Part shown: positions 1 through 64,000 of the stretch, in pieces | Layout: every line of letters starts with the position of its first letter | Numbering within the stretch: the first letter of the stretch is position 1 | IMG/VR virus record: IMGVR_UViG_3300001765_000045 | Source: an uncultured virus (IMG/VR IMGVR_UViG_3300001765_000045) | Taxonomy: Duplodnaviria; Heunggongvirae; Uroviricota; Caudoviricetes | Direction: 5' to 3' (one strand) | Length of the DNA: 64,000 nucleotides | Program-made: the position numbers and the translations under genes | The notes under the pieces: model-generated | The model's input: only the letters and a program-made list of their open reading frames with translations | What the model was told of the DNA's origin: nothing | The model's database searches: none

Positions 1-1
1 T

Positions 2-379
2 AATGCAGGTGCAGCTTATATCTTTAAGTACAATGGCAGTACATGGTCACAAGAAGCTAAACTAGTAGCTAGTGATAAAGCAGCTAGTGATAATTTTGGA
101 TGGTCTGTAAGTATCAATGCAGATGGTACTAAAGTAGTTATAGGTGCATATCTTGCTGATCCTGGTGGTATTAGTACTGCAGGTGCAGCTTATATCTTTA
201 AGTACAATGGCAGTGCATGGTCACAAGAAGCTAAACTAGCAGCTAGTGATAAAGCAACTGATGATTATTTTGGACGCTCTGTAAGTATCAATGCTGATGG
301 TACTAAAGTAGTTATAGGCGCAAATGAAGCTAATCCTGGTGGTATTAGTAATGCAGGTGCAGCTTATATCTTTAAATAA
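2..379 (+). CDS. FG-GAP repeat beta-propeller protein, C-terminal part (runs in from window edge)
   Basis: Frame +2 open to TAA at 377-379; translates to repeats such as NAGAAYIFKYNGSTWSQEAKLVASDKAASDNFGWSVSINADGTKVVIGA. Confidence 0.85.
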   Translation, partial: NAGAAYIFKYNGSTWSQEAKLVASDKAASDNFGWSVSINADGTKVVIGAYLADPGGISTAGAAYIFKYNGSAWSQEAKLAASDKATDDYFGRSVSINADGTKVVIGANEANPGGISNAGAAYIFK

Positions 380-456
380 CCGTATGTAATCAATGTAGTA
401 CACAGGATGTATATCATACATTGCATCCTATTCATATTTTGTATATAACAAAAAAA

Positions 457-500
457 ATATACCCACTATTGCTACCCAAAAGGTACAATAGTGGGTATAT
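457..500. terminator. Probable bidirectional intrinsic terminator
   Basis: 15-bp inverted repeat atatacccactattg/caatagtgggtatat between convergent genes, with an A-tract flank. Confidence 0.75.
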
Positions 501-506
501 TAATCA

Positions 507-2045
507 CTAAACAGGATCTTCTATTTTATACTCTTTTAAACACGCTACTCTATCTTCAAATAATTCCTTTTTCCTTCTATGGTAATCTATTTGTTTAGGT
601 ACATGAAGGTTATATAGATAACTAAATGTCACATCTCTGTCCTTTAGTTTTCTTAACCTACCCATAGCTTGTAAGTTACTTACTGGTGACTGAACACTAT
701 TAGTCATGATAGCTGCTCTTAGATTAGGTATATCTATAGCAGTGCCGGATGATAACAATGTAGACACACGTATATCCGGATCTATCACATTTTCATATGG
801 ATCATCTTCTACAAATCTCCTTATATCATATTTAGGAAATGCTTCTTTTAATCTATTAGTTATCAATGTACACATAGCTATACTAGCTGCAAATATTAGT
901 AATTTATCACCTTGTATATAGTTATTTACATATTCTAGTTTAACTAAGTTAGCTATCATATTTAGATAACTTCTTAATACTTGTCTATCCTTTATTAACG
1001 ATTTCTCAAACTCTATATGGTTATAGGTATTACTGCCTCTAGAAGTCGTTCTATACTTCTTAGATGCCATATAGCTAGTGAAGCTATAACTGTATGCATG
1101 GACCTTAATATACCTATCCATAGGTACCTTATCGAACCTTATCTCCTTAGGAAACATGATGTTCTGCATACGATCTATAAAAGGATCGTCTGATATCAAC
1201 GTAGCTGACAATGCTATAACTTTATGTACATGTGTGTGTATGAGTGTTCTAAATACTGAATAAAGATGTTGATGTACTTCATCAAAGATTACTGTACCAA
1301 TACCAAGCTTCTCACACATAACTTCTGGTGTATAAGGATAACCTAAGTCTACGATATCATCACCACTTTCCTTAAATTCATTATAATAATTTTGTATAGT
1401 ATTTAATGATATAATGATAAATTTAGCATCTACTGCTCCTTCATTAGATAACCATAGAAGTGACTTAAGTTCTTTATTACCTTGTATAGTAATGATTTCT
1501 TTTGGTTTAACATCTAGGACTGATGTAACATCACTTCCCCATTTTGTAACATATTTAGATAAAACAACTATAAGTGTTCTATAACCTATCTTAGAAGCAG
1601 CTGAAAGACTTACCATCGTTTTGCCTAAACCTGTTCTGAGTCCAACTAACCTAGATCTATTATCACCTATTTCTTCATTAACTAGGAAATTTATAGCTTC
1701 TACTTGATATGGTCTAGATTCATATTTAGGACTTATTTTTGTTTTTATTTTAACAGGTTCATATAGTTGTTTTTCTATAGATTTATAATAGTTCTCATAA
1801 ATACTATTATTCTCTAGATATTCTGTAAAATGTTTATATTGTCCTATGTGAAATCTAAATTGAGTTCCTGCTATACGAGCACCAAATACATGATTAGGTT
1901 TAAGTACATTTCTACCATTTTCTCTTACATATGTACTATGTATATATTTAAGAGAAAATTTTAGAATTAAACCCAATACTTCTGGTTTAGGGTCAAGTAT
2001 AGCGAAAAAATGGCTGCACTTAACTAAGGTAAAATATGGGTCCAT
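507..2045 (-). CDS. SF2 (DExH) helicase, phiKZ gp75-like
   Basis: Q motif RPYQ, Walker A TGLGKT, DEVH, LSAT, QAMGRLR; follows nvRNAP genes. Start moved from 2093 to ATG 2045, which has an AAGGA RBS. Confidence 0.85.
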   Translation of the reverse strand: MDPYFTLVKCSHFFAILDPKPEVLGLILKFSLKYIHSTYVRENGRNVLKPNHVFGARIAGTQFRFHIGQYKHFTEYLENNSIYENYYKSIEKQLYEPVKIKTKISPKYESRPYQVEAINFLVNEEIGDNRSRLVGLRTGLGKTMVSLSAASKIGYRTLIVVLSKYVTKWGSDVTSVLDVKPKEIITIQGNKELKSLLWLSNEGAVDAKFIIISLNTIQNYYNEFKESGDDIVDLGYPYTPEVMCEKLGIGTVIFDEVHQHLYSVFRTLIHTHVHKVIALSATLISDDPFIDRMQNIMFPKEIRFDKVPMDRYIKVHAYSYSFTSYMASKKYRTTSRGSNTYNHIEFEKSLIKDRQVLRSYLNMIANLVKLEYVNNYIQGDKLLIFAASIAMCTLITNRLKEAFPKYDIRRFVEDDPYENVIDPDIRVSTLLSSGTAIDIPNLRAAIMTNSVQSPVSNLQAMGRLRKLKDRDVTFSYLYNLHVPKQIDYHRRKKELFEDRVACLKEYKIEDPV

Positions 2046-2115
2046 GTAAATTTCCTTTTCATTAAATAAGATCCTAGTTACATATGGTATCATGGGTGAC
2101 TAGGATCTCATTTTT

Positions 2116-4122
2116 TCAACTTTTACGGCGCTCTGTCATACTTAGTACCTCACCAGGGAGACAGAAAATGTCATAAACACTATCCGGTCTATTATCAGGT
2201 ATAAAAGCTTCTGGTGTTACTATTACATTGCTTTGGTTCTCATATGCATATAGATTAGATAAAGATCTTCCTTTAATAACTTTATCACTAACACCAAGTA
2301 TAGTGTCAGTGTAGTTTCTAGATAGATCTTGATTACCAGGCTCTCTTGGTGTAGTTACTGCATATATAATTACCTCAAGTAAACTTATATTAACATTTAA
2401 TTTACTATTTACTAATTTAAATAGCTCTTTAAGTGTATATGCTGGTGATTCCGGATCATCTCTCTTAATGATATCATTGACACCAGTTTCAATAATTTTA
2501 GCTACTTGTTTACTATGGTCACTAAAGCTATATTCCTTTTTAGGATAAATTAACAGATCATCATTATAATCCCAATCTACTAGATCGAATATAAAACCAC
2601 CTGAACTATCTAAACCCCATTTATGCTCTCTAATATAGATAATTAGTTCTTTGGCTAACATGCACTTTCTATTAGATTGTAACATATTGTATTCATCAGT
2701 AATAACAATACCGTTAATCTCTAGAGATACACCTAAAGATTCTATATTACTGACATAAGCCGGATTTATATCATCTGTATTATCATCACTTAGAGCATCT
2801 ATAAGACCTAACGCACTATCTTTTGTAACAATAAGTTTAGGTAACATAGATTTTAGTTTACTATTTAATAATAAACTAGTTTTAGATTTACTGATAGTAA
2901 ATACTCTACTTAATTGTTCTCCTAGATGAAGATCAGTACTTATACTAGAACCTTGGTAATGTTTATTAGATAACACTGACTGTGATGTCTGTCTTGTCAT
3001 AGTAGCTGCACATATATGTCCTAGGTTAGCATATGCATTGATATTCTCCGACAGTTTACCAAAACACACTGCACAAACTGTATGTTTATCAGGGTGTTTG
3101 CAAGTTAATACAGACCTCATAAGTATGGTAGTATTTTCTAAATGTTTTTCATTACCTTCTATAGATTTAAGTGTGTTAGTTGTTTCATTTAGATACCATT
3201 TTCCTTTCATGAACTTTAAATCACCAGCATACACTTGTTCATTAAGATCATTAAACTCAGGAGGTCTTATAAACCATTTGATATAATCATTACTACCACA
3301 ATCAACTGGATCTAGATGTTCAACATACATAGCCATTAATTGCAAACGTCTAGCAAAGTATTCAGCATCTTCTAAAGGTGCCTCACTAAAATATAGACTT
3401 TTAGCAGCTGATCTAGATTCAGTAACTAAATCATATAGTTTATTTAAACCTAATGTAAAATTACTCATAATAGGAGTAGATAATACTTTACCATCTACTT
3501 CACTTGGATATCCACGTATAGATAAACATTGAGTAACTTGATTAGCATTAACCATTTTAGCTTTAATTGCTTTAACAATATTATTACTAGGATCACTATT
3601 ACTAATAATTTCTAATATCTTTTTATGTATCCTTTCAATATTTTTAGGAGTAGGTTTAAGTCCTGTATTAGCAGCTAAAACTTCTGCATTAAATGATAGA
3701 TTAAGAAAATCTAATATATCTATAGTTACTACTGAACTATCAATATACTTATTAATTTCATTATAAATATTATTGGTTACTTGATATATCAAAGTATACA
3801 AGAGTTCCTTACTTTTTGGATCTTGTAGTTTATATAACTCAATAACATCTTTAGAAATAATGGCTAGTAAACTTATATGTGTACCTGAATTAAGCACACC
3901 TCCATCTTTACTTAAGACATGTTCTACAAAATGTCTACTATAAACAGGTAATTTATCGTAGTTTTGATGTATCTGCCAAAAGAACCTACTGTATAAAGTT
4001 TTACGAATGGTTGTCTTAACTGATACACCATCTTCAAATTCTATAGTTAATGTATTAACACCTAGGTTGGCTATTTCATCAATATCCATACCTAGAAGTT
4101 CTCTAGCTTTATATGTAGTCAC
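2116..4122 (-). CDS. Non-virion RNA polymerase beta'-like subunit, C-terminal half (phiKZ gp74-like)
   Basis: Bridge-helix-like EYFARRLQL, DCGS, Zn-site MRSVLTC..VCAVCFG, trigger-loop-like TRQTSQSVLSNKH; synteny. Confidence 0.85.
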   Translation of the reverse strand: MTTYKARELLGMDIDEIANLGVNTLTIEFEDGVSVKTTIRKTLYSRFFWQIHQNYDKLPVYSRHFVEHVLSKDGGVLNSGTHISLLAIISKDVIELYKLQDPKSKELLYTLIYQVTNNIYNEINKYIDSSVVTIDILDFLNLSFNAEVLAANTGLKPTPKNIERIHKKILEIISNSDPSNNIVKAIKAKMVNANQVTQCLSIRGYPSEVDGKVLSTPIMSNFTLGLNKLYDLVTESRSAAKSLYFSEAPLEDAEYFARRLQLMAMYVEHLDPVDCGSNDYIKWFIRPPEFNDLNEQVYAGDLKFMKGKWYLNETTNTLKSIEGNEKHLENTTILMRSVLTCKHPDKHTVCAVCFGKLSENINAYANLGHICAATMTRQTSQSVLSNKHYQGSSISTDLHLGEQLSRVFTISKSKTSLLLNSKLKSMLPKLIVTKDSALGLIDALSDDNTDDINPAYVSNIESLGVSLEINGIVITDEYNMLQSNRKCMLAKELIIYIREHKWGLDSSGGFIFDLVDWDYNDDLLIYPKKEYSFSDHSKQVAKIIETGVNDIIKRDDPESPAYTLKELFKLVNSKLNVNISLLEVIIYAVTTPREPGNQDLSRNYTDTILGVSDKVIKGRSLSNLYAYENQSNVIVTPEAFIPDNRPDSVYDIFCLPGEVLSMTERRKS

Positions 4123-5033
4123 GGTTTATTTCTCCTATAGCTAAGCTTAAAGCCTGCTGTATTAAACAAGTGATTTATCATTTGAAGCGGTTTATTAGAT
4201 CCATACTGTATTTTAGTTCTGTCTATAAGTTTATATATATTAGACGGTTGTTCAGCCTCTAAAATATTCTTAACTGATTCTCGCATAGTGATAGGGTTAT
4301 TACTTCTATCCATTAGCTCAGCAACATTTTCTAAGTTAGTATATCCTACCATAACACGATTTTCTGATTCACCTAATGTTCTTACAGGTGAATTACGATA
4401 AGGATATCTAAATTTCTCAGATTTATTCTGAGGTGAGATGATACCAAAATGTTGCAATTTACTAACACTAACAGAACTCCAATCATCAGCTGTTTTATCT
4501 AATAGCATCATGTATAAATCAGCTACACGTATATTATTTTCAGTGGTTGTCCTAATACCACTATTACCTATATAATTAACCTTACCTAAATGAGGTTTAT
4601 AAATACTATTCTCTATATTGAGTACAGCTTGTGGTACATTTGTTTCAAGATTAGGAGGCATATGAATAGTTAGAATACCTGATGTCACAGAATACAAATA
4701 TTCTATTTTATCATTATTAGTAAGATTAGCTATATAATTAGCCTGTTTAATATTAATGATTTTAAATAAACCTAATAAATAGTCAAATGCATTATTAATT
4801 AAGTTTATGTCTATAGTATAGAATTCATCTAAAGACATACCTGGTTTATAATTAAATATACTTTTAAGTTTTAACTCAGTTTGCTCTAATAAATCGTTGA
4901 AATAATGTTCATAAAGTCTTCCTAAGTTCATACGGTTAATAGTAGCTGCTGGATCTAAAATAACATCTACACGTCGACCTAATTCATCAACAGGCATTTC
5001 TTCATCTGGTAAAATACTGACTATAACTCCTTT
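4119..5033 (-). CDS. Non-virion RNAP beta-like subunit (phiKZ gp71-73-like), exon 2
   Basis: Begins KGVIVSILPDEEMP..DVILDP..RMNLGRLYE, in frame with ORF 4119..4997; preceded by the intron terminal G at 5034. Confidence 0.85.
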   Translation of the reverse strand, partial: KGVIVSILPDEEMPVDELGRRVDVILDPAATINRMNLGRLYEHYFNDLLEQTELKLKSIFNYKPGMSLDEFYTIDINLINNAFDYLLGLFKIINIKQANYIANLTNNDKIEYLYSVTSGILTIHMPPNLETNVPQAVLNIENSIYKPHLGKVNYIGNSGIRTTTENNIRVADLYMMLLDKTADDWSSVSVSKLQHFGIISPQNKSEKFRYPYRNSPVRTLGESENRVMVGYTNLENVAELMDRSNNPITMRESVKNILEAEQPSNIYKLIDRTKIQYGSNKPLQMINHLFNTAGFKLSYRRNKP

Positions 5034-5464
5034 CTTTTTGTCCAGTCAGTTCGTTACACTGACCCGGTGTGCTAAGACACCCGCCTATACTTTCATACAG
5101 GAACAGACCATATCTTCATCCTTCTCTTATCGAGTTAGGATGTCTCCCATTTCGGAGCTACTAGCTCCTACACCGTGGTAAATGGTTGGCCGTTGATCCT
5201 TCTTCATATCCTTTACAGGACTTAGAAGCTTGGATGCGGATTGCCCAATGTTTATCATTATTACCGTATCTAAGTAATTAGCTTAGCCGCTATAGTATTT
5301 CTACTAAAGTTTGGTAGATAAACCTCTAAGGGGTTTCCCGCAGTTAAAGAGAATTAGCTTTAACATTACTATTAAAGCTGGCTTAATCACTAATCGTTTT
5401 TGCTTAATTGCCAATCACCTATAGGAAATTTATGAATTAAACTATTCCGACTAATGGTTGAAAA
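5034..5464 (-). mobile_element. Group I intron (431 nt, no ORF) in nvRNAP beta-like gene
   Basis: 5' exon ends in U (GGT) and intron ends in G; core elements TGCGGGAAAC (P), GCAATCCGCATCCAAG (Q), TCAACGGCCA (R), AAGATATGGTC (S); splicing yields GYKLTDCQGG/KGVI. Confidence 0.88.
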
Positions 5465-6646
5465 ACCACCTTGGCAATCTGTTAATTTATAACCAATTGT
5501 AGGTACTACTTCATATTCAATAACAAAATCAATTTTATATTCATTTACAGTATTCTTCCTATATAACAATGTGATAGGTTGTTTATACTTATCTTTAAAA
5601 CTATCTAAACTAGCATAAGCTGTTGTTAGCATCTTATGAAAATTACGTCCTAGTTTAAGTTTATCTACGCCATATTTTCTTTTGTTATCATTTCTTAACT
5701 TTTGCTCTATGGCTATAAGTTCTTTATTAAACTTAGTATAAGCATTAACATACTTATCTAAAAACTCAGTAATAATGTCAGGGGTTTTTTCTTGTACAGC
5801 TGAATTTTTATAAACTTTAATATCGATTACTTTACCTTTACCAGATCTAGTGAATAAACATTTATCAAAAATATAATCAATATCTCTGGTATCGTATATA
5901 CTCATATCGATTGGAGCTAAATCAGCATCATAATCTCTTAAAGCCATGAGTACACCATCACTACGTATATAATCTCCAATATCAGGAAAAGGTTTATAAT
6001 AATTAACATCACCATAGATATTAAGTGGGTAACTAGATAATCCAAAGTCTATACTTCTAGACTCATAAACTTTAAATTTTAATTTATCTAGAAAACCTTG
6101 ACGTACAATAATACCATCTTCAGATACAGCCGGCATACTCATAAATGTTGCTTTAGCAGAAAACCCGTATTTATAATCACCATTGATACCAACACTACTA
6201 GGATTAGCAAATACAGTATCTTTAGCTATATAATTACCTATTTTAATTTTATCCATATTTTCAGTAAACTTATATTCATATCCGAAAAACTGATGAAATT
6301 TATTAAAATTAACTAAATTAAAACAATCTATAGTTTTATCATCATCATTTTCAAATATAACTATAGTCTCTGGGTTATATTTTAAACTATTATTATCAAT
6401 CCCAGTAGGATACCTATCTAGTATTTTGATAATTCTTCCATTAACAGGCATTTTAATATCAAAGGTATATTTACTAAATTTATTTTCTAATCCTGTTACT
6501 ATTCTTTTGGAGTCTGGATCAACTGTTAATAACCTTTGAGCTATATGACTAGAAAACATAACTGCCCGACTACTACTAACAGTTGATATAAACGGATTTA
6601 AACCATGGATACCCAGTAATTCTAAATCAAGTTCTTTTTCAGACAT
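5465..6646 (-). CDS. Non-virion RNAP beta-like subunit, exon 1
   Basis: SSSRAVMFSSHIAQ, EDGIIV, GKVIDIKV, GYKLTD motifs; 394 codons up to the splice site. Confidence 0.85.
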
Positions 6647-6729
6647 TTTGTATTACCTCTTTTTAAAATTAATACATTTCTCAATATTAATATATATTAC
6701 CAAAAGTTTAAAGCGAAAGGTCAAATTTT

Positions 6730-7056
6730 ATGGATATACATCAATTAGGTAAATCAGGTAGCAGTATATATTATCAAGAAGATTTTATGGCTTTTCTTGA
6801 ACAACATCTTAGTTATATAGAAAGACATGGTGTAACATTAGCTACTATTACACCAACTGGTTCTTATAAACACGAAGGGAATTTCTATGGGGTACTTAAT
6901 GAACTTAAAATATCTGTTAATTTTCATTACATAACTATGCGTATTAATGGATTAAAGAATTCCAATGAGTTTAATGGCATTGATGTTGATATAAAAATAC
7001 CTGACTTTGGTGTCATTGATCAATTGAAAAATCAGTATTTAACTTTAAAAAAATAA
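6730..7056 (+). CDS. Conserved phiKZ-like small protein (possible LysM-like/baseplate protein)
   Basis: 108-aa ORF with ITMRINGLKNS motif, followed by a terminator. Confidence 0.55.
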   Translation: MDIHQLGKSGSSIYYQEDFMAFLEQHLSYIERHGVTLATITPTGSYKHEGNFYGVLNELKISVNFHYITMRINGLKNSNEFNGIDVDIKIPDFGVIDQLKNQYLTLKK

Positions 7057-7063
7057 TTAGTTT

Positions 7064-7097
7064 AACTAGACTAACCCTTCAAAAGGTTAGTCTAGTT
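7064..7097. terminator. Bidirectional terminator
   Basis: 13-bp inverted repeat aactagactaacc/ggttagtctagtt between convergent genes. Confidence 0.75.
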
Positions 7098-7103
7098 GAC
7101 TTT

Positions 7104-8453
7104 TTACCTCTGTACAAATGGAGGTGGTTGCTGAGGATATCCCATAGGTTGACCCATCATACCTTGTTGAGGAAATCCCATAGGCTGTTGAGGATACATC
7201 ATACCTTGCTGAGGAAACCCCATAGGCTGTTGAGGATACATCATACCTTGCTGAGGAAACCCCATAGGCTGTTGAGGAAACCCCATAGGCTGTTGAGGTT
7301 GCATAGGTTGTTGAGGATACATCATACCTTGTTGAGGATATCCCATAGGCTGTTGAGGTATTTGCCTATTAAGAATATCACCGATATAAGGTGCTGGTGC
7401 ATTCATCATAGGCATAGCACCTTGCATAACAAAAGCACTAGGAATTTGTTGAATACCTAGTTTTTGCTTAAGACTATTAAAATCCAGTCCTCTACTAGTT
7501 TCTTTTAGTACAGGTTGTGGTGGCATTGGTTGTGCTACCTGTTGCTGATACTGAGGATACTGGGGCTGTTGTGGTGTAGATACAGTTTGCTCTTGAATTG
7601 CTTCTGTAGTAATACTAGGTATACTACGGATCTCGTTCTTTAATGCATTAATATCAGTTAAATCATCATACCAGTCATTATCAAACATAATAGAATCACT
7701 ATTATCAATATACTCTTTATACATATCAGTCAATTCATTGATACGTTGAGTAATTTTATAACTAGAGAACATAAGTGCTTCTAGAAATGGAGCAACATCA
7801 CTATTACTACCATAACTATAAGCTTCTGGTTCATCTATCTCTGGAAAGATAAATTGAAAGATTGCTTTATATGAATCTAAATCTTTAGTTCTAAATTTAT
7901 ATTTATCACCTTTTATTAATGACTGGTAAAAAGGAAATGAAGTTACAGCTACTCTAGCATATTTAACTCCACTAAGTACACCAGCACGTTTTAAGTAAAT
8001 ATAACTAAATAATCTATCTTCTTTCTCATTTACCTCTTTAATCATAAAACTAATAAAAGACTTTACAGTCTTATCATCAAGTTCACTAATTTTATATAAC
8101 AATTCCATTTGTTCAGGAGATAGCTTTTTATGATATTCTGGACTGTCTACTAAATTAAGTAGACTTTGAACCAAAACACCAATTGCTATATTAATCTTAA
8201 TATTAATAGTATATCTAAGTTTATTAATAATATTAGATTCACCTTTAATTATATCTTCACTGAGGGGATGAAATACTATCATTGATGAAGCATCAAATCC
8301 TCTCAATATTTTACTTGAAGGAATAACTAAATGTTTACCTCCTACTAAGTAAGGCTCTCTACTACCTGATATTGGAATATACACTTTATCATCTTCAACT
8401 ACAAGACCAGCGTATCTGATAAATTTATTATAGATATCTATAATTCGCATCAA
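7104..8453 (-). CDS. phiKZ gp70-like core protein with Q/P/M/G-rich repetitive C-terminus
   Basis: IVFHPLSEDIIKGES and YSYGSNSDVAPF motifs; sits between gp69-like and gp71-73-like genes. Confidence 0.7.
   Translation of the reverse strand: MMRIIDIYNKFIRYAGLVVEDDKVYIPISGSREPYLVGGKHLVIPSSKILRGFDASSMIVFHPLSEDIIKGESNIINKLRYTINIKINIAIGVLVQSLLNLVDSPEYHKKLSPEQMELLYKISELDDKTVKSFISFMIKEVNEKEDRLFSYIYLKRAGVLSGVKYARVAVTSFPFYQSLIKGDKYKFRTKDLDSYKAIFQFIFPEIDEPEAYSYGSNSDVAPFLEALMFSSYKITQRINELTDMYKEYIDNSDSIMFDNDWYDDLTDINALKNEIRSIPSITTEAIQEQTVSTPQQPQYPQYQQQVAQPMPPQPVLKETSRGLDFNSLKQKLGIQQIPSAFVMQGAMPMMNAPAPYIGDILNRQIPQQPMGYPQQGMMYPQQPMQPQQPMGFPQQPMGFPQQGMMYPQQPMGFPQQGMMYPQQPMGFPQQGMMGQPMGYPQQPPPFVQR
7130..7360 (-). 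repeat. Tandem coding repeats (QQPMG[F/Y]P, QQGMMYP)
   Basis: Repeated 21-bp-based units such as ccataggctgttgaggaaacc and catcataccttgctgagga. Confidence 0.9.
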
Positions 8454-8467
8454 AGACTCCTTAAATA

Positions 8468-9931
8468 TTAAATAATAGCATTGTAACTAGGTGTGGTATT
8501 AACATTACCTACAGAACTAAGTAATTGTTCCATATCGTATGCTACCATATACAGATCTTCTTTTTTAGTTGTATAAACAGGGGTAATTAAACTATCACAA
8601 AAACTAGGTGTAGTAAATGCAACTATAGGACCTCCGTCTAACGAAATATTAATTTTAGATTCACCAAATACATCACACTGCATTTCTAGCATATACGAAA
8701 TTTGGTTACCAAATGTAATATCGTACATAATTTCATTATGCAGTCTATGTATAAACAAATTAAAACTTTTAGTTAAATCTAAATTAGTAACAGATTTAGC
8801 ATCAATAAGAACAGTATTCATTTGACCAGTTAAATCATGATTAGTAGATTTAAAATGAATTTTATTAATCATGTATTCTAACATTAAAGATGGAATAGCA
8901 TTAGATAGTAATGTTGAAACTACAGTTTCTCTATCAGCACCATTCCAATACTCTGTTTGACCAGTTGAATGTAATCCAACTAACTGTGAATTACCAACAC
9001 GAACATAGTTAGTAACATATTTAACATTTGGATCAATACGCTCAAGTGTATCAATATTAAAATAAGTGATACCACTAATCCCAGTAACCATTTCTAATTG
9101 ACGAATAAACTCATTGTTACTATGAATATTTTCCATAGACATATCACTAGCACGACTATAAATGTCATTACTATCAGGAGACCATTCAGATAATGAAAGC
9201 GATTGTTTATAATTACTAATAATATTTGACATATAATTAGTAGGTACATTATTTTTTCTACTACTTCTAGGTGTATTAGCTCCTTTATTTAATATAACTC
9301 TTGTATCATTAAGAATAGTTTTATTAGAGCCGTATTGAGAAGTTGATAATTGTACACTATTAAAAATATCAGAAGGTCTTAGTCCATAAAGATCATTATT
9401 AGCATATCCATAATCATTAAATATTTTACCGTTGATAATCTGTGATGTATCTATCACACGGTCCATATTTTGAACACCTGATGGTGTATTAACTTGACTA
9501 CGTGATACAGTAGTAATAGAGTTAATAAAGAAATGCATATTAGGGTCAATGGATCCATTCATTCCTATGCCTAAATGATCAGTGTATCCTTGAACATATA
9601 AAATTTTAGTTCCGTGTAAACTTGTGTCTATTTGTAAGGTTAATAAAAATGATACACGTTTTTCACTCCAACCATTGGGTATAGGAATTTGTGTATTACT
9701 ATAAGGAGATGGACTAATAATACCAGATGTAAGACCACTAAACGTACTAGGTGTTACTACACCACTACAATTATTAACCCTGTCACTAATAGTATTTAAA
9801 GTTTCTGGAGTTATGTGTGTGGTATAAGGTCTAAGAAACATTGGATTATACGTACCAGTTTCTTGCATAAGTAATCCAAGTATTTTACACTGAGAAGCAT
9901 TTTTAAAATATGATGAATTATCTGTGTACAT
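8468..9931 (-). CDS. picA: phiKZ gp69-like protein (putative nuclear-shell import factor PicA/Imp1)
   Basis: 487 aa, between gp68-like and gp70-like genes; IPNGWSEKR, VQGYTD, PSFCDSL motifs recalled from this family. Confidence 0.6.
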   Translation of the reverse strand: MYTDNSSYFKNASQCKILGLLMQETGTYNPMFLRPYTTHITPETLNTISDRVNNCSGVVTPSTFSGLTSGIISPSPYSNTQIPIPNGWSEKRVSFLLTLQIDTSLHGTKILYVQGYTDHLGIGMNGSIDPNMHFFINSITTVSRSQVNTPSGVQNMDRVIDTSQIINGKIFNDYGYANNDLYGLRPSDIFNSVQLSTSQYGSNKTILNDTRVILNKGANTPRSSRKNNVPTNYMSNIISNYKQSLSLSEWSPDSNDIYSRASDMSMENIHSNNEFIRQLEMVTGISGITYFNIDTLERIDPNVKYVTNYVRVGNSQLVGLHSTGQTEYWNGADRETVVSTLLSNAIPSLMLEYMINKIHFKSTNHDLTGQMNTVLIDAKSVTNLDLTKSFNLFIHRLHNEIMYDITFGNQISYMLEMQCDVFGESKINISLDGGPIVAFTTPSFCDSLITPVYTTKKEDLYMVAYDMEQLLSSVGNVNTTPSYNAII

Positions 9932-9946
9932 GATTACACCTTTTGT

Positions 9947-11506
9947 TTAGTTCCATGATCTAGAACCTAACTCTATAAAAAGTTTGGCTAGCACTGTTTT
10001 TATATCTTGAGTTACAATAAGTTTTCTACTGGTATTACTAAAGACTTCTTCTAATAATTTTTCATTAGCTGTCATCTTAAGTATATTACTAGATAGATTA
10101 TTACTGAAACTATCTATAGTATTTATAATATAACGATTTTCATTTTTTGTTACCTTAATAGTTTTAGTCGGTTTAGTGAATGGATATAGTTTTTCAAGTT
10201 GTTGAACTAGTTCAACAGGTATTTTATTTTTACTGTCTACAGAGAATACATTAATAACTCCTTCATTTACTATTTTCTGTGATGTCGATAATAAAGCCAA
10301 ATATTTATATCCTCTAGCCCATAACACAGCTTCTAAAACACCTAATAATTTTATTAATATAGGTCTAGATATATACATAATTCCTCTTGGAGAAATAACA
10401 GGTTTCATAACCCATTGCAATAATCTAATACTAGTATCAGGTATTTTAGCATGATTAAGCAAAGTACAAGTTCTCAAAGATTCTTCAAGCATATTAAAAT
10501 CTATATTACTACTTAAACGTTGTGCTATTGCATAAGGATTACTAACACTATACTCTAATTCAACTATATCTTCTAAAGATATATCAGTCTTCATTTTATA
10601 TTTTTCAAGAACAGATATCTTAGAATTTTCATCAATACTAGCTGATATAGTATTTTTATCTTTCACCATATTTTTAGGATTAGTAATATTACCTTTAATT
10701 TTACCCTTAATATACTTATAAACAAAAGTTATTATATTAAGTCTATTATCATCATTTGTAAAATTATTTATATTTTTGATTTCAATAAAAGGTAATCTAC
10801 GAACACTAATTAAACAGAAAATGTAATAATTATAATCCTCACTAGAAATGTTATTAATGATATTATAATCATTAAACATATCTTCAGACATAATATGTTC
10901 AATGTAAGTTAATAATCTTTGACACGGTTTAGCAGTAATATAACTATTACTAAGTAATTGAAAAGAATTATATTCTTTAAAATCAGTACCTATTTCTTTC
11001 CTTATTAAATTAATATATTCACCCCAAATTGGTACATATGCTTTAAGTGCTATGCAATATGCGATTAAATATATGTAATCTTCTTTAAGATAAGTTTTCT
11101 CCTGTGTTTTATTATTATTAATATTATGTACATAAGTAGTATCAAAACCATCTGGTATACGAATATCACTATAATTTTTTATCCAATTATAAATATTTTC
11201 TATATTTAAATATAATGATATATCATTTAAAATTTGTTTAAGATTATTTATGAGTTCTTTATTACTAATAGTGTTATCAAAATTATATTTTACTTGATTA
11301 TAAAGTGAAAATACAGAATGTTGATCATTAGTACTAAGAGTAGCTAAGTAAAGATTTAACTGTTCATAAATATCTGTAATACTAAAAGTATCTCTACCAA
11401 AAGCGTTAGTATAAAACCCTAACTCTATTAGATTACCAGAATCATCTTTCCAACTTACTATAGTTTCTGGTGCAGTGATCGAAAGTTTACTTCTTAGATT
11501 AATCAA
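9947..11506 (-). CDS. nvRNAP promoter-specificity subunit (phiKZ gp68-like)
   Basis: 519 aa; TYLKEDYIYL..PIWGEY motif; synteny immediately upstream of the gp69-like gene. Confidence 0.65.
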   Translation of the reverse strand: MINLRSKLSITAPETIVSWKDDSGNLIELGFYTNAFGRDTFSITDIYEQLNLYLATLSTNDQHSVFSLYNQVKYNFDNTISNKELINNLKQILNDISLYLNIENIYNWIKNYSDIRIPDGFDTTYVHNINNNKTQEKTYLKEDYIYLIAYCIALKAYVPIWGEYINLIRKEIGTDFKEYNSFQLLSNSYITAKPCQRLLTYIEHIMSEDMFNDYNIINNISSEDYNYYIFCLISVRRLPFIEIKNINNFTNDDNRLNIITFVYKYIKGKIKGNITNPKNMVKDKNTISASIDENSKISVLEKYKMKTDISLEDIVELEYSVSNPYAIAQRLSSNIDFNMLEESLRTCTLLNHAKIPDTSIRLLQWVMKPVISPRGIMYISRPILIKLLGVLEAVLWARGYKYLALLSTSQKIVNEGVINVFSVDSKNKIPVELVQQLEKLYPFTKPTKTIKVTKNENRYIINTIDSFSNNLSSNILKMTANEKLLEEVFSNTSRKLIVTQDIKTVLAKLFIELGSRSWN

Positions 11507-11635
11507 GATATACTCCTGTCCTTATGTCAGTTAAATTACAGAACGGTTAAAATATATAAGCTGATACACTATTTTATATACATCATGATTAGTATATATT
11601 ACTATTTTAAACTTTAAAAAGGTGACTAAGAAAAT

Positions 11636-11667
11636 GACAACACAGGCTTTAGATAGCCTGTGTTGTC
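11636..11667 (-). terminator. Intrinsic terminator
   Basis: 13-bp inverted repeat gacaacacaggct/agcctgtgttgtc with a U-tract on the minus strand. Confidence 0.7.
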
Positions 11668-11691
11668 GAAAAATCTTTTAGTTTTTATTTG

Positions 11692-12342
11692 TTAAAAATT
11701 AATATCCTCTAGTGTTATTTCATCAACTTTACTGGCAGTTGAAACTGGTGGAGCCAATTGTTGAATATTCCCTGTTGTTTTACCAACATACTCAGTAAAT
11801 TCACTAATTTCATTAGTATAAATAGTACGCAAAGCTCTAATAGTTGATTGAGCTAACATAGAGGATGCTTCAGGTCCAGATAGTTCAGTACCATCGTTCT
11901 TAATAAACTTATTATACTGCCATAGATTAAATATAAACTTAATCTTAGGTTTATCACCTTCAACAATAGAAATCCAAACCATACCTTCAGCATCTACACC
12001 AAACCATAGTTCACTAATCAAACGTTTTTCAGGTGTTATATTACCAGCTGCATCACGAATAGATGTATAACACTCTATTTTACTTTTGGTATTTGGGTTA
12101 GCTGTAGCCATTTTTTCAAATTGGTCACAAAATAACATAAATACTTCAACTCCCAAAGGTGCTGAAATAGAGTCGTTTTTATTTGTAACTGTATTAAAAG
12201 CAAAAACAGAAATACGTGGTCCACCATTACGCAAACTCCAATTAAGTCTAGCTCTTTGATTTTGAACACCAGGGATCTCAGCAAACATAGTAAATTTATT
12301 GAGATCTAGAAAACGTCCAACTGATTTATTAATAGCATTCAT
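11692..12342 (-). CDS. Core protein in the phiKZ gp67 position, acidic C-terminal tail
   Basis: 216 aa, strong RBS AAGGAG, ends DEITLEDINF; synteny. Confidence 0.6.
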   Translation of the reverse strand: MNAINKSVGRFLDLNKFTMFAEIPGVQNQRARLNWSLRNGGPRISVFAFNTVTNKNDSISAPLGVEVFMLFCDQFEKMATANPNTKSKIECYTSIRDAAGNITPEKRLISELWFGVDAEGMVWISIVEGDKPKIKFIFNLWQYNKFIKNDGTELSGPEASSMLAQSTIRALRTIYTNEISEFTEYVGKTTGNIQQLAPPVSTASKVDEITLEDINF

Positions 12343-12461
12343 TTTTTTACTACTCCTTGGTTTTTAAATTAAAACATTTAACTGACTTACTTAATTCTTA
12401 AAACAAGTATCCTTTTATACCAAATCATATACTTAGAAAAGAGAAAAATAATTATTAATAA

Positions 12462-13575
12462 TTAAGTATAAACTTTAACATAACCTGTAGAGCTATTACT
12501 ACCATATGCTCCTATAGCTAAAGTATCACCTGCATTATTAATGCATACTGAGTAACCAAATTTATCACCAGTAGTTTCACCTGTTAATTTATCACCTTGT
12601 AAAGTCCATACATTAGACATAAATTTATAAATCTTGACATATCCTGTAGCACTATTAGCACCATGTGCTCCTATGACTACAGTATCACCTAAACTATTGA
12701 TAGAAACTGAAATACCAAAATATTCATTATTACTTTCACCTGTTAGTTTATCACCCTGTTGAGTCCATTTACCACATATAAGTTTATATACTTTAACATA
12801 TCCAGTTCTACTATTAGCATAAAATGCCTCTATAACTACAATATCACCTACACTATTAATATCTAATGACCAACCAAAAGAATTATCAATAGTCTCACCT
12901 GTTATTTTAGCACCCTGTTGAGTCCATCTACCAGATATAAGTTTATAAACCTTAGAATATCCTGTACCACCTAAAGCACTAAAAGCTCCTATAGCTACAG
13001 TATCACCTAAACTATTAATAGAAACTGAGTAACCAAAAGCATCACTAGAAACTTCACCATTTATTTTTACTTGTTGAATCCATAAACCTGATATAAGTTT
13101 ATACATCTTAACATATCCTGTAGCATTATCAGCATACCATGCTCCTATAGCTACAGTATCACCTATTCCATTAATAGATACAGATCGACCAAAGTATTCA
13201 TAAATAGTTTCACCTTTTATAACATCACCCTGTTGAGTCCATGTACCAGATATAAATTTATAAACCTTAACATATCCTCTTTGATTATCAGCATTATCAT
13301 AACTATAGTATCACCTATATCATTAATAGATACTGATCGACCAAAATTATCTTTATCACTTATACCTGTTAGTCTATCACCCTGTTGAGTCCATGTACCA
13401 GATATAAATTTATAAACCTTAACATATCCTCTTTGATTATCAGCATTATCTGCTCCTATAACTATAGTATCACCTATATCATTAATAGATACTGATCGAC
13501 CAAAAAACGGTCATTATTTTCATTACCCGAAAATTTAATTACATTATTTAACGATGTATTATAGACTAAGTCCAT
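12462..13575 (-). pseudogene. Frameshifted FG-GAP beta-propeller gene
   Basis: ATG 13575 with RBS; 2 extra T in a homopolymer near 13502-13507 and a 7-nt deletion near 13298 relative to the adjacent repeat; corrected length about 372 aa matches the 370/375-aa paralogs; 3' part open at 12462..13106. Confidence 0.75.
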
Positions 13576-13596
13576 TTTACCACCCCTTTTATTAAA

Positions 13597-14448
13597 TTAA
13601 AGACTGAGTATCCAATTTTTCAAGTATGTTTCTTGTATATCACTTTCTATAAAATAATTAACTTTCTCCTCAGATGTATAAGGTGTCCATTCTCTATTTT
13701 TAGCTATATCGACTATTAGTCGTCTTAGTTTAATATCAGTAGGTTCTATAAATACTTTATCACCAAATATAAATAATAACTTTTCTAAAAAAGGCATAAA
13801 GTCAAGTTTTTCATCTCCCAAAGGATGGTACTTAGTTGAAAATTCATATCTAGATTTTAATTTACCTGTATGACTTTCTAACAAATCTAACTGTGAAAAC
13901 TTTTTATAACTAATTAAATCATAAGGAACATGTGTCATAATAAGTGCTTTACAATTAACTATAGGTTTAATATCACTATTAAATTTCTTAATAAATTCAT
14001 TATCCTTTAATATAAACTTTATAGTTTCTGCATACTTACGCTCATACTCTTTTTGTTTCTCTGTTTTAATTTGCCTAAATTGTATTTTCTTAGCACTGTA
14101 CTTAGATACTACTTTTTCATATGTGCAATGATAAAAATAAGGTTTACAAATATCGTTACCTTCATTTTTATATAAACTAGTAATAACATCTATTTCTTCT
14201 AGTATATCAGCTGCTAAAGCTTCTGGTTTTACAGTTATTTTAGCCTCATTAGGTAATGCCCCTATTAAATTTCTATAGAGAGTAGCTATATTAAACCAAG
14301 ATTCTTGATAATGGTTTATATTAATATGTTGTGGTATTTGTCTGATAGGATCGTAAGGTGGTAATCTACCAGTAAATACTGATTCTAATGATAAGCTAGT
14401 TCCTATTGAAATAGGAAAAGCGGATATAGTGCGTTCAGTAAGATACAT
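13597..14448 (-). CDS. Conserved phiKZ gp66-like core protein
   Basis: ISIGTSLSLES and LLESHTGKLK motifs; next to SbcD. Confidence 0.65.
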   Translation of the reverse strand: MYLTERTISAFPISIGTSLSLESVFTGRLPPYDPIRQIPQHININHYQESWFNIATLYRNLIGALPNEAKITVKPEALAADILEEIDVITSLYKNEGNDICKPYFYHCTYEKVVSKYSAKKIQFRQIKTEKQKEYERKYAETIKFILKDNEFIKKFNSDIKPIVNCKALIMTHVPYDLISYKKFSQLDLLESHTGKLKSRYEFSTKYHPLGDEKLDFMPFLEKLLFIFGDKVFIEPTDIKLRRLIVDIAKNREWTPYTSEEKVNYFIESDIQETYLKNWILSL

Positions 14449-14497
14449 ATAGAACTCCTGAAAGAATAGTTAGAAATACGGGATACCGTATTTCTAA

Positions 14498-15619
14498 CTA
14501 AATTTGGTCTTTAATACTAGTGGTTATATTTTTTAACTGGGTTATATCTATCAACTGTTTATCTATACAATTAAAAAGTAGTTCTTCTATATTCTCCTTG
14601 TTGATAGTGATTACATCGTACTCAATACTAATACTTACATCATCTATCAACTGATTAGAATCACTATGGTCATCATCACTTTTCTTACTTAAGTTATAAA
14701 GAAGATATCTTTTTTTTAGTTCTTCAAATGCCTGATAAACTATATGATCTTTAGAAGCTTTAATTCTAACAAAACTAAGTTCAGGTAAATTATAAATATT
14801 TTTGTCTAACTTTATTAAAGCTTGTTCCAAATTTTGGTTTTTTGTTATATTGATAGTTTTAAATATTTTAGCTGTCTTATTCTCAATAAAGTTCCATGAA
14901 CAAAATTTGGCTATATTATTTACTTCAGCTATAATATAACCTTTTGGTTCTTCTTCATTATGAGATAATCTATCAAAACTACCTTGTGCTATGATTTTAT
15001 CATATTTACTGTGAGTGTGTATATGTCCTATATGTATATAGTAATTGACTATATTATTGTAGAATTTTTCATCGTGCGTTTGTGAAGTTTGTATATTCAT
15101 CATCTGATAACCAAACATTCCGTGCATAATTGCTATATCTACACTAGATATACCTTTATCAATTAATAATTGTTTAATATACTCACGAGTAATTTCAGAA
15201 GATTCCATAGCTTCATCTGGCACATATAGTATATATAACCCATTATCTTCTAGAAACTCTATATATATACTATTAACATATTTAAAATCTATAGGAGTGC
15301 CAGTTACACTAATTAATGTTTCAAATATTTTACATTGATTCCAGTCATGACTAGGAGTTCCTTCTAATACTCTTAGTTTTATATTTTTTCTAGCACAATA
15401 ATTAATGAGTCTATGAATCCATATAACTATTTCATGATAATCTGATGTATAATTATCTAGTAATGTATCAAAAAAATCACCGGCTATAAAAATAGCGTTC
15501 AGATGGAAATCTTCGTTAAAATAATTAAATGCTTTATTTAAATTAAATAGGATTTCATGTGTTTTATTTCTGGGATGTCCTAAATGAATATCAGATATAA
15601 CTATGTATTTAAATGTCAT
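14498..15619 (-). CDS. sbcD: SbcD/Mre11-like metallophosphoesterase nuclease
   Basis: SDIHLGH, AGDFFD, GTPSHD, MHG, IGHIH motifs. Confidence 0.85.
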   Translation of the reverse strand: MTFKYIVISDIHLGHPRNKTHEILFNLNKAFNYFNEDFHLNAIFIAGDFFDTLLDNYTSDYHEIVIWIHRLINYCARKNIKLRVLEGTPSHDWNQCKIFETLISVTGTPIDFKYVNSIYIEFLEDNGLYILYVPDEAMESSEITREYIKQLLIDKGISSVDIAIMHGMFGYQMMNIQTSQTHDEKFYNNIVNYYIHIGHIHTHSKYDKIIAQGSFDRLSHNEEEPKGYIIAEVNNIAKFCSWNFIENKTAKIFKTINITKNQNLEQALIKLDKNIYNLPELSFVRIKASKDHIVYQAFEELKKRYLLYNLSKKSDDDHSDSNQLIDDVSISIEYDVITINKENIEELLFNCIDKQLIDITQLKNITTSIKDQI

Positions 15620-16175
15620 AACTTAAACCATCATCACTATTATTAACTATAGTATTAATAATAGTTTTATCTTTTTTAGTTGCACTTTTATTATCTGGTT
15701 GATATAGATTAGCTATATCGCCCCATTGTTCAATATAAGGATGTTTTTTAGATGAATCAACAATATTATCAGCTTCAGGTAACAACCTGTTTTGCACAAA
15801 ATTCATAGATACTGATGGTAATAAATTACTATGTAATGAATATTCATTCATGATACTACTAAAATCGTTTGCTTTAAGGAAATTAATAATATTTGTATTA
15901 TACAAAGGAGGTATTGTAAAAACTGTTTCATTATTAGTATTAATTATATCAACACTAGACATAGGACTTCCAGCTATACCTATCCAAGTAGCAAATATGT
16001 CACTATCATTAGGTAAAGATTTTTGACCAAAAAAATATGGGGCAAAATATGTATTAAATATTTCTAAAGGTAATTTTTGTTTATTACTTTCTGGAGATAA
16101 CTTATCATAAGCTAGATTTATAGTAGTCTCAGCTGAATTTAACATACGATTTTTAACTAATTGATCTAATGACAT
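15609..16175 (-). CDS. Conserved phiKZ-like core hypothetical protein
   Basis: 188-aa ORF with RBS; WIGIAGSP..VFTIPPL motif. Confidence 0.65.
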   Translation of the reverse strand: MSLDQLVKNRMLNSAETTINLAYDKLSPESNKQKLPLEIFNTYFAPYFFGQKSLPNDSDIFATWIGIAGSPMSSVDIINTNNETVFTIPPLYNTNIINFLKANDFSSIMNEYSLHSNLLPSVSMNFVQNRLLPEADNIVDSSKKHPYIEQWGDIANLYQPDNKSATKKDKTIINTIVNNSDDGLSYDI

Positions 16176-16195
16176 AACTTTTTCCTCTTTTATTT

Positions 16196-16591
16196 TTAAA
16201 GTGAATCTATGATTTTTCTAACACTAGAATCTGTATATTCTATTACTTTGTTTAAAGTATACAGATTTCCACTATCTGTTGTAGATAAAGACATTGTTAA
16301 AGAACCTGTGATACTATCTCCTGAGCTGTCTATTATTTCACAGTTAACACTATCATAATATCTACCTAAATAATTTTTTACCATTTCTGTAAGATCGCGT
16401 ATAAGATCATTAATAGATGACTGATTTTTATACATTAAATAAGATACTGAACTTATATTACCGTAGTATAAGTAACTTTGACTATTATCAGACAAAAAAA
16501 TATGACTAAATAAATAATCTAGTGTTTTTATCGGTGTATCAACCCAACCATCTATACTTAAACTAGGTACAGTCGCATTATTTTTCATCAT
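16196..16591 (-). CDS. Conserved phiKZ-like core hypothetical protein
   Basis: VPSLSIDGWV..SQSYLYYG motif; start placed at the internal Met because the 16708 extension crosses an intergenic T-tract. Confidence 0.6.
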   Translation of the reverse strand: MMKNNATVPSLSIDGWVDTPIKTLDYLFSHIFLSDNSQSYLYYGNISSVSYLMYKNQSSINDLIRDLTEMVKNYLGRYYDSVNCEIIDSSGDSITGSLTMSLSTTDSGNLYTLNKVIEYTDSSVRKIIDSL

Positions 16592-16895
16592 TATATCAGG
16601 AACAGAGACCCCAATTTTTGGGTCTAAATGGAGTTCCCATCCTTTCTCAATTAAGTTAAAAAAAAAATAGATTTTTGGTATTATATAATACCCATAATAT
16701 ACAAGCAAACTATTAATTATTTAATTTAATCTAAAACCAGTATTTATTTAATGATAAAAAAAGAAACCCTGTCCTAAAAAACAAGGTTTCTCTGTACTAT
16801 TTTTAATATTAACCAGATATTTTATATCCGACATCATCTATTATATTTATATCACCATTAGGAAAAATATATATACTTAAGTAACGCCATTTTTT

Positions 16896-17534
16896 TTACA
16901 AATTTCCACCGTCTAAATTAGTGGGATCTACTCCTTTTTTAATGAAAATATTCATAACTTCCCACGTTGCCAATACCTTTGATTTTTCCTCAATATCTAA
17001 CTCCCTATCATTAGCTACTAAATCTTCAAAGTAAAGCTTAGCTGACCAGTTATAATTTCCATCATTATCTTTAGTATCATAAACTACACCATCCATTACA
17101 CGTCTATAATGATAATGGCTATCACCAATAGTTCCTTTAAAAACATCTTGGTAAACATCGCTATAACCATCACACATTTGTTGATTGTACAACTCACGTA
17201 TAACTGGATTAGCCATAACATAATTTTGCATAAATGGTGTAGCTTCTCTCACTTGTTCCAATGTTTCATAGTAAGAGAATTCATTTATTTTGCTAATACC
17301 TACAGCTGATCTAATAGCTGCTTTAGCTTTTCGAATAAGATCACTATCATTTATTTTGTTATAGATATCCTTAGAAGACTCAATGAATTTCATACCTATT
17401 TCATTAAGTGTTTGAGATACAGCATGTACTTGGTTGTAAATATATGACTGATTCATAGGATTTTGCTCAGGATATATCAAATAATCAAGTACAGCTGGAC
17501 TATTAGCTTCTATAATATTAGCAGCAAAGGTCAT
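16896..17534 (-). CDS. Conserved phiKZ-like core protein (gp59-like position)
   Basis: MANPVIRELY..CDGYSDVY..HYHYRRVMDG motif; start uncertain (17534 or 17564). Confidence 0.65.
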   Translation of the reverse strand: MTFAANIIEANSPAVLDYLIYPEQNPMNQSYIYNQVHAVSQTLNEIGMKFIESSKDIYNKINDSDLIRKAKAAIRSAVGISKINEFSYYETLEQVREATPFMQNYVMANPVIRELYNQQMCDGYSDVYQDVFKGTIGDSHYHYRRVMDGVVYDTKDNDGNYNWSAKLYFEDLVANDRELDIEEKSKVLATWEVMNIFIKKGVDPTNLDGGNL

Positions 17535-17718
17535 ACTCAATATGTTCCTTATGTTTATAAACATTGTAATGATGTTTTAAACAATACATAATATACTCAT
17601 TAATACTAATATCTAAAACAATCGATGCTTTTACTATATCATCAAAAAGTTCTTTTTCGATATTTAAATTTAATGAAATTATTTTATCTGAAATATCCAT
17701 AATTATATTATTCATCAA
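17518..17718 (-). CDS. Small ribbon-helix-helix-like protein
   Basis: ISLNLNIEKELFDDIVKASIVLDISINEYI: beta-strand/helix/helix pattern. Confidence 0.5.
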   Translation of the reverse strand: MMNNIIMDISDKIISLNLNIEKELFDDIVKASIVLDISINEYIMYCLKHHYNVYKHKEHIEYDLCC

Positions 17719-17938
17719 TTGATGGATAATTTACCGGATTATCCCGTATAGCTTCAATAAAATTTAAAGTTTCATCAATATGAAATTCTTGATAATGGTT
17801 TATACATTGTTTAATATATGTTTCAGCATCAGTATTTAAAATCATACAGATGTCAGAAATACTATCCATTGTATCAGGATCTAACTGAATTGTAATAGTA
17901 TTTTCAATATCATTTGTATAATCTACATCATTTTCCAT
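17708..17938 (-). CDS. Small ribbon-helix-helix-like protein
   Basis: TITIQLDPDTMDSISDICMILNTDAETYIKQCI; strong RBS. Confidence 0.5.
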   Translation of the reverse strand: MENDVDYTNDIENTITIQLDPDTMDSISDICMILNTDAETYIKQCINHYQEFHIDETLNFIEAIRDNPVNYPSIDE

Positions 17939-18010
17939 TTTACTACTCCTTGGTTAATTTAAAGTACATTTCATATATAATATATATAATTAATTACATA
18001 TTTAAAAAGG

Positions 18011-18895
18011 CTAGTTTTGTAGAAGTAACTCTTTTATTAATTCAAGTCCTTCAATGATAGGTAAACCAAAACCGGCTGCATTAATATGCCCACCACCACC
18101 CATAGAAACAGCTATAGCAGATACATCAGTTCCTTTAATTTTATTAGATCTCATTGAAAATATAACTTTTTCATTAAGTATAAAATATGATAGTGTATTA
18201 AAAGCAGCTAATATTTCGTCAGAGTAAAAAGCTTCAGCAGTTTCACTAATATTAGAAGTAGTATTATATAAAATAAATTGACTGTCTTTAAAATTAACAA
18301 TCTTAAAACCAGTGGTATTATTTTTAACGCTAGATACATCCTTTTGCTGTTTTTTAAGGAGTGTATATCCAAAAGCAATATATTCATTAAGAATCTTTTC
18401 GTCATTAAGAGTGACAAGGAATTTTAAATATTCTTTAGTATCTTTTTTACTAACTGGTAATAATGATAAACTTAAAATAAAGGCTTTTGATTCATCACCA
18501 TACACAAATTTCCATAAATCTCTATCTTCAGCTAACAAATGATATTTAGTTGGCTTAAATTCTGGAAAGAAATGTTTCCAAGTAAGTATATTACCTGAAT
18601 GATTCATATTAAAAATAGCGTAATCTAAACCTTTGAGTTCTTCTGCAGCTGTTTTATGGTGATCTAATATAAGTAATGATTTAGCACTTTGATATAATTC
18701 TTCACAAATATCTTTTTTATAACTAAAATCTAAAATATAAATATTATCTTCAGCTAATGATTCACTAAGCCTACTTGGAAGTTTTTCATTATATTGAACA
18801 GAGTAATACTCTGCTTTATCACCAAACATCTGATATGCTATTGAAGCTGCAGCGTATCCATCTGTATCACGATGGAATAATACTATATCTGTCAT
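18011..18895 (-). CDS. DHH/DHHA1 phosphoesterase (oligoribonuclease NrnB-like)
   Basis: DTDG, LDFS, LDHH, DRDLW, GGGGHINAAG motifs. Confidence 0.88.
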   Translation of the reverse strand: MTDIVLFHRDTDGYAAASIAYQMFGDKAEYYSVQYNEKLPSRLSESLAEDNIYILDFSYKKDICEELYQSAKSLLILDHHKTAAEELKGLDYAIFNMNHSGNILTWKHFFPEFKPTKYHLLAEDRDLWKFVYGDESKAFILSLSLLPVSKKDTKEYLKFLVTLNDEKILNEYIAFGYTLLKKQQKDVSSVKNNTTGFKIVNFKDSQFILYNTTSNISETAEAFYSDEILAAFNTLSYFILNEKVIFSMRSNKIKGTDVSAIAVSMGGGGHINAAGFGLPIIEGLELIKELLLQN

Positions 18896-18914
18896 AAAAA
18901 ATCCTATTAAATAA

Positions 18915-19370
18915 TTAAGAAAATAATGTTTTTTTAGAAAGTAAGTCAGTGAATATTATTTCTACATTTGCTTCTTGAAACATAGTGATGGCAGTTTCAT
19001 TACTTTCTTTCTAATTACCTTCATCAGATGAAGGAGCTATTATACGTTTAACACCAGATTGAATTATCATTCTGGCACATACATTACAAGCAAATAAACT
19101 ACTAACTAATATTGTGCTATTTTTTAAAGATTTACCCATGTATGCCGCTTGAGCTACTAGGTTTTCTTCAGCATGTGCTGTCCAGAGATATTTATCAGGT
19201 CGTTGGTGGCGTTGGTCAATATTGTCATTAACGCCTCTTGGAAAACCATTATATCCAGTTGAGATTATATTTAAATTTTCATCTAAAGCTATTGCACCAA
19301 CTTTAGTGTTTCTATCCTTAGACATCAAAGCTATTTCTTTTAAAATACCTTTAAATTTAAGCTCTTTCAT
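18915..19370 (-). pseudogene. dCMP deaminase with an internal in-frame TAG at 19011-19013
   Basis: SKDRNTKVGA, TGYNG, HAEE, CxxC; the frame continues after TAG as KESNETAITMFQEANVEIIF to TAA at 18915-18917. Confidence 0.7.
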
Positions 19371-19374
19371 ATAT

Positions 19375-19674
19375 TTAACGATATTTATTAATTAAACGTT
19401 TAATAGATTTAGCTTCATCCCCAGTAATTTTTTTGACTATTGTATTATCACAATATACTTTATATATAATATTGTCGGAAATATAATAACCGTTTTCTTT
19501 AACTTCTTGCTCTGCTTGTATAGAATGTATCATTTGAATAGCATGACGTTCTAAATGTTTAAGATCACTTTGAATCATTAAAGGATCTTTAGATAAATCA
19601 ATAGGCAGAAATGTTACTAAATTATTAATTGTATATGCAACAAAAACAGATTTTTCTGGATCAGTGGACCGCAT
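19375..19674 (-). CDS. Hypothetical protein
   Basis: 99-aa ORF with AAGGAG RBS. Confidence 0.65.
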   Translation of the reverse strand: MRSTDPEKSVFVAYTINNLVTFLPIDLSKDPLMIQSDLKHLERHAIQMIHSIQAEQEVKENGYYISDNIIYKVYCDNTIVKKITGDEAKSIKRLINKYR

Positions 19675-19759
19675 TTAGTAATACTCCTTAAAATTTAATA
19701 AAAAAGAAAAATATATTTTTAGTCACCTTACCATATAGATAAAGTGACTTTAATATATT

Positions 19760-20116
19760 TTACTTCCTATTATTAGCTCTATGTATGTATAAAAACTGAT
19801 ACATATTACAAAATCCCATAATATCTAATTTAGTTTTCATAGTACACATAGCATACTTGGATTTAACTTTTACATCTACAGATGTATCTATTGTAGCGAT
19901 ATATACTTTGTAATGATGTTTTACATTACACCATATAAAGTAATAATCAGGAACAAATTTAAAATCGCTTATAATACATATTCTATTATATTTAGTTTTA
20001 ACATAATAGGTTTTTTCTGTATTAGGAAGCCTTATCCTAGTTTTAGGTAAAATTATTAAACCCAATAAAAAACTATGAATACCTTTTTTAACAGAATTAC
20101 TTTTAAGTTGTTCCAT
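19760..20116 (-). CDS. Hypothetical protein
   Basis: 118-aa ORF with AAGGA RBS and an upstream promoter-like motif. Confidence 0.6.
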   Translation of the reverse strand: MEQLKSNSVKKGIHSFLLGLIILPKTRIRLPNTEKTYYVKTKYNRICIISDFKFVPDYYFIWCNVKHHYKVYIATIDTSVDVKVKSKYAMCTMKTKLDIMGFCNMYQFLYIHRANNRK

Positions 20117-20244
20117 GATTATATCCTTAAGTTTAAGTTAGACGTATTTCACTTACAGTATATACTTGTTGTTGCATTTGAACACTTTTTACTTACCTCT
20201 ACACCGACCTACATTACCACAGGTCGGTACAGAGTGCATTAAAC

Positions 20245-20412
20245 TTACCCACTTAACCAATTTGATGTAGTCAAGATCACAGGCTTGGGTATACTTATGT
20301 TTGAACTGATTTCATAAGGGTTTGTAGCCTCATATATATTAAATTTAGGATGTAATGGATACCAATTATCAGCTGTATTATTATCCAAGGATAAAGATAC
20401 ATTAAGTGCGTC
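20245..20412 (-). CDS. nvRNAP catalytic beta'-like subunit, exon 2 (phiKZ gp56.1-like)
   Basis: DALNVSLSLDNNTADNWYPLHPKFNIY...NWLSG*; supplies the last Asp of NCDFDG/D; preceded by the intron terminal G at 20413. Confidence 0.85.
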   Translation of the reverse strand, partial: DALNVSLSLDNNTADNWYPLHPKFNIYEATNPYEISSNISIPKPVILTTSNWLSG

Positions 20413-21161
20413 CAATTTTCATTTGACATTCGAATAGAATGTTTTCTCGTACTAACTAACATTTATTAACTCTTATTAACCTGGACATCAATAAGAGCTT
20501 GGAGGTGTTTAATATTGTGTGATTTCATGTAAGTATACCACCAATTATTTAATAATCTTAATCTATATGATTTACTGTTAAGTATTTTAAATCTCCTTTA
20601 TATGGAATATACGCCAATGCTACTAAACGATGAACTCCGAAAGTCCGCCATTTTCCATTTTCTAATAAAACAGAAGCTGTTAGATAACCATCGCCATTTG
20701 TATACTGGTTCCTTATTTGTCCATTAGGTCCTATGATCTGACCATTTTTGTTTGTTTTAAAACCTTTTGTACCTGGTATTAATTTAATTTCCACTATTTT
20801 TCCAAAACTATATGTTAGTTAGTACTATCAGGTCGCTACCCCTGACCATTAAGATTGTCCAGATCTTAACTATCCGATACTTTCATACCGGTTGAGACCA
20901 TATCTTTACCTTTATTTAAAGGTACTTTCCATTTCGGGTTCGCTTGATACCCTACTCTACTCTTCATAGTTATATGAATTTCGATGGCCGTTGAACGTTC
21001 ATCCTAGTTTAAACTAGGAGCTTCGCTGCGGATTGTCCAATATTTATCTTTGTTACCATACCTGAGTAATTAGTTCACTTTTATATTACTATAAAAGCTT
21101 GGTAGATAAATCTCTAAGGAGTTTCCCGTCAATTAGAAAAGTTTTACGACAGCAAATGTCT
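20413..21161 (-). mobile_element. Group I intron (749 nt) inside the RNAP DFDGD motif, carrying an HNH remnant
   Basis: Exon ends in GGT, intron ends in G; TTGACGGGAAAC, CAATCCGCAGCGAAG, TTCAACGGCCA, AAGATATGGTC core, similar to intron 5034-5464. Confidence 0.88.
20558..20794 (-). pseudogene. Truncated HNH homing endonuclease
   Basis: GYL..VHRLVALAYIP..VNHID followed by a stop; the downstream Asn residues of the HNH motif are missing. Confidence 0.75.
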
Positions 21162-22400
21162 ACCGTCGAAGTCACAGTTCAAGCTTTTTACAGATAGTAT
21201 ACTCAAACCAATTGTATTATCCCCTGGATCTGTTTTAAACTTAGTAATCTTTACACGGATAATTGATCCACTCAACAATGTAGGATTTCTGTTCAATAAA
21301 ACATATATACCTTTCTCAGGAGATTCTTGAATTAATTCATTGATAACTTTATCTAGAATAGGATTATATTTATTAATATGACCATAAATAAGTCCTATGA
21401 TACTATTGAGTTCCATACCGAATTTTAGTAATTTGCTTACTATGTGTGGTCTTAATACAGTTATAGCCACACACCATGGTACTTCAATTTCATCATAAAT
21501 ATGTTTAGATGTAATAGATGTTACTACACATCTAAAACTAAAATTAGTTCTAGTACCAAATATATGACGTCTAAAATGTCCTTCTTTAGTTCCGGTAGAT
21601 TTAAAGAATTGTTCATAAAACAGAGTTAGTTTAAATAAAGCTTTAGCTGTTCTATTTTCTTTTACTCTAAAAGATTGATCATAGAAATCTCTATCAATAG
21701 ATACTAATGATTCAATAGTATCTATACCATTAACTATCATATTATCAATATAGATACCTGTATTAGTTTTTTCTATAACTAATAAAGATTTATTAGGAAA
21801 AGGTATATAATCACTAAAGATTTTTTGCCTATTGTCATATATAAATATTTCTAAAGGTGTTTTTACTGTACTTTTAGCTCCAAATTCTTTAAGGTTAAAT
21901 AATACACCTATAGTTTTGTCAAAGTTTTGTATAAAATTATTATAACCCCTTACTATACCTAGTTCTAATAGTTTATGTAAAACAGGTGGTTGTTTGGTTT
22001 TACTTCTGTAAGTTGTATCACATAACCATTGGATGATATTATATCCAGATTTAGTAAACTTCTTAGAAAGAAGCATGAGAACCATTGGATTTATTAATGC
22101 TAATGTTCCAATAGGTTTACGAAACCATACTAAAGGTTCTATATCATCTTCTACATCACTTGATACTTCTGTACAGCATACATCACACATAGTTCCTATA
22201 TTATATTCACCTTTAGTCATACCACAACTACAACTTGGTAATAAACTTACCATGTCGTTAGTAAATTCTGTTAAAATAATAGAGTTTATATATGATTTAG
22301 CTTCTTTAGTATCACTAGGTAGGTCATTAACAATAATAGGAGGTTTTCTTAAATATTTGAATACATCATTAAAATCCAAAAGTTCTTGGGATACTGACAT
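21162..22400 (-). CDS. nvRNAP catalytic beta'-like subunit, exon 1 (phiKZ gp55-like)
   Basis: Zn finger CSCG..CDVC, KEGHFRRHIFGTR, LLNRNPTL, ends NCDFDG. Confidence 0.9.
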
Positions 22401-22421
22401 TATACCCTCCTTAATGTTAAA

Positions 22422-22880
22422 TTAAACTCCAGTTGAACCAAAACCACCTGTTTCTCTAGATGTTTTTATTTCAAAATCATCAACTACATTAAAAGTTACT
22501 TGTTTTATCGGAAGAAAAACCATTTGACAAATACGATCCATGGGTTTAATAATAAATGGTTCTTGAGATCTATTATAAATAGATGCTTTGATTTCACCTT
22601 GATAATCTGAATCAATTAGCCCTACTGTATTACCTAGGATAATTCCATTTTTATGACCTAAACCTGATCTAGGTAAAATTACTGCTGCTAAAGACGGGTC
22701 TTTAATATCAATAGCTATACCTGTCCCAATTAAAACTACCTGACCAGGATGTACTACTATATTTTCCTCAATACATGCTTTTAGATCTAAAGCTGCTGAT
22801 CCAGATGTAGCATATTTCAGTTGGTCGACAACAGAACTAAGTCTTTTATCTAAAATTTTCAAATCAATCAAAGTATCCAT
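22422..22880 (-). CDS. dut: Trimeric dUTPase
   Basis: [36 protein letters not shown]. Confidence 0.95.
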
Positions 22881-22910
22881 AGTAAAATCCTATTTAATTT
22901 AACGTTAAAG

Positions 22911-22953
22911 AAAAAAAAGCTACCCAGGGAATTAACCCTGGATAGCTTTTTTT
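22911..22953 (-). terminator. Terminator after chimallin
   Basis: Inverted repeat agctacccaggg/ccctggatagct with A/T tracts on both sides. Confidence 0.75.
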
Positions 22954-22964
22954 ACATCTATTAA

Positions 22965-24803
22965 TTACCAGCGGCGGCTTTGTTGTGCCATATAGGGTTG
23001 TGCTCCACCTTGATAAACATTATACGTCATAAATGACTGATTACCAGTCAACAACGTATTGTTAACAAAATCGGCATAACCACGCTGATTATTGATATCA
23101 TCAAGAACCTGGCTATTGATACGTACAGTTAACCCAGTCTCACTGATACCACGTACAAGTGCGTCAATAAAACTAGCTGTGAATGTAATGCGTTCTGTTA
23201 TACCAGTGAATACTGCTGATTCATTTGTCAATGCTTGGATAATACGTTTACGATCAGCCATACGTTTCATCGCTGGAATATCTTTCCGTAGGAAAGTATC
23301 AGAATAACCACGAATCAATTCAGGATTACGATCACCAGCAATATTACAAACTGCTAAATGATCAATATCCCGCAAATCACGTTTCTGACCTTTACGATCA
23401 ATCCAGTATCCAGTATGTACTGTATTATAAGCATCATCAAACATTGGCTGGCCAACGTTAAAGTACTTACCAAAATTACCACCTGTCAGCTGTTGTGCTG
23501 CACGATAGATTATATCAGTAGCTTTTGGATGACCTGTTGCTGCAGCAGCAAACATAGATAGATACCATGACTGAGGACCAGCTTCTGGACAATCTATTGA
23601 AATAACCAAACCTGGACGAATAAGTGCTGAAATTAATTGACCTAAATCTTGAATCTGAAAAGTTTCTGATTTAGTATCAATATGTTTACCCCATCCAGAT
23701 GGATCATTCTCTAGATTGGATTCAATATTCAATGCACCGATATCACGAAGATCAATACTACCTGAATCCAAAGCAGAAGGACGGAAAGTATTAATCCAAT
23801 TATTATTGTCACGGATAGCTACAGATGTAGCTAGTGCCAATAGTACCATTGCTGGTGTGTAACCAAAATTAGTCACCAGGTTAGTGATTACCAAACGAGC
23901 AGCATACTTTTGTGTCTGAAGCTGTTGTTGCTGAGATACATAGGGATTGAATACAGCCTGTGGATTCATAGGCGCCCACAGCAAATCAATAAAACCAGAG
24001 GAAATGGCGATTTGTGATTCACGTTCACCAGTATTAACCGACTTTGTGATTTGCTGCTGCCGACGTGTACCAAAATTTGTATTCACGTCAGAACGCATGA
24101 TGTTTCCAACAGGATCTTCAATTTGCTGTTTAATGAAGTCTACTGATACAAACAAATTATTATCTTTAGGAACTTGAGTAAGATTAATATCCGCAAAATT
24201 ATTATCGTAAATAGAAAGCTCAGTAGTACACGCCAAGCCAGCATTCAGGGCGAGCATATGCATTTTACGTTTATCTTCATGAGAGAAAGTACTTGGAACT
24301 ACAGTACCTTCAGAATAAAGAACTTTCTTACAATTAAATGCCTTAATAACTTTCTCATGTGCAATTTGACGTAATACTTCATCAAGTGCACTACAAGAAA
24401 AACGTGTAATCTCAGTTTGAACTCCACCGATATTTTCAAATACTGGCTGAATTTTTTCTCCAGTAGCTTCTAGAATCAAAATATAGTAAGCCACTGCATC
24501 CGGAATTTTTTTATCCCGCACGCAAATAATGATATTAGAGAATGCCAAACCCGGAGAGTTAATATTATCCAGATCAAGCAAAGAAATTTCAACACCCGCA
24601 TTAGCATGTTTGTAAATCTCAATCAGACCATCTTTTATGTTAGTGTAATATTCATTATACACCGTTTTTGGGATCGGTGCACCGAACATCCCTATGTTAT
24701 CAAATGACCATGTATTTTTTTGTTGCCCTGGTGCATCAGCTACTGTGTTTTGGTTAACATTGGAGTTAACATTATTATTGCTGTCATTATCAAGAATTGC
24801 CAT
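22965..24803 (-). CDS. chmA: Chimallin, phage nuclear shell protein (phiKZ gp54-like)
   Basis: 612 aa upstream of the gp55-like gene; SGFIDLLW, DLRDIGAL, ISIDCPEAGP, GYWID..RDLRDID motifs; highly-expressed-type codon usage. Confidence 0.82.
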   Translation of the reverse strand: MAILDNDSNNNVNSNVNQNTVADAPGQQKNTWSFDNIGMFGAPIPKTVYNEYYTNIKDGLIEIYKHANAGVEISLLDLDNINSPGLAFSNIIICVRDKKIPDAVAYYILILEATGEKIQPVFENIGGVQTEITRFSCSALDEVLRQIAHEKVIKAFNCKKVLYSEGTVVPSTFSHEDKRKMHMLALNAGLACTTELSIYDNNFADINLTQVPKDNNLFVSVDFIKQQIEDPVGNIMRSDVNTNFGTRRQQQITKSVNTGERESQIAISSGFIDLLWAPMNPQAVFNPYVSQQQQLQTQKYAARLVITNLVTNFGYTPAMVLLALATSVAIRDNNNWINTFRPSALDSGSIDLRDIGALNIESNLENDPSGWGKHIDTKSETFQIQDLGQLISALIRPGLVISIDCPEAGPQSWYLSMFAAAATGHPKATDIIYRAAQQLTGGNFGKYFNVGQPMFDDAYNTVHTGYWIDRKGQKRDLRDIDHLAVCNIAGDRNPELIRGYSDTFLRKDIPAMKRMADRKRIIQALTNESAVFTGITERITFTASFIDALVRGISETGLTVRINSQVLDDINNQRGYADFVNNTLLTGNQSFMTYNVYQGGAQPYMAQQSRRW

Positions 24804-24906
24804 TTTTACTACTCCTTGGTTTTTAAACTAAAAAACAAAATAATACCCTTAGCTAAAGGTCGAATTTTACACAGATTCGGAACTGGTATACGGAACTAAA
24901 CATCTT

Positions 24907-24950
24907 CATTTCATAATTAATATATATAACACTTATGTTAATAGAAAAGG
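24907..24950 (-). promoter_or_regulatory. Phage early-type promoter upstream of chimallin
   Basis: Matches the recurring TTTTC(T/A)ATW...TATATATTAATTATGA motif found before many minus-strand units. Confidence 0.55.
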
Positions 24951-25139
24951 TTTTTTATTAAAAAAGATAACAAGCCCTTATTTAGCCTGAAACCAAAGGC
25001 TGCAGACTTAGTTTAGAATTTCTTCCATTATATATACAATAATGGAAGAAAAAAATACTATGTGATTTAAAGATATATTTGAAAAACTATACTTGTTCTT
25101 ATGTATTGGTTAAATTATTAGTCTTTGTAAGGTTTTAAT

Positions 25140-26222
25140 ATGTATAGGTTATTTGAAGATAGCTATAGTGAAAACTATGCTGGTCTTATTAGACCTCCTG
25201 AGTTTGAACTAGTTAAACGTGTGTATATTGATCAATTAAATGATGTATCTAATTACTATAAGAATAATAGACGTGCTATAGACAATACTCATATATTAGT
25301 AAGAATGTTAAATATAGGTATGCCTAATATAGATAGCAATATAACTAGTTTTATCAGTGCTGTATATACTAGAGCACCTTATATAGCCAAGCATTTTAAA
25401 TTAACTAGTGAAATTGAATTTGGTAATTTATTTGAAAATTTATTTTATCAAGGATATGGTATAGTTTTGTATAGTGAAGAATACTTTGTTATCAATGAAG
25501 CTATGGCTAACTGGAAAAATTTACAAGCTGTTAAAGTACATAAGCATCCTATTTCTAGTTTAAAGTTTTTATTACCTTACCCTAAAAGATATCCTACCAC
25601 TGAAAATGGTTTAAGTGTTGTTAGTATTAATCTACCTATGTTATTTGTACAATATAAAGAATTTTTATTAAATGAGATGTCTAAACCTGAAGGTGAACGT
25701 GGTGGTGCTAATGAATTTGTTTTTAGATATGTTATCTCTAATATGATATATAGTCATGCAGATATATGCATATTCAATAGATATATGAACTTATACTACG
25801 GTATAAATAATATTAATAACGAACCTAGTAAACATCCTATTATGTTAATTGATTATAGTAGTCGTATTGATAATATACTTACTTCACTTATACTATATAT
25901 GACTGATAGACAATTATCTTATTATACTTATTTAAAATTAATACCAGGTATACATAAAAAAGATATGTTAGATGTATTAACTATGCCTGATATGGTTAAA
26001 ACTAGGCAAAACTGGTGGGCATTATATTTAAGTAGACTTGATGAGATATGTTTTTTATTAGATATTGGTGGTAAAGTGGGTTATGCTAGAAATCGAGATT
26101 TAATAAATAAAGCTGTAATTGATGTACAAAGACTATTTAGAGAGAATATTTATATGAATAAACTTCCTAGAGAGTTAGTTATTGAGACTATAGATAAACT
26201 AAAAAAAATAGTGAATATATAA
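25140..26222 (+). CDS. Conserved phiKZ gp53-like protein
   Basis: 360 aa, divergent from chimallin; synteny. Confidence 0.6.
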   Translation: MYRLFEDSYSENYAGLIRPPEFELVKRVYIDQLNDVSNYYKNNRRAIDNTHILVRMLNIGMPNIDSNITSFISAVYTRAPYIAKHFKLTSEIEFGNLFENLFYQGYGIVLYSEEYFVINEAMANWKNLQAVKVHKHPISSLKFLLPYPKRYPTTENGLSVVSINLPMLFVQYKEFLLNEMSKPEGERGGANEFVFRYVISNMIYSHADICIFNRYMNLYYGINNINNEPSKHPIMLIDYSSRIDNILTSLILYMTDRQLSYYTYLKLIPGIHKKDMLDVLTMPDMVKTRQNWWALYLSRLDEICFLLDIGGKVGYARNRDLINKAVIDVQRLFRENIYMNKLPRELVIETIDKLKKIVNI

Positions 26223-26255
26223 CTACTAGCGACCTAAGTATGGTCGCTAGTAGTT
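26222..26255. terminator. Bidirectional terminator
   Basis: actactagcgacc/ggtcgctagtagt inverted repeat plus T-tract. Confidence 0.75.
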
Positions 26256-26265
26256 TTTCTTAATG

Positions 26266-26547
26266 TTAAGATGCTAAAATAACTCTAAGGTATTTAAATC
26301 CTTCTACTGCTACTATATGATCTTGATTAATAAACTCTACACCTTTAGTATCTTCTTTAATATTTAAAACACTAAAAGTTTCTTTATTATTAATATCTAG
26401 TACTAGATAAGGTTTATATCCATTATTTAATTCTTTAATAAATTCTGCATCATCTGTAGCATTATTAAAGACACTTAATAATGCTTCTCTTTTGATATTA
26501 TATTCTTTATTTAATTTTTTTTCAAAATCTATTGGATTGATTAACAC
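26266..26547 (-). CDS. Hypothetical protein
   Basis: 93-aa ORF, GAGGA RBS, GTG start. Confidence 0.6.
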   Translation of the reverse strand: MLINPIDFEKKLNKEYNIKREALLSVFNNATDDAEFIKELNNGYKPYLVLDINNKETFSVLNIKEDTKGVEFINQDHIVAVEGFKYLRVILAS

Positions 26548-26587
26548 AATATTCCTCTTGAATCTCTTTTTAGAAAGGTTTTAAATC

Positions 26588-27412
26588 ATGGGTATACTAC
26601 AAAAAGCGCTAGATGAAATTAAGTATAGAGTCCCATTTAATATACTAACTGCGGCTTTTAATAACTATAATGAGGAAGGTTGGAGACAAGCTCCAGTTAG
26701 TTTAGATGAATTAATACTTAGTAAAGTTATAAGACCAAGAGTTATCTTTGATGCTAATATAGTAGGTGGTGAAACTTTAACTGTTCCTGTTTATAACTTA
26801 AATGTAGAATATGCTGATGACTTTACTAGGGTAGTTAAAATACCTTCTGAACATATAAACTATAGAACTATTATGAGTGTCTTATCTGCTCATTATATGC
26901 CATATGGTTATAACTATAATAATACTAGTGCAGCTATGGCTGGTGCTGGTACAAGTGGTGTCAATGATATAACTAACACCGCACAACGTGTTAATAATAG
27001 CTTTAGCAGCGTACCTGTGTTAAGTACAGCTATTGTTAGATTAGTTGGTCATAATACTGTTATGATACATGATAAAATGTATATAACTAATGTTCACTCA
27101 GTTAGATGTGTTGTAGCTAATGAGGAGAATATGGAAAATATACCTCCTAGAAGTTGGCATGCTTTTAGTAAATTATGTGAACTAGCTGTTAAAAGTTTTA
27201 TTCATAATATTCTTGTTATCCGTATGGGTAATAGTTATCTTGTTGGTGGACAAGAATTAGGGGTTTTTAAAGATATTGTTGATAGCTATTCTGATTCAGA
27301 AGAATTGTATCAAGTAGAATTAAGAGAACGTTGGCAGAAGATTAATATTTACTTCTCAGATGGAATTGAGCACACTAAATATATGCGTATGTTAATAAAC
27401 CCAGGTATTTAA
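26588..27412 (+). CDS. Conserved phiKZ gp52-like protein
   Basis: KALDEIKYRVP..VIRPRV..GGQELG motifs; synteny. Confidence 0.65.
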   Translation: MGILQKALDEIKYRVPFNILTAAFNNYNEEGWRQAPVSLDELILSKVIRPRVIFDANIVGGETLTVPVYNLNVEYADDFTRVVKIPSEHINYRTIMSVLSAHYMPYGYNYNNTSAAMAGAGTSGVNDITNTAQRVNNSFSSVPVLSTAIVRLVGHNTVMIHDKMYITNVHSVRCVVANEENMENIPPRSWHAFSKLCELAVKSFIHNILVIRMGNSYLVGGQELGVFKDIVDSYSDSEELYQVELRERWQKINIYFSDGIEHTKYMRMLINPGI

Positions 27413-27489
27413 TTTTAATTAAAACAAAAAAAAACACCCAGTTTTTTACTGGGTGTTTAGTTTTGTTATATAGTAACTAAAATTTTGGT

Positions 27490-28701
27490 TTATAAATTCT
27501 TATTTACATTATTTTCCATAGGTTCAAGATTTTCATCGCGATCAGTCTCACGCCATCTGGGTTTATTACTGGTTGATAAATTACAAAGTTCTATATTACC
27601 CCATTTGCCAATTATAACTCCTTCATTTGTTATTGCATAACTACCATATGTTTCATTTGAATTAATTTGATGTTCAATAGAAAATGCATCAAGAGCTTTA
27701 AAATATGCAAAAAATTCTAGAAATTCATCTGTTTCGAAAAATTTTCTTGTAACTATGAATTCCCAATTATGCATTTTATTAATAATAACTGGTATCAAAT
27801 AAGTCATTATATTTGGTATACATTCTTTACATGTATTAAATAAATTATGATTGATACAGATTTTAAATGTTATTTGATCTACATCAGTTAGAGATATCTC
27901 ATTAGTTTCATTAACAGAATGCTTTAATTCATCTATTAATAAATTTACTTTTTCTATTTGGTTTTTTAGGACATCCCATTTTTGTTCTCTATCATATGTT
28001 ATATCAAAGAATGGGTGTTGTGAAATAGGCTGTTGAGGAAACCCCGTAGGTTGTTGAGGTTGCATAGGCTGTTGAGGATATCCCATAGGCTGTTGAGGAA
28101 ACCCCATAGGTTGTTGAGGTTGCATAGGCTGTTGAGGAAACCCCATAGGTTGTTGAGGTTGCATAGGCTGTTGAGGAAACCCCGTAGGTTGTTGAGGTTG
28201 CATAGGCTGTTGAGGATACATCATACCTTGTTTAGGATATCCCATAGGGGAATATTCCGGCATTTTTTTATATACACCAGTATAAAGCGGTGATGAAAAT
28301 TTTACCGGAGATTGTTTAGGATATCCCATAGGCTGTTGAGGAAACCCCATAGGTTGTTGAGGTTGCATAGGTTGTTGAGGATACATCATACCTTGTTTAG
28401 GATATCCCATAGGAGAATATTCTAACATTTCGTCTTTTAAAATATTAGTGATATTTAAAAGACCTATCTTTGATAATAATTCTTCATTTAGATCAATAAA
28501 ATCTTTAGTTAACGACACTATTTTAATATCGCATTTAGACCAATGTCTATATACCATTATTTCTTCACCCGTACTTTTTGAATCAATAATTATATCGTCT
28601 TTTAAAATATTTTCTGGTTTAATTATAATACTAAAATACCCTGTTTCATTTATATAAATAGCATTATCAACTTTTACTATTGCTATAACATATTGTGTCA
28701 T
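27490..28701 (-). CDS. Hypothetical protein with an internal Q/P/M/G repeat block
   Basis: 403-aa ORF, AAGGAG RBS. Confidence 0.7.
   Translation of the reverse strand: MTQYVIAIVKVDNAIYINETGYFSIIIKPENILKDDIIIDSKSTGEEIMVYRHWSKCDIKIVSLTKDFIDLNEELLSKIGLLNITNILKDEMLEYSPMGYPKQGMMYPQQPMQPQQPMGFPQQPMGYPKQSPVKFSSPLYTGVYKKMPEYSPMGYPKQGMMYPQQPMQPQQPTGFPQQPMQPQQPMGFPQQPMQPQQPMGFPQQPMGYPQQPMQPQQPTGFPQQPISQHPFFDITYDREQKWDVLKNQIEKVNLLIDELKHSVNETNEISLTDVDQITFKICINHNLFNTCKECIPNIMTYLIPVIINKMHNWEFIVTRKFFETDEFLEFFAYFKALDAFSIEHQINSNETYGSYAITNEGVIIGKWGNIELCNLSTSNKPRWRETDRDENLEPMENNVNKNL
28025..28420 (-). repeat. Tandem coding repeats (QQPMQP, QQPMGFP), near-identical to 7130-7360
   Basis: 28331-28397 matches 7267-7333 with one mismatch. 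Confidence 0.9.
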
Positions 28702-28853
28702 TTTAATACTCCTTGGTTAATTGAAAAATACGTATTTATTGGGTGATAATTTCACTAACTACTATACCCATATATAATATATATACCTTATTTTTTATGA
28801 AAAAAAAACATTACCCAGCAGAGGACTAAGAATCTAGTCATGCTGGGTATTGT

Positions 28854-29546
28854 TTACTTGTCAGCTATTTTCGCGTAGCTGAAGCCGCGCTCAATAACTT
28901 TGTAGCCCTGCTCTGTGGTACCGACTAGACTTAGATCGGTACTCTGGGACGGCCTTACTGGCTCTCCGGGGTGGAATGTCCAGAGGTCACCCTCTGGACC
29001 AACGATTGCCACGGTAAAATTCACCGTGGATCCCGGTCTACCGGTTAGGGTGGCAAATACTTTACCACCCTTCTCCTGGTACGTATACCAGTTTTGGGGA
29101 AGGATCTTCTCTACCCCTAGCCTACCACTGATGTCGGTGGTACAGTACGCTTTGCAGCCTTCTGCAATCTCTGGGTGGATGTACTCCACCCACTCAGCAG
29201 TACGAAGTGCTCTCTCTAAGAACACTTCTGTAGTATAAGAAGTTCTACTTCCTACGCCGTCCTGCAGACGACTACCCAATGTTTGTTTCCAATAATCTGG
29301 ATCCAAACGTTGGATTTCGTCAATCGCTGCTATTACAACGGTTGACGAGAGATACTCGCTGCTAAGCATGTACTCAGCAACGAGTTCCGTCGGAACTTCT
29401 TCCGGAGGTTCTTCAACCCCCAGATGACATACGGGGACTGGATCTTCCCCGTGTCCCATACTTGTAGAATACTCTAGCAACCACGCCCCATGGGCGTAGT
29501 AATTAGTAGATCCCCTTTTGAAATCTACTTCTGTTAAAAACCTCAT
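28854..29546 (-). CDS. Hypothetical protein, GC-rich (likely horizontally acquired)
   Basis: 230-aa ORF near 50% GC by eye; LWTFHPGEPV motif; preceded by leader copy A. Confidence 0.75.
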   Translation of the reverse strand: MRFLTEVDFKRGSTNYYAHGAWLLEYSTSMGHGEDPVPVCHLGVEEPPEEVPTELVAEYMLSSEYLSSTVVIAAIDEIQRLDPDYWKQTLGSRLQDGVGSRTSYTTEVFLERALRTAEWVEYIHPEIAEGCKAYCTTDISGRLGVEKILPQNWYTYQEKGGKVFATLTGRPGSTVNFTVAIVGPEGDLWTFHPGEPVRPSQSTDLSLVGTTEQGYKVIERGFSYAKIADK

Positions 29547-29640
29547 GATATACTCCTAAGTAGATTAGTTTCATTACCATTAATGAAATGCTAACTACTA
29601 TTCCCACTTATAGTATATATGTTCCATTTTTTATGAAAAG
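29547..29640 (-). promoter_or_regulatory. Promoter + stem-loop leader + RBS module, copy A
   Basis: TATATACTATAAGTG..AGTAGTTAG..TTTCATTA-ATGG-TAATGAAA-CTAATCTACT-TAGGAG. Confidence 0.8.
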
Positions 29641-29649
29641 GAAGAAAAA

Positions 29650-30723
29650 ATGAAATTGTTTAATATGATACCTGTTGTTAGTTCATTGTCTTTAGAAGAA
29701 CTGAAACAAAAAAGAAAAGAAAATATTCAAGAACAATTAGAAGATGTTAAACAAATATCTTTAGAAGGTTTCTTTGACTTCTTTAAGAGTAAAGAAAAGA
29801 AAAAAGAAATTGAGAAAAAAACTGAAAAAGAGGATGTGACACTAGAATTATTAAATCTATTATCGTTACAATTAGACGAACTAGTCCAGAAATTGAATAA
29901 CTATACTGTCATACAACTAGATTTCAAAACTAGTTTTTTCTACGAAATGAAAAAATCTAAAGATATCCTAGATTCAGCTGATGAATATAAAAATTTTATC
30001 AAGTATATTCAAGATTTTTATTCTTTAGTAATAGATGATATACATGCTAATATTAGTTTCTTAAACAATGTTACTGAAGATAAACAATTATTAGACAAAA
30101 TCAATAAACAGAAAAATCAACTAATAGATAAAATAAAGCCAAGCAAACTATTTAAAGGTTACAAAAAAGACAATAGTTATAATGCAAATAAAAATCTAAC
30201 TTTATATATAAGTCCTAAAGGAACAGTTGGTCTATATTTTAATAATGGTATAGATAAAGAAAGAAAAGATATTTATAGTAGTGTAAGTAAATATGTTTCT
30301 GAGTTAGGTAATGCATCTTATTGGTTCTCACCCGGTGTTTTCAGAGAACCTGCACGCGTTGTATCTATATCTTTAGCTGAATATATAAATTTATTAAAGA
30401 AATTACAAATTATTGTATCAGAATTAATTGTTCTAAATACTAAATACAGTATATTTAATTCTAATAGTGAATTAAGTAAAACATTTTCTAATTATTTTAA
30501 ATTTAAAAATATCCCTTACAGTGAGTTAGGTTCCAATAATTCAGATGACAAAGATTTTGATGATGACGATGATTCAGAACAAACCTATGAAAATTGGATT
30601 GATGAAATAATGGAATATGCGTATAATGAAAATGAAGCTATAACTAAAGTTACTAGTTTAATAATAGCTTGTGTAGATGAAGTTCAATTAGCTTCTAAAC
30701 GTTTTTTAAAGGAACAAAAATGA
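29650..30723 (+). CDS. Putative virion (head) protein
   Basis: N-terminal SLE motifs (LSLEE, ISLEG) typical of phiKZ-like prohead protease cleavage sites. Confidence 0.6.
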   Translation: MKLFNMIPVVSSLSLEELKQKRKENIQEQLEDVKQISLEGFFDFFKSKEKKKEIEKKTEKEDVTLELLNLLSLQLDELVQKLNNYTVIQLDFKTSFFYEMKKSKDILDSADEYKNFIKYIQDFYSLVIDDIHANISFLNNVTEDKQLLDKINKQKNQLIDKIKPSKLFKGYKKDNSYNANKNLTLYISPKGTVGLYFNNGIDKERKDIYSSVSKYVSELGNASYWFSPGVFREPARVVSISLAEYINLLKKLQIIVSELIVLNTKYSIFNSNSELSKTFSNYFKFKNIPYSELGSNNSDDKDFDDDDDSEQTYENWIDEIMEYAYNENEAITKVTSLIIACVDEVQLASKRFLKEQK

Positions 30724-31376
30724 AATTGTTTAACAATATAGTTTTAGAACATGTAGAACCTAATACTCTATATGCACCTGAGAATGAAATAGTTGTTTAT
30801 GCAACTATCTCTAATCCAGAAGGTTTTGAACAAGCTGATGAAGTTGAACTACAGAAAGAATGGAACACTTATCTAGAGAAAGAAGGATGTAAAGCTAGAG
30901 TACGTGTTATAACTAAAAATAATGATACTAAACAATTCTTAACATTAAAGATTAAGAACGATGATAAGATGCATGAGAATATTGAGTCTTCTAAAGAATA
31001 TACTATTCCAGTAGATGAAAACTTTGTAAATGCATTTACTTTAGTAGCTGAAGATATTATTGAAAAAACTCGATATGTTTTCTATAGTAAACAAGTTGAC
31101 ATTAGCTATATAGTTAATGGTGAAGAAAAAACAACTAAATTAGAAAATGTTAAGTATGAAGTTGATGTATATACTAAAGTACCTAATATGTGCAAGATTG
31201 AAGTTGAAATTGATAGCATAGTAGCTGCTTTAAATAGTGACGATTTAGAAGATAAAGATATTAAACTTATTACTAAAGTTAGCCATCTACCTTTTAACCC
31301 TGTCAATATTTTCGCTAAATGGAGCGAGGGTGGTGAAAACAAGGTTAAGGAACTATGGGATAAGATCAAAGGATAG
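30720..31376 (+). CDS. CYTH-like (triphosphate tunnel) protein
   Basis: ENEIV, ARVR, LTLK, EKTRYVF, YEVDVY, KIEVE pattern. Confidence 0.6.
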   Translation: MKLFNNIVLEHVEPNTLYAPENEIVVYATISNPEGFEQADEVELQKEWNTYLEKEGCKARVRVITKNNDTKQFLTLKIKNDDKMHENIESSKEYTIPVDENFVNAFTLVAEDIIEKTRYVFYSKQVDISYIVNGEEKTTKLENVKYEVDVYTKVPNMCKIEVEIDSIVAALNSDDLEDKDIKLITKVSHLPFNPVNIFAKWSEGGENKVKELWDKIKG

Positions 31377-31423
31377 AAAAAAATACATTTACTGTTATAT
31401 AATCCAATTTTTATAAAATCAGA

Positions 31424-31464
31424 CAACCCACACAGAGGCCCGTAGAAGGTCTCTGTGTGGGTTG
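31424..31464. terminator. Bidirectional terminator
   Basis: caacccacacagaggcc/ggtctctgtgtgggttg inverted repeat between convergent genes. Confidence 0.8.
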
Positions 31465-31469
31465 TTTAG

Positions 31470-33593
31470 TTAAGTTGATACTAGGTACTCAGAGAACAAC
31501 ATACCTGTCTTAGGAGTGAGTCCTAGGGCATCTATGATGATACGTCTACTTAGGGTAAGATCTAGTACGATACGTTTAATATCCAAGACTAATAATATTT
31601 CCTTAGGTATGCCAAAAGCTCTGATATAATCTTCTGGAATATACATAGTCATAAGTGTATCTTTACCACTAACTTTTAAAAACTCTGTTAATCTAGTAGC
31701 TAGTTCTTGATTTTCTATTTTAGACATCCATAGTAGCATACTAGTTTTATTAGTTATAGTCAATGGCAATATTAAAGCTTTATATGGAGGTGGAGTTATT
31801 TCACCATAATCAAGTTCAAATACATTACGCCATAACTTATAATGCCAATAAGGACATTTATCCTCTTCTAACTTATAACTAGTAGCTTCTTTAATAGTTG
31901 TCTTACGATAATAGATCTCTCTATTATATAATATATCATCTCTAAATTTATTCTCTAATTGAATTAATTCATTTATCTCTGTTTTAAGAGATAACTTCTT
32001 ATTGTCCATGATAGCATGTAATATTTCTTTCATCTTGTCGTGGGAAGAAGCAATAACCTCTTTAGGTAAAGCAGAGTTCTTTAAATGTACTCCTTTAATC
32101 TCATAGTCAAGTTTAGAGAATACATTACCTTCTTGCATCATAATACAAGTAAAATAATGTTTTGATACTGGAGCTTGTACAAATACAGGAAATACAAACT
32201 CTGGTTTCATTTGTATTTTATTAAGCTTATCTTTAGATACTCCCATGTTAGCACTATACATAGCTAGAACATGTACTATAGCTTGTGATACTATAAGACC
32301 TATAAATCCTGCTATAGCGTATCCTTTTTCTGTGAATATAAATTCATTATAATACCATGTTATCCATTCATCACAAGAGAACATAGTACTATCAGTATCA
32401 GAGAGTACAACAGCTTTACGTATCATAGATTTAATATTAGCTGTTGAACAAGGTATATCATCAGTTACAAAGAATGCTTGAAAAAAATCTTTATAATACT
32501 CTAATGATTGAACTATGTTCTGACAAGTAGCTAGTAATGTACATACTTTAATCTTATCTAATTTAGCGTAATCTTTACCTATACCCCTTACCTCATCTAT
32601 ACAGATCTGATGTGCGTAGTTAATTACAGCTTCTGGTATATTCTTTATAAGCTCTAATGGGTTATCATAATTTTTATCAGTTATCTTAATAGTAAATATA
32701 TCCACCATATTCTTAATAAAAGTATTATTAAGTTGTCTGATATGATATAGATCGTTGATATACATAACTGATGCTAACTCATAACCATCTAGCTTATTTA
32801 AATATGTTTTTAATTTATCAGATGCTACAGAATCATACCAATATAGATCAGTAGACTCCTTAATACAATTAAAAACATCATCTGGTGTAGGTAATACAAG
32901 TCCATACTTAGCAACTATAGATTGTAATACACTTTTATCAGTTATACTAGCTAAGAAATTTATATTGTTTAATGTTATTTTAAGTGAACGATAATGTCTA
33001 TTACCTGCTATGATCTTTTCGTTAAGAGCATTAGCTAGAGAAGTTTCCATTCTAGTGATGGAGGTAAGGGTACTATGTGCAGTAGGATTTTTAAATACAC
33101 TACCTTCTGTAGCAAAAGCACCTGATAGACTATTATTATAAACTTTAAGATTATTCTGTTCATTATTCTTAAAAGTAAATTTAACCATATCTCCTTCATT
33201 CTTAGCTTTAAAACCTTCTTGTTTAGCTTTAGAACGATTCTTAACATTCTTATCAGTGAATGTTACAAGAGGAGACACTCGTACTGATTCAGGTACATAA
33301 TTAGTAAAAGTAGGGGCTAATACATATTCATTATGAACTGTATCTTTTATATAATTAATAAGTGTAGTAGATTCTAACGCTTTATCGCCATTCTCTTTCC
33401 TATGGTAACAAATAAGTTCAGTGTCATTAAACTGTATCTTTTTATCTTTTATTAACTGTTCTACTTGTTGAGTAGATTGATCTAAAGGTATATTCTTAGT
33501 TTTAGATATATAAAAAGATACTTGTTTTTTATAAGCAATGAGCGGGTTAATATTACGTTTGTAATGTTCTAATGGTTTAGTAAAGATATTCAT
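31470..33593 (-). CDS. Family-B-like DNA polymerase (phiKZ gp50-like)
   Basis: KVYNNSLSG, SDTDS, KHYF, EIKGVHL motifs. Confidence 0.85.
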   Translation of the reverse strand: MNIFTKPLEHYKRNINPLIAYKKQVSFYISKTKNIPLDQSTQQVEQLIKDKKIQFNDTELICYHRKENGDKALESTTLINYIKDTVHNEYVLAPTFTNYVPESVRVSPLVTFTDKNVKNRSKAKQEGFKAKNEGDMVKFTFKNNEQNNLKVYNNSLSGAFATEGSVFKNPTAHSTLTSITRMETSLANALNEKIIAGNRHYRSLKITLNNINFLASITDKSVLQSIVAKYGLVLPTPDDVFNCIKESTDLYWYDSVASDKLKTYLNKLDGYELASVMYINDLYHIRQLNNTFIKNMVDIFTIKITDKNYDNPLELIKNIPEAVINYAHQICIDEVRGIGKDYAKLDKIKVCTLLATCQNIVQSLEYYKDFFQAFFVTDDIPCSTANIKSMIRKAVVLSDTDSTMFSCDEWITWYYNEFIFTEKGYAIAGFIGLIVSQAIVHVLAMYSANMGVSKDKLNKIQMKPEFVFPVFVQAPVSKHYFTCIMMQEGNVFSKLDYEIKGVHLKNSALPKEVIASSHDKMKEILHAIMDNKKLSLKTEINELIQLENKFRDDILYNREIYYRKTTIKEATSYKLEEDKCPYWHYKLWRNVFELDYGEITPPPYKALILPLTITNKTSMLLWMSKIENQELATRLTEFLKVSGKDTLMTMYIPEDYIRAFGIPKEILLVLDIKRIVLDLTLSRRIIIDALGLTPKTGMLFSEYLVST

Positions 33594-33695
33594 TGCAAAA
33601 ATCCTTCCAAAGAGGTCACTTTATATACCCTTTTAAGAAAAAAAAAATATCCACCGCTGGCTATAAAAGCCCAGTGATGGATACTCTTATTGCAT

Positions 33696-33992
33696 CTAAT
33701 ACCATCTAGCCGCAATAAAGGCTATTACATCTGCTAGATCATCAAAATCTTCCTGTTTTAATATCCCGCTCCCGTCGTTCCAGTAAACACGGTATTTACA
33801 AATACTAGACTTACGGTCGAAACTAATTCCACAGAACCCTAAATTGGATTCTATGATACAGTCATCGGCACTTGACCGATGAAGAAACGTATTGTTGGCT
33901 AAGGATAGTAGCTTAGACATTATGTCTAAGCTACTATCTTTTTGTTTGGTTAGATACTCAAAATCCTTTACTACGTTAAAAGACCCGTCCAT
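33696..33992 (-). CDS. Hypothetical protein
   Basis: 98-aa ORF with AAGGAG RBS, downstream of the tRNA-like leader. Confidence 0.65.
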   Translation of the reverse strand: MDGSFNVVKDFEYLTKQKDSSLDIMSKLLSLANNTFLHRSSADDCIIESNLGFCGISFDRKSSICKYRVYWNDGSGILKQEDFDDLADVIAFIAARWY

Positions 33993-34019
33993 TTTACTAC
34001 TCCTTAAAAAGATTAAAAA

Positions 34020-34090
34020 TTATCTGATCGGATTCGAACCAATGACATCGCCTAATAATAAGCGTGCTCTACCAACTGAGCTACAGATGC
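34020..34090 (-). ncRNA. tRNA-like element (5-bp acceptor, 6-nt anticodon loop, no CCA)
   Basis: ATCTG-TA-GCTC-AGTTGGTA-GAGC-A-CGCTT-ATTATT-AGGCG-ATGTC-ATTGG-TTCGAAT-CCGAT-CAGAT. Confidence 0.7.
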
Positions 34091-34132
34091 TCATTATTAG
34101 TATATATGACCCATTTTTTATGGAAAAGATAT

Positions 34133-34762
34133 TTAAATTTTGTCTTCTTTAATTTGCTTTAAAATAGCTTTTCTAACAACTTTTTCAATACCAGGAAATG
34201 CATCATATATCCCAGGTATCAACTTATGTCTAACTTTGTTTCTTAAACAATAGTTGATATCTATATTACTGGGATCGGTGATATACGTTAGTTTGTGATA
34301 ATTTGCATAATCAATTATTTTCTTTTTAGGAAGAAGTATAAATGGTCTATATACATTACCACTCGCATACCGCATAGGTCTTGCATTACCTTGCATAGCT
34401 GTCATGACATACCATTCGACAGCATCATTAAGATGATGACCAGTTACAACTGGTCTATCCAAAGACTGGAATATAGTATTTCTTTGTCTACTCCAGAATG
34501 ATTCTTTGCTAGTAGATCCGTCAAATGGGTCAATGACCTTTACAATGTATTCTACATCATACTTTAATGCAATTTCTTTACAAAATAGAATTTCCTCCTG
34601 TGAAAGTTTATCTAAATGATCTATTACCACAAGTCTGATATCTTTTCCACGAGTTTTTAAATAGTGAAAAAGTACCATGGAGTCCATACCACCGGAAAAA
34701 GCTATATACAACTTATCCGGTAAGGTATGAATATATCTAAGCTTCGGGGGTTGCATAATCAA
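34133..34762 (-). CDS. tilS: tRNA(Ile)-lysidine synthetase, catalytic domain only
   Basis: PP-loop AFSGGMDS, TGHHLNDAVE, RP, DPSN..LRNKVR. Confidence 0.88.
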   Translation of the reverse strand: MIMQPPKLRYIHTLPDKLYIAFSGGMDSMVLFHYLKTRGKDIRLVVIDHLDKLSQEEILFCKEIALKYDVEYIVKVIDPFDGSTSKESFWSRQRNTIFQSLDRPVVTGHHLNDAVEWYVMTAMQGNARPMRYASGNVYRPFILLPKKKIIDYANYHKLTYITDPSNIDINYCLRNKVRHKLIPGIYDAFPGIEKVVRKAILKQIKEDKI

Positions 34763-35053
34763 TTATTTTCTCTTTAAAAGATGTTTGCTTCGATTATATA
34801 CTGAATGGATTATCACAATCATAGATAACCCGTAGACTAACATTGCTACTAATGCAGCTAATGCTGTATAATAATCTCCAAATACTACCACCAATGTTAA
34901 AAAAGCTATGACACCAATTATAGTGCTAGCAAAATTAGCTGCATAAAATGCTGCTACCATCACTCCCCCCATCAAAATACCTGTATAACTTAAAACAGCC
35001 ATCAAAAAGAATAACCCTAATAACATCATACCAGTTATTAAAAAGAATACCAT
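34763..35053 (-). CDS. Small membrane protein
   Basis: Hydrophobic 96-aa ORF behind leader copy B. Confidence 0.7.
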   Translation of the reverse strand: MVFFLITGMMLLGLFFLMAVLSYTGILMGGVMVAAFYAANFASTIIGVIAFLTLVVVFGDYYTALAALVAMLVYGLSMIVIIHSVYNRSKHLLKRK

Positions 35054-35145
35054 GATATTTCTCCTGAATAGATTAGCTTCGTTACCATTAACGATTGACT
35101 ACTATTCTCACCTATAGTATATATGACTGATTTTTTATAGAAAAA
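35054..35145 (-). promoter_or_regulatory. Promoter + stem-loop leader + RBS module, copy B
   Basis: TATATACTATAGGTGA-GAATAG..TCGTTA-ATGG-TAACGA..CTATTC-AGGAG. Confidence 0.8.
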
Positions 35146-35210
35146 TGTGTATAAAATAATATATTCAACATAGGTCCTTAAAGACCTATGTTGAATATTC
35201 TTTTTTTTGT

Positions 35211-35723
35211 TTAGTTCTTAACATATCTTAAATGTTTATAAGGTTTTTGTAGTATTGCTTTAACTAAAGCACTTGGAGTATGTACTTTACCTATATCTAT
35301 ATTCTTTAAATTTAAAAAATATTCTACTAATTCAACACATATCCATTTATTATTTTCTTTAGAATTAAGTTTTAAATAAGCTTTAATAGCTTCTAATACA
35401 CTATAAGACTCACCTATTTTCTTAAATAGCAATCCAAGATCTTCTTCAGTTACAGTTAAATCCATAGCTATATGATAAAAATCGCTTTTTTTTATTAATG
35501 GTGTTATTTTAACTTCAGGTACTTGGGCTTCTATTAAAAAATGTCTACCATTAACAACCCAAGCTATACCTAAATGACTATATTCACTCATAGTAAATAA
35601 TCTTACTATATATGAAAATAAACTAGATATATCTTTTAGTTTAACAGAAGAAAAAACAATAATATCACCTGTTTTAATATTATCTACATAACTCATGTAT
35701 TCATTTGTCATAATAATCACCAA
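35211..35723 (-). CDS. Permuted papain-like NlpC/P60 (YiiX/YaeF-like) amidase
   Basis: KTGDII, YSHLGI, ICVELV, TPSAL motifs. Confidence 0.75.
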   Translation of the reverse strand: MVIIMTNEYMSYVDNIKTGDIIVFSSVKLKDISSLFSYIVRLFTMSEYSHLGIAWVVNGRHFLIEAQVPEVKITPLIKKSDFYHIAMDLTVTEEDLGLLFKKIGESYSVLEAIKAYLKLNSKENNKWICVELVEYFLNLKNIDIGKVHTPSALVKAILQKPYKHLRYVKN

Positions 35724-35920
35724 TCTTCTTTTAATAAAGGTGTTTCAGATGGTTGGTTATTAATCTTAATAATTTTATCAGTTACTGTTAATTTATTTAG
35801 GTGGCTGAGATTATTATGTACATGTCCATCACCTGTACCAGTATCAGATATTTGTTTAAGAGGATCTATATTAGTTAATCTATTATTTGAAATAGTTCGA
35901 GTAAAGTCTAATAGTTTCAT
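35717..35920 (-). CDS. Small tail-associated protein
   Basis: HVHNN..LNKL..W ending shared with ORF 36452..37012. Confidence 0.55.
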   Translation of the reverse strand: MKLLDFTRTISNNRLTNIDPLKQISDTGTGDGHVHNNLSHLNKLTVTDKIIKINNQPSETPLLKEDW

Positions 35921-35932
35921 AATAAAACCCTA

Positions 35933-36307
35933 TTAAAAACTACGTTCATCGTAACCATATAATCTATAAACAATATTAGGAGTATTACTTTGCATAAAAA
36001 CTATTTCATCTTTACTCATTGTAATAGGACCTCGTACATATGTAAGATTAGCATCTATACGTATCTTTGTTTCTAATATATCTTTACGTTCAGGTGTATT
36101 AGCATTAGATATCCATATAGTAACTTCTGACATATCATCTGAATCATTCGTGATATTTAAATATATATTTAGATACTCTGTATATTCGCTAGGTTTAAAA
36201 ACCCTAGTTAAATCTGTAGAATCTAGTACACCTTTAACAAGGCATCCATATCTATCCATTAAATCTTTTTGATCTGTTACTTTGATAGTACTTTGCAATT
36301 TTCGCAT
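35933..36307 (-). CDS. Hypothetical (tail module) protein
   Basis: 124-aa beta-rich ORF within the tail-like cluster. Confidence 0.6.
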   Translation of the reverse strand: MRKLQSTIKVTDQKDLMDRYGCLVKGVLDSTDLTRVFKPSEYTEYLNIYLNITNDSDDMSEVTIWISNANTPERKDILETKIRIDANLTYVRGPITMSKDEIVFMQSNTPNIVYRLYGYDERSF

Positions 36308-36451
36308 TTCGTCACTATATTCAGGAATAGGTATCTCAATCTTTAAATTGAAAAAAGTTCCTGTCCTTTTGTTAGTTAAGCTACAGAATGAATAAATTAA
36401 ACTACCAGAAGACTTTTCACAGTCTTTTGGTAGCCTAATACTGAATATATA

Positions 36452-37012
36452 TTACCAGTCAGTAGCACGTAAAACAGGATCAATAAATTCACTGTTATAC
36501 TTTATATCACCAGCATCTTCACTAAATTTATCTATAGTAGATTTATTAGCATGAACGTGGGTCTTACCAACAGCATCATCTATTTCAGCAACAGTAGAAG
36601 TAGGACGACCTATTATATCAGTCCAATTAATGACCAAGTCCATAGACTCGTGTTCAGAAATCTTTGTCCAGACAGAACCAGTTGGGTTAAAGACATAAGT
36701 AGCTGCACCAGCTGCAACAGTTGTATCACCAGTAGCATTAACAACAAGTGCTTGAGTAACAACAGCAGGAGCTAATGCATCACGAGCAGCTATGTCAGTA
36801 ACAACATACATATGGCTAGTACCAGCAACAGCTGTATTAACCATAGTTTGAATATCACTACGCGAAGGAAGACGACGAACAGCAGATCCTGCTTGATTAG
36901 AGATATACATCTCAGCAAAATCACCGTTTACATCTTTAACTAAATAAATAGTTGAACCAACAAAAGTACCAGGTAAAGTATTAACTTTAGCAAACTTAAT
37001 AGTTTCAGACAT
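36452..37012 (-). CDS. Putative tail-fibre-associated structural protein
   Basis: VVTDIAARDAL..ATGDTTVAAGAATY..WTKISEHESMD, a pattern recalled from phage structural proteins. Confidence 0.65.
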   Translation of the reverse strand: MSETIKFAKVNTLPGTFVGSTIYLVKDVNGDFAEMYISNQAGSAVRRLPSRSDIQTMVNTAVAGTSHMYVVTDIAARDALAPAVVTQALVVNATGDTTVAAGAATYVFNPTGSVWTKISEHESMDLVINWTDIIGRPTSTVAEIDDAVGKTHVHANKSTIDKFSEDAGDIKYNSEFIDPVLRATDW

Positions 37013-37067
37013 TTTACATCCTTAAAAAAATTGTAAAAATAATTTAATAAAATATTGGTTTACTAAT

Positions 37068-37613
37068 CTATACAAAAGCACTAGGATCAGTTTCCCAATT
37101 AATTAACATAATAGATTCTTTATTTATTTGTTGTTCAATTAATATTCTAAGTGCATGGAAATGTTGTAAATTAACTAGTTTAAATTGAGCACCAGTTATC
37201 ATTACATACCTTATTTGATTATGTGTGTGTTCTCTATAAATTTTTATTCCAGTTACTGGATCTCTACATGCATAATTAATAACATGTCCATCAGGGAAAT
37301 CTAGTGATGGTGAAGTTGCAGATACTGCACCTAATAGATTAATCTGGTCAACTTGTTCAGAATCATAGATATATGGTGTTCCTAATGCAACTGCAGTAAA
37401 ACCAGATACAATAATTTCTTCACATTTTTTAGATAATGCTTCAATAGCATTTTTTTTACTGAGAACTATACATTCTTGATCTAATTGTTCTTTAGTTATT
37501 TTTTCATTAGGATCTTCCCATACAATAGCTTCATAATCATCCATTTCTCCTAATGAATATGCGTTAATATTAGGGTAATTAATACTGATTAATTCTAGAT
37601 AATTAGTTATCAT
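37068..37613 (-). CDS. DUF4376-like tail fibre assembly protein
   Basis: GF..ALGTPYIYDS...DQINL..HTHNQI..INW pattern. Confidence 0.65.
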   Translation of the reverse strand: MITNYLELISINYPNINAYSLGEMDDYEAIVWEDPNEKITKEQLDQECIVLSKKNAIEALSKKCEEIIVSGFTAVALGTPYIYDSEQVDQINLLGAVSATSPSLDFPDGHVINYACRDPVTGIKIYREHTHNQIRYVMITGAQFKLVNLQHFHALRILIEQQINKESIMLINWETDPSAFV

Positions 37614-37630
37614 GTTTTTCCTAAAAATTA

Positions 37631-38350
37631 TTAAGCTAATAACATTTCTTTAATACTCCAAGAAGATATAACACCTCCTCCATAATTTCTATCAGTCCCA
37701 CGACCTAAATACCATGTTCCATTTCCACCTGCTATACCAACTCTGGCACTATAAGTTACATTAGCTAATGTGTTAGGTGTATCGATTAAATGCACTGATA
37801 CATCTCCGTAATAATTAATATTATCCCAATGTTGACCTAATGTTAAAAATGTATTATCTCTAAATATAGCTATTAAAGCACCTCTACCATTTGTTGATAC
37901 AGTACCTAAAATAGAAAAATCTATAACAAATTTAGAATCAATAGATTCTGGAGTAACTATTTGAGAAAATAACTGAGTACCTTGACTTATTAAAGGAGCC
38001 GTATTAGTCACATTTATTTGTGATGTCCCAGATATCTGAGCAATATTCCCATGATATATATTTCTAAGTACACTATTTCCATTATTAGATATATTTAAAA
38101 GTTCGTTAGGTATTTTACCATTGATGTCTAAACCAGCTATACCATTTGGCTCATTTATTATATCTGCTAGATAATTAGTAACCATTTGCATTATACTAGT
38201 AGAACTATGTGTGGTATATAATACATTACCATCAGTATCTGTTATAGCTAATGTTATTCTATCTTGTGTGTCTCTATATAAATATACAGAGTCACCCTGA
38301 AAATTACCAGGTGGACCATTTACTTTAAAAAATTTTAATTTTGAAGACAT
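37631..38350 (-). CDS. Putative tail fibre protein
   Basis: NGIAGLDINGKIP motif and beta-sandwich-like C-terminus (VTPESIDSK..VTYSAR). Confidence 0.6.
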   Translation of the reverse strand: MSSKLKFFKVNGPPGNFQGDSVYLYRDTQDRITLAITDTDGNVLYTTHSSTSIMQMVTNYLADIINEPNGIAGLDINGKIPNELLNISNNGNSVLRNIYHGNIAQISGTSQINVTNTAPLISQGTQLFSQIVTPESIDSKFVIDFSILGTVSTNGRGALIAIFRDNTFLTLGQHWDNINYYGDVSVHLIDTPNTLANVTYSARVGIAGGNGTWYLGRGTDRNYGGGVISSWSIKEMLLA

Positions 38351-38438
38351 TACTACTCCTTAATTTTAATCTATCGGAATCCAAAAGATTAAACATATTC
38401 CTGTCACTAATGTCAATATTAGTGACAGGATATTATAT

Positions 38439-40694
38439 TTATAGAGTACAAGAACCTCCAGAACAACCTTTGGCTAAATCAAGATTCTCTAATTTATTAC
38501 CTTTAGTAGTTTTACTATTAGTATAATATCTAGATTTGACTCCATACTTATACATATAGAAAAATTCATCTAGTAATCTAGATGATTTTAATTCTTTATT
38601 TTCTACCCTATCATTATAAAAATCCGCTGATATAGATTGATCTGTGAACTTTTGAATTACTCCATATACTTTACAAAGTTGTTCTGGAGTAAGATCCCAT
38701 ACTACTTGATATTTATTATATAACTCATCTGAATCTCTAGCAATGCTATCTATGGCGTTACTAGCATCCGTTTTCTTTAAATAGATAGCACGTATAGGAT
38801 AAACACCATTAGACAATCCTGTAGCCTTAGAAGAGGATTCAGTAGGCATATAAGATACTAAGGCACTATTACGTATGCCTCCATTATCAATAACTTCCTG
38901 TCTAAGTTTTTCCCAATCATACCTATATGAAAAATTAGAGATACTATCTACATTTTTATTATAAGTATCAATAGGTAACCAACCTTCAGGCCATTTAGTT
39001 TTATGGATCCATAAAGCATTACCTTTTTCTTTACCTAAACGTAATGATGCTTTAATTAAACTATATGTATGGCGTTCAGCCAGGAAATGTAAATGTTTTA
39101 GACCTTCATCATTAGTATAATTAAGATTATTTTTAGCTAATTCATGTGCTATGCCTATCATACCGACACCAGCATTCATACGTGCTTCAGCAGTTAATTT
39201 AACATGAGGGAATATATACTTATTTTTATGTATACACTTATCTATCATAAGAAGAGCATAATAAGCTATATCTTCATAATCATCATCTGTCTCTATAAAA
39301 GAAGGCACTATAGCCGCTAATGCACATAAACTAATTTCACCTTTACCATGGTCTATATCACTATATAGATCTACCATATTAGAATAAGCTGATGTAGGTT
39401 GAACTACTTCAATACAAAGGTTCGATTGGTATATAGTTTCTTTAAAGGATGTATGTGAATTTACTTCATCCATATTGATAAAATATAAAGTAGCTACTTC
39501 ATGTGCTTGTTTTAATGCAGTGATAGCTAATTCTCTAGCTGATACATAATTCTTTTTAAAGTTATCATCAGCTTCGTATTTAAAGTATAAACTACTAAAT
39601 AGTTCTACATTACCTGAAAAAAATGCTTTGTTAAGATCTGGGGCTGTATATATATTAAAAGTAAATATACTTTCATTATTATATACTTTTTTTACAAAAA
39701 ATGTATTAAACTGCATAGCAAAATGCAAATCTCTATTTTGTTTAGCTAGAGGTGTTCTAGGATTTTGTAAATATATTATATCTAATGCTTCTGGATCAAA
39801 ACATCCAAAGTACTGTGTACAAGCTCCACCTCTACTAGATTGCATATTAGCATTAATTGCTGAACCTACTGATTTAAAATAAGGGAGTTTACCCATATGA
39901 CGAATTGCACCATCTCTTACTTTATCATTAATACTTCTAGTATTAATAAATCCACCAATACCAGCTGACATATAGGTCATACTATATGCTATATGGTCAC
40001 CTATGGCTAAACTAGCAGCAGTATCATCTGTAGTATATAAACAACAACTAATATAACCATTATGTGTTGTACCTAAATTAACATAGTTAGGCGTTGGTGC
40101 ATTTAGTTTAGATTCACTAAGATATTTATAGAACTTTTTAACTTTTTCTATTTTATCTACTTCTTCATCTTCAGATAATGCCATAGCCATACGCATAAAG
40201 ATATACTGGGGTGTTTCATATAATATTTTATTAGTTTTATCTGATATCCCGTATTTATTTACTAAGTGATATATCTGAATATAACTAAAGTTATAATCTT
40301 TATCATGATTTACAATTTTATTTAATTCATCATATTCTTCATTAGTGTAATTAAGAGTAGTCATAAGATTAATATTAGCTAACTTATGGTGTTGTTCTTT
40401 CAGTGATAAAAAACCATTACTAAATATTTTTTTACCTATATAAGCTGCATATAGTCTACCTGCTATAAGAGTATGTAACCAAGTCATACGATTATTACAT
40501 TCGTCTATAAGCTTTAGCTGTATATCTTGTGTATTCATACCATCATAAAGTTGTTCTTTAACTTTGATAATAATATCTTTCCAGTCTATCTTACCTTTGA
40601 ATCCATCGCAAGCCCATAGTTCCCATCTCAATATTTTATTAATATCAAATTTCTCTATTTCACCATCTCTTTTAATTACATTTTTAATAGACAT
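38439..40694 (-). CDS. nrdA: Ribonucleotide reductase class Ia, alpha subunit
   Basis: ATP cone VIKRDG, ETPQ, PTP, SCC, SNLCIE, PTESSS, C-terminal CSGGSCTL. Confidence 0.95.
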   Translation of the reverse strand: MSIKNVIKRDGEIEKFDINKILRWELWACDGFKGKIDWKDIIIKVKEQLYDGMNTQDIQLKLIDECNNRMTWLHTLIAGRLYAAYIGKKIFSNGFLSLKEQHHKLANINLMTTLNYTNEEYDELNKIVNHDKDYNFSYIQIYHLVNKYGISDKTNKILYETPQYIFMRMAMALSEDEEVDKIEKVKKFYKYLSESKLNAPTPNYVNLGTTHNGYISCCLYTTDDTAASLAIGDHIAYSMTYMSAGIGGFINTRSINDKVRDGAIRHMGKLPYFKSVGSAINANMQSSRGGACTQYFGCFDPEALDIIYLQNPRTPLAKQNRDLHFAMQFNTFFVKKVYNNESIFTFNIYTAPDLNKAFFSGNVELFSSLYFKYEADDNFKKNYVSARELAITALKQAHEVATLYFINMDEVNSHTSFKETIYQSNLCIEVVQPTSAYSNMVDLYSDIDHGKGEISLCALAAIVPSFIETDDDYEDIAYYALLMIDKCIHKNKYIFPHVKLTAEARMNAGVGMIGIAHELAKNNLNYTNDEGLKHLHFLAERHTYSLIKASLRLGKEKGNALWIHKTKWPEGWLPIDTYNKNVDSISNFSYRYDWEKLRQEVIDNGGIRNSALVSYMPTESSSKATGLSNGVYPIRAIYLKKTDASNAIDSIARDSDELYNKYQVVWDLTPEQLCKVYGVIQKFTDQSISADFYNDRVENKELKSSRLLDEFFYMYKYGVKSRYYTNSKTTKGNKLENLDLAKGCSGGSCTL

Positions 40695-40696
40695 TG

Positions 40697-41815
40697 TTAA
40701 ACTCCAAAACTAAGACCATATTTAATTGTATCGATGGATGTACTATCATCTATAAAACCGCCTAGTAGATAATTAGCAACACTTTCTTCTTGTGGAGATG
40801 ACTGATTACTGTCTATAATTAACCATTTATTCATGTAAGGTAAAGGATTATCAACAATATCTCCATATGGATTCTCTATACTAAGAAATCTATATACCTC
40901 AGTAGCACTATAGATGATAAAATCTCGTACTTTATTTTTACGTATTTTAGCTATTTCATCTTTACCAGCATATAGGAATTCAAGCCATTCAAGCTCACTA
41001 TCAATAACTTCTTTAAGAATTTTATTAATATCGTCTAAAGCATCTAGATAAGCGGTGAAATTTTCTTCTACATTAAGTTCATTTTGAATGATTAGTTTAT
41101 CTGTTTGAACATGCACTTGAAATTCATCTGTAGAAATTTTTTGTACTAACTTAGCTATAGGTACAAAATATCCTTGCTCAGCTAAACCAAATGTAATAAC
41201 AAAACTACTGATAAACTGAATACGTTCTAAAGCTAATAGAGTAACCCAAAATTTAAAAATTTGAATACGTATTTTATGTTCATTTGTTTCTAAACCTAAA
41301 GCATAGCTATGTGATAGTACATAAGTTTCATCAAAAATTCTTTTAACTGTATCTAATCGTTTAAAACTCTCTTCGATAGACAATAATTCTTTAAGAAATT
41401 CTTCTGGGTTTTCAAAACTATATTCTACAATAGTTTTATAAGCCAATGAATGTAATGTTTCATTTTTCATTAGTTCATATAGATATGCTAATAATTCAGT
41501 ATTATTAACAAAAGGTGCCATTAATGTACCTACATGAGCAGCTGAACTATCAGCTTCAAATTGCCAAGCTAAAGTTCTAATCATTAAATCGCAAATCTCT
41601 TTATCTGTATTCTTAAACTCATTGCGACAAGAACTAATATCTATTTCTTTCTCATCCCAATCTAAGGATTTTAACAATTTATATTTTTCCCAGATATCAG
41701 GAAATTCATTTCGTAGATTTTCAATTAAACCTACTTTACCGTCTAAAAATAACGATTTTCTGACTTCTGTATAGTCATTAAAATAATTAATATAACTAAT
41801 ATCTATTGTTGACAT
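40697..41815 (-). CDS. nrdB: Ribonucleotide reductase, beta subunit
   Basis: EADS, ETLHSLAY, LERIQF, DE..H, PQEE..Y. Confidence 0.92.
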   Translation of the reverse strand: MSTIDISYINYFNDYTEVRKSLFLDGKVGLIENLRNEFPDIWEKYKLLKSLDWDEKEIDISSCRNEFKNTDKEICDLMIRTLAWQFEADSSAAHVGTLMAPFVNNTELLAYLYELMKNETLHSLAYKTIVEYSFENPEEFLKELLSIEESFKRLDTVKRIFDETYVLSHSYALGLETNEHKIRIQIFKFWVTLLALERIQFISSFVITFGLAEQGYFVPIAKLVQKISTDEFQVHVQTDKLIIQNELNVEENFTAYLDALDDINKILKEVIDSELEWLEFLYAGKDEIAKIRKNKVRDFIIYSATEVYRFLSIENPYGDIVDNPLPYMNKWLIIDSNQSSPQEESVANYLLGGFIDDSTSIDTIKYGLSFGV

Positions 41816-41968
41816 TGTGTATCCTTATTTTATCCAAAAAAAAATATACCCAGGGAAGATACCCCTGGGTATTTAAAATTCCATAAGATTCGGTCTTTAA
41901 AGATTTTTTTATTTTTATCCCAGGACTTCTATTGTTTCTTTTTTTGTTGTATAATCTTCAGACATTTA

Positions 41969-42181
41969 TTACTCCTTATCAAGAGATATATCTGACATAT
42001 CAATTACAAAAATATTACTATCAGGATGATAAATTTTCAGGAAATTAAGTTCGTGTTTTATAATTTTTCTCCATTTATTTCTTTGAAAAATACTAGATGG
42101 ATCAGAAGATCTTAGATTTTGTAAACAACATTCAATTGCATATTCCGACTTTTCTACTTCTGGTACATTTTTCCATGTCAT
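41969..42181 (-). CDS. Hypothetical protein
   Basis: 70-aa ORF behind leader copy C. Confidence 0.65.
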   Translation of the reverse strand: MTWKNVPEVEKSEYAIECCLQNLRSSDPSSIFQRNKWRKIIKHELNFLKIYHPDSNIFVIDMSDISLDKE

Positions 42182-42277
42182 GATAATCTCCTAAAGTAGA
42201 CTAGTTTCGTTACCATTAACGATATACTAACTACTATTTTCACTTATAGTATATATACCCTATTTTTTATGAAAAAA
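42182..42277 (-). promoter_or_regulatory. Promoter + stem-loop leader + RBS module, copy C
   Basis: TATATACTATAAGTG..AGTAGTTAG..TCGTTA-ATGG-TAACGA..CTAGTCTACT-TTAGGAG. Confidence 0.8.
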
Positions 42278-42333
42278 GATTAAAAAAAATACCCCATGTA
42301 AACTTACATGGGGTATCGTAATATCTTCAAACA

Positions 42334-43890
42334 TTAAATTCCTAATACAAAATCTTCAAACGTAACATCCGTCATATCCCCTTTAATAATACCAACTAAC
42401 ATAGGACGTACAGAGCCAGTACCATCAGCATCATAATAAAGATAACCGATGGTTTTATTGTATATGATATAATCATTTGCATCTTTTGCTGTAATAACAT
42501 TACCAGTGATAAGTACATTATCAGCTGTAATACCATTAACTAAAGATGTAAAATAATTTTTATTTAATACAATTTGATCCTCGTTACGAAAATCATTAAC
42601 AACTGTTGACGGATTTAGGGTATTAAAAACGAATGTATCGGCACCATTCCCTCCGAAAATATTATCTTTACCGGTACTTGTGATGATTATATCGTCACCA
42701 TTATTACCTTTGATAATATCATTACCACCGTATCCATTCATCACGTCAGAACGGATAGAACCGTTTAAAGTGTTGTTGTAACTATTTCCTTTGACAGTTA
42801 CAACGGTAGGTACAGTAAATGTACCAGTGGTAATAACAGGAACATTGATATTTAAACTAGAAGTGGCTATTGTCAGATTATTAAATTTTACATACTCTAT
42901 ATTTAAAAGAGTATCAATATCTAAACCTTTCTTAACCACATAACCATCCGCAGTTTTACCTATAAAATACTCATTACTATCACCAGTGTATCTTATAGTA
43001 TCATCTCCTAGCCCGCCATCGAAAACATTAGAAGCGTTGTTACCAATAAAAATATCGTTTTTATTACCACCAATGGCATTTTCAATAACTACTCCTCTAC
43101 CAATCACCATTGCTTTAATTCCACCGTACGTGTTAATTCCCTCCTCATTAAGATTGATAGTAAATGGGATACTCATATTCTCATAACTAAGAGTATCAAT
43201 GCCTCCTGAATCATATATAGTAAAACCCTCGGCATAAGCAACAGCAGTAAATCCATACGAGTTATTTCCTGATGTAGCTACTGTATTGACACCATACAAA
43301 TATTGTATAGCATCTATATCAGTTTGCATTAGGCCAGTTACATTAGCATCAAAAGAATCATTACCGTTGTAATAGTATGCCATCATACTATTTTCACGAT
43401 ATACAGAGGTATTTGCATTAGCTCCTTCAAATGGGTGCTTAAGTCCAAGCGCATGACCAATTTCATGTACTATCGTACTCATACCCTCGCTACTGGATAA
43501 TTCAATTTGGTCTATACGTATACGGTTTGATATAATAATATCGCCACCTATGCCGTTCGATATACCACTTATACCACTCTGTACTAATTCCCCTTTACCA
43601 AAACGAAGATCTGAAGTACCAGATACTTCTGTAAATTGTACATGTGCTATATCTGAATACAACTTTAATGCATTAATTATTGCTGCTTTTTCAGCGGCAG
43701 TAAATGGGGTAGTGGATGTTACGTGATTACCCCATTTACTCAAATCAGGGTCTGTAAAACTAAATGTAAGTCTAACAATTTTATCATTATCAGCACTCCA
43801 GATGAGTCCAGTGTTATTATAGCTATTTGCTATCAATGAGTCTACAAATGCAATACCTGATAAAGGTTTTCCAGCAACTAAATTTGTCAT
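42334..43890 (-). CDS. Serralysin-like M10 zinc metalloprotease with RTX Ca-binding repeats
   Basis: HEIGHALGLKH, Met-turn SMMAY, DIDAIQYLYG, IENAIGG, GGxGxD repeats, LYYDADG tail. Confidence 0.9.
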   Translation of the reverse strand: MTNLVAGKPLSGIAFVDSLIANSYNNTGLIWSADNDKIVRLTFSFTDPDLSKWGNHVTSTTPFTAAEKAAIINALKLYSDIAHVQFTEVSGTSDLRFGKGELVQSGISGISNGIGGDIIISNRIRIDQIELSSSEGMSTIVHEIGHALGLKHPFEGANANTSVYRENSMMAYYYNGNDSFDANVTGLMQTDIDAIQYLYGVNTVATSGNNSYGFTAVAYAEGFTIYDSGGIDTLSYENMSIPFTINLNEEGINTYGGIKAMVIGRGVVIENAIGGNKNDIFIGNNASNVFDGGLGDDTIRYTGDSNEYFIGKTADGYVVKKGLDIDTLLNIEYVKFNNLTIATSSLNINVPVITTGTFTVPTVVTVKGNSYNNTLNGSIRSDVMNGYGGNDIIKGNNGDDIIITSTGKDNIFGGNGADTFVFNTLNPSTVVNDFRNEDQIVLNKNYFTSLVNGITADNVLITGNVITAKDANDYIIYNKTIGYLYYDADGTGSVRPMLVGIIKGDMTDVTFEDFVLGI

Positions 43891-43982
43891 GATATTTCTC
43901 CTGAATAGATTAGTTTCGTTACAGTTAACGATTGACTAACTACTCTCATCTATAGTATATATGACGCATTTTTTATAGAAAG
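43891..43982 (-). promoter_or_regulatory. Promoter + stem-loop leader + RBS module, copy D
   Basis: TATATACTATAGATGA-GAGTAGTTAG..TCGTTA-ACTG-TAACGA..CTAATCTATTC-AGGAG. Confidence 0.8.
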
Positions 43983-44064
43983 TATATTAAGCAAAAAATA
44001 TGAACACACGCTCTATAGGACTTATAAGTCCTATAGAATGTGTTTATTCTTATTGTTTTTTTGG

Positions 44065-44253
44065 TTAACTAATAATACCCGACAAAGCGGCTAGATACAT
44101 TCGTATTTTATGCCTACTAGCTTTATCCTCAGAAGACATAGTTTTTTCTATTTCTATTTCTCTTTGTTTCCTAGTCTCTTCTTCCAACTGTATTTTATTT
44201 ATACCTTGAGTTATTCTCTCCTTAAGTGTCCCTCTTAATTTAGCTTGACCCAT
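44065..44253 (-). CDS. Small hypothetical protein
   Basis: MGQAKLRG N-terminus, GGAG RBS. Confidence 0.65.
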   Translation of the reverse strand: MGQAKLRGTLKERITQGINKIQLEEETRKQREIEIEKTMSSEDKASRHKIRMYLAALSGIIS

Positions 44254-44286
44254 TTTAATTCTCCATAAAAAACCTGTGATAGATAT

Positions 44287-44490
44287 TTATTTTAAAATGT
44301 TATCTATTATTTTAAACTCTGATTTAGTAATTACTATATTACATTTATAATCTCCGATATTTCTATTTTTTAAACTACTGATACCAACATATTCACATGC
44401 TTGTTTAGATAAATCTAAATCATTATCAATATTTACATAATGAGATATGATATCACCGTTAAGATAAAATAGTAAAAGTATATATTTCAT
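44287..44490 (-). CDS. Hypothetical protein
   Basis: 67-aa ORF in a co-oriented run. Confidence 0.5.
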   Translation of the reverse strand: MKYILLLFYLNGDIISHYVNIDNDLDLSKQACEYVGISSLKNRNIGDYKCNIVITKSEFKIIDNILK

Positions 44491-44503
44491 AATTATCTTT
44501 AAT

Positions 44504-44794
44504 TTAAATTATTTTAGATATAGGAGATGTTTTTTCTGACAACTTTTTATACCTATTGACTAAATCATTGTGCACATGTATATTACAACGTAATGTCCAT
44601 TCATCAATAACACCATTATTATCTATATATCCTATAACTGTAACAGTTCTCATAACACCAGAATACAATTCCTCGGTTCTTTCTATAGAAAATATATTTA
44701 GTTTACTGAGATCAACAAAAACCTGGGCCAAATTATTAATTTCAGAGTCATTTAAATCAGTGTTACCATTCTTTTTACTAAACAATGCAAACAT
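44504..44794 (-). CDS. Hypothetical protein
   Basis: 96-aa ORF with GAGG RBS. Confidence 0.6.
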   Translation of the reverse strand: MFALFSKKNGNTDLNDSEINNLAQVFVDLSKLNIFSIERTEELYSGVMRTVTVIGYIDNNGVIDEWTLRCNIHVHNDLVNRYKKLSEKTSPISKII

Positions 44795-44847
44795 TAAATA
44801 CCTCTTTTTACTCTAAGTTAAAAAAATAGATTAAACTTTTTAACAAT

Positions 44848-45489
44848 TTACCATTTAGCGATTAAGTCATTTTTATAACCTATAGTGATTTGTCTAGATG
44901 ACTGATACATTATTTCACCATTACTAGGGTATAACATAAGATGAGGAACATTAGCCGCATATTTTTTATCATTGCCTTCTTTAAAATCTTTTCTTTTAAT
45001 GGCTTTTAGATAATAATCTCGAATAGTTCCTTGGTATTTCTTTACCTGATCTTCTAAAAATAACCTAAACTTACCTACTTCGCCATCATTTCTTTTTCTT
45101 TTGTACTTTTTTAACATATAATCGTAGAAAAAATCGTCTGTATCTATCCAGTTAGTAGCATCTAATATTTTAACATCATTAGGAGTTTCAACTACTTCGT
45201 ATTTAATATTCTTTTCTAGAGATAAAAAGTCTACACGATATTCATAAAGTGTATTACCATTAAACCAAACATGGTGATTACTGTCTTTAAATAAATCTCC
45301 TATGATATCAAAAGGTATAGGATCCATAAAAAATGATATATGATCAATATACGGTCCTAGTCTACTAGTTAACCTAGCTAAATCTTCAGCTTCTTTAATT
45401 TCTTCTTTACTTAATTTTTTATCACTTAACCTTTTAGTTAATAGTGTATTATATTTTGTATTACCTGGTCCATAATGGTATAATAGCAT
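44848..45489 (-). CDS. Conserved jumbo-phage hypothetical protein
   Basis: MLLYHY..YIDHISFF..YAANVPHLMLYP; ends in W. Confidence 0.65.
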   Translation of the reverse strand: MLLYHYGPGNTKYNTLLTKRLSDKKLSKEEIKEAEDLARLTSRLGPYIDHISFFMDPIPFDIIGDLFKDSNHHVWFNGNTLYEYRVDFLSLEKNIKYEVVETPNDVKILDATNWIDTDDFFYDYMLKKYKRKRNDGEVGKFRLFLEDQVKKYQGTIRDYYLKAIKRKDFKEGNDKKYAANVPHLMLYPSNGEIMYQSSRQITIGYKNDLIAKW

Positions 45490-45545
45490 ATTAAATCACT
45501 TGTTTAAAAATCACCATAAGATAATATGAATAAAGAAAAAAACTC

Positions 45546-45571
45546 TCTAACTAGTTTAATAGCTAGGTAGA
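45546..45571. repeat. Hairpin/terminator core, inverted copy of 48918-48943
   Basis: Its reverse complement matches 48918-48943 at 24/26 positions. Confidence 0.75.
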
Positions 45572-45611
45572 GAGTTTTTTCTATTTTATCATGACAAATA
45601 CACTGTATTTT

Positions 45612-48600
45612 TTAATTATTTAACGTCATTTTTTTCATTTCATAAATAAGAGACTCTCTTATATCATATAATTCATTAAGACGTGTTAATGCTTCTTCAA
45701 TATAACCATTTGTACGAAGATGACATAATTCATCAGCTAATAGATGTACTTGTTCATGTAATTTATTAATAACGATATATCCGGATGTAAATCTATGTCC
45801 CGTTAGAAGTTCAGAATTTAACCATTTACCTAATAAACAATCTTTAGAATCCATGTCCATTAAAACTGTATTTTTACCTTTAATATAATCTATTTTATTC
45901 ATAATCCAGATACGGTGCTCTATTATAGCATGTAATATTTTCCGGTTATTATAACTTATTTCTTTACAATTTACCCAAGATGGTGGACTACTCCAGTTTA
46001 TCACCCATTCATGTATTTGATTACCTGGCATTGGTTTAGCAATACCATAACCTTGTGCCAGATTACAACCTAATTGTAGTAATACTTCACCATGTTCTAT
46101 TAACTCTACACCTTCAGCAATAACTGTACAATGAAAAGCATTGGCTAAATTAATTATACCTTCTAAAATAGATAAATCGTCTGCATCATTAAGCATATTA
46201 TAAACAAAACTTTTATCAATTTTGAGTATTTTAACTGGTAAACGTTTTAGATATGTTAATGATGAATAACCTGTACCAAAATCATCTAAAGAAAATATTA
46301 TACCTAAACTACGAATTTCTTCAATTAATGCAGATGCTCTAGCAATATCTTTTAATACAGTAGTTTCTAATACTTCAATTTCTAAATCACCTGAACAAGT
46401 ATCTGGATGCTCTATTAATAGTTTACGTAAGTATTGAACAAAATCTAATTGTTGCAATTGGATTGCACTGACATTAACACTAATTGGAAGTTTTAACCCA
46501 ATAGAACGCCAGATATCCATTTGAACTAAAGCAGTTTTGATAACCCATTTTCCAATTTCGGTTGCTAATGGATGATCTTCAATAACTTGTAAAAATGATA
46601 CTGGTCCTAATATCCCATTTTCTGGGTGATTCCAACGAATCAATGCTTCAACACCAATTACTACACCACTACGCATATTAACTTTTGGTTGATAATATAA
46701 TACAAATTCATTATTTGCTAATGCATTACGTATATGTTCAATTTTTACATTATTACCTCTCATATTACGATCAGTTATTTCATCAAATATATGATATCGA
46801 TTTTTACCAGTTAATTTAGCTTGATACATTGCTTGATCAGCTTGACGATATAATTGATCTGCATCAAGATTTTCTTCTTGTGGGTAAAATGTAACACCTA
46901 AACTAGCTGTTACATTTAAGAGAAATCCGTCAATAACTACTTGTTCAGAAACAGACATAAGTAAACGATTAATTATAGGAATACTATTTTGAATATTAAT
47001 TAAATCAACTAATACAATAATAAATTCATCACCACCAATACGAGCTAAAGTATCACCATCACGCATAATATTTTTCATTCGTGTCGATAATGAAATTAAT
47101 AAAGAATCACCTACTTTATGACCGTATTCATCATTAACTATTTTAAAACCGTCTAAATCAAGAAAAATTACAGCCAACATATTATTATGTCTATGTGTTT
47201 GAGATATTGCGTATTGTAATCGATCAGCTAATAATACACGATTCGGCAAATGTGTTAACATATCATAATGGGCAATATGTTCAAGATATTCTTGTTGTTT
47301 TTTAATTGAAGTAATATCAGAAAATAAACCAATGTAATTTTGAATACCACCATTTTCATCACATATAGAACTTATAGTTAATGTTTCTATAACTATCTGT
47401 CCATTTTTATGTTGGTTCCATATTTCCCCAGACCAATACCCTTTATTTAAAATATCTTTCCACATAGCGTCATAAAATTTTTTATCATGCTTTTTGGAAT
47501 TAAGTATACGTGGGTTCTTACCTATAACTTCTTCACGACTATAACCAGTGATATTAGTAAAAGCATTATTAACATCAAGAATATTAGCATTTAAATCTGT
47601 TATAGTAATGCCTTCACGCGCATGTGTAAAAACACTGGCTGCAAGACGCATAGCTTTTTCAGCTTTCTTTTGTTCTGTCACATTAGTCAAAATACAATGA
47701 GTGCGTAGAAAATTACCATTATTATCATAACTAATACGACCATTTACTTCCATTAATTTTATATCACCATTTTTACATTTAAATTCAAAAACTGGTCCAT
47801 TAACACTACCTTCATCTTTAAATCTAGGAAATTGGGTAGTAAATGAACAATTTGAATTAGTAGTAATAAAGTTATTAAATAGATAACCTATAACTTCACG
47901 CCGTTCATAACCTAATTGATTTAACCATTCTTGATTAATATCGAGAAATGAACCATCTATATTTAGAGATTGATAAGCTAATGGTGCTTGTTCAAACATT
48001 TCTCGAAATAAATGTTCACTCTCACGTAATGATTCTTCCATTTGTTTACGCTCGGTAATATTGATAATAATACCAAGATAACCTTGAATATTATTAAGTG
48101 GATCAAAAAGTGGCTCAGCATGCCCAGTGATCCATGTTATATTATCTTGTTTAGTCATAAAACGACATTCCCAATCCCAAGATATTCCAGCAGCAACTGC
48201 TGCATACCAACCATCAAATATTTTTTGTTTATCATCAGGATGCATTGTTTGACCCCAACCCTGTCCAAAAACTTTATCAGCTGATACTCCAGTTATTTCA
48301 CACCAACGAGGATTAACAAATATACAATCACCGTTTATATCTGTTTGAAAAATACCTACTGGTGAATGAGTAGTAATTATTCTATATTGTTCTTCACTTT
48401 TCCTTAATTTTTCTTCTGCTTTCTTGCGGTCAGTAATATCTTCACCAGCTGATAAGCTACCTATAATTTCACCATTTTTATTATAAATAACATTATTATG
48501 CCAAGCAATCAATCGTTCTTTACCACAGTTAGTACATACAGCATTTTCATGGTATTCTGAATTAGCTATATCACCTGACATTACTTTTTTAAATAACTCA

Positions 48601-48863
48601 CGCATTTTACTAATATCTGAAATGCTGGATATACATGTAAAAAACCAATCTTGACCAAGTAATTCATCTTCATTATAACCTAGAATTTCACAAGCTTTAC
48701 GGTTAACTAATGTAATTTGTCCTTTAGAATTAAGTGCAATAATCATTGCCTCTACAGTTTCTAAGATATTATTAGTACTATCATGTTCTAATTTTAAATC
48801 AATGACAGTTTGGTCATATTCATCAATATCAGAATTTATAGAATTTAACTTATTATTTTGCAT
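45612..48863 (-). CDS. PAS x4 - GGDEF - EAL - CZB c-di-GMP cyclase/phosphodiesterase
   Basis: D.LT.LPNR, DLDGFK, I-site RDGD, GGDEF, EAL, DDFGTGYSS, KIDKSF, EGVE, QGY; CZB pattern H..W..CLLGKW..H..VH. Confidence 0.95.
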   Translation of the reverse strand: MQNNKLNSINSDIDEYDQTVIDLKLEHDSTNNILETVEAMIIALNSKGQITLVNRKACEILGYNEDELLGQDWFFTCISSISDISKMRELFKKVMSGDIANSEYHENAVCTNCGKERLIAWHNNVIYNKNGEIIGSLSAGEDITDRKKAEEKLRKSEEQYRIITTHSPVGIFQTDINGDCIFVNPRWCEITGVSADKVFGQGWGQTMHPDDKQKIFDGWYAAVAAGISWDWECRFMTKQDNITWITGHAEPLFDPLNNIQGYLGIIINITERKQMEESLRESEHLFREMFEQAPLAYQSLNIDGSFLDINQEWLNQLGYERREVIGYLFNNFITTNSNCSFTTQFPRFKDEGSVNGPVFEFKCKNGDIKLMEVNGRISYDNNGNFLRTHCILTNVTEQKKAEKAMRLAASVFTHAREGITITDLNANILDVNNAFTNITGYSREEVIGKNPRILNSKKHDKKFYDAMWKDILNKGYWSGEIWNQHKNGQIVIETLTISSICDENGGIQNYIGLFSDITSIKKQQEYLEHIAHYDMLTHLPNRVLLADRLQYAISQTHRHNNMLAVIFLDLDGFKIVNDEYGHKVGDSLLISLSTRMKNIMRDGDTLARIGGDEFIIVLVDLINIQNSIPIINRLLMSVSEQVVIDGFLLNVTASLGVTFYPQEENLDADQLYRQADQAMYQAKLTGKNRYHIFDEITDRNMRGNNVKIEHIRNALANNEFVLYYQPKVNMRSGVVIGVEALIRWNHPENGILGPVSFLQVIEDHPLATEIGKWVIKTALVQMDIWRSIGLKLPISVNVSAIQLQQLDFVQYLRKLLIEHPDTCSGDLEIEVLETTVLKDIARASALIEEIRSLGIIFSLDDFGTGYSSLTYLKRLPVKILKIDKSFVYNMLNDADDLSILEGIINLANAFHCTVIAEGVELIEHGEVLLQLGCNLAQGYGIAKPMPGNQIHEWVINWSSPPSWVNCKEISYNNRKILHAIIEHRIWIMNKIDYIKGKNTVLMDMDSKDCLLGKWLNSELLTGHRFTSGYIVINKLHEQVHLLADELCHLRTNGYIEEALTRLNELYDIRESLIYEMKKMTLNN

Positions 48864-48917
48864 GTTAAACCACCTATTTATAATTCACCACAAAATAACA
48901 AAATTTTAAATAGAACA

Positions 48918-48943
48918 TCTACTTAGCTATTAAACTAGGTAGA
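48918..48943. repeat. Hairpin/terminator core, inverted copy of 45546-45571
   Basis: tctacttagctattaaactaggtaga. Confidence 0.75.
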
Positions 48944-49044
48944 TGTTCTATTCAACTATTTTTTATATAACTATTTACACTTTGTAGCATTTACACTATC
49001 TATAACAAAATCATATAATAGTTTAGCCATGTTACTAACCTTTT

Positions 49045-51084
49045 TCACCAATTGTTAAAAATACCTGATATAGGTATATTACTTAATTCACCAGATTCTA
49101 ATGCAACTGAACAATGTTCCATAGAAACAGATTCAGTTTCATCTAAATCATCACCACCTTGTATACCAACTATAGCATTAACTTGATCTTTAGACCATTG
49201 CATTATATCTATAGTACGACTACAAATATTAGGTTCAACTCCAGTTATTAGATTTAAGTTAAATATTCTAGTTTGTGTAGTAGATCCTAGTCTATGTATA
49301 CGAGCTATAGTTTGATCCATCACATACTGTCTAAATGGAGGATTAATAATAACCATAGTATCTGCCATGATCAATGGTACAGCTGTTGATAGTGACGCAT
49401 ATGTAGCTACTAAAGGATTAAATTCTTTCTTTTTCTCAAACTTATCTACTATACTAGGTAAATCTTTAGTATATATCCCATACACAGCTAATGGATTATA
49501 ATCTTGATTTTTAAGTGTTTTTAATATTTGATCTATAACTTCAACATATGTTGTAAATATAACAGTTTTCTTTTCAGTTGATTCTATATACGGTGAAAAG
49601 TCAAACTCTTTAACCATATCCCTAAAAGCATTAACACGTTTTCTAGTTAATATTCTACCTAAACATTCACCACGTACTTTTAGTTTAAGATATTTAACTA
49701 ATGTTTTAGCGTGGAGGAATTTTTCTTTATCTGTTCTATCAAGCATAGGAACTAATACTGTCTTCTCATAATTAGTACAGTACTTCATTTCGTCTGTTAC
49801 TATATATAGAGAACCTCTTTTATATGCTTTGATAATTAACTCTAAATTATCTTTATACTTATTAAAACTATTATGACCTTGTTTATCATTAAATGATAAT
49901 GTTTCTTTGTATCTATCTAAGATGCTATAAAAGAACTGTTTAGCTTCTGGTAATTCTTTCTCTAGTTCTTTTGTTCTAACTGTAGTAAATGCAGCCATTT
50001 CGTTAGCTATAGTAGTTAGAGTATAATCTTGCCCATTAGGTATAGTTACTTCTATATTACTATTGATAGGTTCTTTTAGATTCATTATCTTTTTACTAAC
50101 TTTATAACTAACTATATTATAACGACGACTTAGAACTTCTGTAGTAGCCTGTACTTCACCAGCAAACATCTTTTTAAAGGCTTCTAGGACCTCGTCAGTG
50201 AACAAAGGATCTATAGTCTTAAAGAGGGGTATGGTTTCAACACTAAGGGCCTTAATAGGGGTTCCTGTGGCGAATATGATTTTAGCATTTTTCAGTGAAT
50301 TACAGAAATCAATAAACCTAAGTGTTCTAAGAGATTTAATTTCATTAAGATTGTGTGACTCATCTAGAATGATAGTTACCTTTTTATCTTTTAACTTTTC
50401 AACTAAGTCAAAAGCATATGGGAGAGCTTCATAATGTATGACAGCAGCTTTTTCATCTCGATACGGTCTATCACTATCTTTACTCCAACAAGACTGTGGA
50501 TTCTTATACAGACCATTATTAGCTGGTGTATTAGCTATGCTAGCTACCCATACTCTATGAACAGCGGGCTTAGGACAAATTACAATTATATTATCTGAGT
50601 GTAAACATTCTGCTATAGCTAATGAGGTAAATGTTTTTCCTGTACCTGGGTCAGCTGCAAGCATCATACCGTTTAAATTATACCTAGGAATAGTATAATC
50701 AAACCTCTCCATAAACTTCTGTTGATAATCTAAAGGAGTAAAATGGAATTTCTTAAGCTGGTTATAATCTAATAGACTTGGATGATTAACTTCCATGTTA
50801 CGTAACCAAGTATTTCTAAGTAGTTCTTGTTTTATACCTAATAATGTTCTTTTAGAACTAATTAAACTATTGTCACTATTTAATAGAATATCAATAATAT
50901 GATATAATTCTAGTGCAAAAAAACTGTGTATACTAAAAGAGAAACTACCTGTTCTCTTAAACATATACTTATTAACTCTAGTAGTATTAAAGACTTTATA
51001 AATATCTTCTTGTATCTTTCTACTACTGATATAATCAACAGTTATAATATTACGATTTTCTCGAACAGTTGCTAACGTAAACAT
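49045..51084 (-). CDS. SNF2-like SF2 helicase
   Basis: DPGTGKT, DESH, ATGTP, QTIARIHRLG; C-terminal SME/ALE sites. Confidence 0.88.
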   Translation of the reverse strand: MFTLATVRENRNIITVDYISSRKIQEDIYKVFNTTRVNKYMFKRTGSFSFSIHSFFALELYHIIDILLNSDNSLISSKRTLLGIKQELLRNTWLRNMEVNHPSLLDYNQLKKFHFTPLDYQQKFMERFDYTIPRYNLNGMMLAADPGTGKTFTSLAIAECLHSDNIIVICPKPAVHRVWVASIANTPANNGLYKNPQSCWSKDSDRPYRDEKAAVIHYEALPYAFDLVEKLKDKKVTIILDESHNLNEIKSLRTLRFIDFCNSLKNAKIIFATGTPIKALSVETIPLFKTIDPLFTDEVLEAFKKMFAGEVQATTEVLSRRYNIVSYKVSKKIMNLKEPINSNIEVTIPNGQDYTLTTIANEMAAFTTVRTKELEKELPEAKQFFYSILDRYKETLSFNDKQGHNSFNKYKDNLELIIKAYKRGSLYIVTDEMKYCTNYEKTVLVPMLDRTDKEKFLHAKTLVKYLKLKVRGECLGRILTRKRVNAFRDMVKEFDFSPYIESTEKKTVIFTTYVEVIDQILKTLKNQDYNPLAVYGIYTKDLPSIVDKFEKKKEFNPLVATYASLSTAVPLIMADTMVIINPPFRQYVMDQTIARIHRLGSTTQTRIFNLNLITGVEPNICSRTIDIMQWSKDQVNAIVGIQGGDDLDETESVSMEHCSVALESGELSNIPISGIFNNW

Positions 51085-51090
51085 ATAAAA

Positions 51091-51627
51091 TTATTCCCAT
51101 TTAAAAATAATATTATCACTAAGTTTTTTTCTTAGGACATTTTTCCATGAATCTGTTGAGTTTATATAATTAACTTCATTTGTAAAATTATGTAAACCAG
51201 CGTCACTAAGTTTTACTATAGCTATATTTTTATGTGTTTTTATAAAATTAGTGGTAATAAGTTTTATCAATTCTTCTATTGAAAAATAAGGTCCATGGAT
51301 ACCTGTGTATTTATACCACGCCCATTCAAACCAATAATAATTATTTTTCTTGTCTTTATAAATAAGTGTGGAATGAGTAACTGTTTCAGAGTTATATAAG
51401 TTATTATTTGTCATATACAATGTTTGACAAATATAACCAAGTTTAGTTAGTTCTAAATTTGCTAATTCTGTAGTTTCCCAACAATGCCCGACTTTATCTT
51501 TTACAACCTGTTCAGGTGATCTTAAATAACCTTTATGCGCACCCTCATAGGTTAAATTTTTATTCATCCATTTTAATAAATCTTCTGGATTTTTACTCTT
51601 TGTTAAAAAAGACAGTATTGATGACAC
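51091..51627 (-). CDS. Transglutaminase-like cysteine protease domain protein
   Basis: SPEQV..GHCWE, HSTL, WFEW catalytic-triad pattern. Confidence 0.65.
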   Translation of the reverse strand: MSSILSFLTKSKNPEDLLKWMNKNLTYEGAHKGYLRSPEQVVKDKVGHCWETTELANLELTKLGYICQTLYMTNNNLYNSETVTHSTLIYKDKKNNYYWFEWAWYKYTGIHGPYFSIEELIKLITTNFIKTHKNIAIVKLSDAGLHNFTNEVNYINSTDSWKNVLRKKLSDNIIFKWE

Positions 51628-51730
51628 ATTATCACCTTAGTTAAAATATTAGTCCAATCTATTGCATAAGTGAATATATTACAACATCTCTAGGAAACCA
51701 TAAAGGTCCTAGAGATGTTGTAATATGTTT

Positions 51731-52216
51731 TTAACAATAGAATTTACTATATGTAACAAAATCAAATTTTAAATCTTCTTGTTGATTATTTATTCTTTTT
51801 CTTTCTACCCATCTATTTTTATCTATTTCTGGAAAAAAAGAATCACCGTCAAATTTAGCAAAGACTTCAGTAATGTATAAAACATCTGCATAGTTAATAA
51901 ATTCTTGATATACTTGTGCTCCACCGATAATATAAATGTCTTGTTTATTAGCTAAAGATAAAACTTCTGATTTATTCATGTAACGAAAACCGTCTTTTTC
52001 TTCAGGGTTATTTGTAAGAACTATATTATCCCTATAAGGTAACGGCTTCCCTTCTGTATATTCCATTATTGAATTATAAGTATTTTTTCCCATTATAATA
52101 GTTTTACTACTAGTTATACTTTTAAAATGCTTTAGATCTTCTGAAATATGCCAAAGAAGTTTATTATCTTTTCCAATAATATTACCTTCTGACATTGCGG
52201 CTATCATATAAATCAA
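51731..52216 (-). CDS. folA: Dihydrofolate reductase
   Basis: IGKDNKLLWHISEDLKHF, IMGKNT, PLPYRDNIVL, IIGGAQVY, GDSFFP; start placed at a TTG after the AAGGA RBS. Confidence 0.93.
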   Translation of the reverse strand: MIYMIAAMSEGNIIGKDNKLLWHISEDLKHFKSITSSKTIIMGKNTYNSIMEYTEGKPLPYRDNIVLTNNPEEKDGFRYMNKSEVLSLANKQDIYIIGGAQVYQEFINYADVLYITEVFAKFDGDSFFPEIDKNRWVERKRINNQQEDLKFDFVTYSKFYC

Positions 52217-52275
52217 ACTATTTTCCTTTAAAAAACAAAAAAATAAACCCATAACATGTATGGGTTTATTTAATA

Positions 52276-52686
52276 TTAATGAATATCTCTTACATATACA
52301 TTAAACTCATTATCTTCTTTGACATAGATTAGTACTTCTGTACTGACCAACTCGGTATCATCTAATATGATAGAAGCTTCCTCTATTGTGTTATACTCCC
52401 CATACTTAATATACAAATCTCCTTCTAAATAATATGTCACAAATTCATTATTATTCGATGGCGGCTCATTCATATTAGGTGTAACACATTCTTTTATGAA
52501 ATAATCAATACGATCTTCTAATTCATCTGTATTAGTATTATCTAACAAAGGTGAATCATAATATTCACTATACAACTTAAGAAAATAAGCACCAGGTGAA
52601 GTAGTTAACTCTATTTTAACTTCTTCAAATTGTCTGATATCTTCAATAATTTCTTCTGGGGTATATTTACTCATCGAATTTTCCAA
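52276..52686 (-). CDS. Acidic hypothetical protein
   Basis: ORF of about 130 aa. Confidence 0.6.
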   Translation of the reverse strand: MENSMSKYTPEEIIEDIRQFEEVKIELTTSPGAYFLKLYSEYYDSPLLDNTNTDELEDRIDYFIKECVTPNMNEPPSNNNEFVTYYLEGDLYIKYGEYNTIEEASIILDDTELVSTEVLIYVKEDNEFNVYVRDIH

Positions 52687-52760
52687 TATAACTATTTAAA
52701 TTGTTAAAAAAATATTAAGAGAACATTAGAACTAATTGTTTCTAGTGTTTTCTGCCGCAA

Positions 52761-53087
52761 TCAATTTTCGGCAATTAGTTTTTTAGCCAGATCATACTGT
52801 CGATTACCTTTTTCAAATAACCGATACGCTTCTAATAAATCTCCTTTATCTCTGGTTTCTCTAGCTAGTTGATGTAATCTTTCACCTTCTTTCTTATATT
52901 CCTCAATGTCTATATTTTTTAACTTTACACGGCGGATTTCGGCTGTATCTTCTGATGTATACACGATATTTCCTTTATTAGATAAATTAAACAAAAAACT
53001 TTGTTTAATGAAAAATAGTGGATTTATGAATCTGTTTATTATGTTCTTCAAGTAATAATATTCTACGTGAATTAGGAAAATATTCAT
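52761..53087 (-). CDS. Hypothetical protein (start uncertain)
   Basis: Helical C-terminal half; the N-terminus overlaps the upstream gene. Confidence 0.45.
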   Translation of the reverse strand: MNIFLIHVEYYYLKNIINRFINPLFFIKQSFLFNLSNKGNIVYTSEDTAEIRRVKLKNIDIEEYKKEGERLHQLARETRDKGDLLEAYRLFEKGNRQYDLAKKLIAEN

Positions 53088-53340
53088 TAATTTCTTTTTT
53101 TATTATTTCAAGTACCCTATCTTTAAATTCAGGATCAACTATTTCTATTGATTTATTACGATTTCTGACAGCTGTTAAACAAATAGCTAATGTTTGTTTA
53201 TGAACATATTTTAAAACCAAACCATTTATACTTACAGCATATTTACAAATATACTCAGATTGTTCAGTTATGTTTTTTAAATTTTCCGGATTTTTTCTAA
53301 TAAGAAATTTTTGCCAGTTTATATTTAATATATCAGACAT
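53005..53340 (-). CDS. DUF4116-like repeat protein
   Basis: EQSEYICKYAVSINGLVLKYVHKQTLAICLTAV repeat; AAGGAG RBS. Confidence 0.65.
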   Translation of the reverse strand: MSDILNINWQKFLIRKNPENLKNITEQSEYICKYAVSINGLVLKYVHKQTLAICLTAVRNRNKSIEIVDPEFKDRVLEIIKKEINEYFPNSRRILLLEEHNKQIHKSTIFH

Positions 53341-53377
53341 TTATATCTCCTTTTAAAAACAATATATTAAAAAAAAT

Positions 53378-53417
53378 ACATATACATCTAGAACAATAAA
53401 GTCTAGATGTATATGTA
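53378..53417 (-). terminator. Terminator downstream of the tRNA cluster
   Basis: acatatacatctaga/tctagatgtatatgt inverted repeat with a U-tract on the minus strand. Confidence 0.7.
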
Positions 53418-53447
53418 ATGATAAATACTGTTTATTTATTATTTTAA

Positions 53448-53522
53448 TGGTGGGACTGGTTGGGGTCAAACCAACGACCAAAGGATTATGAGTCCTCTGC
53501 TCTATCACTGAGCTACAGTCCC
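53448..53522 (-). tRNA. tRNA(CAT), Ile2-like, with encoded CCA
   Basis: GGGACTG TA GCTC AGTGATA GAGC A GAGGA CTCATAA TCCTT TGGTC GTTGG TTTGACC CCAAC CAGTCCC A CCA. Confidence 0.85.
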
Positions 53523-53627
53523 GTTAAACTTATTATCAATTAAATATAAATACTGATTATACGCTATCAGTAAACGTGAACTTTTTTATCGCGAGGAAGG
53601 AGATTCATAGTATTTACAGAACTAATA

Positions 53628-53699
53628 CGGAACTGATTGGACTCGAACCAATGACCAAAGGATTATGTGTTCTCTGCTCTACCACTGAGCTACAGTCCC
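53628..53699 (-). tRNA. Variant or pseudo tRNA(CAT)
   Basis: Paralog with canonical D and T loops but A33, an A30-C40 mismatch, G73 and no CCA. Confidence 0.65.
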
Positions 53700-53707
53700 G
53701 TTAAAAC

Positions 53708-53962
53708 CTATCCAACTTGATTACTTAAATGTGGTAGTTGTTGGCTATCTCTAAGCGCTACAACATTCCCATTTTTCTTCGCCAACTCTGTATAGCAGTT
53801 GGTTTTAATCAGCTCTTTTAATCTTCCGATTGTGTCTTTATCGGAAGATACTATTAACTGTAGAGTTGATGTATTCTCTACTAGAGAATTTACTACGGCT
53901 AACTGCACAGATTCCTGTTTCGTTGTGTATGTTGCAGAAAAAATCCTGGTAAACCAGTTCAT
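53708..53962 (-). CDS. Hypothetical protein
   Basis: 84-aa ORF, AAGGA RBS. Confidence 0.6.
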   Translation of the reverse strand: MNWFTRIFSATYTTKQESVQLAVVNSLVENTSTLQLIVSSDKDTIGRLKELIKTNCYTELAKKNGNVVALRDSQQLPHLSNQVG

Positions 53963-53988
53963 AATAAATCCTTTATTTAAAATCTAAA

Positions 53989-54339
53989 TTAACCGTAGAC
54001 AATTTTACCTACCGGAGTTAAGATAATTCCAGATAGCCATCCAAATGAATCAGACTCACCCCGGATAACTTTATAACCGGATAAAGCCAAAATTTCGTGT
54101 GCCGCATAAGCAGGTATACCTTGTGGCGTTATTAATTCGGAGTCGGCCAAATTAATAATCTCGTTATACAGCCGGGTGAAATCATCGTCACTTTCATTAT
54201 CCGGTTGCACAACTAACCAATTATGTCTTAAATTATTCGAAACCATTTCGCCATTACTGGCCTTACTGTATTGAAGGATTAACTCTATTGGGAGTATAAC
54301 CAATTTATCCAAACACTCAATTATTTTTTCAGTCGACAT
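53989..54339 (-). CDS. Hypothetical protein
   Basis: C-terminal GESDSFGWLSGIILTPVGKIVYG motif; GGAG RBS. Confidence 0.7.
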   Translation of the reverse strand: MSTEKIIECLDKLVILPIELILQYSKASNGEMVSNNLRHNWLVVQPDNESDDDFTRLYNEIINLADSELITPQGIPAYAAHEILALSGYKVIRGESDSFGWLSGIILTPVGKIVYG

Positions 54340-54364
54340 ATATTACTCCGTTATCAATCTAAAT

Positions 54365-54730
54365 TTTTGCAACCCATAAAACACTGACAAATAATATATT
54401 TGCAATGCTCTACAGGTTGAATACTAAATATTATTCCGACAATGGCAATAATATACCAGTAACAGCTTGTAGTAACAGTAATAATCAGTTACTGTTACTA
54501 CCGTACAGTTACAAAGGTTGATGAGACCTTATACATACACTGTAAGTATAGTGATCATCTAGTAATTTGACCAGGAAACCCCCGATCCAACTACATTACC
54601 AGACTTGATTAGGTATTGACATTATTTTAAAAGAAGGCTCTTCGTTACACTCGGGTAACCCTGCTAGAACTAACCGGTTGAACTCTATTTACTCAAACCC
54701 GTGGCAGGATTTAACTTTGATTTGAGTACC
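54365..54730 (-). ncRNA. Candidate structured ncRNA downstream of tRNA-Leu
   Basis: ORF-free, raised GC, many stems (TACTCAAA/TTTGAGTA, TCTGGTAAT/ATTACTAGA, GTAGTAACAGTAA/TTACTGTTACTAC). Confidence 0.45.
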
Positions 54731-54776
54731 TATCTTTACAAATTATGTCTTTACCAAATTTACTAAAGTACATAGG

Positions 54777-54858
54777 TGGGGGTAATCGGACTCGAACCGA
54801 TATACCTTGCGGCGAGGGATTTTAAGTCCCTTGTGTCTACCTATTTCACCATACCCCC
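54777..54858 (-). tRNA. tRNA-Leu(TAA)
   Basis: GGGGGTA..AGGGA CTTAAAA TCCCT, long variable arm, ATCGG TTCGAGT CCGAT TACCCCC A; followed by CCT rather than CCA. Confidence 0.9.
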
Positions 54859-54888
54859 ACCTATACACTCTACATTTTTATTACTTTA

Positions 54889-54990
54889 AAAAAATAGCAA
54901 TGGAGGAAACAGTAAAAACTTTTTAAACTAATAAAAATATTTTTTACTTAGTCTAATATATCAATACTGTTTCCTCCATTGCTATTTTTT
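54889..54990. repeat. Long perfect inverted repeat between tRNA genes
   Basis: aaaaaatagcaatggaggaaacagta / tactgtttcctccattgctatttttt (26 bp). Confidence 0.85.
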
Positions 54991-54992
54991 AA

Positions 54993-55067
54993 TGGTGGGA
55001 CTGGTTGGGGTCAAACCAACGACCAAAGGATTATGAGTCCTCTGCTCTATCACTGAGCTACAGTCCC
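54993..55067 (-). tRNA. tRNA(CAT), Ile2-like, identical copy of 53448-53522
   Basis: Same 75-nt sequence including CCA. Confidence 0.85.
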
Positions 55068-55117
55068 GTTAAAACTTTTCCTACTCCATAGCATATATAT
55101 AGAACAGGAAAAAATAC

Positions 55118-55498
55118 TTAGTAATATTTTGCTGCGATATACGCCAGAACGTCCACCACTTCAGTGGTGACGTACATCACATTAAACACAGCGAAACCAG
55201 GTGACAACGGCCTGGTTTCACTCACTGTGTTTCCGACGACGCAGTAAGTTTCCTCGTTGCGGAAAACTACACAGACTTTAAAATCAAACTCCAGATTGTG
55301 TAGTACTCCCAGTTTTACTGCTGCGACAGTCTCACGCATGAAAATGTTAATATCTTTACGTGTGAAGAGATATTCTGCTGCAGGGGAAATCTCACCTGTT
55401 TCCACGGAGACATTTTTCAATGCCTCTTTTATCAGTGAATTCAATATGTTTTGCCGTAGTTTTAACTCTGCGGACGATGACATGTCATTGATAAACAT
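55118..55498 (-). CDS. Hypothetical protein (GC above background)
   Basis: ATG 55498 is correctly spaced from the AGGAG of leader copy E. Confidence 0.7.
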   Translation of the reverse strand: MFINDMSSSAELKLRQNILNSLIKEALKNVSVETGEISPAAEYLFTRKDINIFMRETVAAVKLGVLHNLEFDFKVCVVFRNEETYCVVGNTVSETRPLSPGFAVFNVMYVTTEVVDVLAYIAAKYY

Positions 55499-55590
55499 TA
55501 TGATACTCCTGAACAATCAGCTTCGTTACCATTAACGATTAACTCCTGTTCTCATTTATAGTATATAGAGATACTTTTCTATTGAAAAGG
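55499..55590 (-). promoter_or_regulatory. Promoter + stem-loop leader + RBS module, copy E
   Basis: TATATACTATAAATGA-GAACA..TCGTTA-ATGG-TAACGA..TGTTC-AGGAG. Confidence 0.78.
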
Positions 55591-55602
55591 TTTTTTGTTA
55601 AA

Positions 55603-55794
55603 TTAAATACCGGCTGGCGTCCAGGTAGTTTTCTCTTTATTCCAGCTATATGGTACTTCTTTATCAGCCTCTGAATACCATGATAAATCTTTAATCTTTG
55701 ATTCATCGTGACCGGCATTTCTAAACGCTGTTTCTATATCTGCACCAACCACTGTTTCTTTAGTACCATTTTCCCAATACAGTGTAAATGACAT
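55603..55794 (-). CDS. Small hypothetical protein
   Basis: FTLYWENG..VVGADIETAFRNAG; AGGA RBS. Confidence 0.65.
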   Translation of the reverse strand: MSFTLYWENGTKETVVGADIETAFRNAGHDESKIKDLSWYSEADKEVPYSWNKEKTTWTPAGI

Positions 55795-55865
55795 TTTAAG
55801 TCCTATGAATATGTTATATAAAAATTAAACTACTATATTCCATTAAAAATATATGTGGCTAACAT

Positions 55866-56051
55866 TTATTTAGAAAAGGTTTTAAGGCGTTTAGAACTGT
55901 ATTGCAACCTACCCATACCTCTTGAATGAGCTATTGATATGCCAGCTTTTTGATCAGGTGGTGTATATAGTAGACCTGGACCAAATTCAACTCTACAACA
56001 TTTTTCTTTTTCAAGTATAGATTTTACTTCCAGCGATTTTTTATCATTCAT
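55866..56051 (-). CDS. Small hypothetical protein
   Basis: 61-aa ORF, AAGGA RBS. Confidence 0.5.
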   Translation of the reverse strand: MNDKKSLEVKSILEKEKCCRVEFGPGLLYTPPDQKAGISIAHSRGMGRLQYSSKRLKTFSK

Positions 56052-56061
56052 GATATTTTCC

Positions 56062-57174
56062 TTAAGACGTTATTTTATTTCCTTGTTGAATCCAGCTGTC
56101 TGATACAAGTTTATGAACTTTAACATATCCTGTTATACTATTACCACCATATGCACCTGATACCAGAATATCACCTGTGGAATTAATAGAAACTAAGTTA
56201 CCAAAATGTTCACCTATATGTTCACCGTGTATTTCTTTACCCTCTTCTAACCAAATACCTGATATATATTTATAAACTTTAACATAACCGGTTTGATTAT
56301 CAGCATTATATGCTCCTATAACTACAACATTACCAATGGAATTAATAGATATAGAATAACCAAAGAAATCTGTACTAATATTTCCAGTTATTTTATTACC
56401 TAATAAAAACCAGTCTCCTGAATTAAATTTATAGACTTTAACATAACCTTTTGCAGTATCAGAACCATATGAACCAATAGCAATGATATCACCAGAGCTA
56501 TTAATAGAAACTGAAACACCAAAGAAATCATATTCAACATCTCCAGGTAATTTGTTTCCTTGTTGTATCCATATATCATTTATTAATTTATAAACCTTAA
56601 CATAACCAGTCCAATTATTAGCATAAAATGCCCCTATGGCAATAATATTACCTTTATCATTGATAGATACTGAATGACCAAAATGTTCACTACTATGTTC
56701 ACCTGTTAATGTATCACCTTTTTGTATCCATAACCCTATTTTATATTTATAAACTTTAACATATCCTTTATAATTATCAGAACCATGTGCACTTATTACA
56801 ATAGTATCACCTATATCGTTGATAGATATTGAAAAACCGAAAATATCACTAATAAAATTCCCTGTTATTTTATTACCTAATAAAAACCAGTCTCCTGAAT
56901 TAAATTTATAGACTTTAACATAACCTATAGTATTATCAGCGTATGGTGAACTTATTGCTATAATATCGCCAGTAAAATTAATATCTAACGAATAACCAAA
57001 TACATCATCAATAGATTCTCCTGATATTTTATTACCGTACTGAACCCATGTGTCAGATATAAGTTTGTAGACTTTAACATAACCTGTAGAGTTATTAGCT
57101 TCAGGAGCACTAACTACAATAGTATCACTTGCACCATTGATAGATACCGAAAACCCAAAAAGATCTTTAGTCAT
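56062..57174 (-). CDS. FG-GAP repeat 7-bladed beta-propeller protein
   Basis: Seven ~53-aa repeats FG.SVSIN..GD.I.IGA......GYVKVYK....W.Q.G. Confidence 0.85.
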   Translation of the reverse strand: MTKDLFGFSVSINGASDTIVVSAPEANNSTGYVKVYKLISDTWVQYGNKISGESIDDVFGYSLDINFTGDIIAISSPYADNTIGYVKVYKFNSGDWFLLGNKITGNFISDIFGFSISINDIGDTIVISAHGSDNYKGYVKVYKYKIGLWIQKGDTLTGEHSSEHFGHSVSINDKGNIIAIGAFYANNWTGYVKVYKLINDIWIQQGNKLPGDVEYDFFGVSVSINSSGDIIAIGSYGSDTAKGYVKVYKFNSGDWFLLGNKITGNISTDFFGYSISINSIGNVVVIGAYNADNQTGYVKVYKYISGIWLEEGKEIHGEHIGEHFGNLVSINSTGDILVSGAYGGNSITGYVKVHKLVSDSWIQQGNKITS

Positions 57175-57248
57175 AATTTCACCCGTATTATTAACTATTT
57201 AATAAAAAAAAATAATGGAACACCTGTTAAAGTGTTCCATTTGATTAA

Positions 57249-57364
57249 CTGAAGAGGCATTGGTGCGGTGCTTGGATGGTATAACCAACATACTTATGGT
57301 TAATACTTTGTTTAACTCTAACAAAAGTATGTTAGTCGCAAGCACCGCACCAATGCTTCTTCAG
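57249..57364. repeat. GC-rich long inverted repeat (26 bp, 1 mismatch)
   Basis: ctgaagaggcattggtgcggtgcttg / caagcaccgcaccaatgcttcttcag. Confidence 0.85.
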
Positions 57365-57372
57365 AACATAAA

Positions 57373-57597
57373 CTAACTGTTCCGGATGATCCGGAACATC
57401 AGGTATAAGTTTAGCACTGGGGTTAGTGCTATCCCCATAACTGTTGTGAATGATAACATACTTACCATCCATGTATGGTAAGTATATTTACTTATGATAG
57501 AATCTAAACCGTCTATGCGGAACATCATGTCCGCGAAGACATACCCCGCTGGGGTTAAATATACTATAATGATTAATGCTATCAAAAATTCATTCAT
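57373..57597 (-). CDS. Small membrane protein
   Basis: Two hydrophobic segments, TPVLN motif; behind leader copy F. Confidence 0.7.
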   Translation of the reverse strand: MNEFLIALIIIVYLTPAGYVFADMMFRIDGLDSIISKYTYHTWMVSMLSFTTVMGIALTPVLNLYLMFRIIRNS

Positions 57598-57691
57598 GAT
57601 ATTTCTCCTGAATAGATTAGCTTCGTTACCATTAATGAATTACTAACTACTCTCACTTATAGTATATATGATCAACCTCTTATTGAAAAGG
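57598..57691 (-). promoter_or_regulatory. Promoter + stem-loop leader + RBS module, copy F
   Basis: TATATACTATAAGTGA-GAGTAGTTAG..TTCATTA-ATGG-TAACGAA-GCTAATCTATTC-AGGAG. Confidence 0.8.
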
Positions 57692-57698
57692 TTTTTAA

Positions 57699-57947
57699 TT
57701 ATTGGAAATCTTGTGTATTTCTCTTTAATAAATCTATTGATAAAACAATATTTAATAATGGTATTAATGATACATATAATACAAGTGAAAATGATGTAAT
57801 TTTCGATATAAATCTTGTATTTTTGTTTTTACATGTGTCTATTTCTAATACTTTTGATATACTACAATCAAATACATATAATGCCGGTAAGATATAAAAT
57901 AAAAATATCAGTAAAAATATAGAAAATGCATATAATTCTTCACCCAC
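57699..57947 (-). CDS. Small membrane protein, paralog-like to 57373..57597
   Basis: Y.LPALYVFD..IPLLN versus YLTPAGYVFAD..TPVLN; AGGAG RBS, GTG start. Confidence 0.65.
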   Translation of the reverse strand: MGEELYAFSIFLLIFLFYILPALYVFDCSISKVLEIDTCKNKNTRFISKITSFSLVLYVSLIPLLNIVLSIDLLKRNTQDFQ

Positions 57948-57970
57948 AATTAACTCCTAAAAAATAAAAA

Positions 57971-58042
57971 TATATCTAACCGGATTTGAATAGATAACAT
58001 CATCTAAAAATAGATGTGCTCTTTTAACTGAGCTATAGATGC
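57971..58042 (-). ncRNA. tRNA-like element, second copy of 34020-34090
   Basis: ATCTA-TA-GCTC-AGTTAAAA-GAGC-A-CATCT-ATTTTT-AGATG-ATGTT-ATCTA-TTCAAAT-CCGGT-TAGAT. Confidence 0.55.
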
Positions 58043-58157
58043 TCACTTATAGTATATATAAACACCTTTCTATTGAAAAGGTGTTTATATATAATTTAAA
58101 TTAAAAAAATATACATCTAAGCTGATAAAGCTTAGATGTATATAAACTTACATATAT

Positions 58158-58650
58158 TTCCCAAAATGGGTATCCCCTAAACCAAGGGGACCACTACAGT
58201 TTTCACTGCCTTGAGCATCCACCCCCGTAGTCATCAAGTTTGTGGTCTTATCTCTTTTACCATATAAGTTCAGCTTATACGGTACTTCTCATTGAGATTA
58301 TACTTTCTAACAAATTCAGGATCGCACAGTTTCCCTGGTCTTGGTGTATAACAATAAGTTATACTTTAAGATGGCATAAATGTTAAAATAGCTCAGTATA
58401 GACATATATCATATTAATATAATATTGATAATTAGTTTTTACTGATTTTGAGAAGATACTGACAGTATCCTACCTTTTTTAAAGGTAACAGGTATTAGTC
58501 CTGCTTCTTTACGATGGATAAACTGTCTACCGTCTTTCGATTACAATATTATGCCTTGGAGAGTTCGTCTTACTAATGATTCATATAAGATTTTAAAATC
58601 TTATATCTCCAACTGACTACTACTGTATTTTTCGGTATCGGGTCTACATT
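58158..58650 (-). ncRNA. Candidate large multi-branched ncRNA (about 490 nt)
   Basis: No ORF; more than 10 local hairpins, nested long-range helices, GAAA-capped stems on the minus strand; terminator at 58109-58142. Confidence 0.55.
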
Positions 58651-58682
58651 ATATAAGATGTTTAAGAAAAAAAATAACAACC

Positions 58683-59810
58683 TTAAATATCTATTATACT
58701 AAATATTTTTAACGTCCATTTATCTAGTATAAGTGCATATACTTCAATATATCCAGTCGCATCCTTAAAATTATAAGCACCTACTGCAATAATATCACCT
58801 GAACTATTAATACCTGTTGAATTACCAAAACGCACATATTCATTTTCACCTATTAATGTATTACCATATTGTGCCCAGTCATCTAATTCATATTTAAATA
58901 TTGACACATAACCAGATTGGGTATAAGCATTATCTGCACCTATTATAACAATGTCACCAGTAGAATTAATATCTACTGATATACCAAAATTTTCTTTATT
59001 AAAATTACCTTCTAATTTAGTACCTATTTGTGTCCAAACATCTGAAATATATTTATATATTACTGCATAGCCTCTATAATTATTAGCACCATATGCTCCT
59101 ATAACTATAATATCGCCTGAACTATTTATAGATACTGACCGACCGAAATGTTCATTCTCAGATTCTCCTAATAATGTAACACCTTGTTGAACCCATTTAT
59201 TATTTATACACTTTAATACTTTAACATAACCTTTATAATTATCAGCGGCATAAGCCCCTATTATAACAGTATCACCTTTACTATTAATATCTACTGAATG
59301 ACCAAAATAATCATTGATAGATTCACTTATTATGATATTTCCTTGTAATACCCAATCGATTTTTTTAAATTTATATACTTTAGTAAAACCTGATTTACTA
59401 TCTAAACCTATTACAACTGTATCACCTATACTATTAATAGCTAAAGTAGAAGAAAAAAATTTTCGGGTAGATTCACTTAATATTGTACTACCTTGTTGAA
59501 CCCAATTTTTTAACATATATTTATAAATCTTGACATAACTGGTATTATCATTAATAGAACATGCTCCTATAGCTATAATATTACCTGGACCATTAATGGA
59601 TACTGATATACCAAACTTATCTCCCCATTTTTCACCTATTAATGTATCACCATACTGTTTCCATAGACCTGATATAAATTTATAAACTTTAGCATACCCT
59701 GTATAATTATAATCTCCATAAGCCCCTATTATAACAGTGTCACCTTTACTATTAATATCTATTGAATAACCAAAATATTCGTGTGCTGAAATTCCTGTCA
59801 TTAAATTCAA
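58683..59810 (-). CDS. FG-GAP repeat 7-bladed beta-propeller protein
   Basis: Seven repeats of the same consensus; TTG start after AAGGAG. Confidence 0.85.
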   Translation of the reverse strand: MNLMTGISAHEYFGYSIDINSKGDTVIIGAYGDYNYTGYAKVYKFISGLWKQYGDTLIGEKWGDKFGISVSINGPGNIIAIGACSINDNTSYVKIYKYMLKNWVQQGSTILSESTRKFFSSTLAINSIGDTVVIGLDSKSGFTKVYKFKKIDWVLQGNIIISESINDYFGHSVDINSKGDTVIIGAYAADNYKGYVKVLKCINNKWVQQGVTLLGESENEHFGRSVSINSSGDIIVIGAYGANNYRGYAVIYKYISDVWTQIGTKLEGNFNKENFGISVDINSTGDIVIIGADNAYTQSGYVSIFKYELDDWAQYGNTLIGENEYVRFGNSTGINSSGDIIAVGAYNFKDATGYIEVYALILDKWTLKIFSIIDI

Positions 59811-59926
59811 AATCTACTCCTTGATTTATTTACATATGGTAATACAAAATTCTCCAAATTATTAAAAAAAATTAATAACTACTAATAGTTATTAATTTTA
59901 AATCAATGTGATTTTTAATAATTTTT

Positions 59927-61270
59927 TTATGGTGTAGATTTTATAGATAGAAATAATTGTTCACGATACTTTGTTAAAAAATCTATAATAAACTCATTAC
60001 CTTTAGGACTTATTACTTTAGAATTAGATATATCTCCATAATAGTAATAATGTTTAAAAGGTAATGAACTTTTAACCAATTCTTTTTTAAGCTCTGGATT
60101 TTGATCTATTTTAGCTTTAATAGCATTTATAATAATTTGCTGAAAATTATCTATATATATCTTAGGAAGATCTTTAGCGAATTTTTTAACTTCATAACCC
60201 GACATATTTTTTAACTCCGGGTATTTATATCCTGTAGATACATAGTACCAAAATCCTTCCAAGTTTTTAAAATATCCGTGTTGAGTATCATTAAACCCAA
60301 TATCAGCTAAGTTACTTAAGTCTCTACCTAATTGAGTAGTACTTTTAGTATAAATATTGATATGATTAATTCCATCTTGAAGAGGAGATATCTCAAATGT
60401 ATTTTCAAGATGGTGTTTTTTAAATTCTTCTAATCCTTTATCAAAATTACCTGATTTATTTAATTGTAGCCATATGTCTTTAATGACTTCTCCATGGCAT
60501 GGAGCTGGTGCACAAAAACACATAAGTTCACTATCTGGTTTAATTTCACGAAGACTGTTTAGTATATCATAATCTTCATTTATTATAGAATTATTAAGAT
60601 ATTCCTTATATTTAGCTATAGCTTCTAGTCTAGGAAGTTCTTTAGTAATAGGATAAGGGTTACCTAACGGACTTCCTCTTCCTATATATATAGTTTTATT
60701 AGTAGGTTTATCCTTATATTTATTCAGGATTTTTATTCCCGGTTTTTTACCTAATGCTAGTAATTTCTTTACTAATATTTCAGTATTCGCTTTACTAGCT
60801 AAGTTATATACGGGTATATCATTTTTAGAAGCTATTGATATAGCTGTACCTGTTCCACCTGTTTCTTTTGTTCTATTACTATGATTTTCACAAGCATCAG
60901 GTGTCCAACACACAACAAAATCTACTGGTGTTTTTAAATTTTGTCCAAGTATCTGTCCAATATTTCTAGCATGTAAAAGTTTAACATACTCAGATAAATT
61001 ATCCCATACTGGATGTATAGAAGATGCTATTTGACGATGCTGTATAGTTGGGTAATAATTATATGATTTGTGATCATTAGTTTTCTTAGGCAACCATATT
61101 TCTTTTTTACCTTGAACTGCATCACATCCATATTCAAAAGCTTTATCACTACCATCAGCTGCTCCTGATCTTAATGTATAACCTATTTTAGCTAAATGTT
61201 TAGCTAAAATAGACATAGTGAATATTATACTTTCCGGAACTTTTCTAGACCCTATGCCAGCATAAAACAT
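59927..61270 (-). CDS. Fusion protein: DprA/SLOG-like + DUF4326-like + phiKZ-type C-terminal domain
   Basis: YAGIGSR..LRSGAADGSD..GGTGTA; IYIGRGSPLGNPY..CFCAPAPCHG; DGINHINIY..LGRDLSN..EGFWY. Confidence 0.7.
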   Translation of the reverse strand: MFYAGIGSRKVPESIIFTMSILAKHLAKIGYTLRSGAADGSDKAFEYGCDAVQGKKEIWLPKKTNDHKSYNYYPTIQHRQIASSIHPVWDNLSEYVKLLHARNIGQILGQNLKTPVDFVVCWTPDACENHSNRTKETGGTGTAISIASKNDIPVYNLASKANTEILVKKLLALGKKPGIKILNKYKDKPTNKTIYIGRGSPLGNPYPITKELPRLEAIAKYKEYLNNSIINEDYDILNSLREIKPDSELMCFCAPAPCHGEVIKDIWLQLNKSGNFDKGLEEFKKHHLENTFEISPLQDGINHINIYTKSTTQLGRDLSNLADIGFNDTQHGYFKNLEGFWYYVSTGYKYPELKNMSGYEVKKFAKDLPKIYIDNFQQIIINAIKAKIDQNPELKKELVKSSLPFKHYYYYGDISNSKVISPKGNEFIIDFLTKYREQLFLSIKSTP

Positions 61271-61334
61271 ATTTTATCCTTAAAAAAATATATACACCTG
61301 TACTATTACTAGTACAGGTGTAATAATTTATCTA

Positions 61335-61733
61335 TTAAATTTGTTCAATATGTATATTTTGATACCCTAATGCTAATAAAGCATCACGTATTCTGGATAT
61401 ATCTACTACTGATATATCTGTTACTGTTACTCTAATATTAATAGATTCAATAAGTTCAACACTTGTCATGTTAATCCATTGATCAGCTAATACTATAGTC
61501 GATCCATTTTCTGCTTTAAACTTATAAAAAATAGATGTTCTTACTTGATCAGGTGTACCCACTGGTAATAATGGATACACATTTCTATATTTAACATCTA
61601 TTTCATCATATTTACGGGCTGTCTCATAATCCATAATACCGTTAAGTTTAGCATTTTTAACTATAGTCCCAAGTAAAGCTGGAGCTGTTGTTGAAAATGA
61701 ATATATTTTATTTAATTCAAAAGGGTAAGACAC
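61335..61733 (-). CDS. Conserved phiKZ-like core protein (gp49-like)
   Basis: YSFST..LLG..VYPLLPVGTPD..VLADQWI motif; GGAG RBS. Confidence 0.6.
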   Translation of the reverse strand: MSYPFELNKIYSFSTTAPALLGTIVKNAKLNGIMDYETARKYDEIDVKYRNVYPLLPVGTPDQVRTSIFYKFKAENGSTIVLADQWINMTSVELIESINIRVTVTDISVVDISRIRDALLALGYQNIHIEQI

Positions 61734-61744
61734 AATTAATTCTC

Positions 61745-62197
61745 CTAAGGTCTAAATACCAAATTATCATACTCTATATTAAGAACATGTGCTGTTACAG
61801 TTATATATGTACCATATATATTATGTAATATATACACATTTTCATCTGATTCTGGTAGATACATAGAGATATAATTATATAAATACATTAACAGTAATTG
61901 TAACTCTGTTTTATAAGCATTAAATAATGGAATATCTTCTGCAGCTACCTGGGCTATAAAAGTATGATTTTCTACAGCCATTAAAAATCGGTATTTATTA
62001 TCAATATTGGTAATAATAAAATGTGTGATATTGTTAAGAGTTTCAATTAACTTACGTGAACTTGAGTATTGAACTACCGGGGGTATATTAAATATTTTAT
62101 ACAAAAAATCTAAAATATACCCCATAGGTTCTTTAAAATCTATTATAATTAATTCTTTATGAAATGAACCTGGTATAGATTGCATTTTTAACACCAA
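61745..62197 (-). CDS. Hypothetical protein
   Basis: ORF in a tightly coupled run. Confidence 0.6.
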   Translation of the reverse strand: MVLKMQSIPGSFHKELIIIDFKEPMGYILDFLYKIFNIPPVVQYSSSRKLIETLNNITHFIITNIDNKYRFLMAVENHTFIAQVAAEDIPLFNAYKTELQLLLMYLYNYISMYLPESDENVYILHNIYGTYITVTAHVLNIEYDNLVFRP

Positions 62198-62604
62198 GAA
62201 ATTACAGCTGTTTTAGGACTTATCCAGTTTTGAATAACATATCGTTCATATTCATTACTAGATGCTATATTAAAATTAATTAATATGTTATTCAAATATG
62301 TGTCCAAGTATATAACATATCTATCGTTATAAAAACCAGTTGTTTCGAAATCTTCATCATCTAAACTAACACGTTTTTTATCTAGTATATGTGTAATACT
62401 TTCCATTACAAATTCTGAATAACTGGGTGTTGGTTCTGAATTAGCTATAATTGTAATATAATCACAAAAATCTATATAGTTCCTTAATATAGCTGGAGCA
62501 TTTTGTAGATAATTGTGTTTAAGTTCAGTCATATCAACTATAACTACTGATTCACCTAATAATTGTGAATATGTATTACTAGATCTATTTTCATTCATTA
62601 TCAT
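62188..62604 (-). CDS. Hypothetical protein
   Basis: ORF in a tightly coupled run. Confidence 0.6.
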   Translation of the reverse strand: MIMNENRSSNTYSQLLGESVVIVDMTELKHNYLQNAPAILRNYIDFCDYITIIANSEPTPSYSEFVMESITHILDKKRVSLDDEDFETTGFYNDRYVIYLDTYLNNILINFNIASSNEYERYVIQNWISPKTAVISWC

Positions 62605-63250
62605 CCTTTAGTTGAATATTACACCATTCATAAACTCGATAGTCACATGTTCTTTCAACTATAATGGAGTTATTAAATGTTTTAGTAAAAAATATACTCC
62701 ACCTATGATCTTTAATAATATTATAAATTTCATCAAATAAATTACTAAAATCATCTACATAAATATCTGTTTTGATATAATATATATATTTTTCTTTAAT
62801 ATATGACTTAAGTTTAGTTTGACTAACATAAGTTCTATAGTACATATAACTATTAATGATCTGATCTATTAGTTCCTTTATAAATAAAAGATATACATAA
62901 TTAGAATTAGGTTCTATAGTTAATTGATTTTCTATTTTTTTAAGTTGTTTATAAGTAATATAAAGTTCATAACCACTTCTATTTAATTTATATACATTTC
63001 CTTTATTAATCTTTATATCATCATTACTAGTGATAACTTGATAATCATTTTCAGTTCTAATATAATATATACTATTAAACTCTATCAATGGTGTGTAAGA
63101 GTTTTTGATATATATACCATTCACTAGTTCAAATTTATCTTTATTTTTTTCAAACGTATCTAAATGATTATCAAGACTAATGATATATGTTTCCTCAGGT
63201 GTAATTAGTAAATTGGTAACATAATCATTGTTTATAGTAACGATAGTCAC
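62591..63250 (-). CDS. Hypothetical protein
   Basis: 219-aa ORF with C-terminal DYRVYEW. Confidence 0.6.
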   Translation of the reverse strand: MTIVTINNDYVTNLLITPEETYIISLDNHLDTFEKNKDKFELVNGIYIKNSYTPLIEFNSIYYIRTENDYQVITSNDDIKINKGNVYKLNRSGYELYITYKQLKKIENQLTIEPNSNYVYLLFIKELIDQIINSYMYYRTYVSQTKLKSYIKEKYIYYIKTDIYVDDFSNLFDEIYNIIKDHRWSIFFTKTFNNSIIVERTCDYRVYEWCNIQLKDDNE

Positions 63251-63672
63251 TGCATAACTCCTTCAAAAACCCACAAACTGTTACCAACTACGGTTAATTT
63301 AATAATTCTACTACCATTAGTCCGATTACGTCCTAAACTAATATAAGGATCATTAACTAAAATATTATATGTTTTAAGTTTGTAATATAAAGTATTTATA
63401 AAAGTTTCTCCTAAAATATCTTTATAGATACTATCAAATAAATCATTATCTATAAAATTACTTTGTATTCTAGAACCGTTAAAGTTTAAATTGTACTTAC
63501 TGACATTAGCAAATGACATGTGAATACAATAATCGAAGAGTGTGTTAATATCATTACGACTTAGTATATATCCAGAAATTAGATATTCAATAGTATTTTC
63601 AAAATAATCTACTAGATCTCTGATATCTAAAATATGAATCTTGTAATCACGTTCTACGTATGTTTTAGCCAC
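63247..63672 (-). CDS. Hypothetical protein
   Basis: GTG start with AGGAG RBS. Confidence 0.65.
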   Translation of the reverse strand: MAKTYVERDYKIHILDIRDLVDYFENTIEYLISGYILSRNDINTLFDYCIHMSFANVSKYNLNFNGSRIQSNFIDNDLFDSIYKDILGETFINTLYYKLKTYNILVNDPYISLGRNRTNGSRIIKLTVVGNSLWVFEGVMQ

Positions 63673-63715
63673 AGAAATCTCCTATCCCATGTAATATGTC
63701 CAGATAAGAAAAAAA

Positions 63716-63752
63716 TACCGCTAGAAGCCCATTAGAAGGGCTTCTAGCGGTA
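63716..63752 (-). terminator. Intrinsic terminator
   Basis: taccgctagaagccc/gggcttctagcggta inverted repeat with a U-tract. Confidence 0.8.
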
Positions 63753-63767
63753 TCCATACCTTTTATA

Positions 63768-63962
63768 CTAAAGGATCAAACCTTCATCAGTTGAATCATG
63801 CTGTTCTTTACCGATGATAGATTTTTCGATTACAACTTGACGAGCTTCTTTAAATTGTTCAAGTTTAACATCTAGTTCAGCTGCTTTAATATTGAAATAT
63901 CCACCAATAACACCGGCATGGATAGGCAATTGAACATGGAGTACTTCTTTATTCTCATCCAT
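63768..63962 (-). CDS. Small hypothetical protein
   Basis: 64-aa ORF ending before the terminator. Confidence 0.55.
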   Translation of the reverse strand: MDENKEVLHVQLPIHAGVIGGYFNIKAAELDVKLEQFKEARQVVIEKSIIGKEQHDSTDEGLIL

Positions 63963-64000
63963 GATATAACCTACACATTGATATTCAACAGGAATATCTA

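Follow-up and report, generated by a model that had tools for sequence, protein, structure and literature searches.

The 64,000-nucleotide stretch of viral DNA analysed here (the window) carries a TilS homologue reduced to its catalytic domain, two identical tRNA(CAU) genes in which the tertiary elbow pair G19:C56 is replaced by A19:U56, and a tRNA-Leu(UAA). We consider it likely that these genes form an AUA/UUA decoding module of a chimallivirus-like phage, and that the elbow swap is a derived and tolerated change.

Phage context and codon usage

Judged from its gene content, the window is a section of a jumbo phage genome of the nucleus-forming, chimallivirus-like kind; its source is freshwater. 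It encodes the nuclear shell protein chimallin (1.6e-78), a split multisubunit RNA polymerase, RNR and a divergent PolB match (PF20286, 1.8e-192), and the stretch is present in lake-water and microbial-mat sequencing runs. The phage is AT-rich, with a window GC content of 29.6%. Counted over 59 ORFs of at least 80 amino acids, ATA makes up 755 of 1,631 isoleucine codons (46%), or 44.7 per 1,000 codons versus 24.5 for ATG, bearing out an initial annotation of this DNA that had described ATA as frequent. TTA supplies 752 of 1,450 leucine codons (52%). AUA and UUA are the top isoleucine and leucine codons of the phage. The elements considered below are:

34019–34090 (ARAGORN 34018–34091), minus strand: tRNA-like cloverleaf, Rfam tRNA 37.2 bits
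34133–34762, minus strand: mini-TilS ORF, 209 aa from TTG, 207 aa from ATG at 34756
53448–53522, minus strand: tRNA(CAU) copy 1, found by ARAGORN, Rfam tRNA 68.9 bits
53628–53699 (ARAGORN 53627–53700), minus strand: third CAU paralog, Rfam tRNA 57.7 bits
54775–54858, minus strand: tRNA-Leu(UAA), found by ARAGORN, Rfam tRNA 60.7 bits
54889–54990, unstranded: imperfect inverted repeat, 49-nt arms, 82% complementary
54993–55067, minus strand: tRNA(CAU) copy 2, identical to copy 1, found by ARAGORN, Rfam tRNA 68.9 bits

A TilS reduced to its N domain

Profile matches and a structural model both identify the product of ORF 34133–34762 as a bona fide TilS N domain, in line with the catalytic-domain-only TilS first proposed for it. 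The protein matches PF01171 at 1.3e-26 and TIGR02432 (lysidine_TilS_N) at 97.6 bits, above the cut-off of 93.6; the next families, QueC, LarE, TtcA and MnmA, fall far under their own cut-offs. All solved structures matched by sequence are TilS, in the N domain only, with alignments covering residues 26–223 of 317 (1wy5), 15–215 of 433 (1ni5) and 22–217 of 464 (3a2k). The AlphaFold2 model (pLDDT 95) retrieves TilS chains at Foldseek ranks 1–5 (1ni5, 2e21, 1wy5 and 2e89; TMq 0.74–0.80), the best match being 1ni5 (TMq 0.80, TMt 0.40), followed by the thiolases NcsA and TtuA. Mini-TilS shares its catalytic fold and motifs with E. coli TilS (1NI5), the type II TilS of Aquifex (1WY5) and the Geobacillus TilS–tRNA complex (3A2K), whereas the bacterial enzymes also have the tRNA-binding CTD1, with or without CTD2. 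Mini-TilS has neither of these domains, ending at residue 209. Its PP-loop reads AFSGGMDS (residues 21–28), and 38 homologues preserve the SGGxDS, HHxxD, RP, DxxN and RN motifs without variation. Our literature searches found no assay of any N-domain-only TilS.

The short architecture is typical of its family: although the search admitted sizes of 114–366 aa, all 108 homologues measured 181–306 aa, nearly all of them about 200 aa. A relative is encoded by 488 of 550 candidate stretches in IMG/VR, giving at least 488 stretches with this short form. The pairing of TilS with tRNA(CAU) is a widespread, portable phage module, the tRNA lying within 10 kb of TilS in 42 of 80 loci and within 300 nt in 29, on the TilS strand in every one of the 29. 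The intact tRNA(CAU) genes of the window, unlike those in such adjoining cassettes, lie 19 kb from TilS.

Phage TilS was already known from the Pseudomonas jumbo phages MIJ3 and PA5oct, published in 2019 (Imam et al. 2019, PMC6892783). These resemble the window phage in being jumbo phages with a short TilS homologue and tRNAs of their own, and their TilS is 30.7% identical to ours over residues 17–203 by tblastn. MIJ3, however, was reported to be without phage-nucleus genes, whereas the window has chimallin; and the accessible text of the paper proposes no partner tRNA, whereas the family of the window TilS often occurs in a cassette with tRNA(CAU).

Two intact tRNA(CAU) genes and two degenerate relatives

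The two intact tRNA(CAU) genes, noticed as identical in the initial annotation, were both found by ARAGORN and are embedded in an 87-nt identity (53442–53528 and 54987–55073) that extends 6 nt beyond the gene at either end. Both have an encoded CCA and A73, together with A19:U56, G3:C70 and G27·U43. The third CAU paralog, 79% identical to these outer copies, keeps the G19:C56 elbow. It has A33 in place of U33, an A30·C40 mismatch, G3·U70 and G73, and has no CCA; Rfam flags a non-standard anticodon-stem pair, and its folding z-score is only −1.4. It is probably a pseudogene or decaying copy. The initial annotation was right about its G19:C56, but the paralog does not look like a working comparator.

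The tRNA-like gene beside TilS begins 42 nt 3′ of the TilS stop codon, where 16 of the 80 related loci have a tRNA(CAU) (7–40 nt 3′ of TilS). It folds into a cloverleaf, which ARAGORN labels ‘tRNA-???’ with a 2-base anticodon, and its D and T arms are near-identical to those of the third paralog. By this sequence likeness it belongs among the paralogs of the CAU tRNA family, and it has probably decayed or does not decode. In two lake-water assemblies it shows 4 substitutions, with no loop-length change listed. The tRNA-Leu(UAA), which matches the UUA codon, has a normal elbow, and the inverted repeat sits between it and tRNA(CAU) copy 2. Contigs from RNA libraries cover the region only patchily, and those libraries possibly include DNA.

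The tRNA(CAU) copies resemble tRNA-Ile2

Identity rules and sequence similarity together indicate that the two identical genes most likely encode tRNA-Ile2, the isotype first assigned to them. Their anticodon loop, CUCAUAA, has the canonical 7 nt, with U33, A37 and A38. They carry G3:C70, and G3 or A3 combined with C70 or T70 is reported to mark tRNA-Ile and to exclude both Met and fMet (Silva et al. 2006, PMC1635315); among the TilS-adjacent phage CAU tRNAs, all 29 have G3 or A3. Initiators are marked by A11:U24, G12:C23 and a C1 mismatched with position 72, according to the same source, and the copies have C11:G24, U12:A23 and G1:C72; by this rule, the pairs at 11:24 and 12:23 rule out an initiator. 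C4:G69 and C5:G68, which are determinants for E. coli TilS, are described there as frequent in tRNA-Ile(CAU) and not universal. The copies have C5:G68, with A:U rather than C:G at 4:69.

Similarity points in the same direction. Among the E. coli matches listed, the best 8 of 8 are annotated by PGAP as ‘tRNA-Ile’, and the tRNA is 79% identical to a mobile E. coli tRNA-Ile, 72% to ileX and 64% to metT. It shares with ileX the CAU anticodon loop, G27·U43 and a UGGUC variable loop, the last two features being absent from metT, but differs from bacterial tRNA-Ile2 in the missing C4:G69 and the swapped elbow. According to a review (PMC13191261), a T4-like vibriophage encodes a tRNA(CAU) that was found to carry lysidine (k2C34) and so serves AUA decoding; the accessible text does not say whether the host or the phage enzyme makes the lysidine, and the term TilS does not occur in the review.

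A derived elbow swap

On the minus strand, the D and T loops read AGUGAUA and UUUGACC in the identical copies, and AGUGGUA and UUCGAGU in the third paralog. Alignment of the paralogs locates the elbow changes exactly at position 19, with A instead of G, and position 56, with U instead of C, confirming the A19:U56 pair first noted in both copies; the other elbow residues, G18, U54, U55, R57 and A58, are kept. Two contigs with a TilS 44–46% identical to that of the window carry tRNAs with the same GGGAC acceptor start, and with an anticodon arm that is identical to that of the window tRNA in one (L342) and closely similar in the other (L344). Since both of these tRNAs and both in-window paralogs have G19:C56, the swap appears to have arisen in this phage lineage, with duplication of the swapped gene afterwards.

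The survey of phage tRNAs that the initial annotation had suggested showed that the swap recurs. Among 55 viral tRNAs with A19 in a Y-G-A-U-A D loop, 52–53 have U56 (the script counted 52, and reading the mis-parsed T arm of L162 by eye adds one more), and viral tRNAs with A19:U56 span at least 13 anticodon classes. In cellular contigs, sampled at one genome per species, all 120 matches were real tRNAs with the swap, from at least 120 species; they include tRNA-Gly(UCC) of Bacteroides and Phocaeicola, located beside tRNA-Tyr and, in some species, with tRNA-Thr also in the locus. Three tRNA samples chosen without regard to A19 yielded no U56 in 421 tRNAs: none in 118 and 65 distinct tRNAs from unbiased viral samples (0/183 together) and none in 238 that share the anticodon arm of the window tRNA. 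Positions 19 and 56 thus co-vary almost perfectly across independent tRNAs, and A19:U56 is an alternative to G19:C56 that is rare yet regular; ‘universal’ had been too strong a word for the latter. Nor did U56 occur in any of 46 CAU tRNAs with a phage TilS homologue nearby. The swap is therefore not linked to phage TilS or its substrates, contrary to the initial suggestion that the altered elbow may suit the phage enzyme.

Two known cases show the swap in functional settings. T5 tRNA-Ile1(GAU) (NC_005859, 28210–28286) has A19:U56 too, its D loop being AGCGAUCUA and its T loop UUUAAAU, and according to the GenBank note on the gene a working suppressor can be made from it; unlike the window tRNA, it serves AUY codons, and T5 has no TilS link. 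In the Bacteroidales (for example Bacteroides oleiciplenus, B. clarus and Phocaeicola sp.), the pair is fixed in tRNA-Gly(UCC), a working housekeeping tRNA. Being cellular and of another isotype, this case indicates that a tRNA with the swap can function normally, and is silent on phage biology.

Alternative explanations

The elbow swap might instead be adaptive, if the altered elbow or T loop looks different to some host factor, for instance a nuclease that targets tRNA or a T-loop modification enzyme that depends on C56, leaving the phage tRNA protected or marked. Phage tRNAs can escape anticodon nucleases by sequence changes, and the pair was fixed and duplicated here despite its absence from the unbiased viral and same-anticodon-arm samples, which could reflect selection. 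To our knowledge, though, tRNA-targeting defences cut anticodon loops and not elbows. The swap is also fixed in housekeeping tRNAs of the cellular species surveyed, where evasion would be senseless; the phage's own tRNA-Leu(UAA) keeps a normal elbow; and no defence or modification gene was identified near the tRNAs in the gene annotation of the window. C56 is described as a determinant of at least one modification in the T loop, m5U54 2-thiolation in Thermus (PMC7912444). We nevertheless regard an adaptive swap as unlikely: with the same pair in housekeeping tRNAs of Bacteroides and others and in T5 tRNA-Ile1, the defence-evasion account that had been offered is unneeded as well as unsupported.

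Two further readings concern the decoding module itself. Both tRNA(CAU) genes could encode elongator tRNA-Met for AUG, leaving TilS with a host tRNA as its substrate or with none. Such genes are called tRNA-Met by ARAGORN and in most GenBank phage annotations, and the A:U pair at 4:69 and the 19-kb distance from TilS would fit. We judge this decidedly improbable in view of the G3:C70 pair, the annotated tRNA-Ile genes that are the closest E. coli relatives among the matches listed, the higher identity to ileX than to metT, the preponderance of ATA over ATG codons, and the presence of TilS on the same contig, with TilS–tRNA(CAU) cassettes elsewhere. As for the 209-aa protein, a PP-loop enzyme of TilS descent that has lost lysidine synthesis, whether inactive, partner-dependent or directed at another substrate, would be consistent with the loss of both C-terminal domains (TMt 0.37–0.52 against full TilS chains), with a PHROGs search that returned no family at 1e-5, and with an NCBIfam score just 4 bits over its cut-off. 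The invariance of all catalytic-domain motifs across diverse homologues and the short architecture common to every match make this very improbable, and the coupling to an adjoining tRNA(CAU) would be hard to explain unless that tRNA were the substrate.

A proposed AUA/UUA supply

The AUA-decoding kit envisaged in the initial annotation remains the best inference, given a TilS N domain, Ile2-like tRNAs, AUA as top isoleucine codon and a cassette in 29 of 80 related loci. We propose that mini-TilS, a PP-loop catalytic domain alone, would convert C34 of the expressed phage tRNA to lysidine, whereupon IleRS would charge it with isoleucine and the tRNA would read AUA. The slot beside TilS is here occupied by a crippled cloverleaf, with the working copies 19 kb away. 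A19:U56 is an isosteric Watson–Crick stand-in for the tertiary pair G19:C56; because the same swap occurs in functional T5 and many bacterial tRNAs, it is most likely a compensated change that is tolerated and has hardly any special function or none. With its tRNA-Leu(UAA), two tRNA-Ile2 and mini-TilS, the phage would thus bring its own AUA/UUA supply.

Duplicated tRNA(CAU) genes with an A19:U56 elbow

ARAGORN identifies five tRNA-type genes in the window, all on the minus strand.

tRNA-type genes of the window, with ARAGORN coordinates and scores against the Rfam tRNA model
34018-34091, minus strand: cloverleaf, unclassifiable ('tRNA-???'), 37.2 bits
53448-53522, minus strand: tRNA(CAU) copy 1, 68.9 bits
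53627-53700, minus strand: tRNA(CAU) middle paralog, 57.7 bits
54775-54858, minus strand: tRNA-Leu(UAA), 60.7 bits
54993-55067, minus strand: tRNA(CAU) copy 2, 68.9 bits

Copies 1 and 2 are identical over 87 nt, including 6 nt of flank on either side. On the minus strand, both have the D loop AGUGAUA and the T loop UUUGACC; comparison with the middle paralog, which is 79% identical and has the loops AGUGGUA and UUCGAGU, places the changes exactly at position 19, where G has become A, and at position 56, where C has become U. In copy 1, A19 lies at 53505 and U56 at 53468. The initial annotation described two identical genes with a compensated A19:U56 pair, and ARAGORN, Rfam and the loop comparison bear this out. 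Both copies encode CCA and have A73, the pairs G1:C72, G3:C70, C11:G24 and U12:A23, a G27.U43 wobble and a normal anticodon loop, CUCAUAA. An assembly artefact was ruled out as the source of the duplicate: the two copies do not differ, and runs of other studies contain the stretch as well.

The middle paralog (53628-53699, minus strand) retains G19:C56, as the initial annotation had it; the same gene is damaged. A33 stands where U33 is invariant, the anticodon stem contains an A30.C40 mismatch, the acceptor stem has G3.U70, and the 3' end has G73 without an encoded CCA; the folding z-score of this paralog is -1.4 versus -2.7 for an intact copy. G3.U70 is the main alanine identity element, here combined with G73 and A33. 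A 275-nt RNA-library contig spans this paralog, and others reach parts of the region including the copy 2 flank; these contigs are patchy and possibly derived from DNA. In scans around the tRNAs and TilS, which also covered terminators, sigma-70 promoters showed no excess over shuffles, and Pfam recognised no family in the short ORFs that separate the tRNA copies. Between copy 2 and tRNA-Leu lies an imperfect inverted repeat (54889-54990) whose arms are 49 nt long.

Identity of the duplicated tRNA

Silva et al. 2006 (PMC1635315) describe G3 or A3 and C70 or T70 as complete negative discriminators for tRNA-Met and tRNA-fMet, which assign a gene to tRNA-Ile(CAU), and A11:T24 and G12:C23 as initiator marks. 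Under these rules, G3:C70 places the phage copies on the isoleucine side, and C11:G24 with U12:A23 marks them as non-initiator. Initiator identity was ruled out, since the copies have neither A11:U24 nor the C1 mismatch. In a search of 5,426 E. coli genomes, the best eight matches listed were all annotated tRNA-Ile by PGAP, at no more than 81.9% identity. By joint alignment, identity of the copies is 72% with ileX, 79% with a mobile tRNA-Ile of E. coli and 64% with metT; ileX shares with them the G27.U43 wobble and the UGGUC variable loop, whereas metT has neither. Position 4:69 speaks against an Ile2 assignment, being A:U in the phage copies and commonly C4:G69 in tRNA-Ile(CAU). Taking the Silva rules, the E. 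coli matches, the alignment and the TilS-cassette context as proxies, we consider copies 1 and 2 very probably to be tRNA-Ile2.

A catalytic-domain-only TilS and the tRNA(CAU) cassette of phages

The ORF at 34133-34762 (minus strand) encodes a protein of 209 residues, here called mini-TilS, which matches PF01171 (E 1.3e-26) and TIGR02432, the TilS N-domain equivalog, at 97.6 bits against a curated cut-off of 93.6. The only solved structures that its sequence matches are TilS proteins, with the match confined to their N domains (residues 26-223 of 317, 15-215 of 433 and 22-217 of 464). An AlphaFold2 model built with 38 homologues has a mean pLDDT of 95; Foldseek ranks TilS chains first to fifth, with TMq of 0.74-0.80 and TMt of only 0.40-0.52, followed by the sulfur-transferring relatives NcsA and TtuA. 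The motifs SGGxDS, HHxxD, RP, DxxN and RN are invariant across the 38-sequence alignment. Together, family scores, N-domain-only matches, fold and motifs identify a catalytic-domain-only TilS, in agreement with the initial annotation. Solved TilS proteins carry extra tRNA-gripping domains, whereas the phage enzyme lacks all of them. A PHROGs search with the ORF found no family at 1e-5.

Among 5.8 billion proteins, searched over a length range of 114-366 aa, the 108 homologues of mini-TilS all fall between 181 and 306 aa in length, nearly all of them close to 200 aa, with several encoded on contigs of 130-285 kb. A single-protein locus query returned one weak locus; an alignment query was used instead, and a TilS relative is encoded in at least 488 of its 550 candidate IMG/VR stretches. 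A tRNA(CAU) lies within 10 kb of TilS in 42 of the best 80 loci, and within 300 nt in 29 of them, always on the TilS strand, 16 being 7-40 nt downstream and 13 being 19-188 nt upstream. All 29 adjacent tRNAs have G3 or A3. This coupling is strong comparative evidence that the short phage TilS would act on the tRNA(CAU) carried with it. In four loci (L349, L352, L353 and L354), the adjacent tRNA(CAU) is 83-86 nt long with a long variable arm, which is unusual for Ile and Met tRNAs; the same holds in L358, L368 and L406, where it lies about 0.9-1.0 kb from TilS.

The cloverleaf (34019-34090, minus strand) starts 42 nt past the mini-TilS stop codon, where 16 related loci have a tRNA(CAU). Its anticodon loop has 6 nt and its elbow is canonical, and in the D and T arms it hardly differs from the middle paralog. 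When the DNA that follows TilS was aligned for the seven closest viral loci, no equivalent of the cloverleaf emerged. Two lake-water assemblies differ from the window by four substitutions in the 72 nt of the cloverleaf, with no loop indel among the differences listed, and by about 0.4-0.5% in the neighbouring kilobases. We infer from position and arms that the cloverleaf is a decayed cassette partner of TilS; alternatively, it may have a non-decoding role. In the lake-water strains it changes faster than its surroundings, and three of the four substitutions fit tRNA structure (C27 to U, facing G; a G-to-A change at R57; and a change in the variable loop).

The three ingredients are each of a kind already known, the A19:U56 variant among them. 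Phage TilS was first reported in 2019 for Pseudomonas phage MIJ3/PA5oct (PMC6892783) and is listed for Ralstonia phage RsoM2USA (PMC8504454). For phage tRNA-Ile2, a 2026 review (PMC13191261) gives k2C34 on the phage-encoded tRNA(CAU) of a T4-like vibriophage.

Origin and distribution of the swapped elbow

The initial annotation suggested that the altered elbow might suit the phage TilS. C56 is present in 46 of 46 CAU tRNAs from the best 80 TilS loci, and the elbow is canonical in all 118 distinct tRNAs of any kind from these loci, so A19:U56 is not tied to phage TilS. Two contigs, L342 and L344, encode TilS proteins 44-46% identical to mini-TilS and tRNAs with the GGGAC acceptor start of the window copies; their anticodon arms are identical (L342) or closely similar (L344) to that of the copies, and both elbows are G19:C56. 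The same 28-nt anticodon arm occurs in at least 238 viral or metagenomic tRNAs, with A19 or U56 in none of the 238 listed. By these sequence comparisons, A19:U56 is evidently derived in the window lineage. An exact 34-nt stretch of the window tRNA had no match in IMG/VR, and TilS was found in neither of two contigs with other A19:U56 CAU tRNAs (L107, 65% complete; L188, 47% complete).

A first D-arm pattern proved loose, with 68 of the 84 tRNAs carrying it being ordinary tRNA-Arg with G18 G19 A20. The tightened pattern, GCTCAG(N)HGATAGAGC, occurs in at least 121 IMG/VR loci; 61 of those listed held a pattern-bearing tRNA, and the others were chance non-tRNA matches. Among the 55 tRNAs listed with a Y-G-A-U-A D loop, U56 was called by script in 52, and in 53 once the mis-parsed T arm of L162 was read by eye; the exceptions are L142 and L175. 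The survey of phage tRNAs that had been proposed thus recovers the swap in at least 13 anticodon classes (Thr, Val, Gly, Ile-GAU, Lys, Ala, Met/Ile-CAU, Pro, Phe and Asn among them). It is also present in one of the 21 phage T5 tRNAs read, tRNA-Ile1(GAU), whose gene, according to a GenBank note, can be converted into a working suppressor.

For cellular genomes, we scanned one genome per prokaryotic species for an A19 D arm with a GTTTRANNC T loop. This gave at least 120 loci, with a real tRNA in all 120 listed.

Cellular tRNAs with the swapped elbow, by number among the 120 loci listed
Gly(UCC): 66
Ala(CGC): 25
Gly(GCC): 18
Thr: 9
Gly(CCC): 1
Met(CAU): 1

The swapped tRNA-Gly(UCC) of cultured Bacteroides and Phocaeicola has tRNA-Tyr as its neighbour, and in some species the locus also includes tRNA-Thr. 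Samples taken without D-loop selection had U56 in 0 of 118, 0 of 65 and 0 of 238 tRNAs listed, so few tRNAs carry the variant, probably fewer than about 2% in viral samples, frequencies from the collection scans being bounds rather than estimates. A19:U56 is thus rare, yet it recurs, co-varies strictly and is fixed in functional tRNAs. The claim that G19:C56 is universal gives way to a rare but regular alternative that is found in phages and across entire bacterial clades. Searches for 'A19-U56' by name found no match in the literature covered, which was limited.

Further CAU tRNAs with A19:U56 occur in a Nanoarchaeia metagenome-assembled genome (L253) and in L107. In L107, an adjoining tRNA-Lys(UUU) shares the swap and has an almost identical acceptor stem, which suggests spread by duplication followed by anticodon change. 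In L188, U56 accompanies an apparent reversal of U54:A58 to A54:U58. Viral tRNA-Arg(UCU) genes have the D loop AGUAGAUA in L018, L119, L195 and L212 and AGGAGAUA in L163; in all five the T loop begins UGCAA (for example, UGCAAAU), so that position 18 is A instead of G and position 55 is G instead of U, with G19 and C56 kept. This A18/G55 combination is possibly a covariation at the other elbow contact, G18:U55.

Phage type and codon usage

PHROGs and Pfam place in the window a chimallin, several split pieces of a multisubunit RNA polymerase, a ribonucleotide reductase and a divergent family B polymerase whose top cultured-phage match is Bacillus phage AgentSmith (41.6%). The chimallin-like nuclear shell protein lies at 22965-24803 (minus strand; phrog_4795, 1.6e-78). 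By gene content, this is a chimallivirus-like jumbo phage. If a phage nucleus forms, the tRNAs and the TilS mRNA would need to exit it to work in the cytoplasm. A group I intron (20874-21171, minus strand; RF00028, 79.1 bits, E 1.9e-18) adjoins or interrupts the split gene for the RNA-polymerase beta subunit, the upstream piece of which is the ORF at 21144-22400. The stretch is present in a microbial-mat run, possibly the one it came from, and 76-81% of sampled window words were found in lake-water runs of other studies.

At 29.6% GC, the window uses ATA for 755 of 1631 isoleucine codons (46%; 44.7 per 1000, with ATG at 24.5 per 1000) and TTA for 752 of 1450 leucine codons (52%), counted over the 59 ORFs of at least 80 aa. 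The visible frequency of ATA that had been remarked on is thus confirmed, and the carried tRNAs fit the two most AT-rich heavily used codons.

Discussion

The AUA-decoding kit of the initial annotation, a phage TilS together with tRNA-Ile2, is probably real; the special role that it gave the elbow found no support. Most simply, A19:U56 would be an isosteric Watson-Crick substitute for the tertiary pair, one that the translation and processing machinery would tolerate. It would have arisen once in the lineage of this phage, after which the gene would have been duplicated and the swap copied along.

That the swapped elbow evades a tRNA-targeting host defence was also put forward. We found no positive evidence for this: the tRNA-Leu of the same phage has a canonical elbow, PHROGs and Pfam revealed no defence-related gene near the tRNAs, and the cellular occurrences of A19:U56 need no such account. 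Selection of the pair in this phage may nevertheless have taken place; the variant is rare, yet fixed and duplicated here, and C56 is described (PMC7912444) as a determinant of at least one T-loop modification. A more elaborate reading is as follows. The N-domain-only TilS may suffice by itself as a lysidine synthetase and read the anticodon arm alone; the tRNA of its portable AUA cassette may have decayed to the cloverleaf with a 6-nt loop, its job passing to the duplicated tRNA; and the A19:U56 duplicate would have been selected, possible reasons being evasion of a host factor sensitive to C56 or to the elbow, or the distinction of phage from host tRNA. As a whole, we regard this combination as very unlikely. 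If it makes no acceptor-stem checks, mini-TilS could possibly also lysidinylate host tRNA-Met.

On its own, A19:U56 is a sign of neither decay nor an arms race. If the main reading holds, the phage would tune translation to AT-rich codons by carrying a tRNA together with the enzyme that confers its identity. Mini-TilS is the more useful by-product: encoded in at least 488 IMG/VR stretches, often tightly coupled to a tRNA(CAU), and devoid of tRNA-gripping domains, it would offer a compact test case for how tRNA-Ile2 is discriminated from tRNA-Met.

What the first reader, a model, noticed from the sequence alone, without database searches (positions are those of the whole stretch)
58158..58650. 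Large ornate ncRNA candidate (about 490 nt) near the tRNA cluster
Seen: no ORF in an otherwise gene-dense genome; long-range helices gtagtca(58227)/tgactac(58614), ggcataa(58373)/ttatgcc(58549) and ttggaga(58556)/tctccaa(58606) nest without conflict; local hairpins include tcccct/agggga, accatataag/cttatacggt, gtataac/gttatac, gatact/agtatc and taccttt/aaaggta; minus-strand CAGT-GAAA-ACTG is a GNRA-capped stem; a terminator follows at 58109-58142. Established: large ncRNAs such as GOLLD and ROOL occur near phage tRNA clusters. I cannot assign a family, so it may be new.
Basis: partly seen in the sequence, partly recalled or inferred. Interest (0 to 1): 0.75.

Follow-up and report, generated by a model that had tools for sequence, protein, structure and literature searches.

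The report
Abundant orphan noncoding RNA, jumbo phage
An uncultured freshwater giant phage has a gene-free stretch that yields a very abundant RNA of about 400 bases with no known relatives, so it is probably a new phage noncoding RNA, but its elaborate fold and its job remain unproven.

Summary
The window is a chimallin-encoding (nucleus-forming) jumbo phage. However, three nested 7-bp helices are no more than chance gives in this AT-rich DNA. Folding energy is only moderately unusual: z is about -3.5 to -3.7 on both strands for the expressed core, and 1 of 24 control windows is as low.

The new evidence is expression. In 3 of 3 metatranscriptome runs laid (two studies), one contig covers 58232/58256/58274 to 58641-58647 at depth 25-81. 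The adjacent gene sits at 2-5 and most other flank bins at zero. The right ends agree within 6 nt and lie just downstream of a minus-strand TATAAT.

There is no Rfam match even at E<=10. No homologue turned up in phage, viral, genome or metagenome collections, so covariation cannot be tested. None of the four largest small ORFs (19-48 aa) has a ribosome-binding site.

Verdict: a real, discrete, abundant, probably minus-strand noncoding RNA in its own cassette. It is an orphan of the known kind "abundant jumbo-phage ncRNA of unknown function". "Ornate" is not shown, and the strand and 3' end are unresolved.

The parts
58274..58641 (-). Core of the abundant RNA, common to all three metatranscriptome contigs. 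The strand is inferred, not measured.
   Evidence: table 8: X4 58274-58647 (depth 80.7), X6 58256-58642 (57.4), X12 58232-58641 (24.8).
58232..58647 (-). Largest extent of the RNA seen. The right end (5' end if minus) is sharp at 58641-58647. The left end is ragged at 58232, 58256 and 58274.
   Evidence: tables 2, 7 and 8. No loose ends at these places. DNA run X2 continues across both ends.
58649..58654 (-). TATAAT box within CTTATATAATGTAG, 2-8 nt upstream of the RNA contigs' right ends. Putative promoter; it resembles the TATAAG core of the phage's recurrent promoter module.
   Evidence: Inference; no TSS mapping.
58668..58676 (.). A-run where other strains carry about 1.59 kb of extra DNA between the FG-GAP gene and the RNA cassette.
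   Evidence: table 8: X2 record 6 is split here, with record positions 1186-2772 unmatched. Table 7: X6 has a 77-nt loose end at 58668.
58227..58233 (.). It lies outside 2 of the 3 RNA contigs.
58338..58338 (.). The only substitution inside the RNA. G>A in all 4 runs laid; it turns G.U (plus) or C.A (minus) with 58372 into a Watson-Crick pair.
   Evidence: table 3; helix list.
58150..58226 (-). Three short hairpins, including CAGU-GAAA-ACUG, between the RNA and the terminator. No cover in any RNA run laid, so a trailer at most.
58109..58143 (-). Intrinsic-terminator-like hairpin plus T-run, minus strand only. The loop varies in strain X2.
   Evidence: tables 3 and 4.
58042..58100 (-). Next cassette boundary: a copy of the recurrent hairpin-plus-promoter module (…CATATATACTATAAGTGAG).
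57971..58042 (-). tRNA-like element directly behind that promoter. Paralogue of the odd tRNA at 34018-34091.
   Evidence: 26.8 bits, gathering score 29; 75% identity over 141 nt.
58683..59810 (-). Upstream neighbour: FG-GAP repeat protein. A paralogue lies at 56062-57174.

Best explanation
58232/58274-58647 encodes a discrete, non-coding RNA of roughly 370-415 nt that accumulates to a high level. The host genome is an uncultured chimallin-encoding jumbo phage.

Shown:
- The RNA exists in environmental metatranscriptomes of two studies.
- It is far more abundant than the flanking genes.
- It has one sharp end at 58641-58647.
- The stretch has no ORF with a ribosome-binding site and no known RNA family match.
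- Its DNA is separable from the upstream gene by a 1.6-kb presence/absence polymorphism.

Inferred:
- It is transcribed from the minus strand, like 69 of the 74 ORFs of at least 80 aa in the window.
- It starts at about 58647 from a compact AT-rich promoter (TATAAT, 58654-58649).
- Its 3' end is set by trimming or processing at 58232-58274, upstream of the terminator at 58143-58109.
- It owes its accumulation to a strong promoter plus a compact, moderately stable fold (robust local domains 58393-58445 and 58461-58527).

Mechanism I commit to, with low confidence: it acts in trans as RNA, as a protein-binding decoy or scaffold, rather than as a messenger, a ribozyme of a known class, or an antisense regulator of the phage's conserved early leaders.
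For: Expression
- 18 of 20 listed runs hold part of 57000-60000, and 6 of them are RNA.
- laid 4 of the 20 runs: 3 RNA from 2 studies, plus 1 DNA.
- Each RNA run has one contig on the stretch, at depth 80.7, 57.4 and 24.8.
- Contigs on the adjacent FG-GAP gene have depth 2-3.8 (X4, 5 contigs) and 2.1-4.7 (X6, 4 contigs).
- Bins 56906-58113 and 59926-60500 have depth 0 in all three RNA runs, while DNA run X2 covers 30 of 30 bins. DNA carry-over therefore cannot explain the peak.
- The right ends (58647, 58642, 58641) carry no loose ends.

Non-coding
- no ORF over 48 aa.
- 0 of the 4 largest small ORFs (19-48 aa) have an SD-like motif. 28 of 49 large minus-strand ORFs do, against 7.7% of random positions.
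- no tblastn remnant of any window protein.

Not a known family
- 6 gathering-level matches in the window, none here.
- 24 matches at E<=10, none to a large ncRNA, ribozyme or intron family.

Own cassette
-, tables 7 and 8: the insertion polymorphism at 58668-58676.
- the minus-strand terminator.

Strand
- TATAAT lies next to the sharp end.
- Gene orientation.
- The hairpin 58258-58284 has a G.U on minus and an A.C on plus.

Fold
- z -3.73 for the core, with 1 of 24 controls as low.

Precedent
- PA5oct ncRNA001-004, 236-619 nt, two of them at 1.2-5.1% of phage reads, function unknown (PMC7318152, passages and Table 1 read; annotation seen).
Against: - Logan contigs carry no strand information and give poor ends and levels; one search says so itself.
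- No homologue was found, so there is no covariation and no evidence of selection.
- The substitution density (1 in 531 nt, against 11 in 1711 nt of flanks in X2) is not significantly lower.
- The listed helices are chance-level.
- On the minus strand the 420-nt fold is ordinary for this genome: 145 of 303 windows are as low by GC regression, and 2 of 12 minus-strand controls are as low by shuffle z.
- The longer 427-nt stretch folds better on the plus strand (z -5.20 against -3.47; 15 against 7 G.U pairs).
- Chimallin phages transcribe with their own polymerases (PMC8244752, passage), so a sigma-70-like TATAAT need not be a promoter.
- The upstream sequence is not a copy of the phage's recurrent promoter module.
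- The RNA contigs stop 90-130 nt short of the terminator, which the simple 'promoter to terminator' picture does not explain.
- The decoy/scaffold mechanism has no direct support.
Confidence: 0.5

Rival explanations
1. Same RNA, opposite strand. A plus-strand structured RNA runs antisense to the general direction of transcription, with both ends made by processing or by phage-polymerase signals that I cannot recognise.
For: - The 427-nt stretch 58222-58648 folds better on plus: -106.9 kcal/mol, z -5.20, against -96.8, z -3.47 on minus.
- My own shuffles give -5.26 against -2.74, and 0 of 24 controls reach -5.26.
- Two perfect hairpins are extended by G.U-rich helices on plus only: 58242-58250/58293-58301 and 58338-58344/58366-58372.
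- 24 of 67 promoters of phage 201phi2-1 had no recognisable motif (PMC11512511, passage).
Against: - The asymmetry vanishes for the core shared by all three RNA contigs (z -3.50 plus, -3.73 minus). It rests mostly on 58222-58273, which 2 of the 3 contigs lack.
- There is no promoter-like sequence upstream of 58232-58274 on plus, and no terminator after 58647 on plus.
- 69 of the 74 ORFs of at least 80 aa are on minus.
- The plus architecture mirrored on minus costs only 2.2 kcal/mol more than the minus optimum.
Confidence: 0.2
2. A stable by-product with no function of its own. It would be a nuclease-resistant fragment of a longer transcript, such as the 3' UTR of the upstream cassette or a read-through, that simply survives decay.
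For: - The left ends are ragged, unrelated to depth, and sit at or next to a hairpin: 58274 is at the loop edge and 58256 is 2 nt past the stem 58258-58284.
- No conservation can be shown.
- The fold is only moderately unusual.
Against: - Depth is 12-40 times that of contigs on the upstream gene, and cover on most other flank bins is zero.
- The right end is sharp in three runs of two studies, next to a TATAAT.
- The cassette is kept intact, with 1 change in 531 nt, in strains sampled in different years and habitats.
Confidence: 0.15
3. A highly structured messenger for a small hydrophobic peptide. One candidate is the 29-aa minus-strand ORF 58405-58316; another is the 48-aa plus-strand ORF 58240-58386. 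It would work like type I toxin mRNAs of the hok kind, where end-to-end pairing and slow 3' trimming control translation.
For: - The small ORFs exist.
- The 29-aa peptide has a hydrophobic N-terminal two-thirds and a charged tail.
- Predicted pairing of the two ends (58614-58620/58227-58233 plus CCC/GGG) and heterogeneous 3' ends recall hok mRNA. That resemblance is recalled, not tested.
Against: - 0 of the 4 largest small ORFs (19-48 aa) have an SD-like motif, against 28 of 49 real genes.
- AT-rich non-coding frames give I/L/F/Y/N/K-rich peptides by default.
- The one substitution (58338) is non-synonymous in the 29-aa ORF (Thr to Ile; read from the sequence).
- No antisense partner is seen.
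- The only related Rfam hit, BsrG at 11.2 bits and E 5.8, lies outside the RNA.
Confidence: 0.08
4. Not an RNA feature at all: a DNA-level element (origin, packaging or recombination site), with the RNA signal an artefact.
For: - The neighbourhood is a hotspot of cassette shuffling and long inverted repeats.
Against: - The same peak appears in three RNA libraries of two studies, with no cover on most flank bins.
- There is no turn in cumulative GC skew at this place.
Confidence: 0.03

Closest known systems
RNA-seq-defined ncRNAs of jumbo phage PA5oct (ncRNA001-004; ncRNA002 is annotated 'putative lncRNA', 21951-22401)
   Same: ORF-free, actively transcribed stretches of 236-619 nt in a jumbo phage. 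Two of them reach 1.2-5.1% of phage reads. They have no similarity to other sequences and unknown function (PMC7318152, passages and Table 1).
   Different: No sequence or structure-model similarity (no match in 50,697 phage records; best E 1.03 in the PA5oct record). PA5oct is not a chimallin phage and uses the host RNA polymerase. Its two abundant RNAs lie in the terminal repeat.
GOLLD and ROOL large RNAs of phages and prophages
   Same: Large non-coding RNAs of phages, often near tRNA islands, function unknown, abundant during lysis (PMC12286853, passages). A tRNA-like element lies about 190 nt away here, and tRNA genes 3.1 kb away.
   Different: No match to either Rfam model even at E<=10. 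This RNA is smaller; many GOLLD members exceed 800 nt. There is no covariation-supported structure, and multimeric cage formation is untested.
sRNAs of chimallin phages 201phi2-1 and phiKZ
   Same: Non-coding transcripts of nucleus-forming jumbo phages found by transcriptomics. One of them lies next to a tRNA (PMC11512511, passages).
   Different: Those are under 250 nt by definition, and 8 of 11 are 5'-UTR-derived. This one is about 400 nt, intergenic and not attached to a coding sequence.
T4 tRNA-region stable RNAs (species 1 and 2); recalled, not checked in a call or paper
   Same: Stable phage RNAs of unknown function encoded beside tRNA genes and matured by processing.
   Different: They are much smaller (about 140 nt, as recalled). 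No homology was tested because no sequence was at hand.

Membership tests
GOLLD RNA | Match to the family covariance model (conserved 3' domain) | tested here: not met
   cmscan against all 4227 Rfam families: no match at gathering score or at E<=10 on 57800-58800.
GOLLD RNA | Phage or prophage location near tRNA genes | tested here: met
   Jumbo phage. tRNA-like element at 57971-58042 and tRNA genes at 53448-55067. This feature is not specific to the family.
ROOL RNA | Match to the family covariance model | tested here: not met
   no match.
Group I intron | Match to the Intron_gpI model, and interruption of a host gene | tested here: not met
   The same scan finds the window's own intron at 20874-21171 (79.1 bits) but nothing here. 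The upstream ORF is complete and a terminator follows.
RNase P RNA, tmRNA, 6S, group II intron, OLE, HEARO and other Rfam large RNAs | Match to the family covariance model | tested here: not met
   One search lists all 24 matches at E<=10. They are the tRNA-like element (26.8 bits), 16 microRNA-model matches and 7 weak others; none is to these families.
Abundant ORF-free jumbo-phage ncRNA (operational class, as in PA5oct) | Actively transcribed region lacking a plausible ORF | tested here: met
Abundant ORF-free jumbo-phage ncRNA (operational class, as in PA5oct) | Homology to a described member | tested here: not met
   (no blastn match in the phage collection, which holds PA5oct). (model R1: best E 1.03).
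Conserved structured RNA family (any) | Covarying base pairs across homologues | not testable with these tools
   No homologue was found. The only moderately diverged relative, P0122 (65%), lies in a collection whose contigs could not be fetched.
Type I toxin mRNA (hok-like) | Small hydrophobic ORF with translation signals, plus an antisense RNA | tested here: inconclusive
   A 29-aa ORF is present but has no SD-like motif. An antisense RNA cannot be seen in unstranded contigs.

The most novel reading that the evidence does not exclude
This is the founding member of a new class of large phage RNAs specific to a little-sampled lineage of nucleus-forming jumbo phages. It would be made in great excess over mRNAs and act as an RNA-only decoy or assembly.

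One concrete form: two of its hairpins (58584-58605 and 58258-58284) are built from the promoter core TATAAG/CTTATA, the same core as in the phage's recurrent promoter module ACTATAAGTGAG. There are 5 occurrences in 444 nt, against about 0.7 expected from base composition (my own arithmetic, not a call). The RNA might therefore mimic promoter DNA and titrate a phage RNA polymerase, as 6S RNA does for the host enzyme, to switch off early transcription.
Probability: 0.15. Interest if true: 0.8.

Novelty: new variant of a known kind. Interest (0 to 1): 0.5.

Why it matters
Abundant non-coding RNAs keep turning up in jumbo phages, and none has a known function. This one comes with in-situ expression evidence from natural freshwater communities, in a nucleus-forming lineage with no cultured relative. 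If it is a functional RNA, it is a defined 0.4-kb molecule that can be synthesised and tested for folding, multimerisation and protein binding without culturing the phage. It also raises the question of what such an RNA does in a phage that separates transcription (phage nucleus) from translation (cytoplasm). If it is only a stable by-product, it is a caution about reading structure into AT-rich intergenic DNA.

Tried and rejected
Homologue searches, all negative
- blastn 'distant' of 57950-58700 against 50,697 phage records: no match.
- Exact motifs in viral contigs: a 45-mer and a 19-mer, 0 hits each.
- A 19-mer in genome contigs: 2 hits, in a Streptomyces and a Roseovarius record, with similarity limited to 20-22 nt, so chance.
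- Flanking proteins in viral contigs: FG-GAP none; DprA-like one distant locus at 32%; DNA polymerase none.
- Metagenome contigs with an FG-GAP alignment: 31 loci. blastn and nhmmer of the RNA against all 32 loci held found only the source contig L002.
- A covariance model of the robust 135-nt domain (R1) found only itself in 385,673 bases (next best E 1.6). It found nothing better than E 1.03 in two jumbo-phage records.
- No whole genome is held for the window.

Ideas rejected
- Decayed gene: no tblastn remnant.
- Second copy in the window: none.
- Antisense regulator of the conserved early 5' leaders: duplex energies are no better than shuffles (z +0.29 plus, -0.12 minus).
- 5' region homologous to the promoter module: the alignment is not convincing.
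- A second recurrent promoter motif shared with the RNA's upstream sequence: none found.
- Fold energy as a strand indicator: not robust.

Parts without RNA cover (58100-58231, and 56906-58113 as a whole) are reported only as contig absence, which the tool warns is weak.

Full report
What the window is
- The window encodes a chimallin-family nuclear-shell protein (22965-24803), the divergent family-B DNA polymerase and a multisubunit RNA polymerase beta subunit beside a group I intron. It also encodes ribonucleotide reductase and an SNF2-type helicase.
- The closest cultured phage by chimallin is Burkholderia phage FLC9, at 38.8% identity. This is therefore an uncultured, AT-rich, nucleus-forming jumbo phage (GC about 0.2-0.45).
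- 69 of the 74 ORFs of at least 80 aa lie on the minus strand.

The observation
- 58150-58680 is free of ORFs above 48 aa.
- 58109-58143 is a clean intrinsic-terminator-like hairpin with a T-run on the minus strand only. Four such sites were found in 57400-59000, against 0.2 expected.
- The specific argument, nested 7-bp long-range helices, does not exceed chance:
  - The region has 19 perfect 7-mer stems against 13.1 +/- 5.1 in 300 dinucleotide shuffles; 48 of 300 shuffles have as many.
  - A compatible set of four long-range stems is reached by 44 of 300 shuffles.
- Whole-sequence folding is better than shuffles:
  - 541 nt: z -3.95 minus, -4.98 plus.
  - 427 nt: z -3.47 minus, -5.20 plus.
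- Genomic controls temper this:
  - Twelve coding windows gave z from +0.77 to -2.40 on plus and from +1.15 to -4.39 on minus.
  - In a GC regression over 303 windows the candidate ranks 12 of 303 on plus and 145 of 303 on minus.

Known families and other origins
- Rfam gave nothing here at gathering thresholds.
- At E<=10 the 24 matches in 57800-58800 are a sub-threshold tRNA-like element at 57971-58042 (26.8 bits, gathering score 29), 16 microRNA-model matches (nearly all on the two hairpins at 58046-58143) and 7 weak others.
- None is to GOLLD, ROOL, RNase P, tmRNA, 6S or the intron families. The same library finds the window's own group I intron at 79.1 bits.
- No window protein leaves a tblastn remnant in the stretch, and the stretch has no second copy in the window.

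The decisive new evidence is expression
- 18 of 20 listed public runs hold part of 57000-60000, and 6 of them are RNA.
- I laid 4 runs: RNA runs X4 and X6 (one study), RNA run X12 (another study) and DNA run X2.
- Each RNA run has exactly one high-depth contig on the stretch:

| Run | Contig | Depth |
|---|---|---|
| X4 | 58274-58647 | 80.7 |
| X6 | 58256-58642 | 57.4 |
| X12 | 58232-58641 | 24.8 |

- Contigs on the adjacent FG-GAP gene have depth 2-3.8 (X4) and 2.1-4.7 (X6).
- Bins 56906-58113 and 59926-60500 are empty in all three RNA runs, whereas X2 covers all 30 bins. DNA carry-over therefore cannot explain the peak.
- The right ends agree within 6 nt and carry no loose ends. The left ends differ by 42 nt and do not track depth.
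- The tool warns that contigs give neither strand nor reliable ends or levels. I therefore treat 'discrete and abundant' as shown, and the exact ends as hints.
It excludes the GNRA-capped stem (58196-58207) and the terminator. In 2 of 3 runs it also excludes the left strand of the proposed closing helix.

Cassette structure
- In X2 one contig matches 59852-58668 and 58676-57609, with 1587 unmatched bases between them. In X6 a contig carries a 77-nt loose end at 58668 (tables 7 and 8).
- Other strains thus have about 1.6 kb more DNA between the FG-GAP gene and the RNA. The join falls in an A-run, 14-22 nt beyond the TATAAT.
- The RNA with its short upstream sequence is therefore a separable unit, not simply the tail of the FG-GAP message.
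- The loose end starts like the phage's recurrent module. That module is a hairpin, then CATATATACTATAAGTGAG, then a conserved 5' leader with AGGAG and ATG, present in at least 7 copies.

Strand
- For minus:
  - An exact TATAAT (58654-58649) sits 2-8 nt upstream of the sharp end, inside CTTATATAATG, which resembles the TATAAG core of the module.
  - Gene orientation favours minus.
  - The terminator is minus-only.
  - The hairpin 58258-58284 has a G.U on minus and an A.C on plus.
- For plus:
  - The 427-nt fold is better, with 15 G.U pairs against 7.
- The plus advantage disappears for the core shared by all three contigs: z -3.50 plus against -3.73 minus. The plus architecture costs only 2.2 kcal/mol more than the optimum when mirrored onto minus.
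- I put minus at roughly 70%.

Coding potential
- The four largest small ORFs (48, 20 and 21 aa on plus; 29 aa on minus) all lack an SD-like motif.
- 28 of 49 large minus-strand ORFs have one, against 7.7% of random positions.

Conservation
- The only substitution inside the RNA in the 4 runs is 58338 G>A. It converts a G.U (plus) or C.A (minus) with 58372 into a Watson-Crick pair. This is compatible with a helix there, but it is a single event.
- Density is 1 change in 531 nt, against 11 in 1711 nt of flanks in X2. That is lower but not significantly so (my Poisson estimate is about 0.15).
- The lineage is sparsely sampled:
  - The FG-GAP neighbour has one 98% relative and then at most 49%.
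  - The DprA-like neighbour has one 65% relative, held only in Logan/ENA.
- All searches of phage, viral, genome and metagenome collections found no homologue, by sequence or with a 135-nt structure model. Covariation therefore cannot be tested here.

Function
- I tested and rejected one concrete idea, antisense pairing with the conserved early leaders.
- What remains is analogy:
  - Jumbo phage PA5oct makes four ORF-free RNAs of 236-619 nt, two of them at 1.2-5.1% of phage reads, function unknown (PMC7318152, passages and Table 1; annotation confirmed).
  - Chimallin phage 201phi2-1 has 11 sRNAs under 250 nt (PMC11512511, passages).
  - GOLLD and ROOL are large phage RNAs near tRNA islands that form RNA-only cages (PMC12286853, passages).
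- The present RNA works like the first group operationally but is a member of none.
- My best reading is an independently transcribed, stable, trans-acting non-coding RNA. Confidence is 0.5 that it is a genuine minus-strand ncRNA gene. The specific decoy/scaffold mechanism is much less certain.

Verdict
- It is novel as an orphan within a known kind.
- Interest is moderate.

Noticed in passing
57150-57620 (long hairpin arms 57249-57274 / 57339-57364): The neighbouring stretch is far more structured than the finding: MFE -165.7 kcal/mol, z -11.78. It has a hairpin of about 116 nt with 26-nt arms that are 96% complementary, plus several perfect hairpins and a terminator. No RNA contig covers it in the three RNA runs. 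Rfam gives only microRNA-precursor-like noise. Strain X2 replaces 57362-57502 with 134 other letters.
   Followed up: partly
58042-58100, 57652-57697, 55551-55608, 43945-43990, 42239-42290, 35107-35163, 29603-29650 (minus strand): A recurrent module of about 110 nt: hairpin, CATATATACTATAAGTGAG, then a conserved 5' leader AGTAGTTAGT..AATCGTTAATGGTAACGAAGCTAATCTATTCAGGAG..ATG. It probably combines early promoter and leader, and it marks the boundaries at which cassettes are shuffled, like the promoter-early stem-loops of T4-type phages.
   Followed up: partly
57971-58042 and 34018-34091 (minus strand): Two paralogous tRNA-like elements, 75% identical over 141 nt including the promoter. Each sits directly behind a module promoter. 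The anticodon loop is non-canonical: ARAGORN reports a two-letter 'anticodon', and the copy at 57971-58042 scores 26.8 bits, below the gathering score.
   Followed up: partly
58668-58676: Presence/absence polymorphism of about 1.59 kb between strains, at an A-run between the FG-GAP gene and the RNA cassette.
   Followed up: partly
20874-21171 (minus strand): Group I intron (79.1 bits) abutting the RNA polymerase beta-subunit ORF 21144-22400.
   Followed up: no
45612-48863 (minus strand): A 1083-aa phage protein with four PAS domains plus GGDEF and EAL domains. This is cyclic-di-GMP turnover machinery carried by a jumbo phage.
   Followed up: no
42334-43890 (minus strand): A 518-aa protein with serralysin-type metallopeptidase and RTX calcium-binding repeat domains. 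No PHROG match.
   Followed up: no
58683-59810, 56062-57174 and loci L003-L007: A family of FG-GAP repeat paralogues (42-50% identical). Their nearest cellular relatives are T9SS-sorted proteins of Flavobacteriia, a hint at the host. However, the phage's genes use AGGAG ribosome-binding sites.
   Followed up: partly
59927-61270 (minus strand): Fusion of a DprA-like domain, DUF4326 and a third domain. Only one relative covers the full length (65% identity).
   Followed up: no
28771-29610: A GC-rich island (0.44-0.49, against about 0.29) that folds unusually well on both strands and overlaps ORF 28854-29546.
   Followed up: no
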